A stretch of 64,000 bases of DNA from Carcharhinus amblyrhynchos (taxonomy: Eukaryota). Where the stretch lies: NCBI GenBank assembly GCA_965287045.1, contig OZ336885.1, forward strand, positions 61,566,001 through 61,630,000, in the 5' to 3' direction. This document shows positions 1-64,000 of this stretch, one piece after another. The notes below the pieces were generated by a model that was not told where the DNA came from, searched no databases, and saw only the letters and a program-made list of their open reading frames with translations. Within the stretch, counting starts at the first letter, position 1, and the number at the start of each line of letters is the position of its first letter. The position numbers and the translations under genes were made by a program.

Positions 1-1324
1 GGGGCTTGGAATGAATTTGATGAATACCCAACAGGAAATATGCTATGCATTGTAAGAAGTTAGTCTCGCTAAAATCAGAACACTGACTGCGAAGACTGTT
101 CGTTAGTTCAATTAATTGTAAATTTTCTTCTCAAAAACGCATGAAATTTGCCATGCTCAGCATTATTCAAGTTATGAAAATGTCCTCAGCAAACCGTTCA
201 CTCATTCGGTGTGCAGTGGAATATCAAGATAACAAACTGAATGACCCCACTGCTCTTCACACGTAAGCCGGGGGCTTGTGCATTTACATGACCCATAATC
301 TTCGGAGCAGCAAATAGCAATTTCAACAATCATTCGTCACACTCCCCTACCTTAAGGAACGCTCCATCTACTTGTAAATGAAACCTGCAGTTGTCTCCAT
401 TACGTATGAACTGAAACAATACTGCTCAGTCTCCAGTTCCCTTTGCTAGCATTTGTTCTTCTTTAAATGTAATGAGAGAGTATAACATGCATGGATCTCC
501 GTGAACAGTTTTTTGAGTTCAGTTGAACGTTTGCATCCTTAAAATATAACTGTGGCGAACAGCGGGTATGTCTGACCCTTACATGGGATTATTAATATAG
601 TAGCCTTGGAAGAGAAACAATGCAGTTTCAAGGTCTTTGAAACAGCATTGTAAATGACATTGTAATTGAAGTGTCCAGGAAGAATCTACACTTCAGTTGA
701 GCGCAGGTTCCGAACATACGCTCCAAATCAAGTGTAAATGACAAATCTAATTCTATGCTTCAAGGCGAAAATTCTGTGAAATATATGAAACAACCATAAA
801 TCATTTCTGCTGATCCTTTGAGATACAATAAAAACGGTAACCAGCATGATATCCTAAGATGTCATGGATCATAATAACAATATCTTGTCACATCAAATGT
901 TGGAGATAATTGCATATTCGTCCAAATGCAAAATTGATGATCGGGCTGAATAACGCATTTCATTCTCTTAATCAGAATCATTATCTCTTTGGAGACGAAG
1001 TACTGATGTCACTCTTATGGATTCACAGAGCTAAGAAAAATCCTTCACTTGAAATTGAATGTTGGCGAACATAATTATCTGACATCCATAGGTATTAAAT
1101 TTTAACTTTTGTGCTCAGGGTAGAACAGTAATAGTTGTTGCTTTTTTCGACACAGGATGAACTTCTTCTCATGCATGACGGTAAATTTTCAGTTTTATTC
1201 GTTCGAACAATTTGGATTAAGATAATAGTTGAATTGCAGGGATCTTTGCACAACAATGTGCATACAATTCACCAGAATTTGAAGGATGTAATTGGTGGAT
1301 CACTGTATAACTGCAGAAATGATA

Positions 1325-1490
1325 TGGTTGTGCCGGCGTTGGACTGAGGTAAACACAGTAAAAAGTCTGACAACACCAGGTTTCAGTCCAACCGATTTAT
1401 TTAATAGTAAACTATCAAAGAAATTACTATCGAGTTTACTGTCAAATAAATCGCTTGGACTAAAACCTGGTGTTGTCAGACTTTTAACTG
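1325..1490. mobile_element. Fold-back (inverted) Penelope-type terminal fragment
   Basis: 58-nt inverted arms 1356-1413 and 1433-1490; acaacaccagg...tttattt motif shared with ~29545-29570. Confidence 0.7.
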
Positions 1491-1627
1491 CAGAAACCCA
1501 CCATGGCAAAAGGATATGTTACGTTTGCTTTTCTAATCATGTGTCTTCTTAAAAAAAACTTATTATATAGGAAACTGTTATTTAAATTGTCACAGTATGT
1601 TTGAATACGTAACAAACTTTCTATTAC

Positions 1628-1663
1628 CCATACATTTTAAATCTTCTGCGCATGTTTAAAGTC
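1628..1663 (-). pseudogene. Degenerate 36-nt-class exon L*TCAEDLKCM
   Basis: Donor TGG|gtaata intact; C-x3-L-K spacing kept; expected acceptor reads cat; in-frame TAA; an internal cag could give an 18-nt exon (1628-1645). Confidence 0.5.
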
Positions 1664-2203
1664 ATGTTTTAATGGCAATGTGATAGTTCATCTGTTCAGT
1701 TGTCACATGCACTGGTAATACTAATTTCATTCTTTCCATATTTTCTCGAAATCGTGTTGGGAAAAAGGAACATTAAGCATAAAACTTGCAGCTGCGTATG
1801 ATCTCTCTAAATGCCCAATTTGTTCATCGGCCAATGATTATGATGGGCCAAAGGAAAGTTATTAGAATTACGAACCAGTTCATTTTGTTTCTCAATTTGT
1901 TCTTTTACGTGCAATATCTACCGTGCCAAGCTGACCCGGGTAAAATAAAAAAAAACTACGATTATTCAAAAGGTTAGCATGAAATATGATTATTTGCCTG
2001 ATCCGTCTCGGAAGAACAGAAAGTCATAGTTCGTAGTGTTTTCCCGCTCAAAAAACACTCTTTGTCCTGAATCTTCATCAGCTTCCAAGTCGCAATTAAT
2101 TCTAATACCATTGTCCTACAATTGGTCATTTGGCTTGTCCGATGTGAATTTGCACCAACTCATCTCAATGTTTCGTCAATTTGGTGAACATTTTTCTACC
2201 CAC

Positions 2204-2230
2204 CTACCTAACGATTGCCCACAGAGCTTT
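2204..2230 (-). pseudogene. 27-nt exon-like unit with in-frame TAG, (E)SSVGNR*
   Basis: ttttgcttttgtag|AAAGCTCTGTGGGCAATCGTTAGGTAG|gtgggt; strong splice sites and correct length but low peptide similarity. Confidence 0.4.
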
Positions 2231-2349
2231 CTACAAAAGCAAAATGACAAAAAAAATGTAGACAACCAAATAAAAAAGGGATAGACAGAGAAACCAAGAA
2301 CAACGTTCTTAGAGATAACGAAAGTATTGTGAATAAGGCAAACACTGTT

Positions 2350-4860
2350 TACAAGCTAAGGTCAACGATCCTGTGCATTAATACGCGGAGCATTTGCAGT
2401 AGAGGGGATCAACTAATCGTGCAGACACATGTAAATAGGTACGATATAATTGGGATTACGTAGACATGACTACAGGTTGAACAGGGTGGTGACGGGATGT
2501 CACAGGGTGTTCAATGTTGAGGAAGGACAGACATTAATGAAAATATGGTGGAGCGGCACTTCCAGTTAAAGATAAAATTAATACAATAATGCAAGAGGTT
2601 ATTAGCCGTGACAAAGTGGAGTCCGTATGGGTAGAGTTATGAAAAAACAAAGGGCAAAAACATTAGTGATTATCATATATGGACTCCCAAACTGCAGTGG
2701 TGGCGTTAGGAATGACATTCAGCACCAACATGAATATTCATGTGACAAGGGAACTTCTGTGATCATGGGTGATTTTAATCTGTGCATAGCTTCGGCAAAT
2801 AAAATTAACCACAATGCCTTGAGAAGGAATTCCTGGAAGTTATACGGGATCGTTCCCTTGACCAATATGTTGAAAAATCAACTAGACAGCGATACATCTT
2901 AGATTGGGCAATGCGTAATACGAAGGGAATCATTGCCAATCTAGCTGTACCAGACCCCTTGGGATTAAGCAAACATAATACGATAGAACGTTTTGTAAAG
3001 ATGGAGAGTGAAATACTTGATTCGGAGACTAGGTTGCTGAATCCTAATAAAGGAAACTATGAGAACCTGAGGCATGACTTGGCCTTGGCAGATTGTGGAA
3101 AGCAATTCAAAGGGATAGCAATGGATAGGCAATGGCAAACATTCAAGGAACATGTGGGGGGTCTGCAGAAACTGTTTGTTCCTGTCCAGAAGCAAAATGG
3201 GTAAGAGGGCCAATTCATGGATTCCAAAGGAAATTGGAGAGATTATCCAAGCTAAGGACGATGCCTGCAGACTGGTCAAGAAAAAAATGATAGTTTTGAA
3301 GATTAGGAGCAGGTTAGCGTTCAGTAAAGAAAGACCAAGGGATTGCTTAAGGGCGGGGGGCGGGGTGAGGGGGTGGGTGGGATTACAATACAGAAGTTCG
3401 CAGAGAACATAAAGAGTGGCACTAAGAATTCTATAGGTACATGAGGAGAACGTGGTTGGTGAAGACTAATGCACGCCTACCAAGAGAATCAGGGGAATGT
3501 CTAATAGGAGACAAAGACATGGCTGAGCAAATCAATGTACACTTTGGGTCTATCTTCACAAAAAAAATGACACAAATCAAATACCAGTAACATGGAGAAT
3601 GTAAGATTGAATGAGGTGAAATAACTAAGTTAGATCAATATTTGTAGAGGAATTGTGCTGGAGAAATTGATGGCATTAAAGGCGGAAAAATTGCCAGGAC
3701 CTGATTATCTACTTCTCAGAGTACATAAGGAACTGGCTCCAGAAATAATGGACGCATCAATGGTCAACTGCCAGGTTTCTACAGACTTTGGAACTGTCTC
3801 TGCCGCTTGGACGATTTCTACTGCCACTACAATGTTCAAAAAGGAGGGTAGACAGTATACGTGAAATGATAGACCAGTAATCTTAACATTAGTAGCAGGG
3901 AAAATGCTAGAATCGATGATCAAGGGCTTTACAACAGAACACATGGAAAGCAATGGCCGGATTAAACAGAGTCATTGTGAACTTACGAGGTGGAAATTAT
4001 GGTTGCCTAATTTCTTGGAATTCTTTGAAGATGAAAACAACAACGTTGGCTAGCAATTGTGACTTTCAGAAAGAGTTTCACAAATTCTCGCATAAGAGCC
4101 CATCATGCTCTGAGATTAAAACACATGGAATTGGGGGAAATGCATTGAGATACATAGAAAACAGGTTGGAAGAGAGGAAACAAAGAGTTGGAATTAATGG
4201 GTGTTTTTCAAATTGTCAGGCAGTAACTAGTGGGGTGCAATAGAGGTCGGTGCTGGGACCTCAGCTATTCACAATATACATTGATGGTTTAGATTAGGGA
4301 ACAAACGGTAAGATCTCAAAGTTTACAAAGGACAATACGTTGGGTGGAATGGTGTGACGAGGAATTCAAAGATCCTTCAGTATGATCTGGACATTTGGGT
4401 GAGTGAGCAAATCAATGGCAGATACAATATAATTTGGATAAGTGTGAGTTTATTCAAATTTGGAAGCAAACAAACAGAAGGCAGATTACCAGCTGAATGG
4501 TTCTAAATTGGGAGAGGTGAGTGTGCAGCGAGGCCTGGATATCCGTGTGCACTATCCACTGAATTTAAGCATGCAGGTGCAGCACATGTTAAAGAAAGCA
4601 AATATGTGTTTGCCTTCATTGCGAGAGGTTTCGAGTGGAGCACGGATGCGTTGATACAATTATACAGAGTCTTTGTGAGGCCACACCTAGTGTATTGTAG
4701 ACAGTTTTGGGCTCATTTTCTGAAGAAGTGTGTTCTTTTTTTCTCGAGGTTGTGCATCGAATGTACACCAGGCTAACACTGGGGTGACAGCACTGTATGA
4801 AGATAGATTGTTCAGGTTAGGATTGGTTTCGCTGGAGTTCTGATGAAGAGGGTGGGGGCA
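2350..4860 (+). mobile_element. Decayed CR1 LINE ORF2 (APE endonuclease plus RT remnants)
   Basis: Fragments VIMGDFN, LKAEKLPGPD, HGIGGNALRYIENRLEERKQRVGING; many stops and frameshifts. Confidence 0.92.
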
Positions 4861-4869
4861 TCGAAGGGC

Positions 4870-6100
4870 CAAATGGTATCCATCTGTTCTTACCTTCCAT
4901 ATTTCTATGCATATGTACACATTAATCAGCTTCACACATTGTCTCTTATCCACTCGGACTTAGCAGCCTCTCTTCATAGACAAAAATCACCAGCTATTTC
5001 CCAATCTCTTTGAAACTGCTCTGCTCCATCCCAATGAGATCACATCCTTCCTATAACGTGGAGACCAAATTCGCAAGCAGCACTCTATCTGTAGATATCG
5101 ACTGTTATATGTAGCTTCATTGTAAATTGTTCTTATATTATGCAACTCGGCTATTAAAAACTAACATCTCACATTCATAAACACAGTATCCATATGCCAT
5201 GATATGTTCAGCGATCTTTGAACATGCATCCCACCATCGATCTGGCTATGTATTGGATTCCGTGTTCTGCAACTCATTGAGTGTCAAATTACATTTGTGG
5301 TTTTCCCAAATCAACTTGCTTCTATGCGCTTAATTTTATTTCTCCCTGTTCTGCCCCTACGTGTTGTTCTGTAATTTGAGGCTTCCCTCTTTATGTTCAC
5401 AGTACCACCAATTTTAGTTTCTTCTGGGAACGTACTGACTGTAGCTCCCATAGTTACGTCTTGGTCATTAATGTGATAAAAGTCATGAATCCAAAACTGA
5501 TCTCCACTGTGCATTACTGGATGATGTCACATTTCAAATAAATAAACAGAATTGGGCGATTACCCTCTTACTGTTGCAACTAAGACAATTCTGGAACCAA
5601 CCACGATCCAAGGACTTCTTATCTGCTTGATCGGTTGCGCCTGTCTACAGCATTGTTAAATTCCATGTACGTGGCGTCAATTGAAATGCTCTCATCAGTG
5701 CAGTTAGTTACATCCTCGAATCAAATTTACTGATGATCTCCCGTGCACAACGATATCCTGACTATTCCAATAGACCCTTTGATATGAAATATCACAATGC
5801 ACTATGACAGTTAGGTATATGAATGATTAAGCTCACAATATTTATCTGAAATGACGTCTCATCACGAAACTATAACAGTGTGAACGCAAGGTTTGTGTTT
5901 CCCTACTTTTCGTCCTGAATAATAGCGTTCCATTCCCCGTTTTCCGGTCATGTGGCACATCCCATGAGTCCAAGCAGTATCTGAAAATTTGTATCAGAAC
6001 CCATAACATCTCACTTACAAGAAACTGAAACCCATGATGCATAGCAGTGGGCCTTGCGCCTCTACACACTTATAAACCGTTTTGTATCGATAATATTACC
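4870..6100 (-). mobile_element. Old, heavily decayed CR1 RT remnant
   Basis: VSTFPEETKIGGTV (~SKFADDTKIGG) and DVPHDRKTGNGTLLFR (~VPEDWKTANVTPLFK); probably extends to ~6.8 kb. Confidence 0.7.
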
Positions 6101-6959
6101 TATCTCTCTATGCGAATAACTTTGAATGTCTCTCATTCTACTTCGGTTTTAGTACCCATATCACCCTCCAAAATAACGAATACAAATGAAACATCATTAC
6201 AACCTAGGTTCGTATTTCGTCTACTGAAACATATTGCCACACTTGTATAGCAGGGTCCTCCCATTTCCTGCTTACGATCGTTCCAATAATGTTCATGCAG
6301 CTCGCTCGGAGTTTACTTTACTTTGCCAGCCCGTGCGTCAATTGTCTACTTTTTCCTCTTCAAATTTGCATATTGTCTAGTATTGGATTACTTTTCTACA
6401 CCCCTCTCTGCTTTGCAATCCTTTGATGCGCTGGATTTGCAATGATTATTCCTGTTTTATTTTTACGATTATCCTACGCCTTTGCATCCAGATTTAACTG
6501 GAAATTTCTTTTTTCCCACCCTCTATAATCACAGTGGCATGTAATCTCTATAACCTATCGCTTTCTTTCATGAATGACTGTTTTCCAAATTGTTATTTCT
6601 AACCCTTCAAGTTTCGTTGCGTATGTGCATATGCCTGATTTTTTGTTTTGTGTGACCTCGAATTTTTCATGCAAGCAGGTTATCTCGATGGAACTGCGTT
6701 TCCTATTGGATATATGACTGATGTGTATCAATACCACAGATGCAAGCCGTGGGTTTCTTCACAGATAATCAGTTCGAAACCGTTGTAAATTCCCTACGCG
6801 ATATCATTTGCACGCAACATACCATGGTTCTCAAAGTTGGGTCTGCGAAAGAACCATTCAATTAAAACGGTTGTTGAATCATTTTGTTTCAGGCATAGAA
6901 TGTCAGCTGCCACTCTTCATCTCCCCGAATAATTATACATGTGTTTTCTTTTTTCTCAC

Positions 6960-7000
6960 CGTTATGAAATATTTATTCATTCAAATTTCCAGAAAGTATT
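6960..7000 (-). pseudogene. Degenerate 36-nt-class exon (41 nt) with in-frame TGA, (E)YFLEI*
   Basis: gccacag|AATACTTTCTGGAAATTTGAATG...ATAACG|gtgaga; GAAATTTGAATG resembles AAAATATGCATG of exon 15053-15088. Confidence 0.4.
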
Positions 7001-7832
7001 CTGTGGCTTTGAGCTGATATGAGTTTATAATTTGTACTATTTTGCTCAATATTTTGTTCAGTGCTCAAAATTCATATGAAGGCATGCAAAGGCATAAGAG
7101 CAAAATTTGCTGTATGCTACCCTGTGCTGTTTATGAACTTATCTGGTGGAAGGAACAATAGTATTTCAGATACTGGAGTCTAGCAATTGTAAACTACTCA
7201 TCCTGTCTCTTTCTTCAAGCCACACCCGCAGTAACTCTCTTGTTTTCTAATGCGCCAGAATTCGTAATTTGTTGTTCACGTTGGGTAGTGTCACTTTGTA
7301 ATGTTTTAGAAAGACTGCCGTGATAATTGTTATTTGAAATATCCATCAGTGATGAATACCACGTCTGGTAATTAGTATATTAGGAAAGTAATTGCGTACC
7401 TTTAATAATTTCCCTCTTTTATTATCACAGAGGAATAAATGTATTTTTCCATACATTTATAAATTTTGCACTGAAATGCACTGAAAGTTTTGCAGTTGGA
7501 GTCATTTTCGTCGACAACAAGGCTAACCTTTGCAGTTCACGAGAAGTTATCTGTGCTATTATCAGCCATAAAATTGGCATCAATATGAAAGGATAACTTG
7601 TGCTGTCTGTTGCTCTCTCTTCAAAAGTTTATTCTCATGCATTTGAAAATTATGCATTTAACAATGATGAACATCTTCACCGTCACTACTATCCTTTAGC
7701 CACACCTTTATCAGCTAAATATCACGAAAGTTGGTCGAACATATTTTCGACCGTTCTTGTCCTCGATTTAATGAGCAAATGAATGTGTTGTTTTACGAAA
7801 TGAAATAGAACAAAATTTTCAAAAAGTAATAC

Positions 7833-7859
7833 CAGCGAGCTTTGATTTCAGCTCATCTC
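7833..7859 (-). CDS. 27-nt microexon (G)DELKSKLA
   Basis: tgtttcacag|GAGATGAGCTGAAATCAAAGCTCGCTG|gtatta. Confidence 0.8.
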
Positions 7860-10800
7860 CTGTGAAACATAAATTAAAATTTTAAGATGCAAGAAAATAA
7901 AGGAATCTCCAAAATGTAATTCTCAAAAATCCGTTTATTGGGGTCACTTTCTGAGCAAGGCCGAACTTTGGTCGACCCGGCGCTCTCTGCCACGTTAAGT
8001 AATTCGCCTTCGCTAGCTTAAAACACGAAATGGGTGATTTATTTGACCTGTTGGTGCTGCACTCGTCTTTTTTTTTATATTTTCTTCACTCGAAGACAGT
8101 GGAACCGAAAATGGTTCAGGATGTAACAAGGGTGGTCAAAACTCTATTATTTTCAACTGTTAGTACAGGCTCATAATAAGGCGAATATTACTGTCGATTC
8201 TCCTCTCAGCATTTATTTGCTCTGAAGAAACTGTTCCCTTGATAGAAGTCGCTACTGAGTAAAATTGATTTTTTGATTTGCAATGGAATCATTGCATCAT
8301 CCATGAAATTACTTCACAGTTGCCTTTCTGGTGCCAGAGACATATACGTCTCTGAGCGGTTGCAGGACATCCTTAAGGGGGAGGGCGAGCAGCCGGGCGT
8401 CATTGTACATATTGGTTCCAACGATGTAAGTAGGAAAAGTGATGAGGTTCTGAATAGTGAATATAGAGAGCTAGACAAAAGGCTGAAGTCGAGAATCTCA
8501 AATGCAGTAATTTCTGGATTATTTTCGGTACTGCCTGCTGGTGAAAAAGGGAATAGGAAGATTAGGCAGATGAATAACTGGCTTGAGATCTGGTGCAGTA
8601 GGCAGGGATTTAGATTTTTGGATCACTGGGAACTTTTTCTGGGGAAGAAGTGATCTGTTTATGAGGGACGGGTTACACCTGAACTGGAGGGGGCAAACAT
8701 CCTGGTAGGGAGATTTGCTGGAGAACTTGGGAGGTCTTAAACTCGTTTGGCAGGGGCGTGGGTTCCAAAGCAGTAGGGAGACAGAAGAGAAGATTGAGGA
8801 TAGCACAGATGTTAAAGAGAGCACATTAAGTATTAAAGGTCTTGTCACTAATCCTAGTACAGCCAGAGCAGGCAAAAGCAAAACAGACAGCAAGGTAATT
8901 CCCGAGTAAATTGCATGTATTTCAATGCAAGAGGCTTGACAGGGAAGGTAGATGTGCTCAGGGCATGGGTGGACACGTGAAACTGGGATATTATAGCAAT
9001 TACTGAAACATGACTAAGGGAGGGGCAGGACTGACAGCTCAATGTTGCAGGGTATAGATGCTGCAGGGTAGATAGAACAGGAGGTAACAGAGGAGGGGAA
9101 ATTGCACTTTTGATTAGGGAAAACATCACGGCAGTACTGAGAGGAGATATATCCGAGAATTCGGCCACTGAGTCGAAATTGATGGAACTGAGAAATAAAA
9201 AGGGAAAATCCATTTGATAGGATTGTGCTATAGGCCTCCAAATAGTGGGCGGGGAATTGATATGAAAACATGTAAGGAGATTACAGGTTGCTCCAGGCAA
9301 AACAGGGTGGTAATAGTAGAGGATTTTAACTGTCCTAATGTTGACCGGGACAACCACTCTATTAGAGGGTTGGGTGGAGGGATATTTGCTGAGTGTGTCC
9401 AGGAAGAATTTTTCATTCAGTCTGTGGATGGCCCGACTAGAGAGGGGGCAAAACTTGACCTTCTCTTGGGAAATAAGGAAGGACAAGTGACAGAAGTATT
9501 AGTGAGGTATCACTTTGGACCAGGGACCATAATTCCATTGGAGCTATAGAGAATGATAGGTCTGACCCAGAAGTTAAAGTTCTAAATTGGGACAAGGCTA
9601 ATTTTGATGGTATCAGAAAGGAACTGCCAAAAGGTAATTGAGGGTATCTGCGGGAATGAAAAAAAAAGACTGGCAAGTGGGAAGCTTTCAAACGTGTGTT
9701 AACCAGGGTTCTGGGTAAGAATATTCCTCTTAAAGTGAAAAGCAAGGCTGGCAGAAGTCGGGAACCCTGGGTGACTCGGGGTATTGAGGTCCTCGTCAAG
9801 AAGAAGGGGGAGGCACATGGCATTCAAAGGCAGTTGGGATCAAATTAATCTCTTGAACAGTGTAGGGGGTAGAGGTGTAGAGTTAAGAGAAAAGTCAGAA
9901 GAACAAAAAAGGGGCACGAGATTTTTTGGCAAATAAAGCAAAGAAGAATCCAAACAGCTTTTGCAAACACATAAACAGCAAACGAATAACAAGGGATAGA
10001 GTAGGGCCTCTGAGGAATAGATAAATTATGTGCGGATCCACAAGAGATGGGTAAGATCCTAAATGAATATTACTCGTCAGTATTTACTGTTGAGAAAGAA
10101 ATGGATGTTACGGGATTTGGGGAAATAAGTAGTGATGCCTTGAAGAGTGTAGATATTAAAGTGAAAAATAGTTTCTGGACTTGCAGGAAAGTAGATAAGT
10201 CCCCGGGACCGAATGAAGTCTATCCCAATGCATTGTGGGAGGCTAGGGAGGAAATTGCGGGGACTCTCACAAAGATGTATGAATCACCAATCGTGACTGG
10301 TGACGTGCTTGAAGATTGGAGGGTGGCAAATGTACCTTTAAAAAATGGCTTGGGAACAACTGACCAGTGAACCTTATATCAGTGGTGGTTAAGTTGTTCG
10401 ATGGTATTTTGAGAAACAGGATCTACAGCATTTAGATATGCAAGGACTGTTTAAGGACAGTGCATAAGACTTTGTGAGTGGAAAACCATGCCTCACAAAT
10501 TTGATTGAGTTTTTTGAAGGAGTAAACAAGAAGGTAGCTGAGGGCATTGTTGTTCATTTTGTTTACAGGGACTTTTGCAAGCTCTTTGGCAAGGTACCAA
10601 ATGGTAGGTTGTTGCATCTCACTGGATACATATTGAGATATCTAAATGGATACAAAATTGACTTCTTGATAGAAGGCAAAGGGTGGTTGCAGGGGGGATG
10701 TTTTCTTATTCAGACTAGAGGCCTGTCACCAGTGGTGTTCCTCAGGGATCAGTGCTGTGTCCATTGATATTTGTCATTTATATTAATGATTTGGATGACA

Positions 10801-13800
10801 ATATAGGAGGCAAGGTTAGTACCTTTGCAGATGACACCAAGATTTGTGGTGTCATGGATATTGAAGAAAGTCATTCCGATTGCAACAGGATCTTGATCAT
10901 TTGGACAACTTGGCTGACGAATGGCAGATGGAGTTTAATTTAGATAAATGCAAGGTGATGCATTTAGGCGGATTGAACTAGGGCAGGACTTACTCAGTTA
11001 ATTGTAGGGCGTTCGGGAGAGTTAGAGAACAGAGACATCTCGGATCACATGTTCATAACTCCTTGAAAGTGGAGTCAAAGGCGGACAGAGTGGTGAAGAA
11101 TGTTTGGCTTCATTGTTCAGGACATTGAATACAGAAGTTGGACATCTTGTTGAAGTTGTACAAGTCATTGAAAAGGCTACGCTTAGTGTTCTCTATACAG
11201 TTCTGTCACCCAATGAAAAAAAAATTATTAAGCTAGAAAGAATGCAGAACTAGCATGCCACCGGGACTTGATGGTTTGAATTATACGGAGCAGCGGGGTC
11301 GAGTGCAACTTTTTTTTTCTGGAGCTTATGAGGCTGAGGGCTGGTCCTATAGGAGTCTATAAAATAATGAGGGACATAGATCATCTAGATAGTCTTTTTT
11401 TGCCCTCAAAGTCAGGATAGTCTAAACCTAGAGGAGATAGGTTTAAGGTGAGAGAAGAAAGTGTACGGAAGGATATTTTTTTTCAGACAGAGGACGGTGA
11501 GTATCTGGAACAATCTGTCAGAGGTAGTAGTAGAGGCGAGTACAATTTTGCCCTTTAAAAATATTCAGATAGTTACTTTGGTATGATGACTACAGACGCA
11601 TATAAGTTAGATGCTGGCAATTGGTATAAGCTTAGTGGTTTACAAAAGGGTGGTATGGGCAAGATGGGCCAAAGGGCTTGTTTCAATGTTGTAGACCTTT
11701 ATGACTCTAGGAATCTATGACTTTATGGCACAGCGCACTGAGGAGTCGAATAGTCTACTCTTAATCTTCATAACCGTGCACTTACAAGTTAAAAAAAAAG
11801 CTCACCTAAATATTTCAAATCTTTTTTGCATTCGATGAGCTCTGTATTGTGTAAAGGAAGCGATGTAAATGTGAACTCGAAACACAATATGTTGAGTAAT
11901 TTACGCAGGTAATACTTTCAAGAACATTAAAATAGAGCATTACGCCTCAGCGGGAAATGACAACGCAACGAAGTGAAAAACAAGGACAATCCAGACAAAT
12001 GGGATATGTGGGCACAACCATAAGCAAATGATAACGAATATTCACAACAGCCACAATGAAAGAACGGAATAAAACAAAGTAAACTTGTTAAAAAGTCACC
12101 AGCAGAGATTGGGTTATAAGCAAATTAATGTTGGAAGTGTGCAAGCCTTTGGTTTCAGTTAAACGTGCCATCAGCATTGAAGGCAAGATGATATGCGGGC
12201 TTGTACTCTTGCTTGTCTAAGTTAAAAAAAGGAAGCAGAGGTGGCGATGACAGGGGAGTTCGAAAAAAAAATAGGCCTTTCACATCATTGTCGTTGTCAT
12301 TTCAATGTCCACACCTTCTCACATAGGTGTACATAATTTAGTAACTTATCTTGTCTGTGAGGGGCATTGCAGAAAATAACATTTGCGTAGGTGTATTGGT
12401 GTTTGGTATTATCTCATTCTTTTTTTCTCATTTGCTCAATCCGAGGTGAAATAAATAGGTGGTTAGCTTTGAAACATCGCACATTATGCACTACTACTGA
12501 GCAGTGCATCAGCAGCTCATTCCAGGCGCTTGCAATATTTTGAGGAAAATAAAACGGCCGGGATGCCAACAAATATCCAGTGACACCGATCACTGATATA
12601 CAATTTGTCAAAATTTCAGAATTGTGGGCATTTCAGAAATTTAATATGTATTACAGTAAAGTGGGGTTAGTAAAGCATTTTTTTTTAAATGACACTTCTT
12701 ATTGTGAATGATGCAAATGCAGCGTTAACGCAGTTTCCCAAAGGCATGGTGCGTAGAACAATTCGGTTACATAATTCAAAGTTAATTTCGCAGACATAAA
12801 AAAAATGACAATAGAAAGAAAAATGAAACCAGTCTGTTTTTTGGACATTTCAGAATGGGCAACAAACATTGATTCCGCCAACAGTGCCCACTTTGCATGA
12901 TACAATAGGGAAAACAAATGCTACTGAAAATGTAGTACAAATATATTGCATAAGTTGTTTAGCATAAGACTCATCTTCTGGGATAAAGCTGTGTGGAAAA
13001 AAAATAGAGTTCTTCAAGGAAATAGAAATTTCACGTTCATCGGGCGGCACAACTGACAGAAAACTCCATGAACACACGTTTACTTTCGGCCTCGGTTGGC
13101 TGCGTGTCTGGAGTTTGCACATTCCACTCGTATTTGCATGTGTTCCTCGAGGCATTTCGGCATTTTACCACAGCCAACATATTAAAAAAAAATGGGGAAT
13201 TGATCCGTTTGCCCATTTTAGTGCTACTATCTACAGATCAAATTCAGTAGTCATGGTCATTATGCGGGATTAAGGGCATTTTCCTATCTGAATTAAAGGT
13301 GACAAAAACATGAATTTCTTCAGCAGCAACAGTGATATGCAAACCAGACGATTGCAAGTTGCTTCGGATATTAGATTAAATAGCAATAATAATTTTACAA
13401 AGTAACTTGCCAGACCAAACGAAAACTTCATAATTACCTTCTTCCGTGGATTTCTTTTTCTCTTCTGTTCGCGGGCGTTTCAATCAAAATTACAACATCA
13501 ACTTAAAGTTGTACACCATGACATATGGCCCCAGATGCGACTGAGTTTCATGAGCAAGTAATTAAAAAAAATCTTTTGCTACATATAGTGATTTTTACTG
13601 TTTTCTATTCCGTGCATCGCAACTGATTGAGATTATAATAGCCCTGTGAGGACAAAAGCGAAGATTCGCCACTATTCCATCAAAAGTTAAGATCTAAATT
13701 CCGCAGATTGACCGAGAGTTAAATTATCTCGAGTATATAAAGTTATTGTGTCAGTCAAGTTGACTTTTCAGAAAAAAAACATAAATCCACTGATCGGCAG

Positions 13801-16800
13801 AAGAAAACAATCCATTGACTTAAGATTGTACATAAATCATCGAGGGGTTATGAAAGCAAACAATTTGTCCTAGATCAGACAAGCAATGGCTCATTAAGAC
13901 GCATTTATTTAATCTTTAAGCTTTGGAAACAATGAAAAGTTCGAATATATTTCTGTCAAGATGATTTATTTATTCAGTAAAAGGGACACGTGGTTCTCTG
14001 TATTGATCTTCCAAGTCAAAGTGAAATTTTGCAGGGGGAATTGCATGAACATTATACATTCCTCCAGTTTGCGTTGAAAATTTGAAGATGCATGTGTCAT
14101 ATCCTAAGCAAAGTCAAGGACATTTTGTCAAATAATGTGAGTCATTACGCAGGACCTTTTTTTTGCTTCCTTGTTTAACCCGCGATGCTTCGTTGTTTGG
14201 CATACTCGAAGGAAATGAAGTCAGGGATATTGTTAATATTAGGAGGAAAATGCATAAATTAACAATAACAACGGCATTATAATAAAACATAGCAAGCTCA
14301 ATATTTAACACGTAAGCAATTACGTTACGTTAAAAAATCACCGTTTTTACTGTTGAATATCACAGAAAACACAAGAGTAAAAATCAAACTGTTTTAATTG
14401 TATTTTAATTTGTATTCAAGTTTTCTTATTTACTATCAATTTGGAATATCTAGAATGCATGTATTATTATCTTTGTAGCTGCAAGTCCTGTTCACTTAAA
14501 TATAACTTTTTTTTATTGCTGATGCCGATTAAATCTGATTATAAATACTACATTTTTATTATTTTATATATTTTTTCTTATTATTATCGCTAACACTAGC
14601 GCCCAGAACTAGAAACTGAATGCCCAGGAAAGTTTGTTTTAAATTACCTTTTCACTTCACCGGAAAGAAAGACTTGTCTGACGCCCTGTGTTCACATACC
14701 GACGTGGGAGTAGGGATGACTTCAGCTCTTTGAGTCTTATCTGAAACTGAAAGCTTGTCTTGTATCTCTGAATATAAAACTAGAGCTGCTTGTCTGAATA
14801 AAACTCAAATGTCCATTCATGCCTTATCAGTAGTGCGAACTCACAGACCAATGCTGTTTGCGCTGCGTGGGGCGTCTCCAAAATAATAACTTAATGTGTA
14901 TCTCTCCTCTGATATGGCGCAGAAAACTAAGAGAAATTAGTTTGAACAACTGAATGTTTGTTTTGCTCGTGATGCTCATTTCATATTATATAACAATCAT
15001 TTTGTATAAAGCGGAGTGTACTTTTTTGAAGGGACATGGATGCCTGACTTACCATTATCCTTTGAAAACAGCATGCATATTTTGAATTCTGTGGGTGCAA
15101 AAGTAAAATATTTTGAAGATTCCGTTTGGATATCTGAGCAGAATGTTCAACTGCGGAGTTAACAACACAACGGATGCCTCCATCTGCTTTCTGAAGAAAT
15201 AATGACATCTAAAAGATTTATACAGACGCATAAATAAAGTTGCATGTGCTATTCTTGTTATTTACGCGCCCTAGCGCTGAATTTTCGACGTGGAACTAAA
15301 AAGGAAAGTCAGATGTTCACCGCACCTATTATCAGGAATGATGTTAGTTGAATGCAAAATAATTTATTTCGCGATACGAGGAACGTTTCCCTTTAAAAGC
15401 AGATTTAAATTTAACAGTGCCATGTTGTCTTGTGGAATGCAAATTTTGACCATAATGTTTTGTCAGCTAGCTATATAGCGCTGGCACATATAATCTATGG
15501 AAGTTCACAGTCTAAATTCATGCTTGAATCATTTCTGTCATTTCTCAGTTTTACTGATTTCAACAGTTGGCCGGAAAAATGAACCTGTCAATCTCATAAC
15601 ACCATACCATCTCAACTAAACATGTCCCTTCTGTAGAATCAGTCGGGGTCGGAATTAATACGATTGTAGGGCGTGGGAAATTGTTCTAGCAGTTTGAACA
15701 AGGCACATCATTTTGAACAGGACCAGGTACTTTGACTTGCTGAAAGGAAATCAGCTCTTAACTGATGTCATAATGGCACGCCTCCAGTTGTGATTGTTAT
15801 ACTGCTTTAAGCACCTTCCAAGCATTCCAATTAAATAAGACAACCAAGGACAGTAATTCAATGATTGTGTTACTTGACACTTCTGGTACCAAGTGAAACA
15901 TTATCAGTTACATCTCATTAATTATTCACTTTAACTCTTAAATTGCATACTAACTTTAAATTTAGCACCGACTTTAACAATTTGATTGAAAGTAGATATT
16001 ACCGAGCTCAGGAGAACCTTGGCCAAGAAATATCCTCTATAATTCTGTCTTCTCGTCTCTGATGTTTTCATCAGGTTAAAGGCCTTGCTGCCAGCGTTGG
16101 TCTCTTGGACTTATCAAGGACCCGCTTGTCTTTTATCCAGAATTCTCCAGTTGCATTCGGAAGATCCTCTGTCATCCAACTAATTATGTCACCAAAAACT
16201 GATCACATGGCTTGACCATCCAATTAAACTATTTTTGAACGACGACATGATACTTAGCTCATTTTATTTGTCCCAAACTTCAGAGCCATAAGATTCGAAG
16301 CCACGCTGTTTCGGTAAATGTAAATAACGTCCTTTATCTGGCTAACATAGGAAACTTCAGATCATAGCTCCCAGTCAGACCCTCTTTACGACCTGCGTTT
16401 GTTTTAAATCCATAAATTTTCAAAAAATTCCGGCATTTTCTTTCTCAGCCTGAATAGGCATTTTAAAGCCACTATTGAAATTATTGTTGTTGTCATTGTT
16501 TCAGCCTGTATTTTTTTCTGACCACACGATGCAATCCATTGAATATTGACAAGAACATCACATCTTGTGTGATAATCAAATTCAACGATCTTGCATACGC
16601 ATTCGTTTTACTTTTTTGTCTTGTGACAAATCACCAAAATGTAAATAGATAAAATTGTTTCACATTGCATAGAATGGTGAGCACACTGTTGGGAAATTTC
16701 ATAAAATTCCAGCAGAATATTTTGTTTTCTTTGATTATTTTCTAACAGAGTTTCAAGAATGCAGATGTTCGAATAGTTTATTATGATCATCAATTTTGCA

Positions 16801-19800
16801 TATCATCATAACAAACTTTGGTTCCCGAGCGAAGATTGTTTTGATTTGTATTTAAACAAATATTATTCAATTGTTCCACTCAAGTTAAATTAATCCATTA
16901 CTGGATCGAATATATACAGCAATGCTACGCAAAACAATTGATATTAGGTGCCTCCGAGAAGGATTCGAACAATTTATCTTGAAGTGAAGCTATGTGCATT
17001 ATCAGTCTGAAGCGCATTTCAGCAGGTGTAACAAATCTGTTTTCCTGATTTTTCAATGGTTTTTGAATATATATATATATATTAGGGAGGGACAATAAAC
17101 AATTTTGTCATCAATTGTCATGATAATGGTCGAAACCGTAACCATATATATGCCCATCATATCATAATTTCCAATGCAAACGTGTACAATTTTCAACTGC
17201 AAACAGTGTCATGGCCCGCTTTAAACTCCATTTAATTAACAATGGATGTGCAGAATTCATGTCGTCATTGATTTACTGACAGCTTCTCCACCCCCCCCCC
17301 AACATTTTGTGTGTGATAACAGGTTTGAATCCGCTTTGACAGTTAATATTCAACTCAAAATACCTTTTTCTTTTGCTTCTAGCTTTTCCTCTGCACATCG
17401 GAAATTGATGGGCTTTAGATTATACGGTAGATTTCATTCTACAGTTTTGTCGTCAAAGCAAATCCTGACCATGTTTTGTTAAGTTTGAGAGTAAAACAAC
17501 ATCATTACAACAACCATATGGTTCTGAATATATATCACACGCGATAGTGTATTTATTTCGGCTGGGCCCTAAAATTCGTGTTTGGATCTCAACATCTAAG
17601 CGTGAATTGAGCTTCGGGGCAGAGTAGTGGCACACTGGTTAGCACCGCTGCCTCACAGAGCTTGGAGTCTAATTTTCTATTCCTGCCTCCGCTCCCGCTC
17701 TGTGTGGAACCTGCGCCTTCTCGCCGTGGCTTTCCTCCGGGAGCTCCGGTTTCTTCCCACGGATAAAGATATGCGGCTTTGGTTGAGTGGACATTATTAA
17801 TAGACCCTTGTTTGAGGGGGAGACAGCAAGGCAACTTTGTGGGTATTACGGAAATAGGAGCTGGGTGGAATTGTAATCGGTGTAGACTAGTTCGGCCAAA
17901 TGACCTTCTTCTGCACTGTAGGTATTACGTGGTTCTTCTATGATATGCTAAATCAGTCAGCAACATGTGATACGATACCAGATGAAATTCATTCTCCTAC
18001 TTCTCGATATTAGTAATTGCTCACGATATCTTACCTAAATCTTTTAGAGATTTTTTCCGTGTCGTTCGTTCTGCAATGAGGTAAATTAATTAGTGAACAG
18101 ATTTAATTGGACGCTGATTAACTTGAGTTCACGGAGTGTTTAAATGAAAAAAAAATGCACAAGGTAGCGCAAAGGGCGTACAATACAGCCCAATAGATAC
18201 ATAATAGAACAACATGCATTATAGCAAAGCTCCTGCTCGATACTGGTTATTTTGCAAAATTGCTGGCTGATGAGTGCATGTTAAGCAGAAGCTAGACGTA
18301 GAGGCATAGTGGGAGTTGGGGCTGGTGTGGGGCGTGCTGTGTGGGGTTGGGGGTGGGGATTGTCAGTGGAAAACAGCGCAGCAATGGCATGGAGGACGTC
18401 CAAATACAATTCGCAAATTAGCTAAGGAGAAATGAAAAGATGTCGCTGGCGGCAATCAATGATATTCAACTAGCCAAAGAAGCATCCCTCTGCCGGAGGT
18501 GATTAGAGTCAATCAATGAGATAATAATAACACCAATGGAATTCACCTCAGAAAATTAGACGTTAATCATGTAGGTTATGGTTGAATTTATATCAACGGA
18601 TACTGGAAAGAGGAAAATGTGTCCTTGTTTTTTTTTTCCAGAACACAACAATTTAATACATATTATAAATGTATCGATGCAGCTAAAGCGATTTCGGACT
18701 AACAGTGTTACTGTCTGAAATCGATACACAAATCTTTATTCGAAGTTCGTTGCATGCCTTGTGTTCTAAATTAGCCGATTAAATATTTATTCGATTTATT
18801 TTGTACAGGTATTAGTGCGAGTGGGTGAAACGACCACTACGGACTCAGGGTGAAGCTCAATAACGGCACAACTTTATTTTCTTGAACGTCGACGGAGAAG
18901 CGCAGTCGGGACATACAATCGGACTGTCCCGAAAGCGCTCTAACGATCCCTCGCAGCGGGCTACTGTTATACCTGAACTTCGGTGTAGTATGCGATTCAA
19001 ATGTTAATACTTTGTTTGCATTATTCGACCTTAACCATTCTGTCTCGATGTTTTCAAGTGTTGGGGAAATTGTTTTAAGTGTGTGCTATTCGTTTTGTCT
19101 GATTGGTTATTAATGGGCTAGAATCTCTGGAGTTTGAACCATAGGCGTGGCATTGATCTCAGAAGAGGTTTGAGGGGCCAGGAACGTTTCCATAGCTACG
19201 CTAATTTTAGGTGTCTCCATGGGTTGTTTGACCGTTTTAGAAGTGCTGATTTTGATGGGGTGGGGATTTTTTATTTTAATTTAGTCCCTGTAGGTGCCAT
19301 CCTGTCCAGCTTCCCTTGTGTGCTAGCCCTCATTTGCATTCTAAAAACATGCTCTTGCCTGCTAATCTGTGTCTGTTACTTTGTGACTTTTAGTGGAGTG
19401 GCTCTGAGTGTAACTTTAGTCTGCTTCCATATCGTGTGCCCAATTTCATAAAATTTGTTGTCTGATAACACAGGTAATCTCTTTTTTAAAGCAAATGTAT
19501 TTTGATAAGAAAACAAAAACGTATGTACTATTTCTCAAACTTGCAGTTATATATCGAGCCAGACACTTTTCCAAATTTATGTACAATATACAATCTGACA
19601 TCCGTGACGGACAATTGTAATTCATCTCGAAATGTACCTGCCCAAGATACCTCTCATCAAATAACTTCGAACTTTACTATTTTCGGAATGCGAATCTGTT
19701 GGATAATTCAGGCACTATTTTCCATTGGGACCATCATAATGCGACCCATTGTTCAAAAATAATTGCAGTACCACTGCCGATCTAACCTTGGTTGTCGATA

Positions 19801-22800
19801 TGTATCTTTGCATCGTCCAGTTCTGGAAGAAAAGCGTATGTATTTATTTAAAATCGAAACAATCTGAATCGTGGGCGAGTCCCTTCCTGCATCTCGGGCC
19901 AACTACATTACTGTTTAGTGAGTATTCAAACAGCCGCATTCGACATAAAATTGTGCTAAAAATACTTCACAAAATCACCTTTAGATGGATTACTGCAATT
20001 ACTTTCCTCCACTGCATTCATTCAATGATCGAGGAACACAGGAGTAGAAAATAATTTGATTAGCAGGCAGTTGAACAATTTCTGTAATCCTTTTGTCACT
20101 ACAGACAACTGCAAATGTCAAAGTTTTAACTTTCACCATGAGTGTCACGCATTTGACAGATGTTACCCCCCTCAGAAGCCGCACGCCAACTTCTTTTCCA
20201 GAACAAGTATGATCAGGCATGAATTAAATATGAATAGCTATTTGCACTTAAACAAATGTTGTTTTTATTAATTCGTGAGACGTGGGTGTTGCTGGCTTAG
20301 CATTCATTGCTCATTCCTAGTTGATCCTGGAGGGCAGTTGAGAATGGACAATGTTGCTTAAACTCTGGAGTCGCATATACAGCAAATAGGTAAGGGCAGT
20401 TGATTTTGATCCCGAATGCACATTCGTGAATCAGGTGACTTTTTTAATTTTTTTTCCCCAACAAGCAACAATGGTTTCCTGGTCATCACACTGTTGAATA
20501 TAGTTTTATTAATTCAAATTCCACCAGTCGCCGTGGTGTAATTGAAAGCATCGCAGCCAGAGCATAAACTGAGTTTGTGGATTGGGTGATATTGACACTT
20601 GACAATCGTGTACAACTCACAAATCAGTTTCATAACCAGTCGGCACTTTCATCATCAGAACTATCATATTTGCTGATTTTTACCGCAAGCCGAATACATT
20701 TTCGAAAGTATTTCTTTTCCTTCCAGATCCTGTTGCATCTCGGTTTTAACGCTTTGCTATTATAGTGCATCACTGACAGAAACAACACGCGCGTAAGGAT
20801 TTGCTTTGGAACGATGTGCTGGCTGACAAGGGCCTTAGCATAGTTAAAATATATTAATTTAAAAACGTAATACCCTTTTCGTTTTCTTTTAGCTTTTCTG
20901 CTGCAGAACAAGCATTAAACAACGGCACTTAGATTAAAGGAAATCATTCCAGCAGTAAGATGCAATTGTTGTGTTTTCATTTGGCATGCAGAATATGGTT
21001 TAAAGAGGCAATGATTGGCAACAACAGTACGGATTGAACCCGTTTACGCGTATGATCGCGGAAATGCTTGTACACTGAGAAAGGAATGATATTATAATCT
21101 GAACTCTCCGTGATAGTTAATTATGCTCTCGGAAATTACTGAAACAGGTGTTACATTGTAGAATTTCGGACCAACTTACATCACTTTAATTCGTTATTTT
21201 CCAGTTAAAATTCTAACACAACAGCATATTTGGATTTTTATTTAGTTAGGTATGTTGTCTCACCAAAATCTTCCAAAGCTCTTTTGCATATTTGGAGCTC
21301 TTGGGTGAGGGACGGGGAGCTATGAGCACGTGGCTTTCAAACCATATTGACTTCTATCGATACGATGATGTTCCTCTGTAAACGTATTCAAAGGGGTAAG
21401 CTAGAGCAGTTACTCAAGTTATATTGAGTTTTACCCCACCATATGTATAACCAAGCGCAGATGCGGCAGATCAATTTGGAACTACAATATTTTCGGTCAA
21501 AGCAAAGTGCCGTAACATAACGACTGTACCTCATGAAGTAGGGTTGTTATTGAGGAATTCCAGTGACTACGATACTTCCAGCTTAAAACAAATGTGGAAA
21601 ATTCAATTCTCCCTGCCATTAATGAAGAATAGCTCAGAAATGGGATGAAACAAATCATGAATTAAACTTCTTTGTAGTTTTCAATGAAACAAGCAGTGAT
21701 CCATTTGCTGAATTTTGAGACTGTCCTCAGTTTTTTTGAAGAACTGGTTGTGGTTCACTTGTTTAAGTGCTTCAAATAATTGATTGAAAAAAAACAAATC
21801 TTAAACTTTAGAATGATAAAGGGCGAGTTGCTCAAAACACATTTTCCGATAAACCTGGTGATACATTTCCTCTGATTTAACTGAATGCAAATTACACAGA
21901 TGATACGTATAGATTATAACTGCTAAGGTAATTTGAAACAGAACTGGATTTAAGCCATACGAAATGCACAAATACAAGAACAATATAGTTTTGTATGTCT
22001 GCAATTCAACATCAACCGCATAAAAATGTACCGCTAGAAAATTAGAATATAATATTAACAATTAAGCCTATTTCATCGCAGTTGAGTATTTTTCCCCCCC
22101 AGCAAATTTCGTTCCATCATCAGCCTAGTCCAATCCGAATAAGGGGAGCTAAAATTGCTAGTCGCCAACCACTCTGTATCTGCTGCGTAGATATCCGCCC
22201 AACACAGCGCAGCAGTTATTAAGTAGCGGACCTGGAATATAAGCTGAAATCACAAACTATCATTAGTTACTTTCAGACTCATTGCAAGGAATCTCCCATG
22301 AAATGTGAAAACCACTGTCTGAACGGAGAATATTAAATCCTAAATCACTTTTGCAATTCTTGCGAACTGACATTGCCCCCAGAGGTCTCCACTTCATTGC
22401 ATTAAAAAAAAACGCTGACGCCTATTCAGGTAAAGTTGTGGCGGTCCTGCTTGGAATTCCGCCATGGCGGCTGGTGGAATTTGGATTGAAAAGAGATGGG
22501 TGTAGTCCTAAATGAATATTGCTTATCGGTATTTACTATGGAGAAAGGCATGGATGTTCAGAAACTTGGTGAAATAAATGGCGATGCCACAAGGGTGTAA
22601 AAATACGAGAGAACGATGAGCTGGAATCGTTAAAGTTCACCGATATAGATAAATTCCCGATACCAGAAGAAGTGCATTCCAGGACGTCCTGAGAGGATTG
22701 GGACGGGATCTGAATCATGGACAGCCACGGATGAGGTGCCTGAAGATTGTAGGGTGCAAATGTTATTCCTTTGATTGAAAAGCAGCACAGGCAAAAACCT

Positions 22801-25800
22801 GAAAACTAAAAAAAGGCGAGCCTCACATCTATACTGGATAAGTTGATAGAAAGTATTCTGAGTAACAGGATCTATAGACAGTTAGAGAGGCAAGGCCCAT
22901 TAAAGACAGCCAGCAAGGCTTTGTCAGTGGAATATCATGTGCCACAAACTTGACTGAGTTTGCTTTTGTAGGCGTAACCAAAAAGGTAAATGAGGACACT
23001 GCAATTGATTTTGTCTACATGAACATTAACAAGGCATTTGACAAGATACCACATGGCAGATTATTACATGAGGTTAACTCTCATGGGATGCAGTTTGAGG
23101 TAGGAACATGGATACAAAGTTGGCTTGATGACAGAAGACGTACAGTGGTTGTACAGGGTTGTTTTTCAACCTGGAGGCCTGAGACCAGCAGTGTGCTTTA
23201 TAGAATATTGTTGTATCCACTGTTATTTGTCAAATATATTAATGATTTGGATTCAAATATACGAGGCGTGCTTCGTAAATTTGTAGATGACAGAAAGGTT
23301 GGTCGCATAGTTGCCAGTGACGAAGGTTATCTAGGATTGCAAAGGCATATTGATCGATTGCACCCGTGGGGTGACGAATGGCAAATGAAGCTCAATGCAG
23401 ATAAATGCAAGGTGATGCATTTTGGTCCAACGAATCGGGGAAGGACTTACTCAGGGACCGAAAGAGAATTACTGGAAAATGTCAGCACATCCGGCAGGAT
23501 ATGGTAGGAGAGAAACGTGCTGACGCTTCGAGTCCAGATGATGCTTTATCAAAGCTTTGACAAAGGGTCATCTAGACTCGAAACTTCAGATATTTTCTCC
23601 TCCTGAGATGTTCAAGTATTTTCACATTTTGTTTCGAATTCAAACTCCGCTTCAATTTGTTTTTACTGAGGATTTACTCAGTTATTTGTGGGCGTTGGCG
23701 AGAGTTGTGGAGCAAAGAAATCTCGGAGTGCCGGTCCAAAGCTCCTTGAATGTGCCGACACATGTGGACAGATAAATGTGGAAGGCGTTCGTCATATTTG
23801 TTTTCATTGGTCAGAATGTTGAATACAGGAGTTGAGACGTCTTGCTCAAGTTGCACACGACAATGCTAAGGCCATACTTAGAATATTGCGCGCTGCTCTG
23901 GTCACACAAATATAGAAAGGATAGCATTATACTGGAAAGAGTGCAAAACAGATTTACAAAGTTGCTAAAGGGACTTGAGGGCTTGATTTATAAGGGGAGG
24001 GCGGATAGATTGGGACGTATTTCCACTGGCGCATATGAGGTTTCGGGGTGATCTTATAGAGGTCGATTAAATAATGAGGTACATAGATCAGCCAGATCGT
24101 CATTATCCTTTTCGCAAACGTAGGAAAATCTAGAACTGGAGGGTATAAGTCTAAGGTGAGAGACAAGGAATACAATAGGGTCCAGAGGGGCATTGATTTC
24201 ACACAGAGGGTGGCGAGTGTCTGGATCAAGCTGCCAGATGTAGTAGTAGAACCATTTATAATTTTGTATTTTTTCTTAAAAGCTGTTTGAACTTTACATG
24301 GGTAAGATGGGAAACGACCCACTTACGTCACTGTAAATCCTTGTAAATGGCAGAATCATCGCCCAGGCATTGTCCTTTGAGCCATTATCGGCGACATTAT
24401 GTGAAATATAGATCGTAAAAGCAGAGTAGCAGGTTTGCTCACAAATTACGACGTTAGCACTTAATATATATATTGTTTTTCCTTCTGAAATGGTGATCAT
24501 GTTCTTGATTCTGTTTCACTTTTTGTGTGATTAAGACATCATTGTATTTGAACGCTATAAAACGCTTTCATTTTTTTGTGCAGTTTTCCTACTCATTACA
24601 AATCAAAGATTAACACCGTCAACTATTAGGAGGCAAGTAAATCAACTCGAAACATTTCATTGATTCCGAAATGTCACGTGACCTATTATTTTTCGGATGA
24701 AATAATATCTGTTATCAAGCTTATTTAGTGTGCATCAACAAAGCAAGCATTTTGACTTTAAAATTTGCGCCACATTTTCGCTATTTTCTAAATGTGTATG
24801 CCTAAATATCTAACTTTTATTACTCGCTATGCAGACCTCCGGAAATCCCACCATCAAATTTTGCATCATTAGTGAATTTTTCTACATTTCCTACAAGGAT
24901 GAAAATGTTGATGGTGAGACACTTTTTACCGACAACGTCTTTATTATGTTGGCTTTCAGGCGAAATACGTAATAACATGAAGGCGACGAAAATGCCGACA
25001 AGTTGCATGAAACGCTATTGTTTATATGTGTTTTTCTACCGAGAAAGACACTTCCACCTGCATAACAGTTGAATTGCTCAACTTAACAGCTTTTAAATCC
25101 GCTTCCTTTTTTATGTAAAAGCGAAAACAATTACATTGACGTTGATATTTGACGACAATGCTTAATGTCCTGAATGACATTCTAGAAAGCAGATCCAGTT
25201 ATTTACTATTTTTGTGCCAGAGGGAAGACAGGCCAAACAAAAATTCACTGTTTGTTTCAATAATACGTCACCAAAGTCAATCATATTAACAGTGACACTA
25301 ATATAATGTGCGAAATTTAAATATCTAGAACCCAAAAGTACACAAAATAAGTTCATATTGTAAAGCCGGTATCGGTAAACACTGCCAATGATATGGTTCA
25401 TTTGTTTTCTCCCAGATGGCATCCTGAGTCTGTGTTCTGATTTTTTTTTTGATATGAAACATGTCTAGTTTCTCACCTTTTTTTTCAAAGCTTTTTTGCA
25501 TTCTGAGAACTCTTAAATCAGTGAACGGACACTTCAAACCCATTGAATTTAAAGAAGGGCAAAAGATGTTTACCTGGCAAATTTATATTTCAAAAAAAAC
25601 AAGAAAAAGGATGAGACATACACAGTCAACGTATCACTAAAGTTGTGAGTCAACATTGTGAAAACTATCAACAAACCAATCAGTATGACTTATAGTTAAA
25701 ATGTTGCCTCAGGATATTCATGTTAAGGAGCCTCGGCGTGTAGTTAAGAATGTGAGCGAAGGAGAGTACTTTCTAACTGCAATTCACCTATTTGGACCTA

Positions 25801-28800
25801 CACGACTTATAAAAAGATTCTGATGGGAGTTACGTGCACACCCCCTCGCAGTGGTCAAGATGTGGGGCAGAAAATTAAACAGGAGATGAAAGAATAATAT
25901 ATAAAGTCAATATTGCAATAATCATGTGGAACTTCAATATGCAGATGGACTGGAAAAATTGGGTAGGTAGCAATTGCCAAGAAAAGTAATGTTTGGAATG
26001 TCTAAGAAATGTATTATTTTTGGTGCAGCTTGTGACAGAGCCCACTAGGGAACGGACAAGTCTGGATTTGGTGGTGTGTGATGAGGCAGATTTGATGAGG
26101 AAACTTAAGCTGAGGGAACCCTAAGGGGCTGTAACAACATTATGATATAATTTACTCTGTAGCTTGAAAGGTAGATGCTGAAATAAGATGTCACGGTATT
26201 ACAGTGCAATAAAGAGAAATTCAAAAAAAAAGGAGGAGCTGACCAGAGTTGTTTGGAAAGGGAGCCCAACAGGAAATACATTGAAACCGCAATGGCAGGA
26301 TTTTTCGGGTGTTTTTAGGGAGACACAACAAATAATGATCCCAATCATGAGGAAATTTCCTAAGGGAAGTATGAGGCATCAATGACAGACGAGGGAAGTC
26401 TGGAAGAGAATAAAATCAAAAGAAAAAACACGGAAAATGGCGAGGATTACGGGGAAACAAGGTATTGGAAGACTTTAAATATGGGCAGAGGACAGCTAAC
26501 AAAATAAATTGGGGGGGGGGGGCGTGAATCATGAGTGTAAGCTAGCTCGTAACAAAGAAGATGAAGAGTTTTTTTTTCAATATATAAAAGGTAAGAGAGA
26601 GGAAACAATTGACATTGAGCCGTTGGACAATGAGGTTGGAAAAACAAATAATAGAGAACAAAGAAGTGCGAAAATCAGTGATTTGTTCTTTGCATCAGTC
26701 TTCACGGTGGAAGATACAAGTGGGATGCCAGAGCATAACGAGATTCTGGGGAAACTGGAACGTCTGGAAGTGGATATATCACCTGGACCGGATGTACTAC
26801 AGCCATAATTCTAAAAGAGATAGTTGAAGAAATCGTGGCGGCATTGTGTGTGATCTTTAAGGAATTACTGGAGGCAGGGAGGGTCTCAGATAACTGGGAA
26901 GTAGCTAGTGCAACACTGCTGATTAAAAAAACGGAAGGCAGGCAACAAATGGGACGCTTCCAGCTGGTTTGTCTGGCTTCAGTCATTTGCAAAATTTTAG
27001 AGTCCATTACTAAAGGTGAGTTCACGGAGGACATGGGAGTGCATGATAAAATACAATTGAGTCAGCATGGCGTCGTCAACAAGAGGTCACATCTGACAAA
27101 TCAGTTAGAGTTAATTGAGAAGGTAACAAGGGTGTTAGATACAGGAGAACCAATGGACATGATTTATTTAGATTTCCAAAAAGACATTTGACAAGGTGCC
27201 ACATAGGAGTCTGTGAAATAAGTTAAGAGCCTATGGTGTCCGAGGGAAGATCCTGGCATGAATAGAGAATTGACTAACTGGCAGAAGACAGAGAGTGGGG
27301 ATGAAGGGATCTTTTTCAGGATGGCAGCCATTGACTAGTGGTGTGACTCAAGTGTCCGCTGTGGGATCACAACGTTTCACGACATATAATAACACACTGG
27401 ACGACGGAACTGAAGACACTGTTGATACGCTTACAGACCATACAATAACATATAGAGTGACCGGTGGTATTGAGGGAACAGGGGAACTGCAAAATGATTT
27501 AGACAACTGATGAGGCGGGGCAAAGAATTGACAGAGCGATTATAATGTGGAAAATTGTGAGCTCATGCACTTTGCAAGGAACAATGGAGGCATAGATTAT
27601 TTTCCAAACGGAGAAATGCTTAGGAAATCAGAAACACAAATAGCATAAGAACATAAGAAATAGGAGCAGGAGTAGGCCATCTAGCCCTTCGAGCCTGCCC
27701 CGTCATTCAATAAGGTCATGGCTGATCTGAAGTAGATCAGTTCCACTACCCTGCTTTCTCTCCATAACCTTTAATTCCCCTGCCTATCAAAAACGTATCT
27801 ACCCGTGACTTAAATTCATCTGGCGCAGCAGCCTCCACCGCTTCAATGGGCAGATAATTCCAGAGATTCCCCACCCTTTGAGGGAAGAAGGTCCTTCTCA
27901 ACTCCGATCTAAACTGCCCCCAAGGTTAACACGAATGTTTAGTTGGCAGTAAGGAAGGCAGACACAACGTTATCGTTCCTGTCGAAAGTCTGAGAACATA
28001 AGAACAGATATTAATCGTGAGGCTATATATGGCTCTCGTAAGACACCATTTGGAGAATTGTGAGCAATTTTGAGTCCGGTATCTAAGGAAGGATGTGCTG
28101 GCCTTGGAAAAAGTTCCAGAGAGGGTTCACAAGAATGATTCCTGGAATGAGGAGTTTATTGTACGAGGAACGTTTGAAAACTCTGGGCTTGTACCCGTTA
28201 GAGTTCAGAAGGATGGCATGGATTTTATTGAAACTTACAGGATGTTGCAGGGCTTGAATAGAGTGGAGTTGGAGATGTTTCCACTAGTAGGAAAACATAG
28301 AAATACAAGGCACAATTTCAGATTAAAAGAACAACACTTTAAAACAGACATGAGGAGATTTTTTTTGTCTCTTCAGCCAGAGAATGATCAATCAGTGGAA
28401 CTCATTGGCATAGAAGGCTGTGGAGGCCAGGCCATTCAGTGACTTTAAGACAAAGATAGTTAGGTTCTTGATTAATAAGGGGATCAGGTGTTACACGGAA
28501 ACAAATTAGGAGAACGGGGATGAGGAAAATAACAGCCATGATTGACTGGCGAAACAACTCGATGAGTCTAATCCTGCTCCTATGTGGATGGCCTTAACTC
28601 AAATGACCAGAATTCTATGAATTATTAGGAATTATTTTGTACTTTGACATGAAGACATGAGCCTAATGGTTGGCGGAAATTACAATTCTGGTTATGCCGT
28701 AATTAGTTTATATGTCTGACATTCCCAAATTCGGTCCACAAAATTTGCAACTCATATTCATAAATGCCGAGTGCAAAACAACACAATTATATTCTGGATG

Positions 28801-31800
28801 TTCTCGTTTCCGGAGTGCATACAAATAACAGTGTGTTACCGAAAAGAAACAGATCATGTGTTGGGTATTACAAAGATTCAGGAAATCTCAGAAGTTTGGA
28901 GATTTTAGTGCCAGAGCAGAATGCAGTATGAGGGGACAGTGCATTCCCCAAATCTATTTTTAACCGCGCCGTTAACGACAAACCACACATTTGGTAAATC
29001 GGCCTAACAACAAGGGTGACCTCAGTGCATTTGATCCATGGAAAGTAAAATTGCTCATTCGTCACTCACAAATCATGCATCAGTATCATGATGTCCTCTA
29101 TTAACAAAGCGGCCAATCTCCTGTGAAAATCAAGTAAAAGAACTAGGCTCGATTGCCCAATGTCGTAAAGCACTCATAATCACTTACTCTCTTCCTTCAA
29201 CATGATCTTTTCTTCTGTAAAAGAGCATGAAAATATTTGAACGTCACCCACTACCAGAAAAAGCGTTTCGAGATCGATTAAGCTTTTCATGTCCATCAAT
29301 TAAATATTTGCAATCTGTCCCGCAAATATTGTCCCATTATGTTTTCCTTAGATTCAACGAGCTGCACCGTTTCATTTTTCCAACTTTCTTTCCAGAATAA
29401 TGGTTTGACTTTATATGTTCCCCAATCCTAATCTTTTTCTTCTGTGCCCTGGCAGGTTTTAAAAATTAGGACTTGAGACCAGCCATTCTGTCATCTTGTG
29501 GAGATGTTGGCGCTGGACTGGGGTAATCACGGTAAGAAGCCCCACAACACCAGGTTAAAGGTTTATTTGGTAGCAAAATCCAGTAGCTTTCGGAGCGCTG
29601 CCCTTTCGTCAGATGAGTGTGGGATTTCTATTTACAAACTGCGCATATAAAGATGCAAACTCAATTTACGAAAAAATGATTGGAATGCGAGTCTTTAAAG
29701 GCAACCGACTCTGAAATGTACAGACAATGTGATTGGAGAGAACGCTAAACACATGTTAAAGCGACGTGTATTGTCGCCAGACAGGGCAATTAGTGAGATT
29801 TTGCAAGCCCTGGCCAATCGTGCGGATGAAAGGTAGTATGACACTGCTGTTATATTGGAGTCCGACACTTTAGGTACTTTCAAGCGGATATTGAAAAGGC
29901 ACATGGATCACACCAGAATGAATGAGAGTGGGATTGCTTGATCTTGGTTTCGGACATACCTCGGTACAACATGGAGGGCCAAAGGGTCTGTACTGTGTTG
30001 TATTCTACTGTTCTATGTTCTATACCCACATTATCGTCTCCCATACCACACACTGACATAACATGCTCATTTATAAATCACCTTTCTCTTTCAGCTCCAA
30101 ATGCATATTGCCACAGTGACCTTTAATGTATTGTGTCCTTGTCTGGTAAGCCTTTTTTGCCAATAAAATTTTTAAAACCATTGGTGTCTTCCTGTATTTG
30201 GCCAGGGAGGGTTTTCACTTTCTCTTCATGATCTTCGATTTTTATCATTTTCCGGTCAGGGCTGCTCTTAATATACTCCCGTTGGGCATGCACAATTTTG
30301 ACTTCCCTATCTATCCAAAGAAAATTTCCCAGTGTCAATCCATGCGTATCCCTTTACGTCTAAACCTCGTCGGACTATTTGATACGAACACTTATTTTTT
30401 TTACACGGAAATGTTCGCCTTGTACTGTCTTATTGTCCTTTTGGTTAGATAGGTTTCCGTATCTTTATTCATATATTTTCCAGTTTATATCATGCGATGT
30501 TTATGTCGGATTTTTGTCTTTGTTAATGGGGATGACGTTTTTTTTTGCCAGAAGCTTGATGCTGATCAACATTATGAATTCCTCTTTAGATATATATCCG
30601 AAAACCTCACCAGCACTGGCGAAAAATTATGAGTCGCTTCATCGTCAACCAGTTGAAAACTTAGTAGGTTCCCTTCGTGTGAACAGTTGCGTGTCAGGTG
30701 CCCTCGTTGTCCAACGTGGATCTACTAATGCACGAAACAACTGAAAGTCATGAACTGCGAGCTTCCTTTTGAAACAATTATTTTGAGACTTAAGTTCCTG
30801 CCTCCAAACCCTAATTTCTACAGCACATATGTAAACGGTGGGATGTGTGTTACTTGCCAGCAGACATTCTTGTGGGTAATAGGATTTTTAATATCTTTTC
30901 ACTATTTTGCTCATTAATGTGTTCATCTGCTGAAGCATCATATGAAGGCAACAATGTTTGATGTATACTAACATGCGATTTCAGTATTGTTGTCTGTCGC
31001 AAGAAGCAATAGCAGGTCAGCGACCTCAAGCGAGATTCCAATTTCCAACTTTGCCCCTTACTTCGAGCAATTTCAGCCAGGAACTTGCTGCAAACTTATG
31101 CATACAACCCCCTGCATTTTTGCTTAATTATGTTAATATTTGTTCAGGATTGCTGTGGTGCATACTCTAATCATTGTTCATTGGACCATCTATCAATGAT
31201 GACAAATACGTTACGTAAACGACCATGTTTGGTTCATAATTGCATCATTCCTATGAATTTCACTTGGATCATCATGACAACATAAATAAGATTTCGTCAA
31301 CTGAACGCATGAACACAAAGCAGCAGTTCTTCTCTTGCTTTTGAGAACAATGTCAATCTTCACCGTTTACAAAATGTGCAATTCTTAGCCAAAAAAAAAA
31401 GCATTGTCAATTAACGCTATTTTCTGCTCTAGCTTACACTATATCTTAAATATGTTGTGGTCCGTCATTTCAAACATTATACTTTTAGAAGTGACCGTCA
31501 TTGTCATCTATACTATTAACGCCACAGACATACCTCCAGCAGTTAAGTGCCACGACTATTGGATGAACGTTTCATTTTGCCACGTTTCTGCGTCATTGAT
31601 GAAATAAACTACTATTCCTGATACTTTCAGAAATTAATGATTTTTTTTTCAAAAAGAAAACACCGGTTGGCTTTGAATTCATCTCTTTTTCTATAAAACA
31701 TAAATTAAATAATTGAGACGCTCCAACAAAAAATTCTGGAAGACAGCAATTTTCACATCTCAGCTGACATTTTCACAGCTAGGCAAATATAGGTCAAGCC

Positions 31801-34800
31801 AGCATTTACTTGCATCGACAAATAAACGGGTGCTATTGCATGGTCTGCTTGTGCTTACATGTGAAAAAAAACATAGCTGATTGTCTGCCGTGGTGCAACA
31901 TGCTCAGCCAAGATCATCGTACTTTCTACTGGATTATCCCCAATCTGAAAACATTGACTGATTGACTGGAAATCAAATAGGCATTTCTCCATTTTCTCCA
32001 TTGTCTTCATTCAGCGATTACGCAGCCCGTGTAATTCCACGCCCTCCACGGCCGCGCTTCCCCCACCCCCCACCCCCCAACGGGATCACTGAATATAATC
32101 AACACCGAGAAATATTGATTTTTGATCGACATGTAGACAACGATCAAAGTCGAGGTTAATTGATTTAATGGAATTGATGCAACAATCATTACATGAGCGA
32201 TAATATTGAACGCCGCAAGACCGTAGGAGCCGAATGGTATGACAATATTCAGAATTTCTCGTATACGCAAATGAAAAGTACTCACCTAAATCTTTGAAGT
32301 CCTTTTCGCATTCGATGCGCTCTGGAGTGCGAAGAAGTACATCTCCGTATATCCCCTTGAAACATGATTTTCTCAGAGTTCCCATGCAGGAGATGCATTC
32401 AAGCATATCGTAATTTGACATTCAATCTCACTGTAAGTGATACCCAGATAAGGCAGAAAGATTTACAAATAATTAAAACAAATGCAGTGACAAAACTAGC
32501 AGCATCCAGTTATGTGTCTTTGAGAACCGTTTTGTGAGCTAACAAGAACGTTTGGATGCACTGTTGTTTTTAATGAATATTGATGCTTTGTCCGAAATCA
32601 ATTTATTGGTAGGCATCACAGCAAAATGCATTTGGATGAAGATACTTTGAAAAAAAAATTGGGAGAGGAGAGATTTATCAACTGCACGTTCTGTTGGAAA
32701 GAATGTTTGGAAGAACTACTCACATTTAACTGATCTGGTTTATTATGGACGAGATGAACTTGTGCCCACACGTATTGTCACGAGTCAGTTTGTTTGGACA
32801 GTGACATTTAAGTGAAACCATGAGCACGTATATTTGAACTCTGCGGCATTTTAGACTGCAAGGCAGGGCGGCCAAGGCAGGATTAAACTTCCTGATTTCA
32901 CGATTTGATAAAGTGCCGTTATTATGGGAGTTGGATTCGACTGGCCAAATTATTTGACAGGTATTATTGCTGATTTAAGTATCCTGAAGATGGTTGATTT
33001 AAAGTTACATCACGGCGGGAATATTGATAAAATACGGAACTATAAATGGTTTATTTCCGTATATGTTGGATTCATCCGCGTGGTTTTCCTGCACGATAAC
33101 TATAAACCTTTGATGAATATCTGGCGGCTGCTGGTTCAAATAAAGGAACGGTTTCAATAAAGAGACACTGGCTGACTGAGTCTTCTGTTGTCAGTAGTTC
33201 AAGAAGTACTGGTCACTTCAGGACTCGAGCAAAACTACGGTGCAATGTTTAGGCAACAATTTGAAAGGCAGACACAATCGAACGAAAATGTTTATTTGGG
33301 CAAAACTTCGGCAAGTAAATAAATAGAGTAAAGACCAACATTATCACAACGCCAAAAAAATTGATTTATTTCAGGGAGAACGATCAATGTTTGAGTTGTA
33401 AATATGCATATGCTGAAGCTTTGAAGTCGTGAATATCGGCAACACAAATCTCGTAATGCAGGCAAGACATGGCATGTACTAATCTTCGCATCAGTTAAAA
33501 AAAAATGAAGGCGTGTAGGATAGAGGAGTTCAAAATAATGATCCGACAAAGAACGCGTGACTTTTATTGCAACGTTTCAGTGCGTCGTAACAGTTGTGCA
33601 AATACGCTGCAATAACATATTGTCCATTAATTGCATTACACAAAACAATAAAACAGTTCACCCGTTTAGTTTTGTGCGCATAATCTGATTCTAAATTCTC
33701 GTTTGTGCAATTCAAGGCAAAATAAATAGTTGTTTTCTAATGAATTATGATAAATGAAACGATTTGCTGAACAAGGAATTGCTATCTAATTCCTGAATGC
33801 ATCCTGAATGTCTGAGGAAATTATGCTTTCAATTCAGCTCACAATTGTTGTGGCAACCATTCGATATCAAGGAGATCATACTGCGATGCAGGAATAAATC
33901 AAACATTTTGAATGTCAGGACAATGCACACACCAGCTTCAGTGCCGCCTAATATTACGTCAATGTGAATACAATCAGCTGACATTTTGACATCGATTGCT
34001 GCTCAAAACAAACAGAATTCTGATTGGTTACCTTCTTCCTTTGATTTCAATTTCTCTTCTGTCAAATCACATTCAATAATTTAATGCATAAGTCCGTCAT
34101 TGTGGAGAAATTATCACTTTAATATTGTATTCTATTGTAATACTCTACTTGTTAATTCACCCATAAGCTCTATTCCATGTTCATGTGCATTGTTTGTCCA
34201 TATTACCATTCTGCAATTTGCACACTATGAAGTGTATCGTCGTCTTGAAAGAACATGGTGCAGAATTGATACTGATGCAGCACGGATAATTTGGACATAA
34301 TTGTCAAGGATGTGCTTGAACCAACTCAGTATGCAGTGTGAACTGTTGTTCCGAATTAATTCTTCACGAGAGTTGAAATATTTGATCGACGAGGTAGCAT
34401 AAAATGATTTTTACTGAGATGTAAAGACAAAAAAAGTAAATTTAGGGTCATGTGGCTGTATCAAATGGTTAAGCCAACATTAGTGCATTCAAGACATATT
34501 GTGTAGTTTAACAACTCTATGCAAGACACAATGCAGTATATTGGAGTACAGACAACTTCGTTAAAGTGAAAAAAAAACTTTTTTTTTTGGAAAACGCATC
34601 GTCCGACGTCATAAACTTGGGTGATGTAACTGAGTACAGATTTTGCACGATTTTTCTGAGACTTGGAGAGTTTGACAATCTTGAACTTGGAAAGTAATGT
34701 TATTTTGTCTCTACATGAAATATGAATGCATCATATACGACACGTTGCCCATTTCTTTTTATTTGTTGTCTCATATTTTTAGCTGCAATAACTTAACTCC

Positions 34801-37800
34801 TGTTCAGTGGTGCAAAAGTAGAACTCACCCAAGTCTTTCAATGTTTTTTTGCAAGCGATGAGCTCTGAAATGGGGGAATGGAATCTATTAACGTTTTAAT
34901 ATTAAGCAGAATTAACTATGGAATTATGACTTTATTCAAGAGTAATGTAAGAAAACACTGAAACTTCGCTTGGCTTTTTTTTGGAAGAAGTACAGATTTG
35001 AAACATTGATGCTGATCACGTGCCATTTGTTTCCTGTGAATTTGGCTAAATGCGCAAGCAGACTATTTGTATGTGTTCGTTGTATTGGTGCTCATTTCCA
35101 TAATTTAAAATATACATATATAAATAAATCCCGGCAATTATGTATGATAATTGAGGCTATAATGACGAGTACCAAATGGGTACCCTATTTATGGCTTATT
35201 CCCAGAATACCTTGGTAAAAGTTTTTTTTTCCCAATTCACCTAGCCGTTATCCTGACAGTCATTCAACATTCCAAATTTTGCGGTACGTACGTGTCGCCG
35301 TTTCAGATTGAGACTGCTCAATTACAAACCTGCGTATACCAATACCATTCAGCCTAAAATAAGCAAGTACATTCAGATGTCAGCATACCAGTGGACTATT
35401 CCATGACAGGCAATTGTGTATTCAATTCCAGGCCCTGAATATTGACAACAGTAATTTGTTCTTATTGGCTGAGTAAAAAAAAACACACTCTGATAGTAAT
35501 CGCCGACGAAAAGGACAAGTACGTTATGCAGATTTCCATTTCAATTTTATTCAGTAAGAAGATAGTCATTGTATGTTATATGCGTGTCACTTTCCATTCA
35601 TTTGTGTTTCTGCGTCCATCAGTATTTTTCATATTTTTCTGTAAGGAATCCCCATATTTCTGTATTTTGAGTGCCTAGATTCCAGCAGCTCGAATTTTCA
35701 TTGATCTGACTTCCGACCGCGTGCATCACTGCCTCCGACGCCTTGTCTCACAGGTGGGACCTCGAAACCCCTCTACTTGATAGACATGCAAAGCTTCAGA
35801 ACCCCTGCCACATTATATCCCCTTGGCCCCCGCCCCCTCCCACATTGTTCTTTTCTCCGGCCGTCCAAACCCTCATCAAGGTAAATGGAATAATACTTCG
35901 GTTTGCTACGAAAAGGATAGCTTGCAGTGTCAGACGAGAAGACACCAGTGTTACAGTAAAACAGTCTTCATGTAGGGAGCCGAAGTACAGACAGGGGTAG
36001 ACATGATTAGTTACATTCTGTACTGTAGACATTGCATTGTTTATTCATTCCTTGACATGGTCCTCGCTGGCTGGCCAGCTTTCATTCCCCATCTCTAGTC
36101 GCCCATGAGAAGGTGGTGGTGATGTGGCTTCTTGAATCACTGCAGTCCATGTGTTGTGGGCTGACCTCACAATACCGTCAGGGAGGGCATTCAGTTTCCT
36201 TGCGCGAGATGCATTCAATTAATCAATGGGAATTGTGTTTGCATATCGTCTTCCCCTGCACAAGAATATGCGACCTCGCTTAACAGCCTGATAATTCAAA
36301 TTGTTTTTTTTTTGTCTATGTTTCTATATTGGTGTTCATAGGGTTTTTTTTAGGCAATGTTTTGCTAAACTTAAGCTAAATACAGAGACTTGTGAATCTC
36401 AGTGTACTGATTTTAAGGTCTGCCTTTTTTCAGCAAACGATGTACTGTAGAATAATGCATTGCAACCCAACACTCCAGATGTTGAATGTGGGCAGCACAA
36501 TATCACAGTGAAATACAATATACCGCGAGTTCACTTTTACATCTCATAATCATATTATATCCTCCCTTTCCGATTGGCAGAATCTACTAAATACCTTCCT
36601 TCTGTTGCACAACAACACAGGGCGCCGAACAGTGAATTCAGGAATGCTTCCCACCGACTAGGCCCCACGTGACACTCCTCCGTCCGTGAGAAAATACGTA
36701 TGTCGGCCTTGCACTTGTGTTATTAACTTGAACCTGTAAAATTCCATTAATTACATGGCCATTGAGAGCCATTGTGTTCCTATCGACTGCTGTTAAATAG
36801 GTCACATTAAGTCACACTGTAGTCCCACGGAATGCAAGACTAGTCTGCAGACTCACCCTATGAAACCGTGCTCTATCTTCAGCCGCTGCCTGAATTTTCG
36901 CATGATGAATTCTCGGAGAAAAGTGGGTCTATTTCATCAGTTCAAAATACTAGTGCTAATGGACAATACTTGTTACTAAACAACGACGTTTCTTACTGCG
37001 ACAGTCCTTGTCAGCTCCCCCCATAGTATAAGGTAATTCACTCTTAATTCAGCATTGCTCGTGTTCTTAAACGCATAATCATGGGTTTTGCTGGCCTAAG
37101 TTAGACCCCGCCCTTCTCCCGTACGTGAATTGGACGGCATTTCTAAATGTCTGCTCAAAAGATGGGCAGAACGTTAATTAAGTGAATGCCCAAATGATTG
37201 ATTACCTCAACTGATTTTGTATCAATGGAATTATACATAATCGGATGAAGCTAGGTGATTCCTGTTCGAACTTAAAGTCGAATAGATCATTTTTCTGCTT
37301 TGAGCAAGGGGCTTTTACAACTGATTTTAATAATATTACATGAAATTGACATGTTCTATTTCCAGAGTGTATTTTGATGACATTTCTCTACGTTTTGATG
37401 CTGGTCATGCCATGAGTCGTTGGTGTAGCATCATCTTTTTTTCAATCAAATAGATTCTGTTGCATGGACAGAATGAAAGCTGACAATTAGTGGCACGTAA
37501 ATTAGTTCCAAAATGTATACGTTCGCAGCTTTCACGCGAAGACAAATGTTTTCAGTTACACTTCTTCAGTTGTCTTGCAGCTAAAATCTGTAATTCCTCG
37601 CTGATGTTCAGATAAGTTGTGTGCAACTTTTGGCTCACGCCATTCGTTTTTGTAATTAAATTAAAAAGTCGGCTTCACTAAGCTCACCTCATTTCATAAC
37701 TTGTTATCAATTTTGCAGTGCTTTACTTAAACAAACTGTCCAGGGGTATGTGAGAACAAGTACTATCCATTGTTTACTAACGCGGCTCCGCGGTGATTTT

Positions 37801-40800
37801 ATTGGCATCCTCCAGATCTGGGAGGAGGTAGAACAAAATACTCTAGCTGTCAATGTGTTCCTGACTGCAAATTCACGAGCAGGGCACTCTTGGACATTAG
37901 GAAAATCGCGACCAATGATGTACAAGGTCACCAAAGTTATTGTTCAATTTATCTCTCAGTGCTTCATAAATTCCCACTTTGTGCCTGATGCAACACTATG
38001 CTTCCTTCATTCAGTTCAAATTCAGTCAATTTTTTGCTAGTTAGGCATTTGCACGATAGCCTTCTTTCTCCTCAAGACAAACTAGAAGGTGAAATAGAAA
38101 ATTCAAAACAGCTATCCAACACAATCAATACAACTTTTGTTTTCGAATTCCTGAAGATTCATGAAATTCTTCGCCTTTCACAATGGTCAGTATTCACAAC
38201 AGTTTTATTAATCCTATCATCCACTTACAAATAATTAATAACTCTACATAGAACCTAGCATGTGTAGAGTTGGACTTAAATTTCTATTGTGCTGTGTGTT
38301 TAGTTTCAGTTTCATTGCACGATTGCAAATAGTAAATGAAGATAAATCAGATTGCGGAATGAAATTTTATTGTTTTTAAATTATTTGCTGGCCTGGACTT
38401 GAACGGTCGTGAACTCGTTCATTAGAAAACGTCATACCCTTTTGCGTTGCCTTCAACTTTTCTTCTGTAAGGCACAACATGCAGATTTGAGATTCAAAAT
38501 TAAAGTTTCTCTGTAAGATCACCTTTTGGAAAACAGTAATTCTCTGATCATAAGACCATAAGCTATCGAAGCAGGATGTGGGCATTTGGTGCATTTACTG
38601 GTTGGCATACTATCGTGGCTAATAAGGTTTTCAATCCCATTCTCCCTCTTTTCCTTGCCATCTTTGACCCCATTACCAAACAGAAACTATTCTATCTTTG
38701 CCTTAAATATGCTTGGATATCTGAACATATACTCTTCTGGGTTAATGAATTCAATAGACCCACCACACTGCAGACATTATTATTCATATCCGTTACACAA
38801 TGTTGTCCTTGAATCTGAGGGTCTGCCTGGTACGTCCTACTGATGGAAGGAATTTCCCCACATCAACACTGTTCAGGTCTTTTAATATTCGGTAAGTTGC
38901 AATGCGATCCTATCATTGTTGTAAGATCATCTAGTACAGATCCAGAGTCCTCAAACACTCATCATACATCGAACTTTAGATGCCTGGAATCATTGTCGTG
39001 AACTTCATTCTTATCATTTCCAAGGCCATCGCATTCGTTCTTAGGTACGGGGCCCAAAATTGTCCTTAATACTTCAAGTGTGGTCTGCCCAGAGCCTTAT
39101 AAATCCTTAGCAGTACATTCAAGTGTGTTTTTTTTCTATTCCTTTCGAAATGAATGCCATGATTGAATTTGCCTTCTGAACTAGCAGCTCAGCCTGAAAG
39201 TTAATGATAAGAAAATACTGATAAATGATTCACAAATCACTTTGCCCTGTTGGCGTTTGAATGCTTTCCCGATTTAGTAACCAGTCTACGCCTTCATTCT
39301 TCATAACGAAGTCTGTAACCTCACAATTTGCCACGTTGTATTTATTCTGCAACTTCTTTGCTCACGCAGCTTACCTGTCCAAATTCGTTTGCGCTTTCTT
39401 TACTTTGACAATTCTGCAACTCCCTCCCCCTATTTTGATATCATCTGCAAACCTATTCAAACTGCCAATAAAGTGTAAATCTGTGTCGCCGAAACTAACA
39501 CGTGCTGGCATCCATTAGACTTCGGCAGCCATTCTGAAAAAAATGCATTTTGTTGGAGATGGCACAGCAAACATGCGCTGTGAATCATTATTCGAGATTC
39601 TGCTCTCATTTCGCACCACGGCATAACAAACCCCAACGTAAGTCCTCCAGATCCGCAGTGCATTAGCGCTTCACCCCATCTCCAAGTAATTATTTCCGAA
39701 GGTGCCTCCAACGCAGCAGGAAATGCAAAGTTTCCCCTTTAGTACCAGAGTACGCGTCGAAGGGAAACCAGTTGGGATTGAAATCAAATGGGCCATCTCA
39801 AAATGGTATTCAGAATTATTGACCGTAATTCTCAAGTCACTCACGCTAGTACCTTTCTCCGGTCCTGCCAGCAGCGCACCTCCACTCGCGAATTTCCCAC
39901 CGGCTCCTTCACTTCAGTGGGAAATCCAATTAAAAATGTGGGACCAGTGAATCCCGCCAAGAGCAGAAAATTTCAAGATCCATTCCTTAAAGAATTTTGG
40001 ATAAGGTGAATTGTCGGACTTGCTGCGGTCACAGCACAGTCAAGGAAGCCGAGGGGCAGAGTACCAACGAGATAATTGGTGGATGACGACACAACTGCAG
40101 ACAGCCGCTACAGTTAACAGTGAATTGCTTACTCGGAAAATAGGCCTCAAAAATGTTGTTCTCATAAAATCTGCTTCGAGAATTGTCAGGGTATATTTCA
40201 CTATGTACCCAGAAGTTAATTGCATATGTCCCTTTAAGGTTCTTTGCATCTCTTGAGTTCTGCTTCAACGGAAACTATGCCGTTAGCCCACTTAACTAAG
40301 GCGAGATCAATACTATACACCTCCATCTTCACATAGTTGAAATAAATTCAATTGCGAAGAAATTGCATCGAAAATCCTACTTTCAATTTCAGACAAGTTT
40401 TATCCTGCCATTCCAACGTTGCACTGCGGCGAAATATTTACGACAAATCACGTTTCTTTTTTTCTGAATGGCTCCAGAAGCAGAGAATGATAGGGCCCAC
40501 TACAAAAAGTGGACTTAATTACATCTTGCCTGCGTTATTCTTTCATCGCTATCCCTGTACATTCAAATCTTAGCAGATTATTTGATCCTAACTGTTTTTT
40601 TTTTCACATGGAAATTTCGCCTTGTACTGCACTACCGTATTTTCGGAACGACAGGTTTCTGGATCTATGTTCCGATCTTTTCGGTTATGCCAGAAGTTTA
40701 ATGCTGGTGAACCTTAGGTGTTTCACACTTGATGTAAATAATTAAAGGCTTCACCGGCACAGGAGATTTTTTTTAAAAAAACTGGTTTCATCGACAATGA

Positions 40801-43800
40801 GTTCAAAAATAATTAGGTACACATTATGTCAACAGTTGCTATCGCGCGCCCCCGTTGTTCAACGTGAATATACCAATATTCAATTTAACTGAAAGCCATT
40901 TAGCTACATTCTTTCATTCGAATAAATGCGTTTTCAGCGTCCTTAACTGTTGGAAAAAGAAATAACAGATGATCTATCTACAGTTGAGATTCCAAATTTC
41001 TAATTTTACTTCATCCTTCAAACAGCTTCGGCCACAAACCTAATGGTTTAAAGCACGAAACCCCAAGCATCCCTGTTCAATTCTGTTGATATTTACTCCG
41101 AATTTCTTTGGTTTTCGCGAGACTCTTCCATCCTTCATGCAAAAGCAAACACCAACCATTTTCAAAATCAAACTTATTTATTTGTCCTACAAATGTAGGC
41201 TGGCTAACCTTTACTATTTAACCTCCACTCAGTTCTAGAAGTCAGTTAGTAAAAAGCACACGAATCAACAAGGCTGACCCCTGTTATACAATTTACAATC
41301 CATCAGGTAGATGTGATTTCAAATAAGACTTAAACACACATCATCTGATTCAATCAAAAACAAGTAGTTACAAGAAGTGTTGTATCAGAAAGAACGTCTT
41401 ATTTAAATACACATTTATTACTTAAAACCCCCACCCATCAGAACAAAAGCAGAATGTCTTTAGGATACGTCATTTGTTAGCGCAAATAAAAACAGTATCA
41501 CATGCTGAACTAGAGTCGCACCCCAGCGGAGCTCAGCAAGCTGGATCCTGTGGTTAACCTGTTTTGTCAGTTTGCTCCCATGACCTGTTTTTCTGCCGTT
41601 CATTCAAACCCAATAGTTCACTTTACCATCGACAGTGCGCATTAACTCTTTAATATCTCATCCCATCATTTTATCTTTCCATGATAATTAACTCATTAAT
41701 TGTTTAAGAAAAATAAGAACATTAAAAAAACATAAGAAATAGGAGCAGGAGTAGGTCATCTATCCACTCTAGCCTGCACCGCCATTCACTAAGATCATGG
41801 CTGATCTGACATGGATGAGTTCCACTTACCCGCCTGCTCCCTTAACCGTTAATTGCCTTATCGATCAGAAATCTATCTACCCGTGACTTAAACGTTCACA
41901 GGGGGCCGTTGGAAGAACGGACAAATAATTACACAGACATTTGAGATGCAATAAAATGATCAGCACAACCAAGACAATGATTCCTAGGTGCACTAGCATT
42001 CCTCCCCAGTCTCCAAATAAGTTACCAGAAAGCCACAAACAAGGGGGGTGTAAATATTGAATTTCTGTTTTTTTTTCTGATCTTATCTGCTGTCTCTCTA
42101 ATGTGATTGGCTAGGCTTGTTATATTTTCAGAGGAATCGTGGATACAGTTACAACACTCTATACCCACCAGAATGCATGCACCTCCCGATTCAGACTGTA
42201 AATAGTCCAAAGCCACCGGTTTTGAAGGGGTACCATTCAGATGACACTCACCTCTGCTGATACCTCACATATAGCCATGCCCATACTTTCCAGGCCGTCC
42301 GCTTTGCTATTGGATATTTTCTCAAGACCTGAGGCCATATCGGTCAGTTCTCAGGGATCATTGGCTTACAGTGGAGGGAAAGGCTACCGTCCAAAATTGA
42401 AGGGTTTCTGTGATAGACGGTTTTGGTCTCAAAAGGTGTATCTTGGGGTGAGGTGTAGGGAGTCAGAATGTCTGTTATAGGGAATTGCATCCGCTAGATA
42501 GCAAGATCTGACCAATCTCAAGGGAGCCATGGATAGGCGTTGTTTCCACAGATAAAATAGGTACCGTTATATGCAATCATGTCCCTCAGTAGTTCGGCAT
42601 CCATCCTTAGTTGGGCAATACCGTTAGAAAATATAATTTTTAGCCTATCCCTTTGGTGGCCCTCAGTGACATTGAAATTCAGGGCCCAACTACTGTGGCC
42701 TATCTGCTTAGTTTAATTTCTAAGGAACCTACTCATCCATTCTGCTAATTCATGACAGCAAAGTAGAGTGAGGCGTCTGATCTATTATATTTGGGTTTTG
42801 TTTTAGAAACATCGGCAAGTCAGATAAGTCAGGAGGCACCTCAAGTTCCTTTTCTTTCTTTGTTTGGTCTGTTTTTCTAATTTTTTTTTCATATCTCTAT
42901 ATTCCTTTTCTAAACTCTCTTGGTCAACTGAATTTCTTGCCTGTTTCTTGTAATTTTTCACATTCCCATTTCAAAATTTCCCAGGATTTGGGATTGCCCT
43001 CATTATTACATTCACTTATCCCACTTCGATGTGCATTGCCCTCCCAACTGGCCAGTTTTGACTTCGCAGTTAATCAGCTTTCTTTCTCCAAAGGGACATT
43101 AATACTTTCCTTTTACTTCCCGCATTTCGTTTCCAAATAGTCTCTTCGGATTTAATACAGCTCCCCATATCCCAGGTTCCCCTTAACAGCCAATTTCCGT
43201 TTCTTTTTTTTATTCAGGCAATCCACCAGTCATTTTAACGTTTTCTCATCAACCGGGTGCTGAAGACAGAAGGTGTTTCAAGGACTTCCGTTCCCTGATT
43301 TATCATACTTCGAGTTAGTTTAAATGAAAGGTTACTTCAGAGAACTGAAACCTCAATTGTTACCGACCTACGGACTCAACCCTAAGGTTAACGGGGGACT
43401 TGAACATCTGTTATCTTAACAAATAAACCTGGGGTCTCGAATCACCGAGTCACACGGACGACTCGAAATGCCCACTGTGTTAACAAACAAACCTGAAGAC
43501 ACGAACCACCGGCTCACTCAGGGGACTCGAACCCGGTTAAAGACTAGTCAGTGTTCAAGGATGTAAGTCATCCGCAGGTTCTGTCCATACCGGACCTTGG
43601 GTGATGAGAGATCGACTGAGTGTTAGTTCAGTGAGAGAGACCAAGATTAAACTTATCCTGTAGGCTGGACGTCTGACGTTACTGACACGCAGACGATTGC
43701 TTATTTACTCCATCCTGGAGTACATCTGTATATATTGGAACCCTGCTCGCAGCACCAAGTTTTAATTTTGCTTTTTCGTGAGAATCTTCCGTCTTTGATA

Positions 43801-46800
43801 CAGAGACAAACACCAAACGTTGTCAGAATTAAAGTTCTTTATTTGTCCTATATATGCAGGCAAGCTAACCTTTACGACTTAACCTCCATTGAATGCTGAA
43901 AATCAGTCAGTAAAACAACCACGAAGCAACAAATCTGACCCATTTTATACACTTTACAATCCTATCATGTAGGTGTGATTTCAAACAAGACTTGAACGCA
44001 CGTCATCTGATTCAATCAAACATGTCTAGACTCACACATCAGCCGATTCAATCAAAAACGAGTAGTTAGAGCAATTGCTGCATCCGAAAGCGCATCCTAT
44101 TAAAATACAAACTTCCAACTTACAAGCCCCACCCATCAGAACATAGCTATAATGTCTTTAGGATACGCCATTTGTTAGCGCAAAAGACAACATTACCACG
44201 TACTCAGCGAGACTCACACCCCAGCCGTGCTCAGCAAGCTGGAACCTCTGGTTAACCTGTTTTGTCAGTTTGCTCCTGTGAGCTATTTCTCTGCCGTTCT
44301 TGCTAGCCCAATAGTTCACCTTGCCCTCTAAAGCGGACATTAACGCTTTTATATCTCAAATGCCCTCATCATTGCTCGTCGGAGCATAAATCAGTGATGA
44401 TAAGCAAGTCAAAGAAGCTAACATGTTTCGTTCTTAATTGCATAGTTGCTATAATTTACTCTTCGATTATCACGGCAAAATAGATGTGATATGGCAGACT
44501 GAAAACATGTACACAAATCGATAGTTTTTTTGCCCCTTGCCATTGACATCAATTCCACGCGTTGCAGTTCACAAGATGCACAATTCTTAGCCTTAAATTC
44601 TATATCAACAATTAACAGTATCTCCTGCTCAGGCTGACGCTATGTCTCAAAGATATTGTCGTAATTTATTTCAAAAAACAATACTTTTGAAGTGACCGTC
44701 ATTGCCAACTACAACGCTATGACCACAGGTATACCTTCAGCAGTTAAGTGCCGCGACAATTGGGTGAACATTTCTTTTTACCACGTTTATGCGTCTCTGA
44801 CGAAATCAAATGCAATTCCTGATACATTAGAGAATTAACGGAAGGTTTTGCTTTCAAAATGTAATATCGGTTGGTTTTGACATGAGATCTTGTTCTATAA
44901 ATCAAAAAAAAGAGACGCTACAATAAACATATCTCGAAGAGCGCAATTTTCAACATTTTTTTTGTAAATAGCCGCCACTTTCTCAGATGGACGAATATAG
45001 GTCAATCGAGCGTTTACTTGCATCGTAAAATAATCGCCTTTAAAACTTGTTTACCCTTAAAGGGGTACGATCACATGTTCTGCTTGTGCCGCAGACATCT
45101 TGGGGGAAAGATGGCTACGTATTGATTGCAGTGCATCACGTGTAGCCACAATCTTCGTGCATTTTATTAGATAATTCCCAATATGAAAGCATCAGTTAGT
45201 AATCAGACATATATTTCTCCTTTGTGTCCCCTCAGTGATTGTGTCATCTGTGACATTCTATTCCCCGGTGAAAGTGGAAGCTGGGTCACTGAATATAATC
45301 AACACAGATATATTTACACTTTTGATCGACATATTGGGCAAGAAACAAAATAGGTCTCTAAGGGATTTTATGGAATTGAGACATAATTTCTTGACCGAAA
45401 ATATTGAACGTTAGAAGATGCTGTAGGAGCCGAATGGTGTATCACTATTCAGGATTATCGTGCAGGGCTATTCAAATAAAAGATTCTCACCTAAATCTTT
45501 CAAATTGTTTTTGCATTCGATGTGCTCTGGAGAGTGAAAAAGTACACCTCTGATGTGTACACTTGAAACATAATTTTCTTAACGTTTCCATGCAGGAGAT
45601 GTATTCAAGTAAATTGCAATTGGACTTTCAATCTTACTGTCAGTGCAACTCAAGTCAAGTGGTACGATTTTAAAACGACTAAGCATAAAGTCGTAGAGAG
45701 AACTAACAACATAATGTTTAACCTCTTCAGACAAATGTTCATGAGCCAATAAGTAGCAATTTAAACATTTGAGATGGGGTAATTGATTTAAACGAGTGAT
45801 TATGATTGTAAAGCAGGTATAGTGATATTTTGAATGGACTGTTCATTTTAATCAAATTATTTGCGTTGTCCGAAAGCAATTTACTGTTAGACATCACAAT
45901 TAAAAATGCATTAGGATGAAGACATTTTTCGAGAGGGGTTTTCAAATGTTGGAAAGAGGCAAGGTTTCTCAATTTTAGGTTCTCTTGGAAAGAATGTTTA
46001 GAATACCTCATCACATTTAACTAATCTGGTTTATTCACTTTATGGACGAGATGGACTAAAGCCCAGACGTGTTGTCACGAGTCAGTTTGGTTAAACAGTT
46101 GCTTAAAGAGAACCCATGAGAACGTTTATTTGAATTATGCGTCTTTTTGTATTGGCCAGGCAACCAGGTGTGTGGTCAGCTAAGGCAGGAGTTAAGTTCA
46201 TGTTTCACGATCTGATAGAGTACCATTATCCTGGGGGTGCAATGAGACTGGCCAAAAAAATTGACAAGTGTTATTGCTGATTTGTAATTCCTGGCGATGG
46301 TTGATTTAAAGTTCCTGGACGGCGGGAGCGATTGGTAAGAAACACAGCTCTCAAGTGTTATTGCACTGTTTGTATACGTTCGATTCATCAGCGCGGGTTT
46401 GCTGCACTGCGTAACCCTTAACGAACTACTTAACCCTTTGATGAGCACCTAGCGGCTGCTGGTTTAAATAAAGGAATGCGTTCAATAAAGAGACACTGGC
46501 TACGTGATTATTCTATTGTCAATTGTTTAGACAGTAGTGGTCACCTCAGTATAATACCAAAACTACCTTGCAATGTATCGGCAACAAATTGAAAGATGGA
46601 TACAATTGAGAAAAAAAAATGCTCTTATGGCCAAGATCACCAGCAAATACGTAAGTATCGACGAGGGGCTAATATTAGCATAAGCGGAAAATCAAAACGG
46701 ATTTGTTTCAGGGCGAACGATCGGCGGCTGAGTTGTAAGCATTCACATGTTGAAGCTTACAAGTCCTAAATATTAGCAGTACAAGTCCATAATGAAGTCA

Positions 46801-49098
46801 AGTCACTGCATGTATTAATGTTCCAATCAATTAAATAAAAAAAACAAAGAGACCCGGTTAGGGTAGTTGCGTTTGACACAATGGTTCGATACAGAATGTG
46901 TGGCTGTTGTTTTCAGTGCTTCCTAACAGTTGAGATAATAAGTTCCAATACTATATTGTCCATTAATTGCATTACATAAAACAACAAACCTCTGTACCCG
47001 CCTTGTTGTGCGGTCATGATCTGATTCCATGTTTCTTGTTTGTGCAATCCAAGGCAAGTAAAGAGTTGTTCGCTATGAATTATGAGAAATCAAATGATTA
47101 TGCTGAACAAGGAATCAGTATCTAATTCCAGAATGCATCCTCAATGTCTGAGGAAATTATAGTTTCAATTCAGATCATAGTTGTTGTGGCAACCATTGAG
47201 AATCAAGCAGATCATACTGCGATGCAGAAACAAATCAGATTTTTTTTTTAATTTCAGTACAGTGCCCATATCAATATCAGTGGAGTCTAGTATTAAGTTA
47301 GTAAGCATGCTGGCAGTCCACATATTGGCATTTATTGTCGCTGAAAACGAAAAGTATCACAATAAATTACCTTCTTCCTTCGATTTCAATTTCTCTTCTG
47401 TGTAAACGCATCCATTAATTCAATGCACACTTCCATTATTGGAGAGCAATTATAACTTCAACGCTAATTTTGGTGTGATTCTCTGCTTGCCAATTCATCC
47501 ATAAGTTATATTCCAATTCCATGTGCGTTGTTTTTCCATGTTAACATTTTGCATATTTCACGTGATTCAGTGCGTAGCCGGCTTGGAGAGACATAGTGCA
47601 GAATTGCTACTAATGCAGCAAGGGCATTTTTGAACATAGTAGCCGAGAATTCGCTTGAATCCAAATCAGTATGCAGTGTGAATTTTGATCCTAATTAATT
47701 CTTCATGAAAATTGAAATATGTGATCCGCCAGGTAGCATTAAATGATTTTCACTGCGATGCAAATATATAAAAAAAATAGACGTATTTGTCTGTTTCGAA
47801 TAGTTAGGCTAACATAAGTACATTCAATACACACTGTATAGTTCAGCATTTGTAAGCAATATGCATTACACAGTATGGAGAACAGACAACATCGATAAAC
47901 TGATTTCTTTCGGAAAACCCGTCGTCTGACGTCATATTGATGAGTGATGTAACTGAGTACAGATTTTCCACCTTCTACCTCAGACTTGGAGAGTTTAGAG
48001 TTGTTGAACATGAACGTTAATGATACGTTGTATTAGAAATGCATCATGTGCAGCACGTTGCTATTTTCTTTTCATTATTATCGCACATTTTCAGTTATAA
48101 TAACTTCCATTTCAATCGAGCAATGTAGGCCTTACCCAAATCTTTCAACTGTTGTTTGCATGAGTTTTGCTCTGGAATGAGATAATGGGAACTATTACTG
48201 CTTTAATATTAAGCGAACCAACTTTGGAAATATGAATTATTTCAAGAGTAACTTCACACTACGCTTGGAATAGCTGTTCAATGTTTGTTTATAAGTAACA
48301 CAGATTTGAAACATTGATGCTGATCACGTGCCTTTATTTCCCCTGTCGATTCGGCTAAAAGCGCAAACGGATTACTTGTATATGTTGGTTGAATTGTTGG
48401 CAATTTTCATAATTAAAAGAAAAGTAACACATCCCTGTCATTGTTTATGGTAATTGAGGCTATAATGATGAGAACCAATTCGATACCCTAAATATGCCCT
48501 ATTCCCAGAGTTTGTTGTTAAAACTCTTTCCAATTCATCCCACCGATCGCCTGGTCGTCATTCAACATCCCAAATTGTGCGGTAGGATCGTGTCCACTTT
48601 CAGATCTATAGTGTTGAATAAAAAGCCTACAAATACAAATGCTAGTCCAGGAGAGACATTTATATACACAATTTCCCACCATGAATATTGACAACAGTGA
48701 CTTGTTGTTATTCGCATGAGAAAATTGTAACATTCCGACATTTCTTGCCAACGAAGAGGCAAAGTGGATCAGACAGAACTTTATTTCATTTTTATTTCGC
48801 AAGCAGATAATCATTGTGTCAAATATGCGTTTCAATTTCGACTAATTTGTGTTTCTGCCGACATCAACTTGTTCTATAAGTAGTCCCCATATTTTTGCAC
48901 CTTGAGTGCCCACATTGCAGTTCCTCAAATTTCCTCTGATTTGACTTCCGATCCGTGCAGCCCTACCTACGACACCGAACCTCACAAGTTTGACCCCGAA
49001 ACCCCTTCACTTGATAGGCATGCTAAACGACACACCGGTACAAAAACTCCACCTCCAACCTCACCCCCCTCCACCACCCCACCCCCCCGCCGCCCGAC

Positions 49099-49154
<56 letters not shown>

Positions 49155-52100
49155 TCATCATCCGTTTTCCGACAATCCAACCCCTCACCAATGTAAACGG
49201 AATGATTCTTCGTTTTGCTCCGAAAAGGAAAACATGTGCAGTGTCAAAGGGAAGGCAGGAATCTTGCATTGAAGCAGTCTTTAGACAAGCATTCAAGGTA
49301 GAGACAGGTGCAGAAATGATTTGCCCCATTCTGCACTATGAGCATCACGTTGTTTATTCATTTATGGGGCATGGTCTTCGATGGCTGTCCAGCATTTGTT
49401 CCCCACTGCTAGTTGCCTTTGAGTGGGTGGCGACGAAATGGCTTCTTGACTCGCTGCAGTCCATCTGTTGCGTGTTGACCCAAATACCTCCCGGGAGTGA
49501 ATTCCCGGATTGTGACCAACTTTTATTTTATTCTTTTACATTTTTTTTTGTTGTACTAGCTATATTTACGACATCAACAGGAATTCTGCTTGCATGTGAT
49601 TTTCCTTGCCACAAGAAGAAACAACCTCGCTTAACAGCCACAGAATTCGAATTGCCCTTTATCCATGTTTCTATGTTGGTGCTCATAGGGATTTTTTGAG
49701 TCTATATTTTGACAAACTTAACCTAAATACAGAAGCTCATCAAACTCTGTGCACTAATTTTAAGGCGTTTTTTTAGTAAGCAAACGATGCAATTGGAGAA
49801 TAAACGTTCAAGTCCAGACCAGCAAAAAAAATTAAAAAAAACAAATTAATTCAACACCAACAACTTTGCACTGCTTTACTAAGACAAACTACCCATGGAG
49901 TATGTGAAAATCATTGTTTACAATCCAGGATCCGCAGTGGACTTCTTGGCATCGTCCAGCTCCGACAGGAGGTAGAACACAATACTACAGTTGTCAATAT
50001 TATATTGATTGCAAATTCGCTAGCAGGACACTCTTGTGCATTAGCGCAAGTGCCTCAGTGGCCCATGTGAAATTGCGGCCGATATGGTACACGCTCACCA
50101 ACGCTATTGCTATATTTATATCTCAGCACTTCATTAATCGCTGTTTGTTTTTTTTCTGCTAGCCACAGCACTATGTTTCCTTCATTCAACCATGAATTCT
50201 GTTCAAATGAATTCAACTAGTTGCTAAATAAACATTTGCCCAATCGCCCTCTTTCCTATGAAGACAAATTAGAAGATTAATTGATCAATTGAGAACAGCT
50301 TTCTAACACAATCAAAATAACTTTTGTTTTCGAAATACTGAAAATTCATAATTCCCTTCGCCTTTCACAATCGTCATTTTGACAACAGTTTTATTAATCC
50401 TGTAATCCACTTAGAATAATTTAATCACTCGATCGCGAACTTGGTACTTGTGGAGTCGGCTTTTTTTTATTGTACTATGTGTTTAGTTTTAACTTGATTG
50501 CACTACTGTAAGTGACATGTGAACATGAAGAAATCAGGTGGAAGGATTTTTTTTTTGCTGGCCTGGACTTGAACGTTTGCTTAATCGTTCATTATAAAAC
50601 GTCATACCCTTTCGCGTTGCCGACAACGTTTCTTCTGTAAAGCATAAAATACGGATTTGTGAATCACAACCAAACTTTCTCGCTAAGACCTTCGTTGACG
50701 AAAACAACTATTCCCTGACCATAAAGTATCGAGCAGAATTTGGGAATCTGGTGCATTCACTGGTGGACCACACTATCATGGTTGATAAGCCTCTCAAACC
50801 CATTCTCCCACCATTCCCCGTCACCTTTGATCGCATTACCACGCGGGAACTTCGTTATCTTTGTCTTAACAATGCTTAAATACCTGAACTCCATCGCCTT
50901 CTGGGGTAATGAATTCCATAGATTCACCACCCTGCAGACATTCCTCTTCATATCGGTTCGAAAGGGCCGTCCCTGAAACTGAGGAAATGCTCTCGGATCC
51001 TAGTATGTCCTATTGATTGAATGAATTTCCCCACATCAGCAGTACCCGGCTGTTTAATATTCAGTAAGTTGCAATGCAATTTCATCTTCCTTGTAATCTC
51101 ATCGAATACAGATTCATGGTCCTCAAACATTCCCCATACGTCAAGCTTTATATGCCTGGGATAATTCTCGTGAACTTCATTCGCACAATCACCAAGTACA
51201 GCACATCCGTGCTTAGTCGCAGGGCCCAAATCGTTTCTTGCTATTCCAAGATTGATCTTCTCGTGCTTTTCATAAGATGTATATGACTAAAAAGCTTCAC
51301 CAGCACAGAACAAAACAAAAACGAGCTGTTTCATCGAAAAAGAACGATATAATCAGGAGGTGCCCTAAGTGTCAACAATTGTCTGTCATGTGCCTCAGTT
51401 GTGCAACGTGAATCTACCAACGTTCAATTTAACTGAAAGTCATTGCATTACATTCTTCCTTTTGAGTCAATTCTTTTTAGCCTTAATTACCTCGGAAGAT
51501 AAACAATAGCACATCAGCTACCTCAACTCGAGATTCCAAATTGTCATTTTTGTCACTTCCTTCAAACGAGCCAGAAAGCTGCCGCATGCAAAATCACAAA
51601 GTCCGCCTGCATTCTTGTTCAATTGTGCTAATAGTTATTCAGAATTTGTACGGTGCATTTCCTGATAATTGTTCTTTCGTGCATCTATCAATGATGATAA
51701 AAAGTCAAGTGAACTAACATGTTTGGTTCGTAGTTGCATGGTTGCTATAATTTCCATTTCGATTTTCGTGACAAAATTAATGTGATTTAGTCAACAGAAA
51801 ATATACGCACAAAGCTTTTGCCTTTGACATTAATGCCAGCCTGTGCATTTCAGAAGGTGTGCACCTTTTCGCAATAAATCTATATCAACGTTTAACAATA
51901 TATTCTGCTCTGTTTTACGCTGTGTCTCAAAGAAGTTGCAGTCATTTATTTCAAAAGTTATACTTTTAGAATGGCCTTCATTATCAGCAACACCATTATT
52001 ACCACAGATATACTGTCAGCAGTTAAGTGCCACGAAAATTAGATGAACGTTTTGTTTTGCCAAATTTCTGAGCCACTGACTGTACAAAATGTTACAGAAT

Positions 52101-55100
52101 TAACAGAATGCAATACCAGTTGGCTTTGATAAAAGCTCTTGTTCTATAAAACAAAAAAAAATCATTGAGAAGCTAGAACAAAAAATATCTCGAACTGCGC
52201 AATTTTCAAAACTGGTTGAAATAGCATTCACTTTCTCAGCTGGAAATATAGAACAACGCAGAGGTTACTTGCATCGTAAAATATTCCCCTTTACAAAATG
52301 ATAACACTTAAATGGGTGCTAACATATGGTCTGCATGTGCCGCATATATGTTGTTGTTTAATTACATGGAAAAATAAATATATAACTAATGGTCGTCCAT
52401 GGTGGAACATGCATAGCCGTTATCACCGTACCTTTTTTTATTAGATTATTCCTAACCGAGAAGCATCAGGCAGTCATTTCGCCATTGTCTTCCCTCAACG
52501 ATTGCGAAGTCGGTGGAACTCTCCTCACCATTGAAAATGGACGTTCTGTCACTGAATCTAATCAACCACCGAGTTCTATTGCTTTTGATTGACATTTCAG
52601 TCAAACATCAAAGTACGGCTCAAACTGATTTAATGTAAACGAGAGAACAATCATTTTCATGACCGGAAATATTGAACGCCCGAAGTGCTGTACGAGCCGA
52701 ATGGTATACCACTATTCGGGGTTTTCGTGCAGGTTTCCGCGCATAAAGAAAAAAACTCACCTAAATCTTTCAAATCCTTTTTGCATTCGATGAGCTCTGG
52801 AGTGTGAAAAAGTATACCTCTGAGATATTCACTTAAACATAAAACAATATTTTCTTGAGATTCCCATGATGGAGATGCATTAAAACATGTTGCAATTCGA
52901 CATTCAATCTCACTGTCATTGCAACCCAAACGTGATGGTTAGATTTTGAAATTACTAAACATATTGGCACTCACAGAAATAGCAGCATCAAGTTAACAAC
53001 CTTAAGAATATAAGGTTCGTGAGCTAACAAGAAGCAATTTAAACATTGCAATGTGGTAATTGAGTTAAATAATTGAGTTAAATAGTTATGATTGTAAAAT
53101 ACGCACACTAATATTTTGAAACACTGTTGATTTTAATCAATATTGTTTGCTTTGTCTGAAAGGAATTCACTGCCAAAGATCACAATAAAAATATACTAGG
53201 ATGAAGACATGCTTTGAGAGAAAAAGGCAAGAGGAAAGAGGCAAGATTTATTAATTGTGGGTTCTGTCGGAAAGAACGTTTAGAATACGTCATTACATTT
53301 AACGAAACTAGTTTATTCACCGTGCAGACAAGATTGACTTGGGCCCAAACATGTTGTTGAGAGTCAGTTTGGTTAGACAGTGACCTTAAAGTGACATCAG
53401 AACGGTTATTTGAACATTCCTGAATTTTAGGCATCAAGGCATCCGGGCGTGTGGTCAGCCAAGACAGGAGTTAGGTTCCGTGTTTCACGATCTGATAAAA
53501 TACCGTTATCCTGGGAATGGGCTGCGACTGGCCAAAGAACTTTACAGTATAATTGCTAATGTGAGTATCCAGGAAATGGTTGATTTAATGTTACTCAACG
53601 GCGGGAACGACTGATCAGAAACAAAGTTTTTTTTTCACTTTTTTTGTATATGTTACATTCAACACAGAAATTTTGCTGCACCATATCGGAGCTGCTTGAC
53701 CCTTTGATGACTACCTGGTTGCTGTTGTTTCAAACAAAGGAATGTGTTTATTCAAAAGACACTAGCTAAGGGAGTTTTCTATTGTCAGTGGTTTAGACAC
53801 TAGTGGTCACCTCAGTATTCCGCCAAACTTGCATTGCAATGTTCAGGCAACAAATTGAATGATACAATCGAGAAGAAATTGGTTATGTGACCCAAATCAT
53901 CAGTAACCAATGAAGTATTGACGAGAGGCTAACATTAGTATAAAACCAAAAACAAAACGGATTTTTTTCAGGGCACACGATCAGTGGTTGAGTTGCAAGC
54001 ATTTAGATGTTGAACCTTTCAAGTCCTGAATATTGCAGCACAAGTCTCCCATAATGAAGGCAAAACACCGCACGTATTAATGTTCCCACCAGTTAAAACA
54101 AAGACAAGGGACGTGGGTTAGATGCAAGAGTTTGAAACAGTGATCTGATAAAGAATGTCTGGCTTTTGTTACAATGTTTCAGGGCTTCCTAACAGATTTG
54201 GTAATACGTTGCAACACCATATTGTCCATTGATTGCATTGCGCAAAACAATAAACTGGTATAACCGTTTTTTTTGGAGGGGGGGGGGGGGGATATGATCC
54301 GATACCATGTTTCTTGTTTGTGCAATTCAATGCAAAGTATACAGTTGGTTTGCTATGAATTATGACAAATGAAATGATTATGCTGAATAGAGTATCGATA
54401 TCTAATTCCTGAATGTGTGAGGAAATTATTTTTTCAATTCAGATCATAGTTGTTGTGACAAACATTTAGCATCAAGGGCATCAAGCTACGATTAAAGAAA
54501 AGAAAATCAAACTATTCGAATCTCAGTACAACGCCTGCCGTCTAATATTATGTTAATAAGCATGCTGGCAGTCGACATTTCGACATTTTGTGTCGTTCAA
54601 AACGAAGAGTATCGTGATAAATTACCTTCTTCTTTCGATTTCAATTTATCTTCTGTGAAAACACATCCGATAATTCAATGCATACTTCCATCATTGTGGA
54701 ACAATTATCACTTAAATGTTTTCGGTTGCGCTTCTCTGTTTGCCAATTTATCCATAAGTTCTATTCCAATTCCATGTGAGTTGCTTGTCCACATTCTGCA
54801 GATTGCGTAAGACTACATCGGCTTGCAGGGATAGAATGCAGAGTTGATACTGATCCAGCGAAGATTTTTTTTTGAACATAATTGTCAAGAATGTGCATGA
54901 ATCCAATTTAGTGTGTAGTCTAAGTTTTGATCCGAATTATGTCTTCATGAGTGTTGAAGTATATGATCGACCAGGTAGCTTTTTTTTAAGTGAGAGTTGA
55001 AGATTTAAAGATACAATTTTGCATTTAACATTTTGTAGCTGTTTCGAATAGTTAGGCCAATATATGTGCATTCAATACACTATCGTTTAGCAACTCTAAG

Positions 55101-58100
55101 CACTTGCAGTGCATTGGAGTACAGACAACATCGCCAAACTCAAAATATTTTTTTCTTTCGAAAACCCATCATGTGACGTCGTAAAGGTGGATGATGAAAC
55201 TGAGTACAGATTTTCCACTACCGATATGAAACTTGGAATGTTTACATTTCGTTAACTAGAAAGGTAATGATATTTTGTGTCAGCATAGAATATAAGCTCA
55301 ACATACGCCACACATTGCATTTTCTTTTATTTGTTGTCACATACTTGCAGCTATAAGAAATTGTTTCCTGTTCAATTGTGCAATGTGGAACTCACCCAAA
55401 TCTTTCAAATCTTTTTTACATGCCATGAACTCTGGAATGGGATAATGAGAACTATTAATATGTTACTATTAGGCGAGTTAACTTTGGAATTGTGAATTCA
55501 TTCAAGCATTATAGAATAGCGTAATCAAACTTCGTCTGGAATACCCGCTTAATGGTTGTTTCCATGCAGCACACGTTTGAAACATTGATGCTGACACGTG
55601 CCTTTTTTTATCCTGTCGATTCAGCTAAAAGGGCAGACAAAATACTTGCTTGCGTTCGTTGCATTTTTCGTCATTTCCGCAATGTAAAATGGGAAACAAA
55701 TCCCGTTATTATTTACGGCGAGGCTATAACAATGAGCACCAAATCAATACCCTATTTACGCAGTATTATTTTGGTAATGCCCTTTCCAACTAAGTTCACT
55801 GTTAGCTTAATCGTTATTCAGCAGTCCAAATTGTGCAGGAGTAACGTGTCGGCGTTTATGATCTACGCTGCTGAATTACACGCCTGCAAACAGCAAGCCA
55901 ATGGAACCTAAAATTCGCAAGCAATTCGAATGTCAGCACACGAGTTGGCTGTTTCGTGAGAGACAATTATATATCCAGTTTCCCGACATGCATATCGACA
56001 ACAGTCATATGCTCTTATTCGCATGGGTAAAATAACATTCTGGCAGTTATTGCCAACGAAAAAGGCAAAATAGATTAGGCAGATCTTCATTCCATTTTTA
56101 TTTAATAAGCAGGTAATCGTTGTATGGAATATGCGTTTCAATTTCGATTCATTTGTGTTTCTGCCAACATCAAGTTCTTCTGTAAGCAGTCCTCATATTT
56201 TTCCATCTTCGATTCCTCGATTTTTCTTTGATATGACTTCCCACCGCGACGCCCTGCAGCATTGCCTCCAACACCATGCCTCATAGGTGGGACACCGAAA
56301 CTCCTCCCCTTGATTGATATGCGAAACTACACACCCGCACACATACTCCATGTGACGCCCGCTCTCGCCCTCTTCATCAGCTTGTTCTCCAATCATCGAC
56401 TTCCTCAGCAATGTAATTGGAATGATACTTCATTTTGCTATGCAAAGGAAAACAGGCGCAGTGTCAAAAAGAAAGCATCAATCTTGTCGTACGAAATAGC
56501 CTTCATACAGGGAACCAAGACATAGACAGGTATCGACAATATTCGCCACATTCTGTACTGTAAACATTGCGTTGTGTATTAATTTGTGGGACATATTCCT
56601 CACAGACTGGCCGGCATTTGTTCTCCAGCTCTCGCCACCACCACCCCCCCCACCCCCCAGAAGGTGCTAATGAAACGGCTACTTGAATCGCTGCAGTCCA
56701 TGTATTGTGGGATGACGCACAATACTGCGAGGAAGGGAATTCCGGATTTTGCACAAGATGATCCAAGCTCGCTTTATAACCGGATAATTCAAATTGCTTT
56801 TTGGCCATGTTTCTATGTTGATAGTCATAGGTTAAGTGTAATGTTTTGCTAAACCTGAGCTAAATGCAGAGGCACATAAAACTAAGTGTGCTGGTTTTAT
56901 GGCGTGCTTCACGAAGGATACGATCCAATTGGAGAATAATAAATGCAACCCAACACCCCAGGTACTGAATGCGGGCAAGCCAATATCACACTGAAAGACA
57001 ATATTATTGCGAGGACATTTATGTATCTTATAATCATATATACTCTACGTTTCTGGTGGGCAGAATCTACTGAACATGAATACCTTTCTTCTGTTGCCAA
57101 GCAACACTGGATGCTGAACAGTGAGGTCTGAAATATTTCGACCGACTGGAACCCGTGTGACACTCCTCAGTCCGTGAGGAAAACCTTATGTAGGCCTTTC
57201 AACTGTGTTATTAGCTTGAAGGTGTGAATTTATATCCATCAAACTGCCATTTTTAGCCATCTTCAACGCAACGACATGCTGATAAATTGGTCCCATTAAG
57301 TCAAACTATGGTCCCACGGAACGCAAGTCCGGCCTGATACCTCACCCGATCAAACCCTGCTCTATCTTCAGTCGTTGTTTGCATTCTCGCAGGGTGTGTT
57401 CGAGAATAAAACTCGGTCTATTTCATCAGTTCGAAGTAGTTCAGACGTATTTGAAAGAGCGATGTTTTGTGTAGCAACCGCCGTGTTAGCTCTCTACATA
57501 GTATAATTTCATTCACAGCAAAATCAATATTATATTAGTGTTCTGAAACCCATGATGTTGCATTTTATTAGCCTAATTGACTTCCCCCGCCCCCGTCATC
57601 TGGCTGGCAACTCCACTGTATGCTCAAAAAACGGACAGAACATTGATTTAGTGATTGCTCAAGCGAATGATTATCCCAATTGTTTTCTTCCTCAATGGAA
57701 TGCATTTATAATCGGATAAGGCTAGGTGATAACATTTCGGAATTTTTATCAATTCATTCTGTTCCCTGCTTTGAACGAATGGTTGCAAAAACTGATTTTC
57801 ATAAGGTTACATGAAAATTGGCATGTTCCATTTAAGTTGTGCATTTTGATGATGTTTCTGTATGTTTTGATGCCAGTCATGCCAGGCGCTTGCAGATGTG
57901 GCACCGTCATTTTTTTTCAGTCGGATAGATTCTGTTGCGTTAGCAGAGTCAAAAGCTAAAACAAAACCGTGACACACACATTAGTTGCAAAATGTACATG
58001 GTCATAGCTTTCATTCAAATCCTTGGGTGTTCAGTTACACCTTGTCAGCTAAACTGCAAATAAAGTATTTAAATCTGCGGCAGGTTTCAGGGGAATGGTG

Positions 58101-61100
58101 TAGAAGCTGCGGGTTCCTTCATTGAACGAATTGCTTTTCTTTATATAATTAAAGTTCGAAATCTGGTTCCCTGATCTCAAGTCATTTCATAACTTATGGT
58201 CAATCATGCACTGTTATAGTTAGATAAACTGTCCATGTAGTATTTGGAAATCAATACTATCTATTATTTACTAAACTGGATCTGCAATGATTTTTTTTGG
58301 CATCGTCCAGCCCTGGAAGGCGGTAGAACAGAATGCTATAGCTGCCATTGTGTTATTGACAGCATATTGGCGAGTACGACACACTTGCGTATCAGGACAA
58401 GCACGTCATTAGCCCATGTGAAATTGCGATCAATAAGGTACACCAAAGTTATTGATGAATTTACGTCTCAACACATCATTAATACCTCTATGTATTTTTG
58501 CTCGCTAAGAGTTACACATTTCCCACATTTAACCACAAATTCTGTTGAAATACAGTCAATGTGTTGATCATTAAGCATTTGCATGATTCCCCTGTTTCCC
58601 TTCAAGACAAATTAGACGATATGGGGATCAATTAAAAACAGCTATCTCTCACAAAGAAAATCATTTTTATTTTCGAATTCCTGAAAGTTTCACGAAACCC
58701 TTTGCCTTTCACAACCGTTATTATTCACAGCACGTTTTCTATTGTAAATGCTGTAATTCACGTAGAACTATTCAAGTACGTTTTCTAAAACGCCCTACTT
58801 GTTATGGGTGCTTAGCTTTAACTTCACTGGAACAATGCAAGAAATTTGTGAACCAGAAAAATTCAAACGGCGGAATGAGTTTTTTTTTGCTGGACCTGGA
58901 CTTAACCGTTTGCTAAGACGTGAATGAAGAAACATTATTCCCTTCAGCGTTACCTTCAACTTTTCTGCTGTAAAGCACAAGATACTAGCTTGGGATTCAA
59001 AACGAATGTTTCTCTCCAAGGTCTTCGTGCAGAAAAGTAACTGTTCTCTGACTGTAAGATCATAAGGTGTTGATCTTACAGTCAGACGTTACAGGTTCTG
59101 CTCCAATACCTTGTTGCATTTGGTGCATTTACTGTTTGGCCATACTATCATGGCTAATAACATTCTCAACCCCTCTCTCCTTTCTTTTCCCCGTAATCTT
59201 TAGCCCCATTACCAAGCAGCAAACAGTCTACAATTGCATAAATGTGCGGGAATACCCGACATCCATTTTCTTCCGAGTTAATGAATTCCATAGTTTAACC
59301 ACCCAGAAGACATTCCTCCTCATATCGGTTCTAAAGTTTTGTCCTTTATACTGAGGCTCTGTCCTCGATTCTCGAATTTCCTACAAATGGAAGGAATTTC
59401 CGCACATCAAATCTATCCAGGAGTTTTAATATTCGTTAAGTTGCAATGCTATCCCGCCATCCTTGTAACTCTAGAGTGCTCAAACACTCCTCATACATCA
59501 AGGTTACATCAGCACATACGGGACCCAAAATTGTTCTGAATCCACCAAGTGTCGTTTTCCCAAAGCCTTATATGTCCTTCGCAGTGCATCGAGTCAGATT
59601 TTTATGTTACATTCCTCTCAAAATGAATGTCAGCACTGAACTTGCTTTCTAAACTAGGACGTTGCTCAATCTGCAAGTCACCGTTAAGAAAATACTGGAA
59701 ATTAATTTCCAAGTCACTTTGACTTTCTGATTTCTGAATTTTGTCCAGATTTGGAAGTTTTCATCTTTTCTTCTGTCAAGCAGAATAATTGGCTTTGAGA
59801 AAACAGACGTTGTCATTGTCACGAGTGCTCATCTCGGAATGTTTTTCTTACATCGTATATCATATGGATTGGGGACAACACATGTGGAAGTAGATGAAGT
59901 CAATGAAACGTCTGCAGGCTAAGTCAAGTGGCCTTAAAAATGTCACGTAAGTTTATATGTTAAGCGCTTGGGAGAGCATTCTTCCATTTCATACACCCGC
60001 TTAGATAGAACAGAACATAAATACAACGGGATCATATTTCAAAACGGCAGGGGTAAATAATGTCTTAAGTGTGATTGTCGCTCTCGATGTTCAGAAGGAT
60101 ACATTGATCTTGGAAGAATTGCAGTGCTGAGTCAAAGTTACATTATGATTTTAGTTTTCACCACGAGATTTAAAATCACTTGAGGATGTAACTTTAATAG
60201 GATAAGCAATGCAAGTTTTCAATTTAAAATATATGCCAGCTAGTTTTGTTCGAATAAAATAATTCACACTGATATGCCAAACTAAAGCACCACCAATGAA
60301 TAGAAAGGCGTTTTAACAAAAATGACGACGATTTACGTGAATACTTTAACGGCTCCTTACGTGCATTCTGTTCAGCATTTCAGCAAATAAACTGTTTCGT
60401 TCAATATCTTCACACTTTTAGTCACACTGTATTGGGAACAGTGATACGACAGAACAACACATCTTCCCTTTCTGTGTTACTGACCTGCCGCGAGGTAATT
60501 TGAATTTTAACAAGGAAAATGAAAAGTAACATGTTGAATAAATAACAATCAACTGTATTCTTTCTATTGGGGTTGTTGCTTGAATTAGATTTTTTCCTCC
60601 ACTCATGAAACTTTCCTCGTTCTCACCGACATAATGCCATGGAATCAATTCCGTAACGTAAGTGATTGGATTAACAGGAAGACATATCAGTATTATGTTC
60701 CGTCATGTGCCAATTTCACATATGGACTCTACATCTCACGCGGATTTCATCTTGGTAGATATTTACACTTGCATATTTTTAATAAATTTTACAATCAGGT
60801 ACATCACACTTAAATTTGACATTTGGTGCGGACCATTCATGAAGACACATTTACCCAACTCTTCCCTTTCTCCGCACTGTTAACATTTACATTTATAGAA
60901 ATGCAATGATTGCCAAAAGTGAATCTCAGTTACTAGCCTATTGAATCTGTTTGTATATGAAGTACTTGTTTGTCACAAATCAGGTTAAATTTCAAAACTA
61001 GGTTAAAATCAGGTTAAATTTCAAACTAGCACTAAACTAGCACTAAATATAAAAAAGGACAGTGAGAGTTTTATAAATATGTAAAAAGGAGGAGGCTGGC

Positions 61101-63132
61101 TAGAGTGAATGTTGGACCCTTAGAGGACGAGAGGGGGGATTTAGTGATGGGGGATGAGGGAATGGCTGAGGCCTTAATTTTTTTTTGCCTCGGTCTTCAC
61201 GGAGGAGGACACAAATAGTTTGCCGGGTTCTAAAGATAGAAGGATGGTAGGGTTTGAGGGCCTGAATGCGATACTGTCACTGGAGAGGTAGTGCTTGATC
61301 GACTAGCGGGACTGATGGTGGACAAGTCCCCAGGACTGGATGGAATGCATCCCAGCGTTCTGAAGGAAAAGGCAGAGGTGATAGTAGATGCCTTAGTGAT
61401 TACGTACCAAACTTCGCTGGATTCTGGGGAAGTGCCGGAAGATTGGAAAACGGCTAATGTTACGCCATTGTTTAAAGAAAGGCAGCAGGAAAAAAGGCAG
61501 GGAGTTATGGGCCGGTTAGCTTAACGACTGTTGTTGGAAAAATGCTTACATCCGTCATCAAAGAAGAAATAGCGAGGCACCTTGAGAAGAATTGTTTGAT
61601 CGAGCAGACGCAGCACGGATTTGTTAAGGGGAAGTCGTATGTGACAAATTTATTGGAATTCTATGAGGATGTGACTAGTGCGGTAGACAGAGGCGAACCG
61701 GTGGATGTGGTGTTTCTCGATTTTCAGAAGCTGTTTGATAAGGTGCCGCACAAAAGGTTGCTTCAGAAGGTTAGGGGGCATGGAGTTGGGCGTAATGCGT
61801 TATCGTGGATAAAGGATTGGTTGTCTAATAGGAGGCAGAGAGTTGGTGTCAATGGGTGCTATTCTGCTTGGCGGTTAGTGACTGGTGGAGTGCCCCAGGG
61901 ATCGGTGCTGTGGCCTCAAATATTTACCTACTATATCGATGATCTGGAGTAGGGGGCTGATTGTAGGATGTCGAAATTTGCTGATGACACGAAGATAGGT
62001 GGAAAAGCAAATTGTGCGGAGGGTATGTAAAGTCTGCAGAGGGATCTAGATAGGCTGAGCGAGTGGGCGAGGATCTGGCAGATGGAGTACAATGTTAGCA
62101 AGTGTGAGGTTATCCACTTTGGCAGGAAGAATATTCGGAGGGATTACTATTTAAAGGGCGAAAAGCTGCAGCATGCTACGGTGCAGAGTGACCTGGGGAT
62201 CCTTGTGCATGCGTCGCAAAAACCCAGTCTGCAGTTGCAGCAGGTGATCAAGAGGGCGAAGGGGATGCCGGCCTTTATAGCGAGGGGGATAGAATATAAA
62301 AACAGGGAGGTCTTGCTGCGACTGTACAGGGCACTGGTGAGGCTGCAGCTGGAGTACTGTGTGCAGTTTTGGTCGCCGCACATGGCAAGGATATTTTGGC
62401 CTTGGAGGGAGTGAAGAGGAGGTTCACCAGGCTGATACCGGAGATGAGGGGGTTGGACTATGAAGAGAGGCTGAATAGACTGGGTCTGTTCTTGTTGGTG
62501 TTTAGAAGGTTGAGGGGGGATCTTATAGAGACGTATAAGATAATGAAGGTAATGGATAGGGTAGACGAAGAGCGATTCTTCCCGCTCAGAAAGGACAGCA
62601 GGACTCGAGGGCACAGCCTCAAGATAAGGGGGGGGGGGGGGCAGTTTAGAACGGAATTGAGGAGGAACTTCTTCACTCAAAGGGTGGTGAATCTTTGGAA
62701 TTCTCTGCCCGTTGAAGTGATGGAGTGTACCTCGCTAAATATATTTAAGACACAGGTAGATAGGTTTTTGGTAGGCAAGGGAATTAAGGGTTATGGGGAG
62801 AAAGCGGGAAAGTGGAACTGAGCAACTTCAGATCAGCCATGATCTTACTGAATGGCGGGGCAGGCTCGAAGGGCTAGATGGCCTACTCCTGCTCCTACTT
62901 CTTATGTTCTTATGTTCAAAAGAAGTCCAAGTAATGTGTTTTTCTGAAGAACTTGAAGGAAAACAAGTTTCTTAAACACATGGCATAAATCCTTCTCCAT
63001 TGAAAAAAATCTCTGCAAATTCTGCGGTATAACACTCCTGAAATATAATCAGTTACATTAGCAACATTCACTTTCCAGCGCATGCTTTGTGCTTACCTTG
63101 CTCATTCGAAGCTTTCACGACACTGTCAAGTT
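7833..63132 (-). CDS. Partial multi-microexon gene: 21 intact 36/27-nt exons encoding ~222 aa of Cys-containing coiled-coil repeat; 5' part outside the window
   Basis: All 21 exons have an AG acceptor, a GT donor and phase 1/1. Joined translation is stop-free: (E)LDSVVKASNEQ EFMACKKDLKDL EDKLKSKEE ELIECKKDLKDL EETLSATRK EQNSCKQQLKDL EEKLKSKEE EHIECKNNLKDL EEKLKATQK ELIACKKTLKDL EEKLKSKEE ERIECEKDFKDL EEKIMLKEE KLQICKRALEDF AEKLKENEK ERTTRKKSLKDL EEKLEAKEK EFKICMLFSKDN EEKKKSTEE ELIECKKDLKYL GDELKSKLA. Exon joining is inferred; there is no RNA evidence. Confidence 0.85.
8310..11720 (+). mobile_element. Long decayed CR1 LINE (ORF1 SGNH-esterase part, ORF2, 3' tail)
   Basis: ORF1-like VIVHIGSNDV...WCSRQGFRFLDHW; ORF2 CYRPPN, KVDKSPGP, CLTNLIEFFE, YINDLD..FADDTKI; tail tatgactctaggaatctatgac. 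Confidence 0.95.
11806..11841 (-). CDS. 36-nt microexon (E)LIECKKDLKYL
   Basis: acaatacag|AGCTCATCGAATGCAAAAAAGATTTGAAATATTTAG|gtgagc. Confidence 0.88.
13090..13170 (+). mobile_element. V-SINE core fragment
   Basis: gtgtctggagtttgcacattcc...tttgcatgtgttcctc, similar to the SINE at 17.7 kb. Confidence 0.55.
13438..13464 (-). CDS. 27-nt microexon (E)EKKKSTEE
   Basis: cgcgaacag|AAGAGAAAAAGAAATCCACGGAAGAAG|gtaatt; poor pyrimidine tract. Confidence 0.78.
15053..15088 (-). CDS. 36-nt microexon (E)FKICMLFSKDN
   Basis: tgcacccacag|AATTCAAAATATGCATGCTGTTTTCAAAGGATAATG|gtaagt. Confidence 0.82.
17364..17390 (-). CDS. 27-nt microexon (E)EKLEAKEK
   Basis: gatgtgcag|AGGAAAAGCTAGAAGCAAAAGAAAAAG|gtattt. 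Confidence 0.85.
17615..17940 (+). mobile_element. HE1-like tRNA-derived V-SINE
   Basis: tRNA-like head gtggcacactggttagcaccgctgcctcacag, core tttcctccgggagctccggtttcttcccac, CR1-type tail ggccaaatgaccttcttctgcactgtagg. Confidence 0.85.
18035..18070 (-). CDS. 36-nt microexon (E)RTTRKKSLKDL
   Basis: ctcattgcag|AACGAACGACACGGAAAAAATCTCTAAAAGATTTAG|gtaaga; the Cys position is Arg here. Confidence 0.85.
18810..19470 (-). mobile_element. Solo LTR (~660 bp)
   Basis: Termini tattag...ataaca (degenerate TG..CA inverted ends); 4-bp direct flank CAGG at 18806-18809 and 19471-19474; minus-strand AATAAA at 18873-18878. Confidence 0.7.
20265..20600 (-). mobile_element. Deu-type (tRNA-head) SINE remnant
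   Basis: aattcaaattccacca..gccgtgg head and gtgggtgttgctggcttagcattcattgctcattcctag tail; related tails at ~36045, ~49355, ~56580; family assignment from recalled consensus. Confidence 0.55.
20874..20900 (-). CDS. 27-nt microexon (A)EKLKENEK
   Basis: tgttctgcag|CAGAAAAGCTAAAAGAAAACGAAAAGG|gtatta; tandem CAGCAG acceptor. Confidence 0.82.
21264..21299 (-). CDS. 36-nt microexon (K/E)LQICKRALEDF
   Basis: cctcacccaag|AGCTCCAAATATGCAAAAGAGCTTTGGAAGATTTTG|gtgaga; the AAG acceptor is weaker. Confidence 0.8.
22510..24310 (+). mobile_element. Decayed CR1 RT/3' portion, interrupted at 23455-23668
   Basis: KAFDKIPHGRLL, YINDLD, KFVDDRKVG, LNADKCKVMHFG, RPYLEYC, LERVQNRFTK. Confidence 0.93.
23455..23668. 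mobile_element. Palindromic non-autonomous element with two decayed hammerhead-like cores and a 13-bp TSD
   Basis: aggacttactcag (23442-23454) and aggatttactcag (23669-23681); central inverted repeat ttcgagtccagatga...tcatctagactcgaa. Confidence 0.75.
25477..25511 (-). pseudogene. 36-nt-class exon that is only 35 nt, (x)FSECKKALKK
   Basis: tgatttaag|AGTTCTCAGAATGCAAAAAAGCTTTGAAAAAAAAG|gtgaga; one base short, with the likely loss inside an A8 run. Confidence 0.75.
25790..28600 (+). mobile_element. Decayed CR1 ORF2
   Basis: FFASVFTVED, ISPGPD, KILESITK, YLDFQK, GWQPLTSGV, DFIETYRML; tail ctaatcctgctcctatg. Confidence 0.92.
27643..27920 (-). mobile_element. Younger CR1 3' fragment nested antisense in the older CR1
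   Basis: cataagaacataagaaataggagcaggagtaggcc is close to the reverse complement of the tail at 62880-62915. Confidence 0.9.
29188..29214 (-). CDS. 27-nt microexon (E)EKIMLKEE
   Basis: ctcttttacag|AAGAAAAGATCATGTTGAAGGAAGAGA|gtaagt. Confidence 0.88.
29497..29830 (-). mobile_element. Penelope-like element terminal region with a minimal hammerhead-like core
   Basis: Minus strand CTGACGA-AAGGGCAGCGCTCC-GAAAGCTA at 29584-29612; cacaacaccaggttaaag terminus. Confidence 0.65.
29850..30022 (+). mobile_element. CR1 3' tail fragment
   Basis: gggccaaagggtctgtactgtgttgtattctactgttctatgttcta. Confidence 0.7.
32286..32321 (-). CDS. 36-nt microexon (E)RIECEKDFKDL
   Basis: ttcgcactccag|AGCGCATCGAATGCGAAAAGGACTTCAAAGATTTAG|gtgagt. 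Confidence 0.9.
   Translation of the reverse strand, partial: SASNAKRTSKI
34032..34058 (-). CDS. 27-nt microexon (E)EKLKSKEE
   Basis: gatttgacag|AAGAGAAATTGAAATCAAAGGAAGAAG|gtaacc. Confidence 0.88.
34829..34864 (-). CDS. 36-nt microexon (E)LIACKKTLKDL
   Basis: cccatttcag|AGCTCATCGCTTGCAAAAAAACATTGAAAGACTTGG|gtgagt. Confidence 0.9.
38438..38464 (-). CDS. 27-nt microexon (E)EKLKATQK
   Basis: tgccttacag|AAGAAAAGTTGAAGGCAACGCAAAAGG|gtatga. Confidence 0.85.
38550..39460 (-). mobile_element. Decayed CR1 3' portion shared by the duplicated units (paralogues 50717-51270 and 59053-59755)
   Basis: Tail cataagaccataag; the paralogue translates RVVNLWNSLPQKAME. Confidence 0.85.
41715..41895 (-). mobile_element. 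CR1 3' tail fragment inserted in the ERV
   Basis: cataagaaataggagcaggagtagg...aagatcatggctgatctg, same family as 27643-27920. Confidence 0.85.
41940..42330 (-). pseudogene. env: Gamma-type retroviral Env TM remnant
   Basis: LQNR/ALDYLQSESGGACILVGIECC (immunosuppressive domain plus CX6CC, frameshifted), then hydrophobic MLVHLGIIVLVVLIILL. Confidence 0.85.
42850..43260 (-). pseudogene. Probable Gag N-terminal remnant
   Basis: Located after the leader; WLLRGTWD resembles a matrix W-P-x-x-G-T motif; purine-rich and disrupted. Confidence 0.4.
43740..43757 (-). promoter_or_regulatory. Primer-binding site, tRNA-Ser-like
   Basis: TGGTGCTGCGAGCAGGGT right after the 5' LTR; close to the complement of the vertebrate tRNA-Ser(TGA) 3' end as recalled (TGGCGCAGCGAGCAGGGT). 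Confidence 0.7.
45491..45526 (-). CDS. 36-nt microexon (E)HIECKNNLKDL
   Basis: ttcactctccag|AGCACATCGAATGCAAAAACAATTTGAAAGATTTAG|gtgaga. Confidence 0.9.
47371..47397 (-). CDS. 27-nt microexon (E)EKLKSKEE
   Basis: gtttacacag|AAGAGAAATTGAAATCGAAGGAAGAAG|gtaatt. Confidence 0.9.
48136..48171 (-). CDS. 36-nt microexon (E)QNSCKQQLKDL
   Basis: ctcattccag|AGCAAAACTCATGCAAACAACAGTTGAAAGATTTGG|gtaagg. Confidence 0.88.
49097..49152 (+). repeat. (CA)n microsatellite
   Basis: Directly visible; present in copy B only. Confidence 0.97.
50608..50634 (-). CDS. 27-nt microexon (E)ETLSATRK
   Basis: tgctttacag|AAGAAACGTTGTCGGCAACGCGAAAGG|gtatga. Confidence 0.8.
52761..52796 (-). CDS. 36-nt microexon (E)LIECKKDLKDL
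   Basis: ttcacactccag|AGCTCATCGAATGCAAAAAGGATTTGAAAGATTTAG|gtgagt. Confidence 0.9.
54626..54652 (-). CDS. 27-nt microexon (E)DKLKSKEE
   Basis: gttttcacag|AAGATAAATTGAAATCGAAAGAAGAAG|gtaatt. Confidence 0.9.
55396..55431 (-). CDS. 36-nt microexon (E)FMACKKDLKDL
   Basis: cccattccag|AGTTCATGGCATGTAAAAAAGATTTGAAAGATTTGG|gtgagt. Confidence 0.9.
58941..58967 (-). pseudogene. 27-nt-class exon with a dead donor, (A)EKLKVTLK
   Basis: Positional paralogue of 38438-38464 and 50608-50634; acceptor intact; donor reads G|gaataa instead of G|gtatga. Confidence 0.75.
59746..59772 (-). pseudogene. 27-nt-class exon truncated by a CR1 junction, (E)EKMK...
   Basis: tgcttgacag|AAGAAAAGATGAAAA then runs into CR1-derived sequence; no GT at +27. 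Confidence 0.55.
61040..62916 (+). mobile_element. Relatively young 5'-truncated CR1 (RT plus 3' tail)
   Basis: VDKSPGLDG, VPEDWKTANVTPLFK, QHGFVKGKS, LDFQKLFDKVPH, GVPQGSVL, FADDTKIGG, RRLRGDLIETYK; tail cttatgttcttatgttc; only a few stops and frameshifts. Confidence 0.97.
63097..63132 (-). CDS. 36-nt microexon (E)LDSVVKASNEQ
   Basis: ttgcttacag|AACTTGACAGTGTCGTGAAAGCTTCGAATGAGCAAG|gtaagc; divergent member, same length and phase. Confidence 0.75.
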
Positions 63133-63164
63133 CTGTAAGCAATTAGGACACAGCAGTTTGCAGT

Positions 63165-64000
63165 TATAGATTCATAGATCTTCATAGCATGGAACAAGGC
63201 CCTTTGGCCCAAAATGTCCAAGTTGCACCTTTATTTTCCACTAATAAGCTTATCCCATTGCCCAGGTTTGGCCCAGAGCCTCGATAGCCATCTTAGCCAT
63301 GTAACTGTCTAAACTTTTTCTTTAAAAATAAAATTGTACACAAGTCAACTACTACCTGTGGTAGTTGGTTCCGGATGCTCACCAGCCTCTGTGCGAAAAA
63401 GAACGAATGTCCCTCCGGACCCATTTCTCTCTCTCGCCTCTCAATTTAAGCCTATGTCTTCGAGTTTTAGACTCCCCCACCTAATAGAATATATCTTGAG
63501 AATCTAGCTGACGTATGTCCCTCATTTGTTTTAGACAGCTATAGCATAACCTCTAAAATCCCTGTGCTACAGAGAAAACAAAAGTTGAACTCGATCCAGT
63601 CTCTTCATAGAACTCAAATCATCAATTTCTGGAAACATCCACTTGACTATGTACATATACTGCAACATTTGTATTTTAATAAGATCCTTTCTATATTAAA
63701 AAAGGCCCAAACTGTACACAATATCCGAAGTGTGGCCTTATTAAAATATTGCAAAACGTCAACAAGACGTCCCAACTCCTACATTCAATAATCTCACCGA
63801 TTAAACCAAGCACCCCACATGCCTTTTTCACCACTCAGTCCATCTTAGAATCCAGTTTCAAGGAGCAAGGAACCTGTACCTCTGGATGTCTTTGTTCTGT
63901 AGCTCTCCTCAACAATCTATTATAAACGGTGTAAGCCGTGCGCTGATTTAATCGACAAAAATGCATCATCTCGCATTTAACTAAAATAAGCTTCATCTGT
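63165..64000 (-). mobile_element. Decayed CR1 3' portion
   Basis: atagattcatagatcttcatagcatggaacaaggccctttggccc resembles the reverse complement of the tail at 11660-11720. Confidence 0.85.

What the first reader, a model, noticed from the sequence alone, without database searches (positions are those of the whole stretch)
7833..63132. Hidden gene built from alternating 36-nt and 27-nt microexons encoding a long three-heptad coiled-coil repeat
SEEN: 21 minus-strand exons with AG/GT ends, all phase 1/1, eleven of 36 nt and ten of 27 nt. They alternate strictly from 55431 down to 7833 once one broken exon is skipped, and join into 666 nt without a stop. 36+27=63 nt=21 aa=three heptads, with L at repeat positions 2/9/16 (a) and C/L/K at 5/12/19 (d). 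Only about 1% of the 55-kb span is coding, so ORF finders miss it. KNOWN: chicken BG and butyrophilin genes encode cytoplasmic heptads in tiny exons (mostly 21 nt), and the CD23 stalk uses 21-aa repeats with one exon each. INFERENCE: this is an elasmobranch coiled-coil stalk or tail in which each 21-mer is split 12+9 across two exons. I do not recognise this architecture from any described gene.
Basis: partly seen in the sequence, partly recalled or inferred. Interest (0 to 1): 0.92.

Follow-up and report, generated by a model that had tools for sequence, protein, structure and literature searches.

The report
Giant microexon-pair coiled-coil gene array
The window is the middle tenth of a hidden vertebrate gene over 650 kb long, in which more than 120 tiny 36- and 27-base exons appear to encode a very long coiled-coil rod whose family, ends and expression are still unidentified.

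Summary
Real, and much larger than reported. All 21 exons are present and join to 666 nt in one open frame. The alternation is not strict: five more intact-looking exons and about 11 decayed copies lie in the window, and alternation over the array is 70-74%. The array runs at least 652 kb on contig C16, with 170 copies of which 130 look intact, and neither end was reached. Motif hits at 62.6, 63.4, 64.0 and 66.1-66.2 Mb suggest a gene cluster. The 36+27 pair is a 21-residue, three-heptad unit: Leu at a, Cys/Leu/Lys at d, mostly attractive g-e' charges. It grew by tandem segmental duplication and loses single exons, under moderate purifying selection (dN/dS 0.52). No IgC, C-type lectin, B30.2, C1q, fibrinogen or PLVAP exon was found near it, though the IgV and B30.2 searches were incomplete. 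There is no RNA evidence, and the protein-database searches had no power. Best reading: a roughly 190-nm parallel coiled-coil rod, possibly disulfide-laddered, that evolves like chicken BG tails but is not shown to belong to any known family.

The parts
63097..63132 (-). 36-nt exon, intact, divergent class
60337..60372 (-). 36-nt copy, acceptor lost
59746..59772 (-). weak 27-nt copy, donor lost
58941..58967 (-). 27-nt copy, donor lost (duplicate unit 1)
58276..58312 (-). 36-class copy, 37 nt by alignment, decayed (scored intact, reclassified)
55598..55624 (-). 27-nt copy with in-frame stop
55396..55431 (-). 36-nt exon, intact, Cys at d
54626..54652 (-). 27-nt exon, intact
52761..52796 (-). 36-nt exon, intact, Cys at d
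52117..52143 (-). 27-nt exon, intact; last of duplicate unit 1
50608..50634 (-). 27-nt exon, intact; first of unit 2, makes a 27-27 neighbour pair
49926..49961 (-). 36-nt copy, both splice sites lost
48328..48354 (-). 27-nt candidate exon, intact but weak; its two duplicates are decayed
48136..48171 (-). 36-nt exon, intact, Cys at d
47371..47397 (-). 27-nt exon, intact
45491..45526 (-). 36-nt exon, intact, Cys at d
44868..44894 (-). 27-nt copy, donor lost
40224..40259 (-). 36-nt copy with in-frame stop
38438..38464 (-). 27-nt exon, intact; first of unit 3
37782..37817 (-).
35020..35045 (-). 27-class copy, 26 nt, decayed
34829..34864 (-). 36-nt exon, intact, Cys at d
34032..34058 (-). 27-nt exon, intact
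32286..32321 (-). 36-nt exon, intact, Cys at d
31664..31690 (-). 27-nt exon, intact; last of unit 3
29188..29214 (-). 27-nt exon, intact; second 27-27 neighbour pair
25477..25511 (-). 36-class copy, 35 nt, decayed
21264..21299 (-). 36-nt exon, intact, Cys at d
20874..20900 (-). 27-nt exon, intact
19787..19822 (-).
18035..18070 (-). 36-nt exon, intact
17364..17390 (-). 27-nt exon, intact
15053..15088 (-). 36-nt exon, intact, divergent
13438..13464 (-). 27-nt exon, intact
11806..11841 (-). 36-nt exon, intact, Cys at d
7833..7859 (-). 27-nt exon, intact
434..460 (-). weak 27-nt copy, donor lost
31000..59750 (.). three tandem segmental duplicates of about 7-8 kb, about 70% identical including introns, each with seven exon positions 27-36-27-36-27-36-27
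1..64000 (-). the window lies inside the array, which continues to at least window coordinate +355,802 (5') and -296,311 (3')

Best explanation
The exons belong to one very large minus-strand gene (or a few tandem ones) whose product is mostly a parallel homo-oligomeric coiled-coil rod. SHOWN: a 36-nt and a 27-nt phase-1/1 exon together give 21 residues with Leu at the a positions, Cys/Leu, Leu and Lys at the d positions, and mostly attractive g-e' charge pairs; the array grew by tandem duplication of multi-exon segments and sheds single exons; splice sites, frame and codons have been under moderate purifying selection. INFERRED: about 1,290 residues make a rod of roughly 190 nm (rise per residue recalled); because every exon is symmetric, skipping or decay changes rod length without a frameshift, and single losses put local breaks in the heptad register. 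LESS CERTAIN: the Cys at every third d position in the central 460 kb cross-links the chains, which would place the rod in the secretory pathway or outside the cell as a membrane-anchored or secreted spacer or tether (tetherin/PLVAP-like in working, not in locus), in a fast-evolving lineage-specific family of several genes on C16. Confidence by step: coding coiled-coil array under selection at least until recently about 0.9; still expressed about 0.75; extracellular or luminal disulfide-linked rod about 0.4.
For: Length excess on one strand with an independent splice model. Stops in 2 of 125 AG/GT-ended copies in the phase-1 frame against 96 and 49 in the other frames (partly circular, as the profile was trained on open copies). 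Period 3.5 is the top peak in 5 of 5 longest alternating runs. Hydrophobic fraction 0.70-0.85 at positions 2, 5, 9, 12, 16. g1-e6 attractive 39, repulsive 5 of 60; g15-e20 attractive 22, repulsive 4 of 62. dN/dS 0.52 in 10 disjoint intact duplicate pairs, Fisher p=0.046; 0.85 in 3 pairs with a broken member. By flank alignment alone 15 of 21 positions in the in-window triplicate are intact against 11.1 expected under neutrality, p=0.03. Cys at d in 26 of 51 central 36-nt exons, 0 of 10 in the outer parts, where 9 of 10 have Leu/Ile/Val. A second DNA data set about 97.5% identical covers the laid 16 kb in 30 of 30 bins. Motif hits cluster on C16 61.4-66.2 Mb: 20 of 22 and 17 of 18 hits, controls 1 and 0.
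Against: No RNA evidence either way. Neither end was reached, so no signal peptide, membrane anchor or head domain is shown. 40 of 170 copies are broken, alternation is only 70-74%, and breakage is not clearly paired to keep register (p=0.03, 0.09, 0.46 at three thresholds; adjacent broken pairs not enriched). The full join has no single dominant 3.5 peak. Exon identity between duplicates (80%) is only a little above intron identity (74%), and three of six exon classes are near intron level; dN against intron divergence gives p=0.06. N-glycosylation sequons number 2 against 5.5 in shuffles, no support for an extracellular site. g8-e13 pairs are 2 attractive, 6 repulsive of 44. A same-strand provirus lies in one intron and could interrupt a single long transcript.
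Confidence: 0.45

Rival explanations
1. A BG/butyrophilin-like type I receptor family: IgV head and transmembrane exon lie 5' of the fetched region and the array is an enormous cytoplasmic heptad tail acting on the cytoskeleton, as proposed for chicken BG10/zipper protein.
For: Chicken BG genes are a multigene cluster whose tails are 13-36 small heptad exons with alternative splicing (PMC4046983 passages). The C16 locus is also a cluster with many small heptad exons. Low sequon count fits a cytosolic site. IgV on C16 is not excluded (150 of 1793 candidates scored).
Against: BG exons are 21 or 24 nt; neither length is enriched here. The genome's butyrophilin-type IgC and B30.2 exons lie on C46, C53, C9 and other contigs, none on C16. 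No IgV motif or Pfam hit in 664 kb. The conserved Cys is unexplained.
Confidence: 0.22
2. An intracellular or germ-cell structural coiled-coil protein of a lineage-specific family that expands by exon-pair duplication, in the manner of primate ANKRD30A/ANKRD36/NBPF; Cys may cross-link late, as in sperm-tail fibres (recalled).
For: Long internal coding duplications are listed for ANKRD30A, ANKRD36 and NBPF (PMC4079513 tables). No receptor domain found in 250 long ORFs. Relaxed dN/dS and exon turnover.
Against: No ankyrin or other domain in 664 kb; the exon-pair layout of those genes is recalled, not read; no sequence link tested.
Confidence: 0.15
3. The gene, or much of the array, is a recently dead or mostly skipped relic; the selection signal dates from before its loss.
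For: 40 of 170 copies broken, highest in the 100-260 kb 5' part; same-strand provirus in an intron; exon conservation only modestly above introns.
Against: Symmetric exons can be lost singly in a live gene; 130 of 170 copies remain intact over 650 kb; 18 consecutive intact alternating exons give a clean 3.5 period.
Confidence: 0.1
4. The neck of a type II C-type lectin (CD23/CD209-like) with the lectin exons 3' of the fetched region.
For: 21-residue repeat as in the CD23 stalk (recalled; one search found no paper to confirm). The only PDB match to the 12-residue profile was CLEC4M at E=0.91, not significant.
Against: No lectin match on C16 among 146 at E<=10, although split-exon lectins elsewhere were detected (61 of 211 candidates unscored), despite about four arrays on C16.
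Confidence: 0.08

Closest known systems
Chicken BG genes (incl. BG10/zipper protein)
   Same: Multigene cluster; long heptad coiled coil encoded by many tiny exons with variable number and alternative splicing (PMC4046983 passages).
   Different: BG uses one heptad per 21-nt (sometimes 24-nt) exon and 13-36 exons; here a 36+27 pair makes three heptads, with at least 123 intact exons over 652 kb and Cys in the core. No IgV or transmembrane exon found.
Butyrophilins (IgV-IgC-TM-heptads-B30.2)
   Same: Variable number of heptad repeats; present in cartilaginous fish (PMC12841164 passages).
   Different: This genome's IgC and B30.2 matches are on other contigs; butyrophilins have only a few heptads.
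Tetherin / TMCC(aT) / PLVAP
   Same: Proteins that are mostly a coiled coil, with poor sequence conservation, recognised by topology and position (PMC10617486 passages). Inter-chain disulfides in the coil are recalled.
   Different: The family is defined by its place between CILP2 and PLVAP; the one PLVAP match is on C26, not C16. No anchor shown; far longer; microexon pairs.
CD23 (FCER2) and CD209/CLEC4M necks
   Same: Repeat-built coiled-coil neck; 21-residue unit in CD23 (recalled).
   Different: One exon per repeat and three or four repeats (recalled); no lectin domain detected on C16.
ANKRD30A/ANKRD36 and NBPF
   Same: Growth by intragenic tandem duplication; repeat units split over two exons (recalled).
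   Different: Different repeat, not three heptads; primate expansions (recalled); no ankyrin or Olduvai domain here.

Membership tests
Chicken BG-like | Many small exons encoding heptads | tested here: met
   130 intact of 170 copies, 3.5 period
Chicken BG-like | Exons of 21 or 24 nt, one heptad each | tested here: not met
   Only 27 (45) and 36 (42) stand out, next length 6; BG lengths
Chicken BG-like | N-terminal IgV and transmembrane exon | tested here: inconclusive
   None in 664 kb; 5' end not reached; 150 of 1793 V-set candidates scored
Butyrophilin | IgC domain of butyrophilin type | tested here: not met
   35 matches, 87 of 87 candidates scored, none on C16
Butyrophilin | C-terminal B30.2/SPRY exon | tested here: inconclusive
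   None on C16 among 150 of 376 scored; none in 664 kb; 3' end not reached
CD23/CD209-type C-type lectin | C-terminal C-type lectin domain | tested here: inconclusive
   None on C16 among 146 matches at E<=10, 150 of 211 scored; disfavoured, not excluded
CD23/CD209-type C-type lectin | One exon per neck repeat (recalled) | tested here: not met
   63-nt candidates not enriched; the repeat is split 36+27
Tetherin/TMCC(aT)/PLVAP | Position next to PLVAP | tested here: not met
   Single PV-1 match on C26, 5 of 5 scored
Tetherin/TMCC(aT)/PLVAP | N-terminal transmembrane segment, with or without GPI anchor | not testable with these tools
   Gene ends lie outside the 664 kb held
C1q-domain or fibrinogen-domain proteins | C-terminal gC1q or fibrinogen domain near the array | tested here: not met
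   C1q 64 of 64 scored, nearest C16 match 41.7 Mb; Fibrinogen_C 102 of 102 scored, C16 matches only at 3.8 Mb
ANKRD26/36-like | N-terminal ankyrin repeats | not tested
   No genome-wide search run; none in 250 ORFs of the 664 kb
Expressed protein-coding gene | Spliced transcript joining the exons | not testable with these tools
   No RNA holder listed; the one run is genomic DNA

The most novel reading that the evidence does not exclude
An undescribed family of about four giant genes spread over 5 Mb, each built from a hundred or more 27- and 36-nt exons, encoding disulfide-laddered coiled-coil rods near 200 nm long whose length and register are set by microexon skipping and by birth and death of exon pairs, unrelated to BG, butyrophilin, lectin or tetherin families and missed by genome annotation.
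Probability: 0.33. Interest if true: 0.88.

Novelty: new variant of a known kind. Interest (0 to 1): 0.74.

Why it matters
If expressed, this would be an extreme microexon gene: 0.6% coding over 650 kb with more than 120 exons of 27-36 nt, several times the 13-36 tail exons of chicken BG genes. It would show a heptad repeat held in two exons of which neither keeps register alone, which makes it a natural test of how splicing and exon turnover tune a coiled coil, and of how long runs of microexons are recognised across multi-kilobase introns. It also marks about 5 Mb of an apparently gene-empty chromosome arm as a possible lineage-specific gene cluster.

Tried and rejected
Protein-database searches with a profile of the 36-nt exon peptides found nothing, but a control showed that this profile scores even the exact in-silico product at E>1000, so both are uninformative; an existing database entry is not excluded. 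PDB search: one match at E=0.91. Sequencing runs: no RNA holder listed; the single run X1 is genomic, its joints reflect the segmental duplicates and none matches an exon junction among the 15 of 27 shown. Retrocopy search with a 36|27 junction motif: 3 hits against 2 in the control, chance level. All-against-all comparison of 10,642 ORFs of 35+ residues: in the part of the output shown (it was cut), only repeats, duplicated introns and the microexons recur. Pfam on 110 ORFs of 75+ residues in the outer 60 kb at each end and on 140 of 148 minus-strand unmasked ORFs of 105+ residues in between (8 crossing locus borders left out): only transposon and retroviral domains plus two weak chance-level hits, Tsg and DUF1363. 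Short domain-motif scan: equal on both strands. Other microexon lengths: a few single candidates only. Genome-wide family searches for V-set, lectin, SPRY, PV-1, IgC, C1q, fibrinogen: nothing near the array. Rejected: chance, assembly artefact, simple tandem repeat, strict alternation, clear paired loss of exons. Earlier scan findings: none in four look-ups. Literature searches returned no paper; others returned listings, none describing this layout by title or abstract start.

Full report
Observation. The window lies at G000:C16:61,566,001-61,630,000 in a 2.92-Gb genome. Leave-one-out scores are 22-71 bits against a maximum of 14.7 in 30 block shuffles. An 11+10 set joins to 666 nt, open in one of three frames. 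A textbook splice consensus carrying no exon information gives 59 and 59 candidates at lengths 27 and 36 over 664 kb on the minus strand, against 25.6 +/- 6.0 at other lengths and 17 and 24 on the plus strand.

Extent. With 300 kb on each side, copies run from window coordinate +355,802 to -296,311 with no end in sight. The catalogue holds 170 copies at score 11 or more: 66 intact 27-nt, 60 intact 36-nt, 4 with GC donors, 40 broken (plus-strand maxima 16 and 19, so a few low scorers may be false; one copy counted intact, 58312, was later reclassified as broken). At score 15 or more, 123 of 152 are intact and join to 1,290 residues without a stop, 0.6% of the span. Genome-wide motif searches put 20 of 22 and 17 of 18 hits on C16, with further hits at 62.60-62.65 Mb (+), 63.39-63.43 (-), 64.00 (-) and 66.14-66.23 (+); at 62.645 Mb a 36-type hit is followed about 370 nt later by a 27-type hit (controls 1 and 0). 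I read these as sister arrays, from positions and short matches only.

How it grew. The window holds three tandem segments of about 7-8 kb, about 70% identical with introns. Each has seven exon positions in strict 27-36-27-36-27-36-27 order; one of the two 27-27 neighbours arises at a duplication junction, and other breaks come from decay of single copies. The 36-to-27 intron is short (median 743 nt; 19 of 55 between 300 and 470 nt), the 27-to-36 intron longer (median 2,332 nt), pointing to a 36+27 pair as the basic unit. Alternation is 70-74% against about 50% in shuffles; whether losses are paired to keep register is unresolved (p=0.03, 0.09, 0.46).

Selection. In 10 disjoint intact duplicate pairs pN is 0.209 and pS 0.350, dN/dS 0.52 (p=0.046); against intron divergence p=0.06; in 3 pairs with a broken member 0.85. 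Both members are intact in 10 of 12 pairs against 0.28 expected, but that count favours detectable copies; the alignment-only version gives 15 of 21 against 11.1, p=0.03. Exon identity is 80% against 74% for introns, carried mainly by three of six classes. This is moderate constraint with turnover. A second DNA data set, about 97.5% identical, covers the laid 16 kb, so the region is not an assembly artefact. There is no RNA evidence and no retrocopy.

Protein. Positions 2, 9, 16 are mostly Leu, 5 is Cys or Leu, 12 Leu, 19 Lys: an a/d heptad with a polar d in every third heptad. The five longest alternating runs peak at period 3.48-3.52. Two of three g-e' pair types are mostly attractive (39 to 5; 22 to 4), the third is not (2 to 6); the first is partly fixed by the splice acceptor. 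This fits a parallel homo-oligomer; chain number cannot be told. Cys occupies d in 26 of 51 central 36-nt exons and 0 of 10 outer ones, so it spread with the central expansion. That d-position cysteines favour inter-chain disulfides is recalled. Sequons are not enriched (2 against 5.5). No structure was predicted, since the spliced product is not a contiguous window sequence.

Identity. Pfam on 250 long minus-strand ORFs found only transposon and retroviral domains. Genome-wide, no butyrophilin-type IgC (87 of 87 scored), C1q (64 of 64), fibrinogen (102 of 102) or PLVAP (5 of 5) match lies near the array; lectin (150 of 211), SPRY (150 of 376) and V-set (150 of 1793) searches showed none on C16 but were incomplete. 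The gene ends lie outside the sequence held, so the head and tail remain open. Protein-database searches had no power, so an existing automatic annotation is not excluded.

Comparison. Closest in architecture are chicken BG genes: a cluster with 13-36 tail exons of 21 or 24 nt and alternative splicing (PMC4046983, passages seen; supplements not read). Butyrophilins with variable heptad numbers occur in cartilaginous fish (PMC12841164, passages). Tetherin-like genes are defined by topology and position beside PLVAP (PMC10617486, passages). ANKRD30A, ANKRD36 and NBPF carry long intragenic duplications (PMC4079513, passages and tables); their two-exon repeat units and the CD23 stalk layout are recalled. 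It works like these repeat-built coiled coils but fails or cannot be tested for the defining features of each. Nine literature searches showed no paper on a 36+27 layout in listings and abstract starts; most subscription journals are not covered.

Verdict. A real, unusually large microexon array encoding a three-heptad repeat, probably one of several sister genes, under moderate selection. Best explanation (0.45): a long parallel coiled-coil spacer or tether, probably disulfide-linked outside the cytosol. Rivals: BG-like cytoplasmic tail 0.22, intracellular or germ-cell structural protein 0.15, relic 0.10, lectin neck 0.08. Novelty: new variant of a known kind, with about a one-in-three chance of an undescribed family.

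Noticed in passing
L023:1989-6678 (window coordinates about +186,000 to +190,700), minus strand: An endogenous retrovirus with pol (RT, RNase H, integrase) and env Pfam matches lies in an intron on the same strand as the array. Observed only.
   Followed up: no
L051:8416-8847 (window coordinate about -201,200), minus strand: A second retroviral env-like stretch (TLV_coat, E=1.7e-6) in an intron. Observed only.
   Followed up: no
window 61052-62920, 8999-11717, 22483-24266, 26500-28570, 63190-64000: Multi-copy LINE-like repeats in both orientations account for most long ORFs of the window (the LINE label is recalled).
   Followed up: partly
G000:C46 and C53: Butyrophilin-type IgC matches are each followed some 45-55 kb downstream by a SPRY match, for example C46:651,369 and 607,584. 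These long gaps may hold heptad microexons worth comparing with the C16 array.
   Followed up: no
G000:C9:103,490,007: A single 27-type exon motif match lies in a region with SPRY matches at 103.60 and 103.66 Mb; chance or a distant relative.
   Followed up: no
G000:C23:32,779,107: Best hit of the 36|27 junction motif, ending in a stop, 340 kb from a cluster of C1q matches; at control level.
   Followed up: no
G000:C132, C818, C815, C980: A dense cluster of split-exon C-type lectin matches, about one per 20-40 kb on C132.
   Followed up: no
L010:5108-6034, L027:3075-3584, L007:2664-3287: Reverse-transcriptase fragments of another repeat class and a stretch resembling a Harbinger-type transposase (label recalled); a hAT fragment at L050:3668-3916.
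   Followed up: no
window 37817 and 19822; loci at +149,455, +104,911, +82,264: A Cys-free subclass of 36-nt exons with weaker donors decays more often (1 of 3 intact in the triplicate); it may be alternatively spliced.
   Followed up: partly
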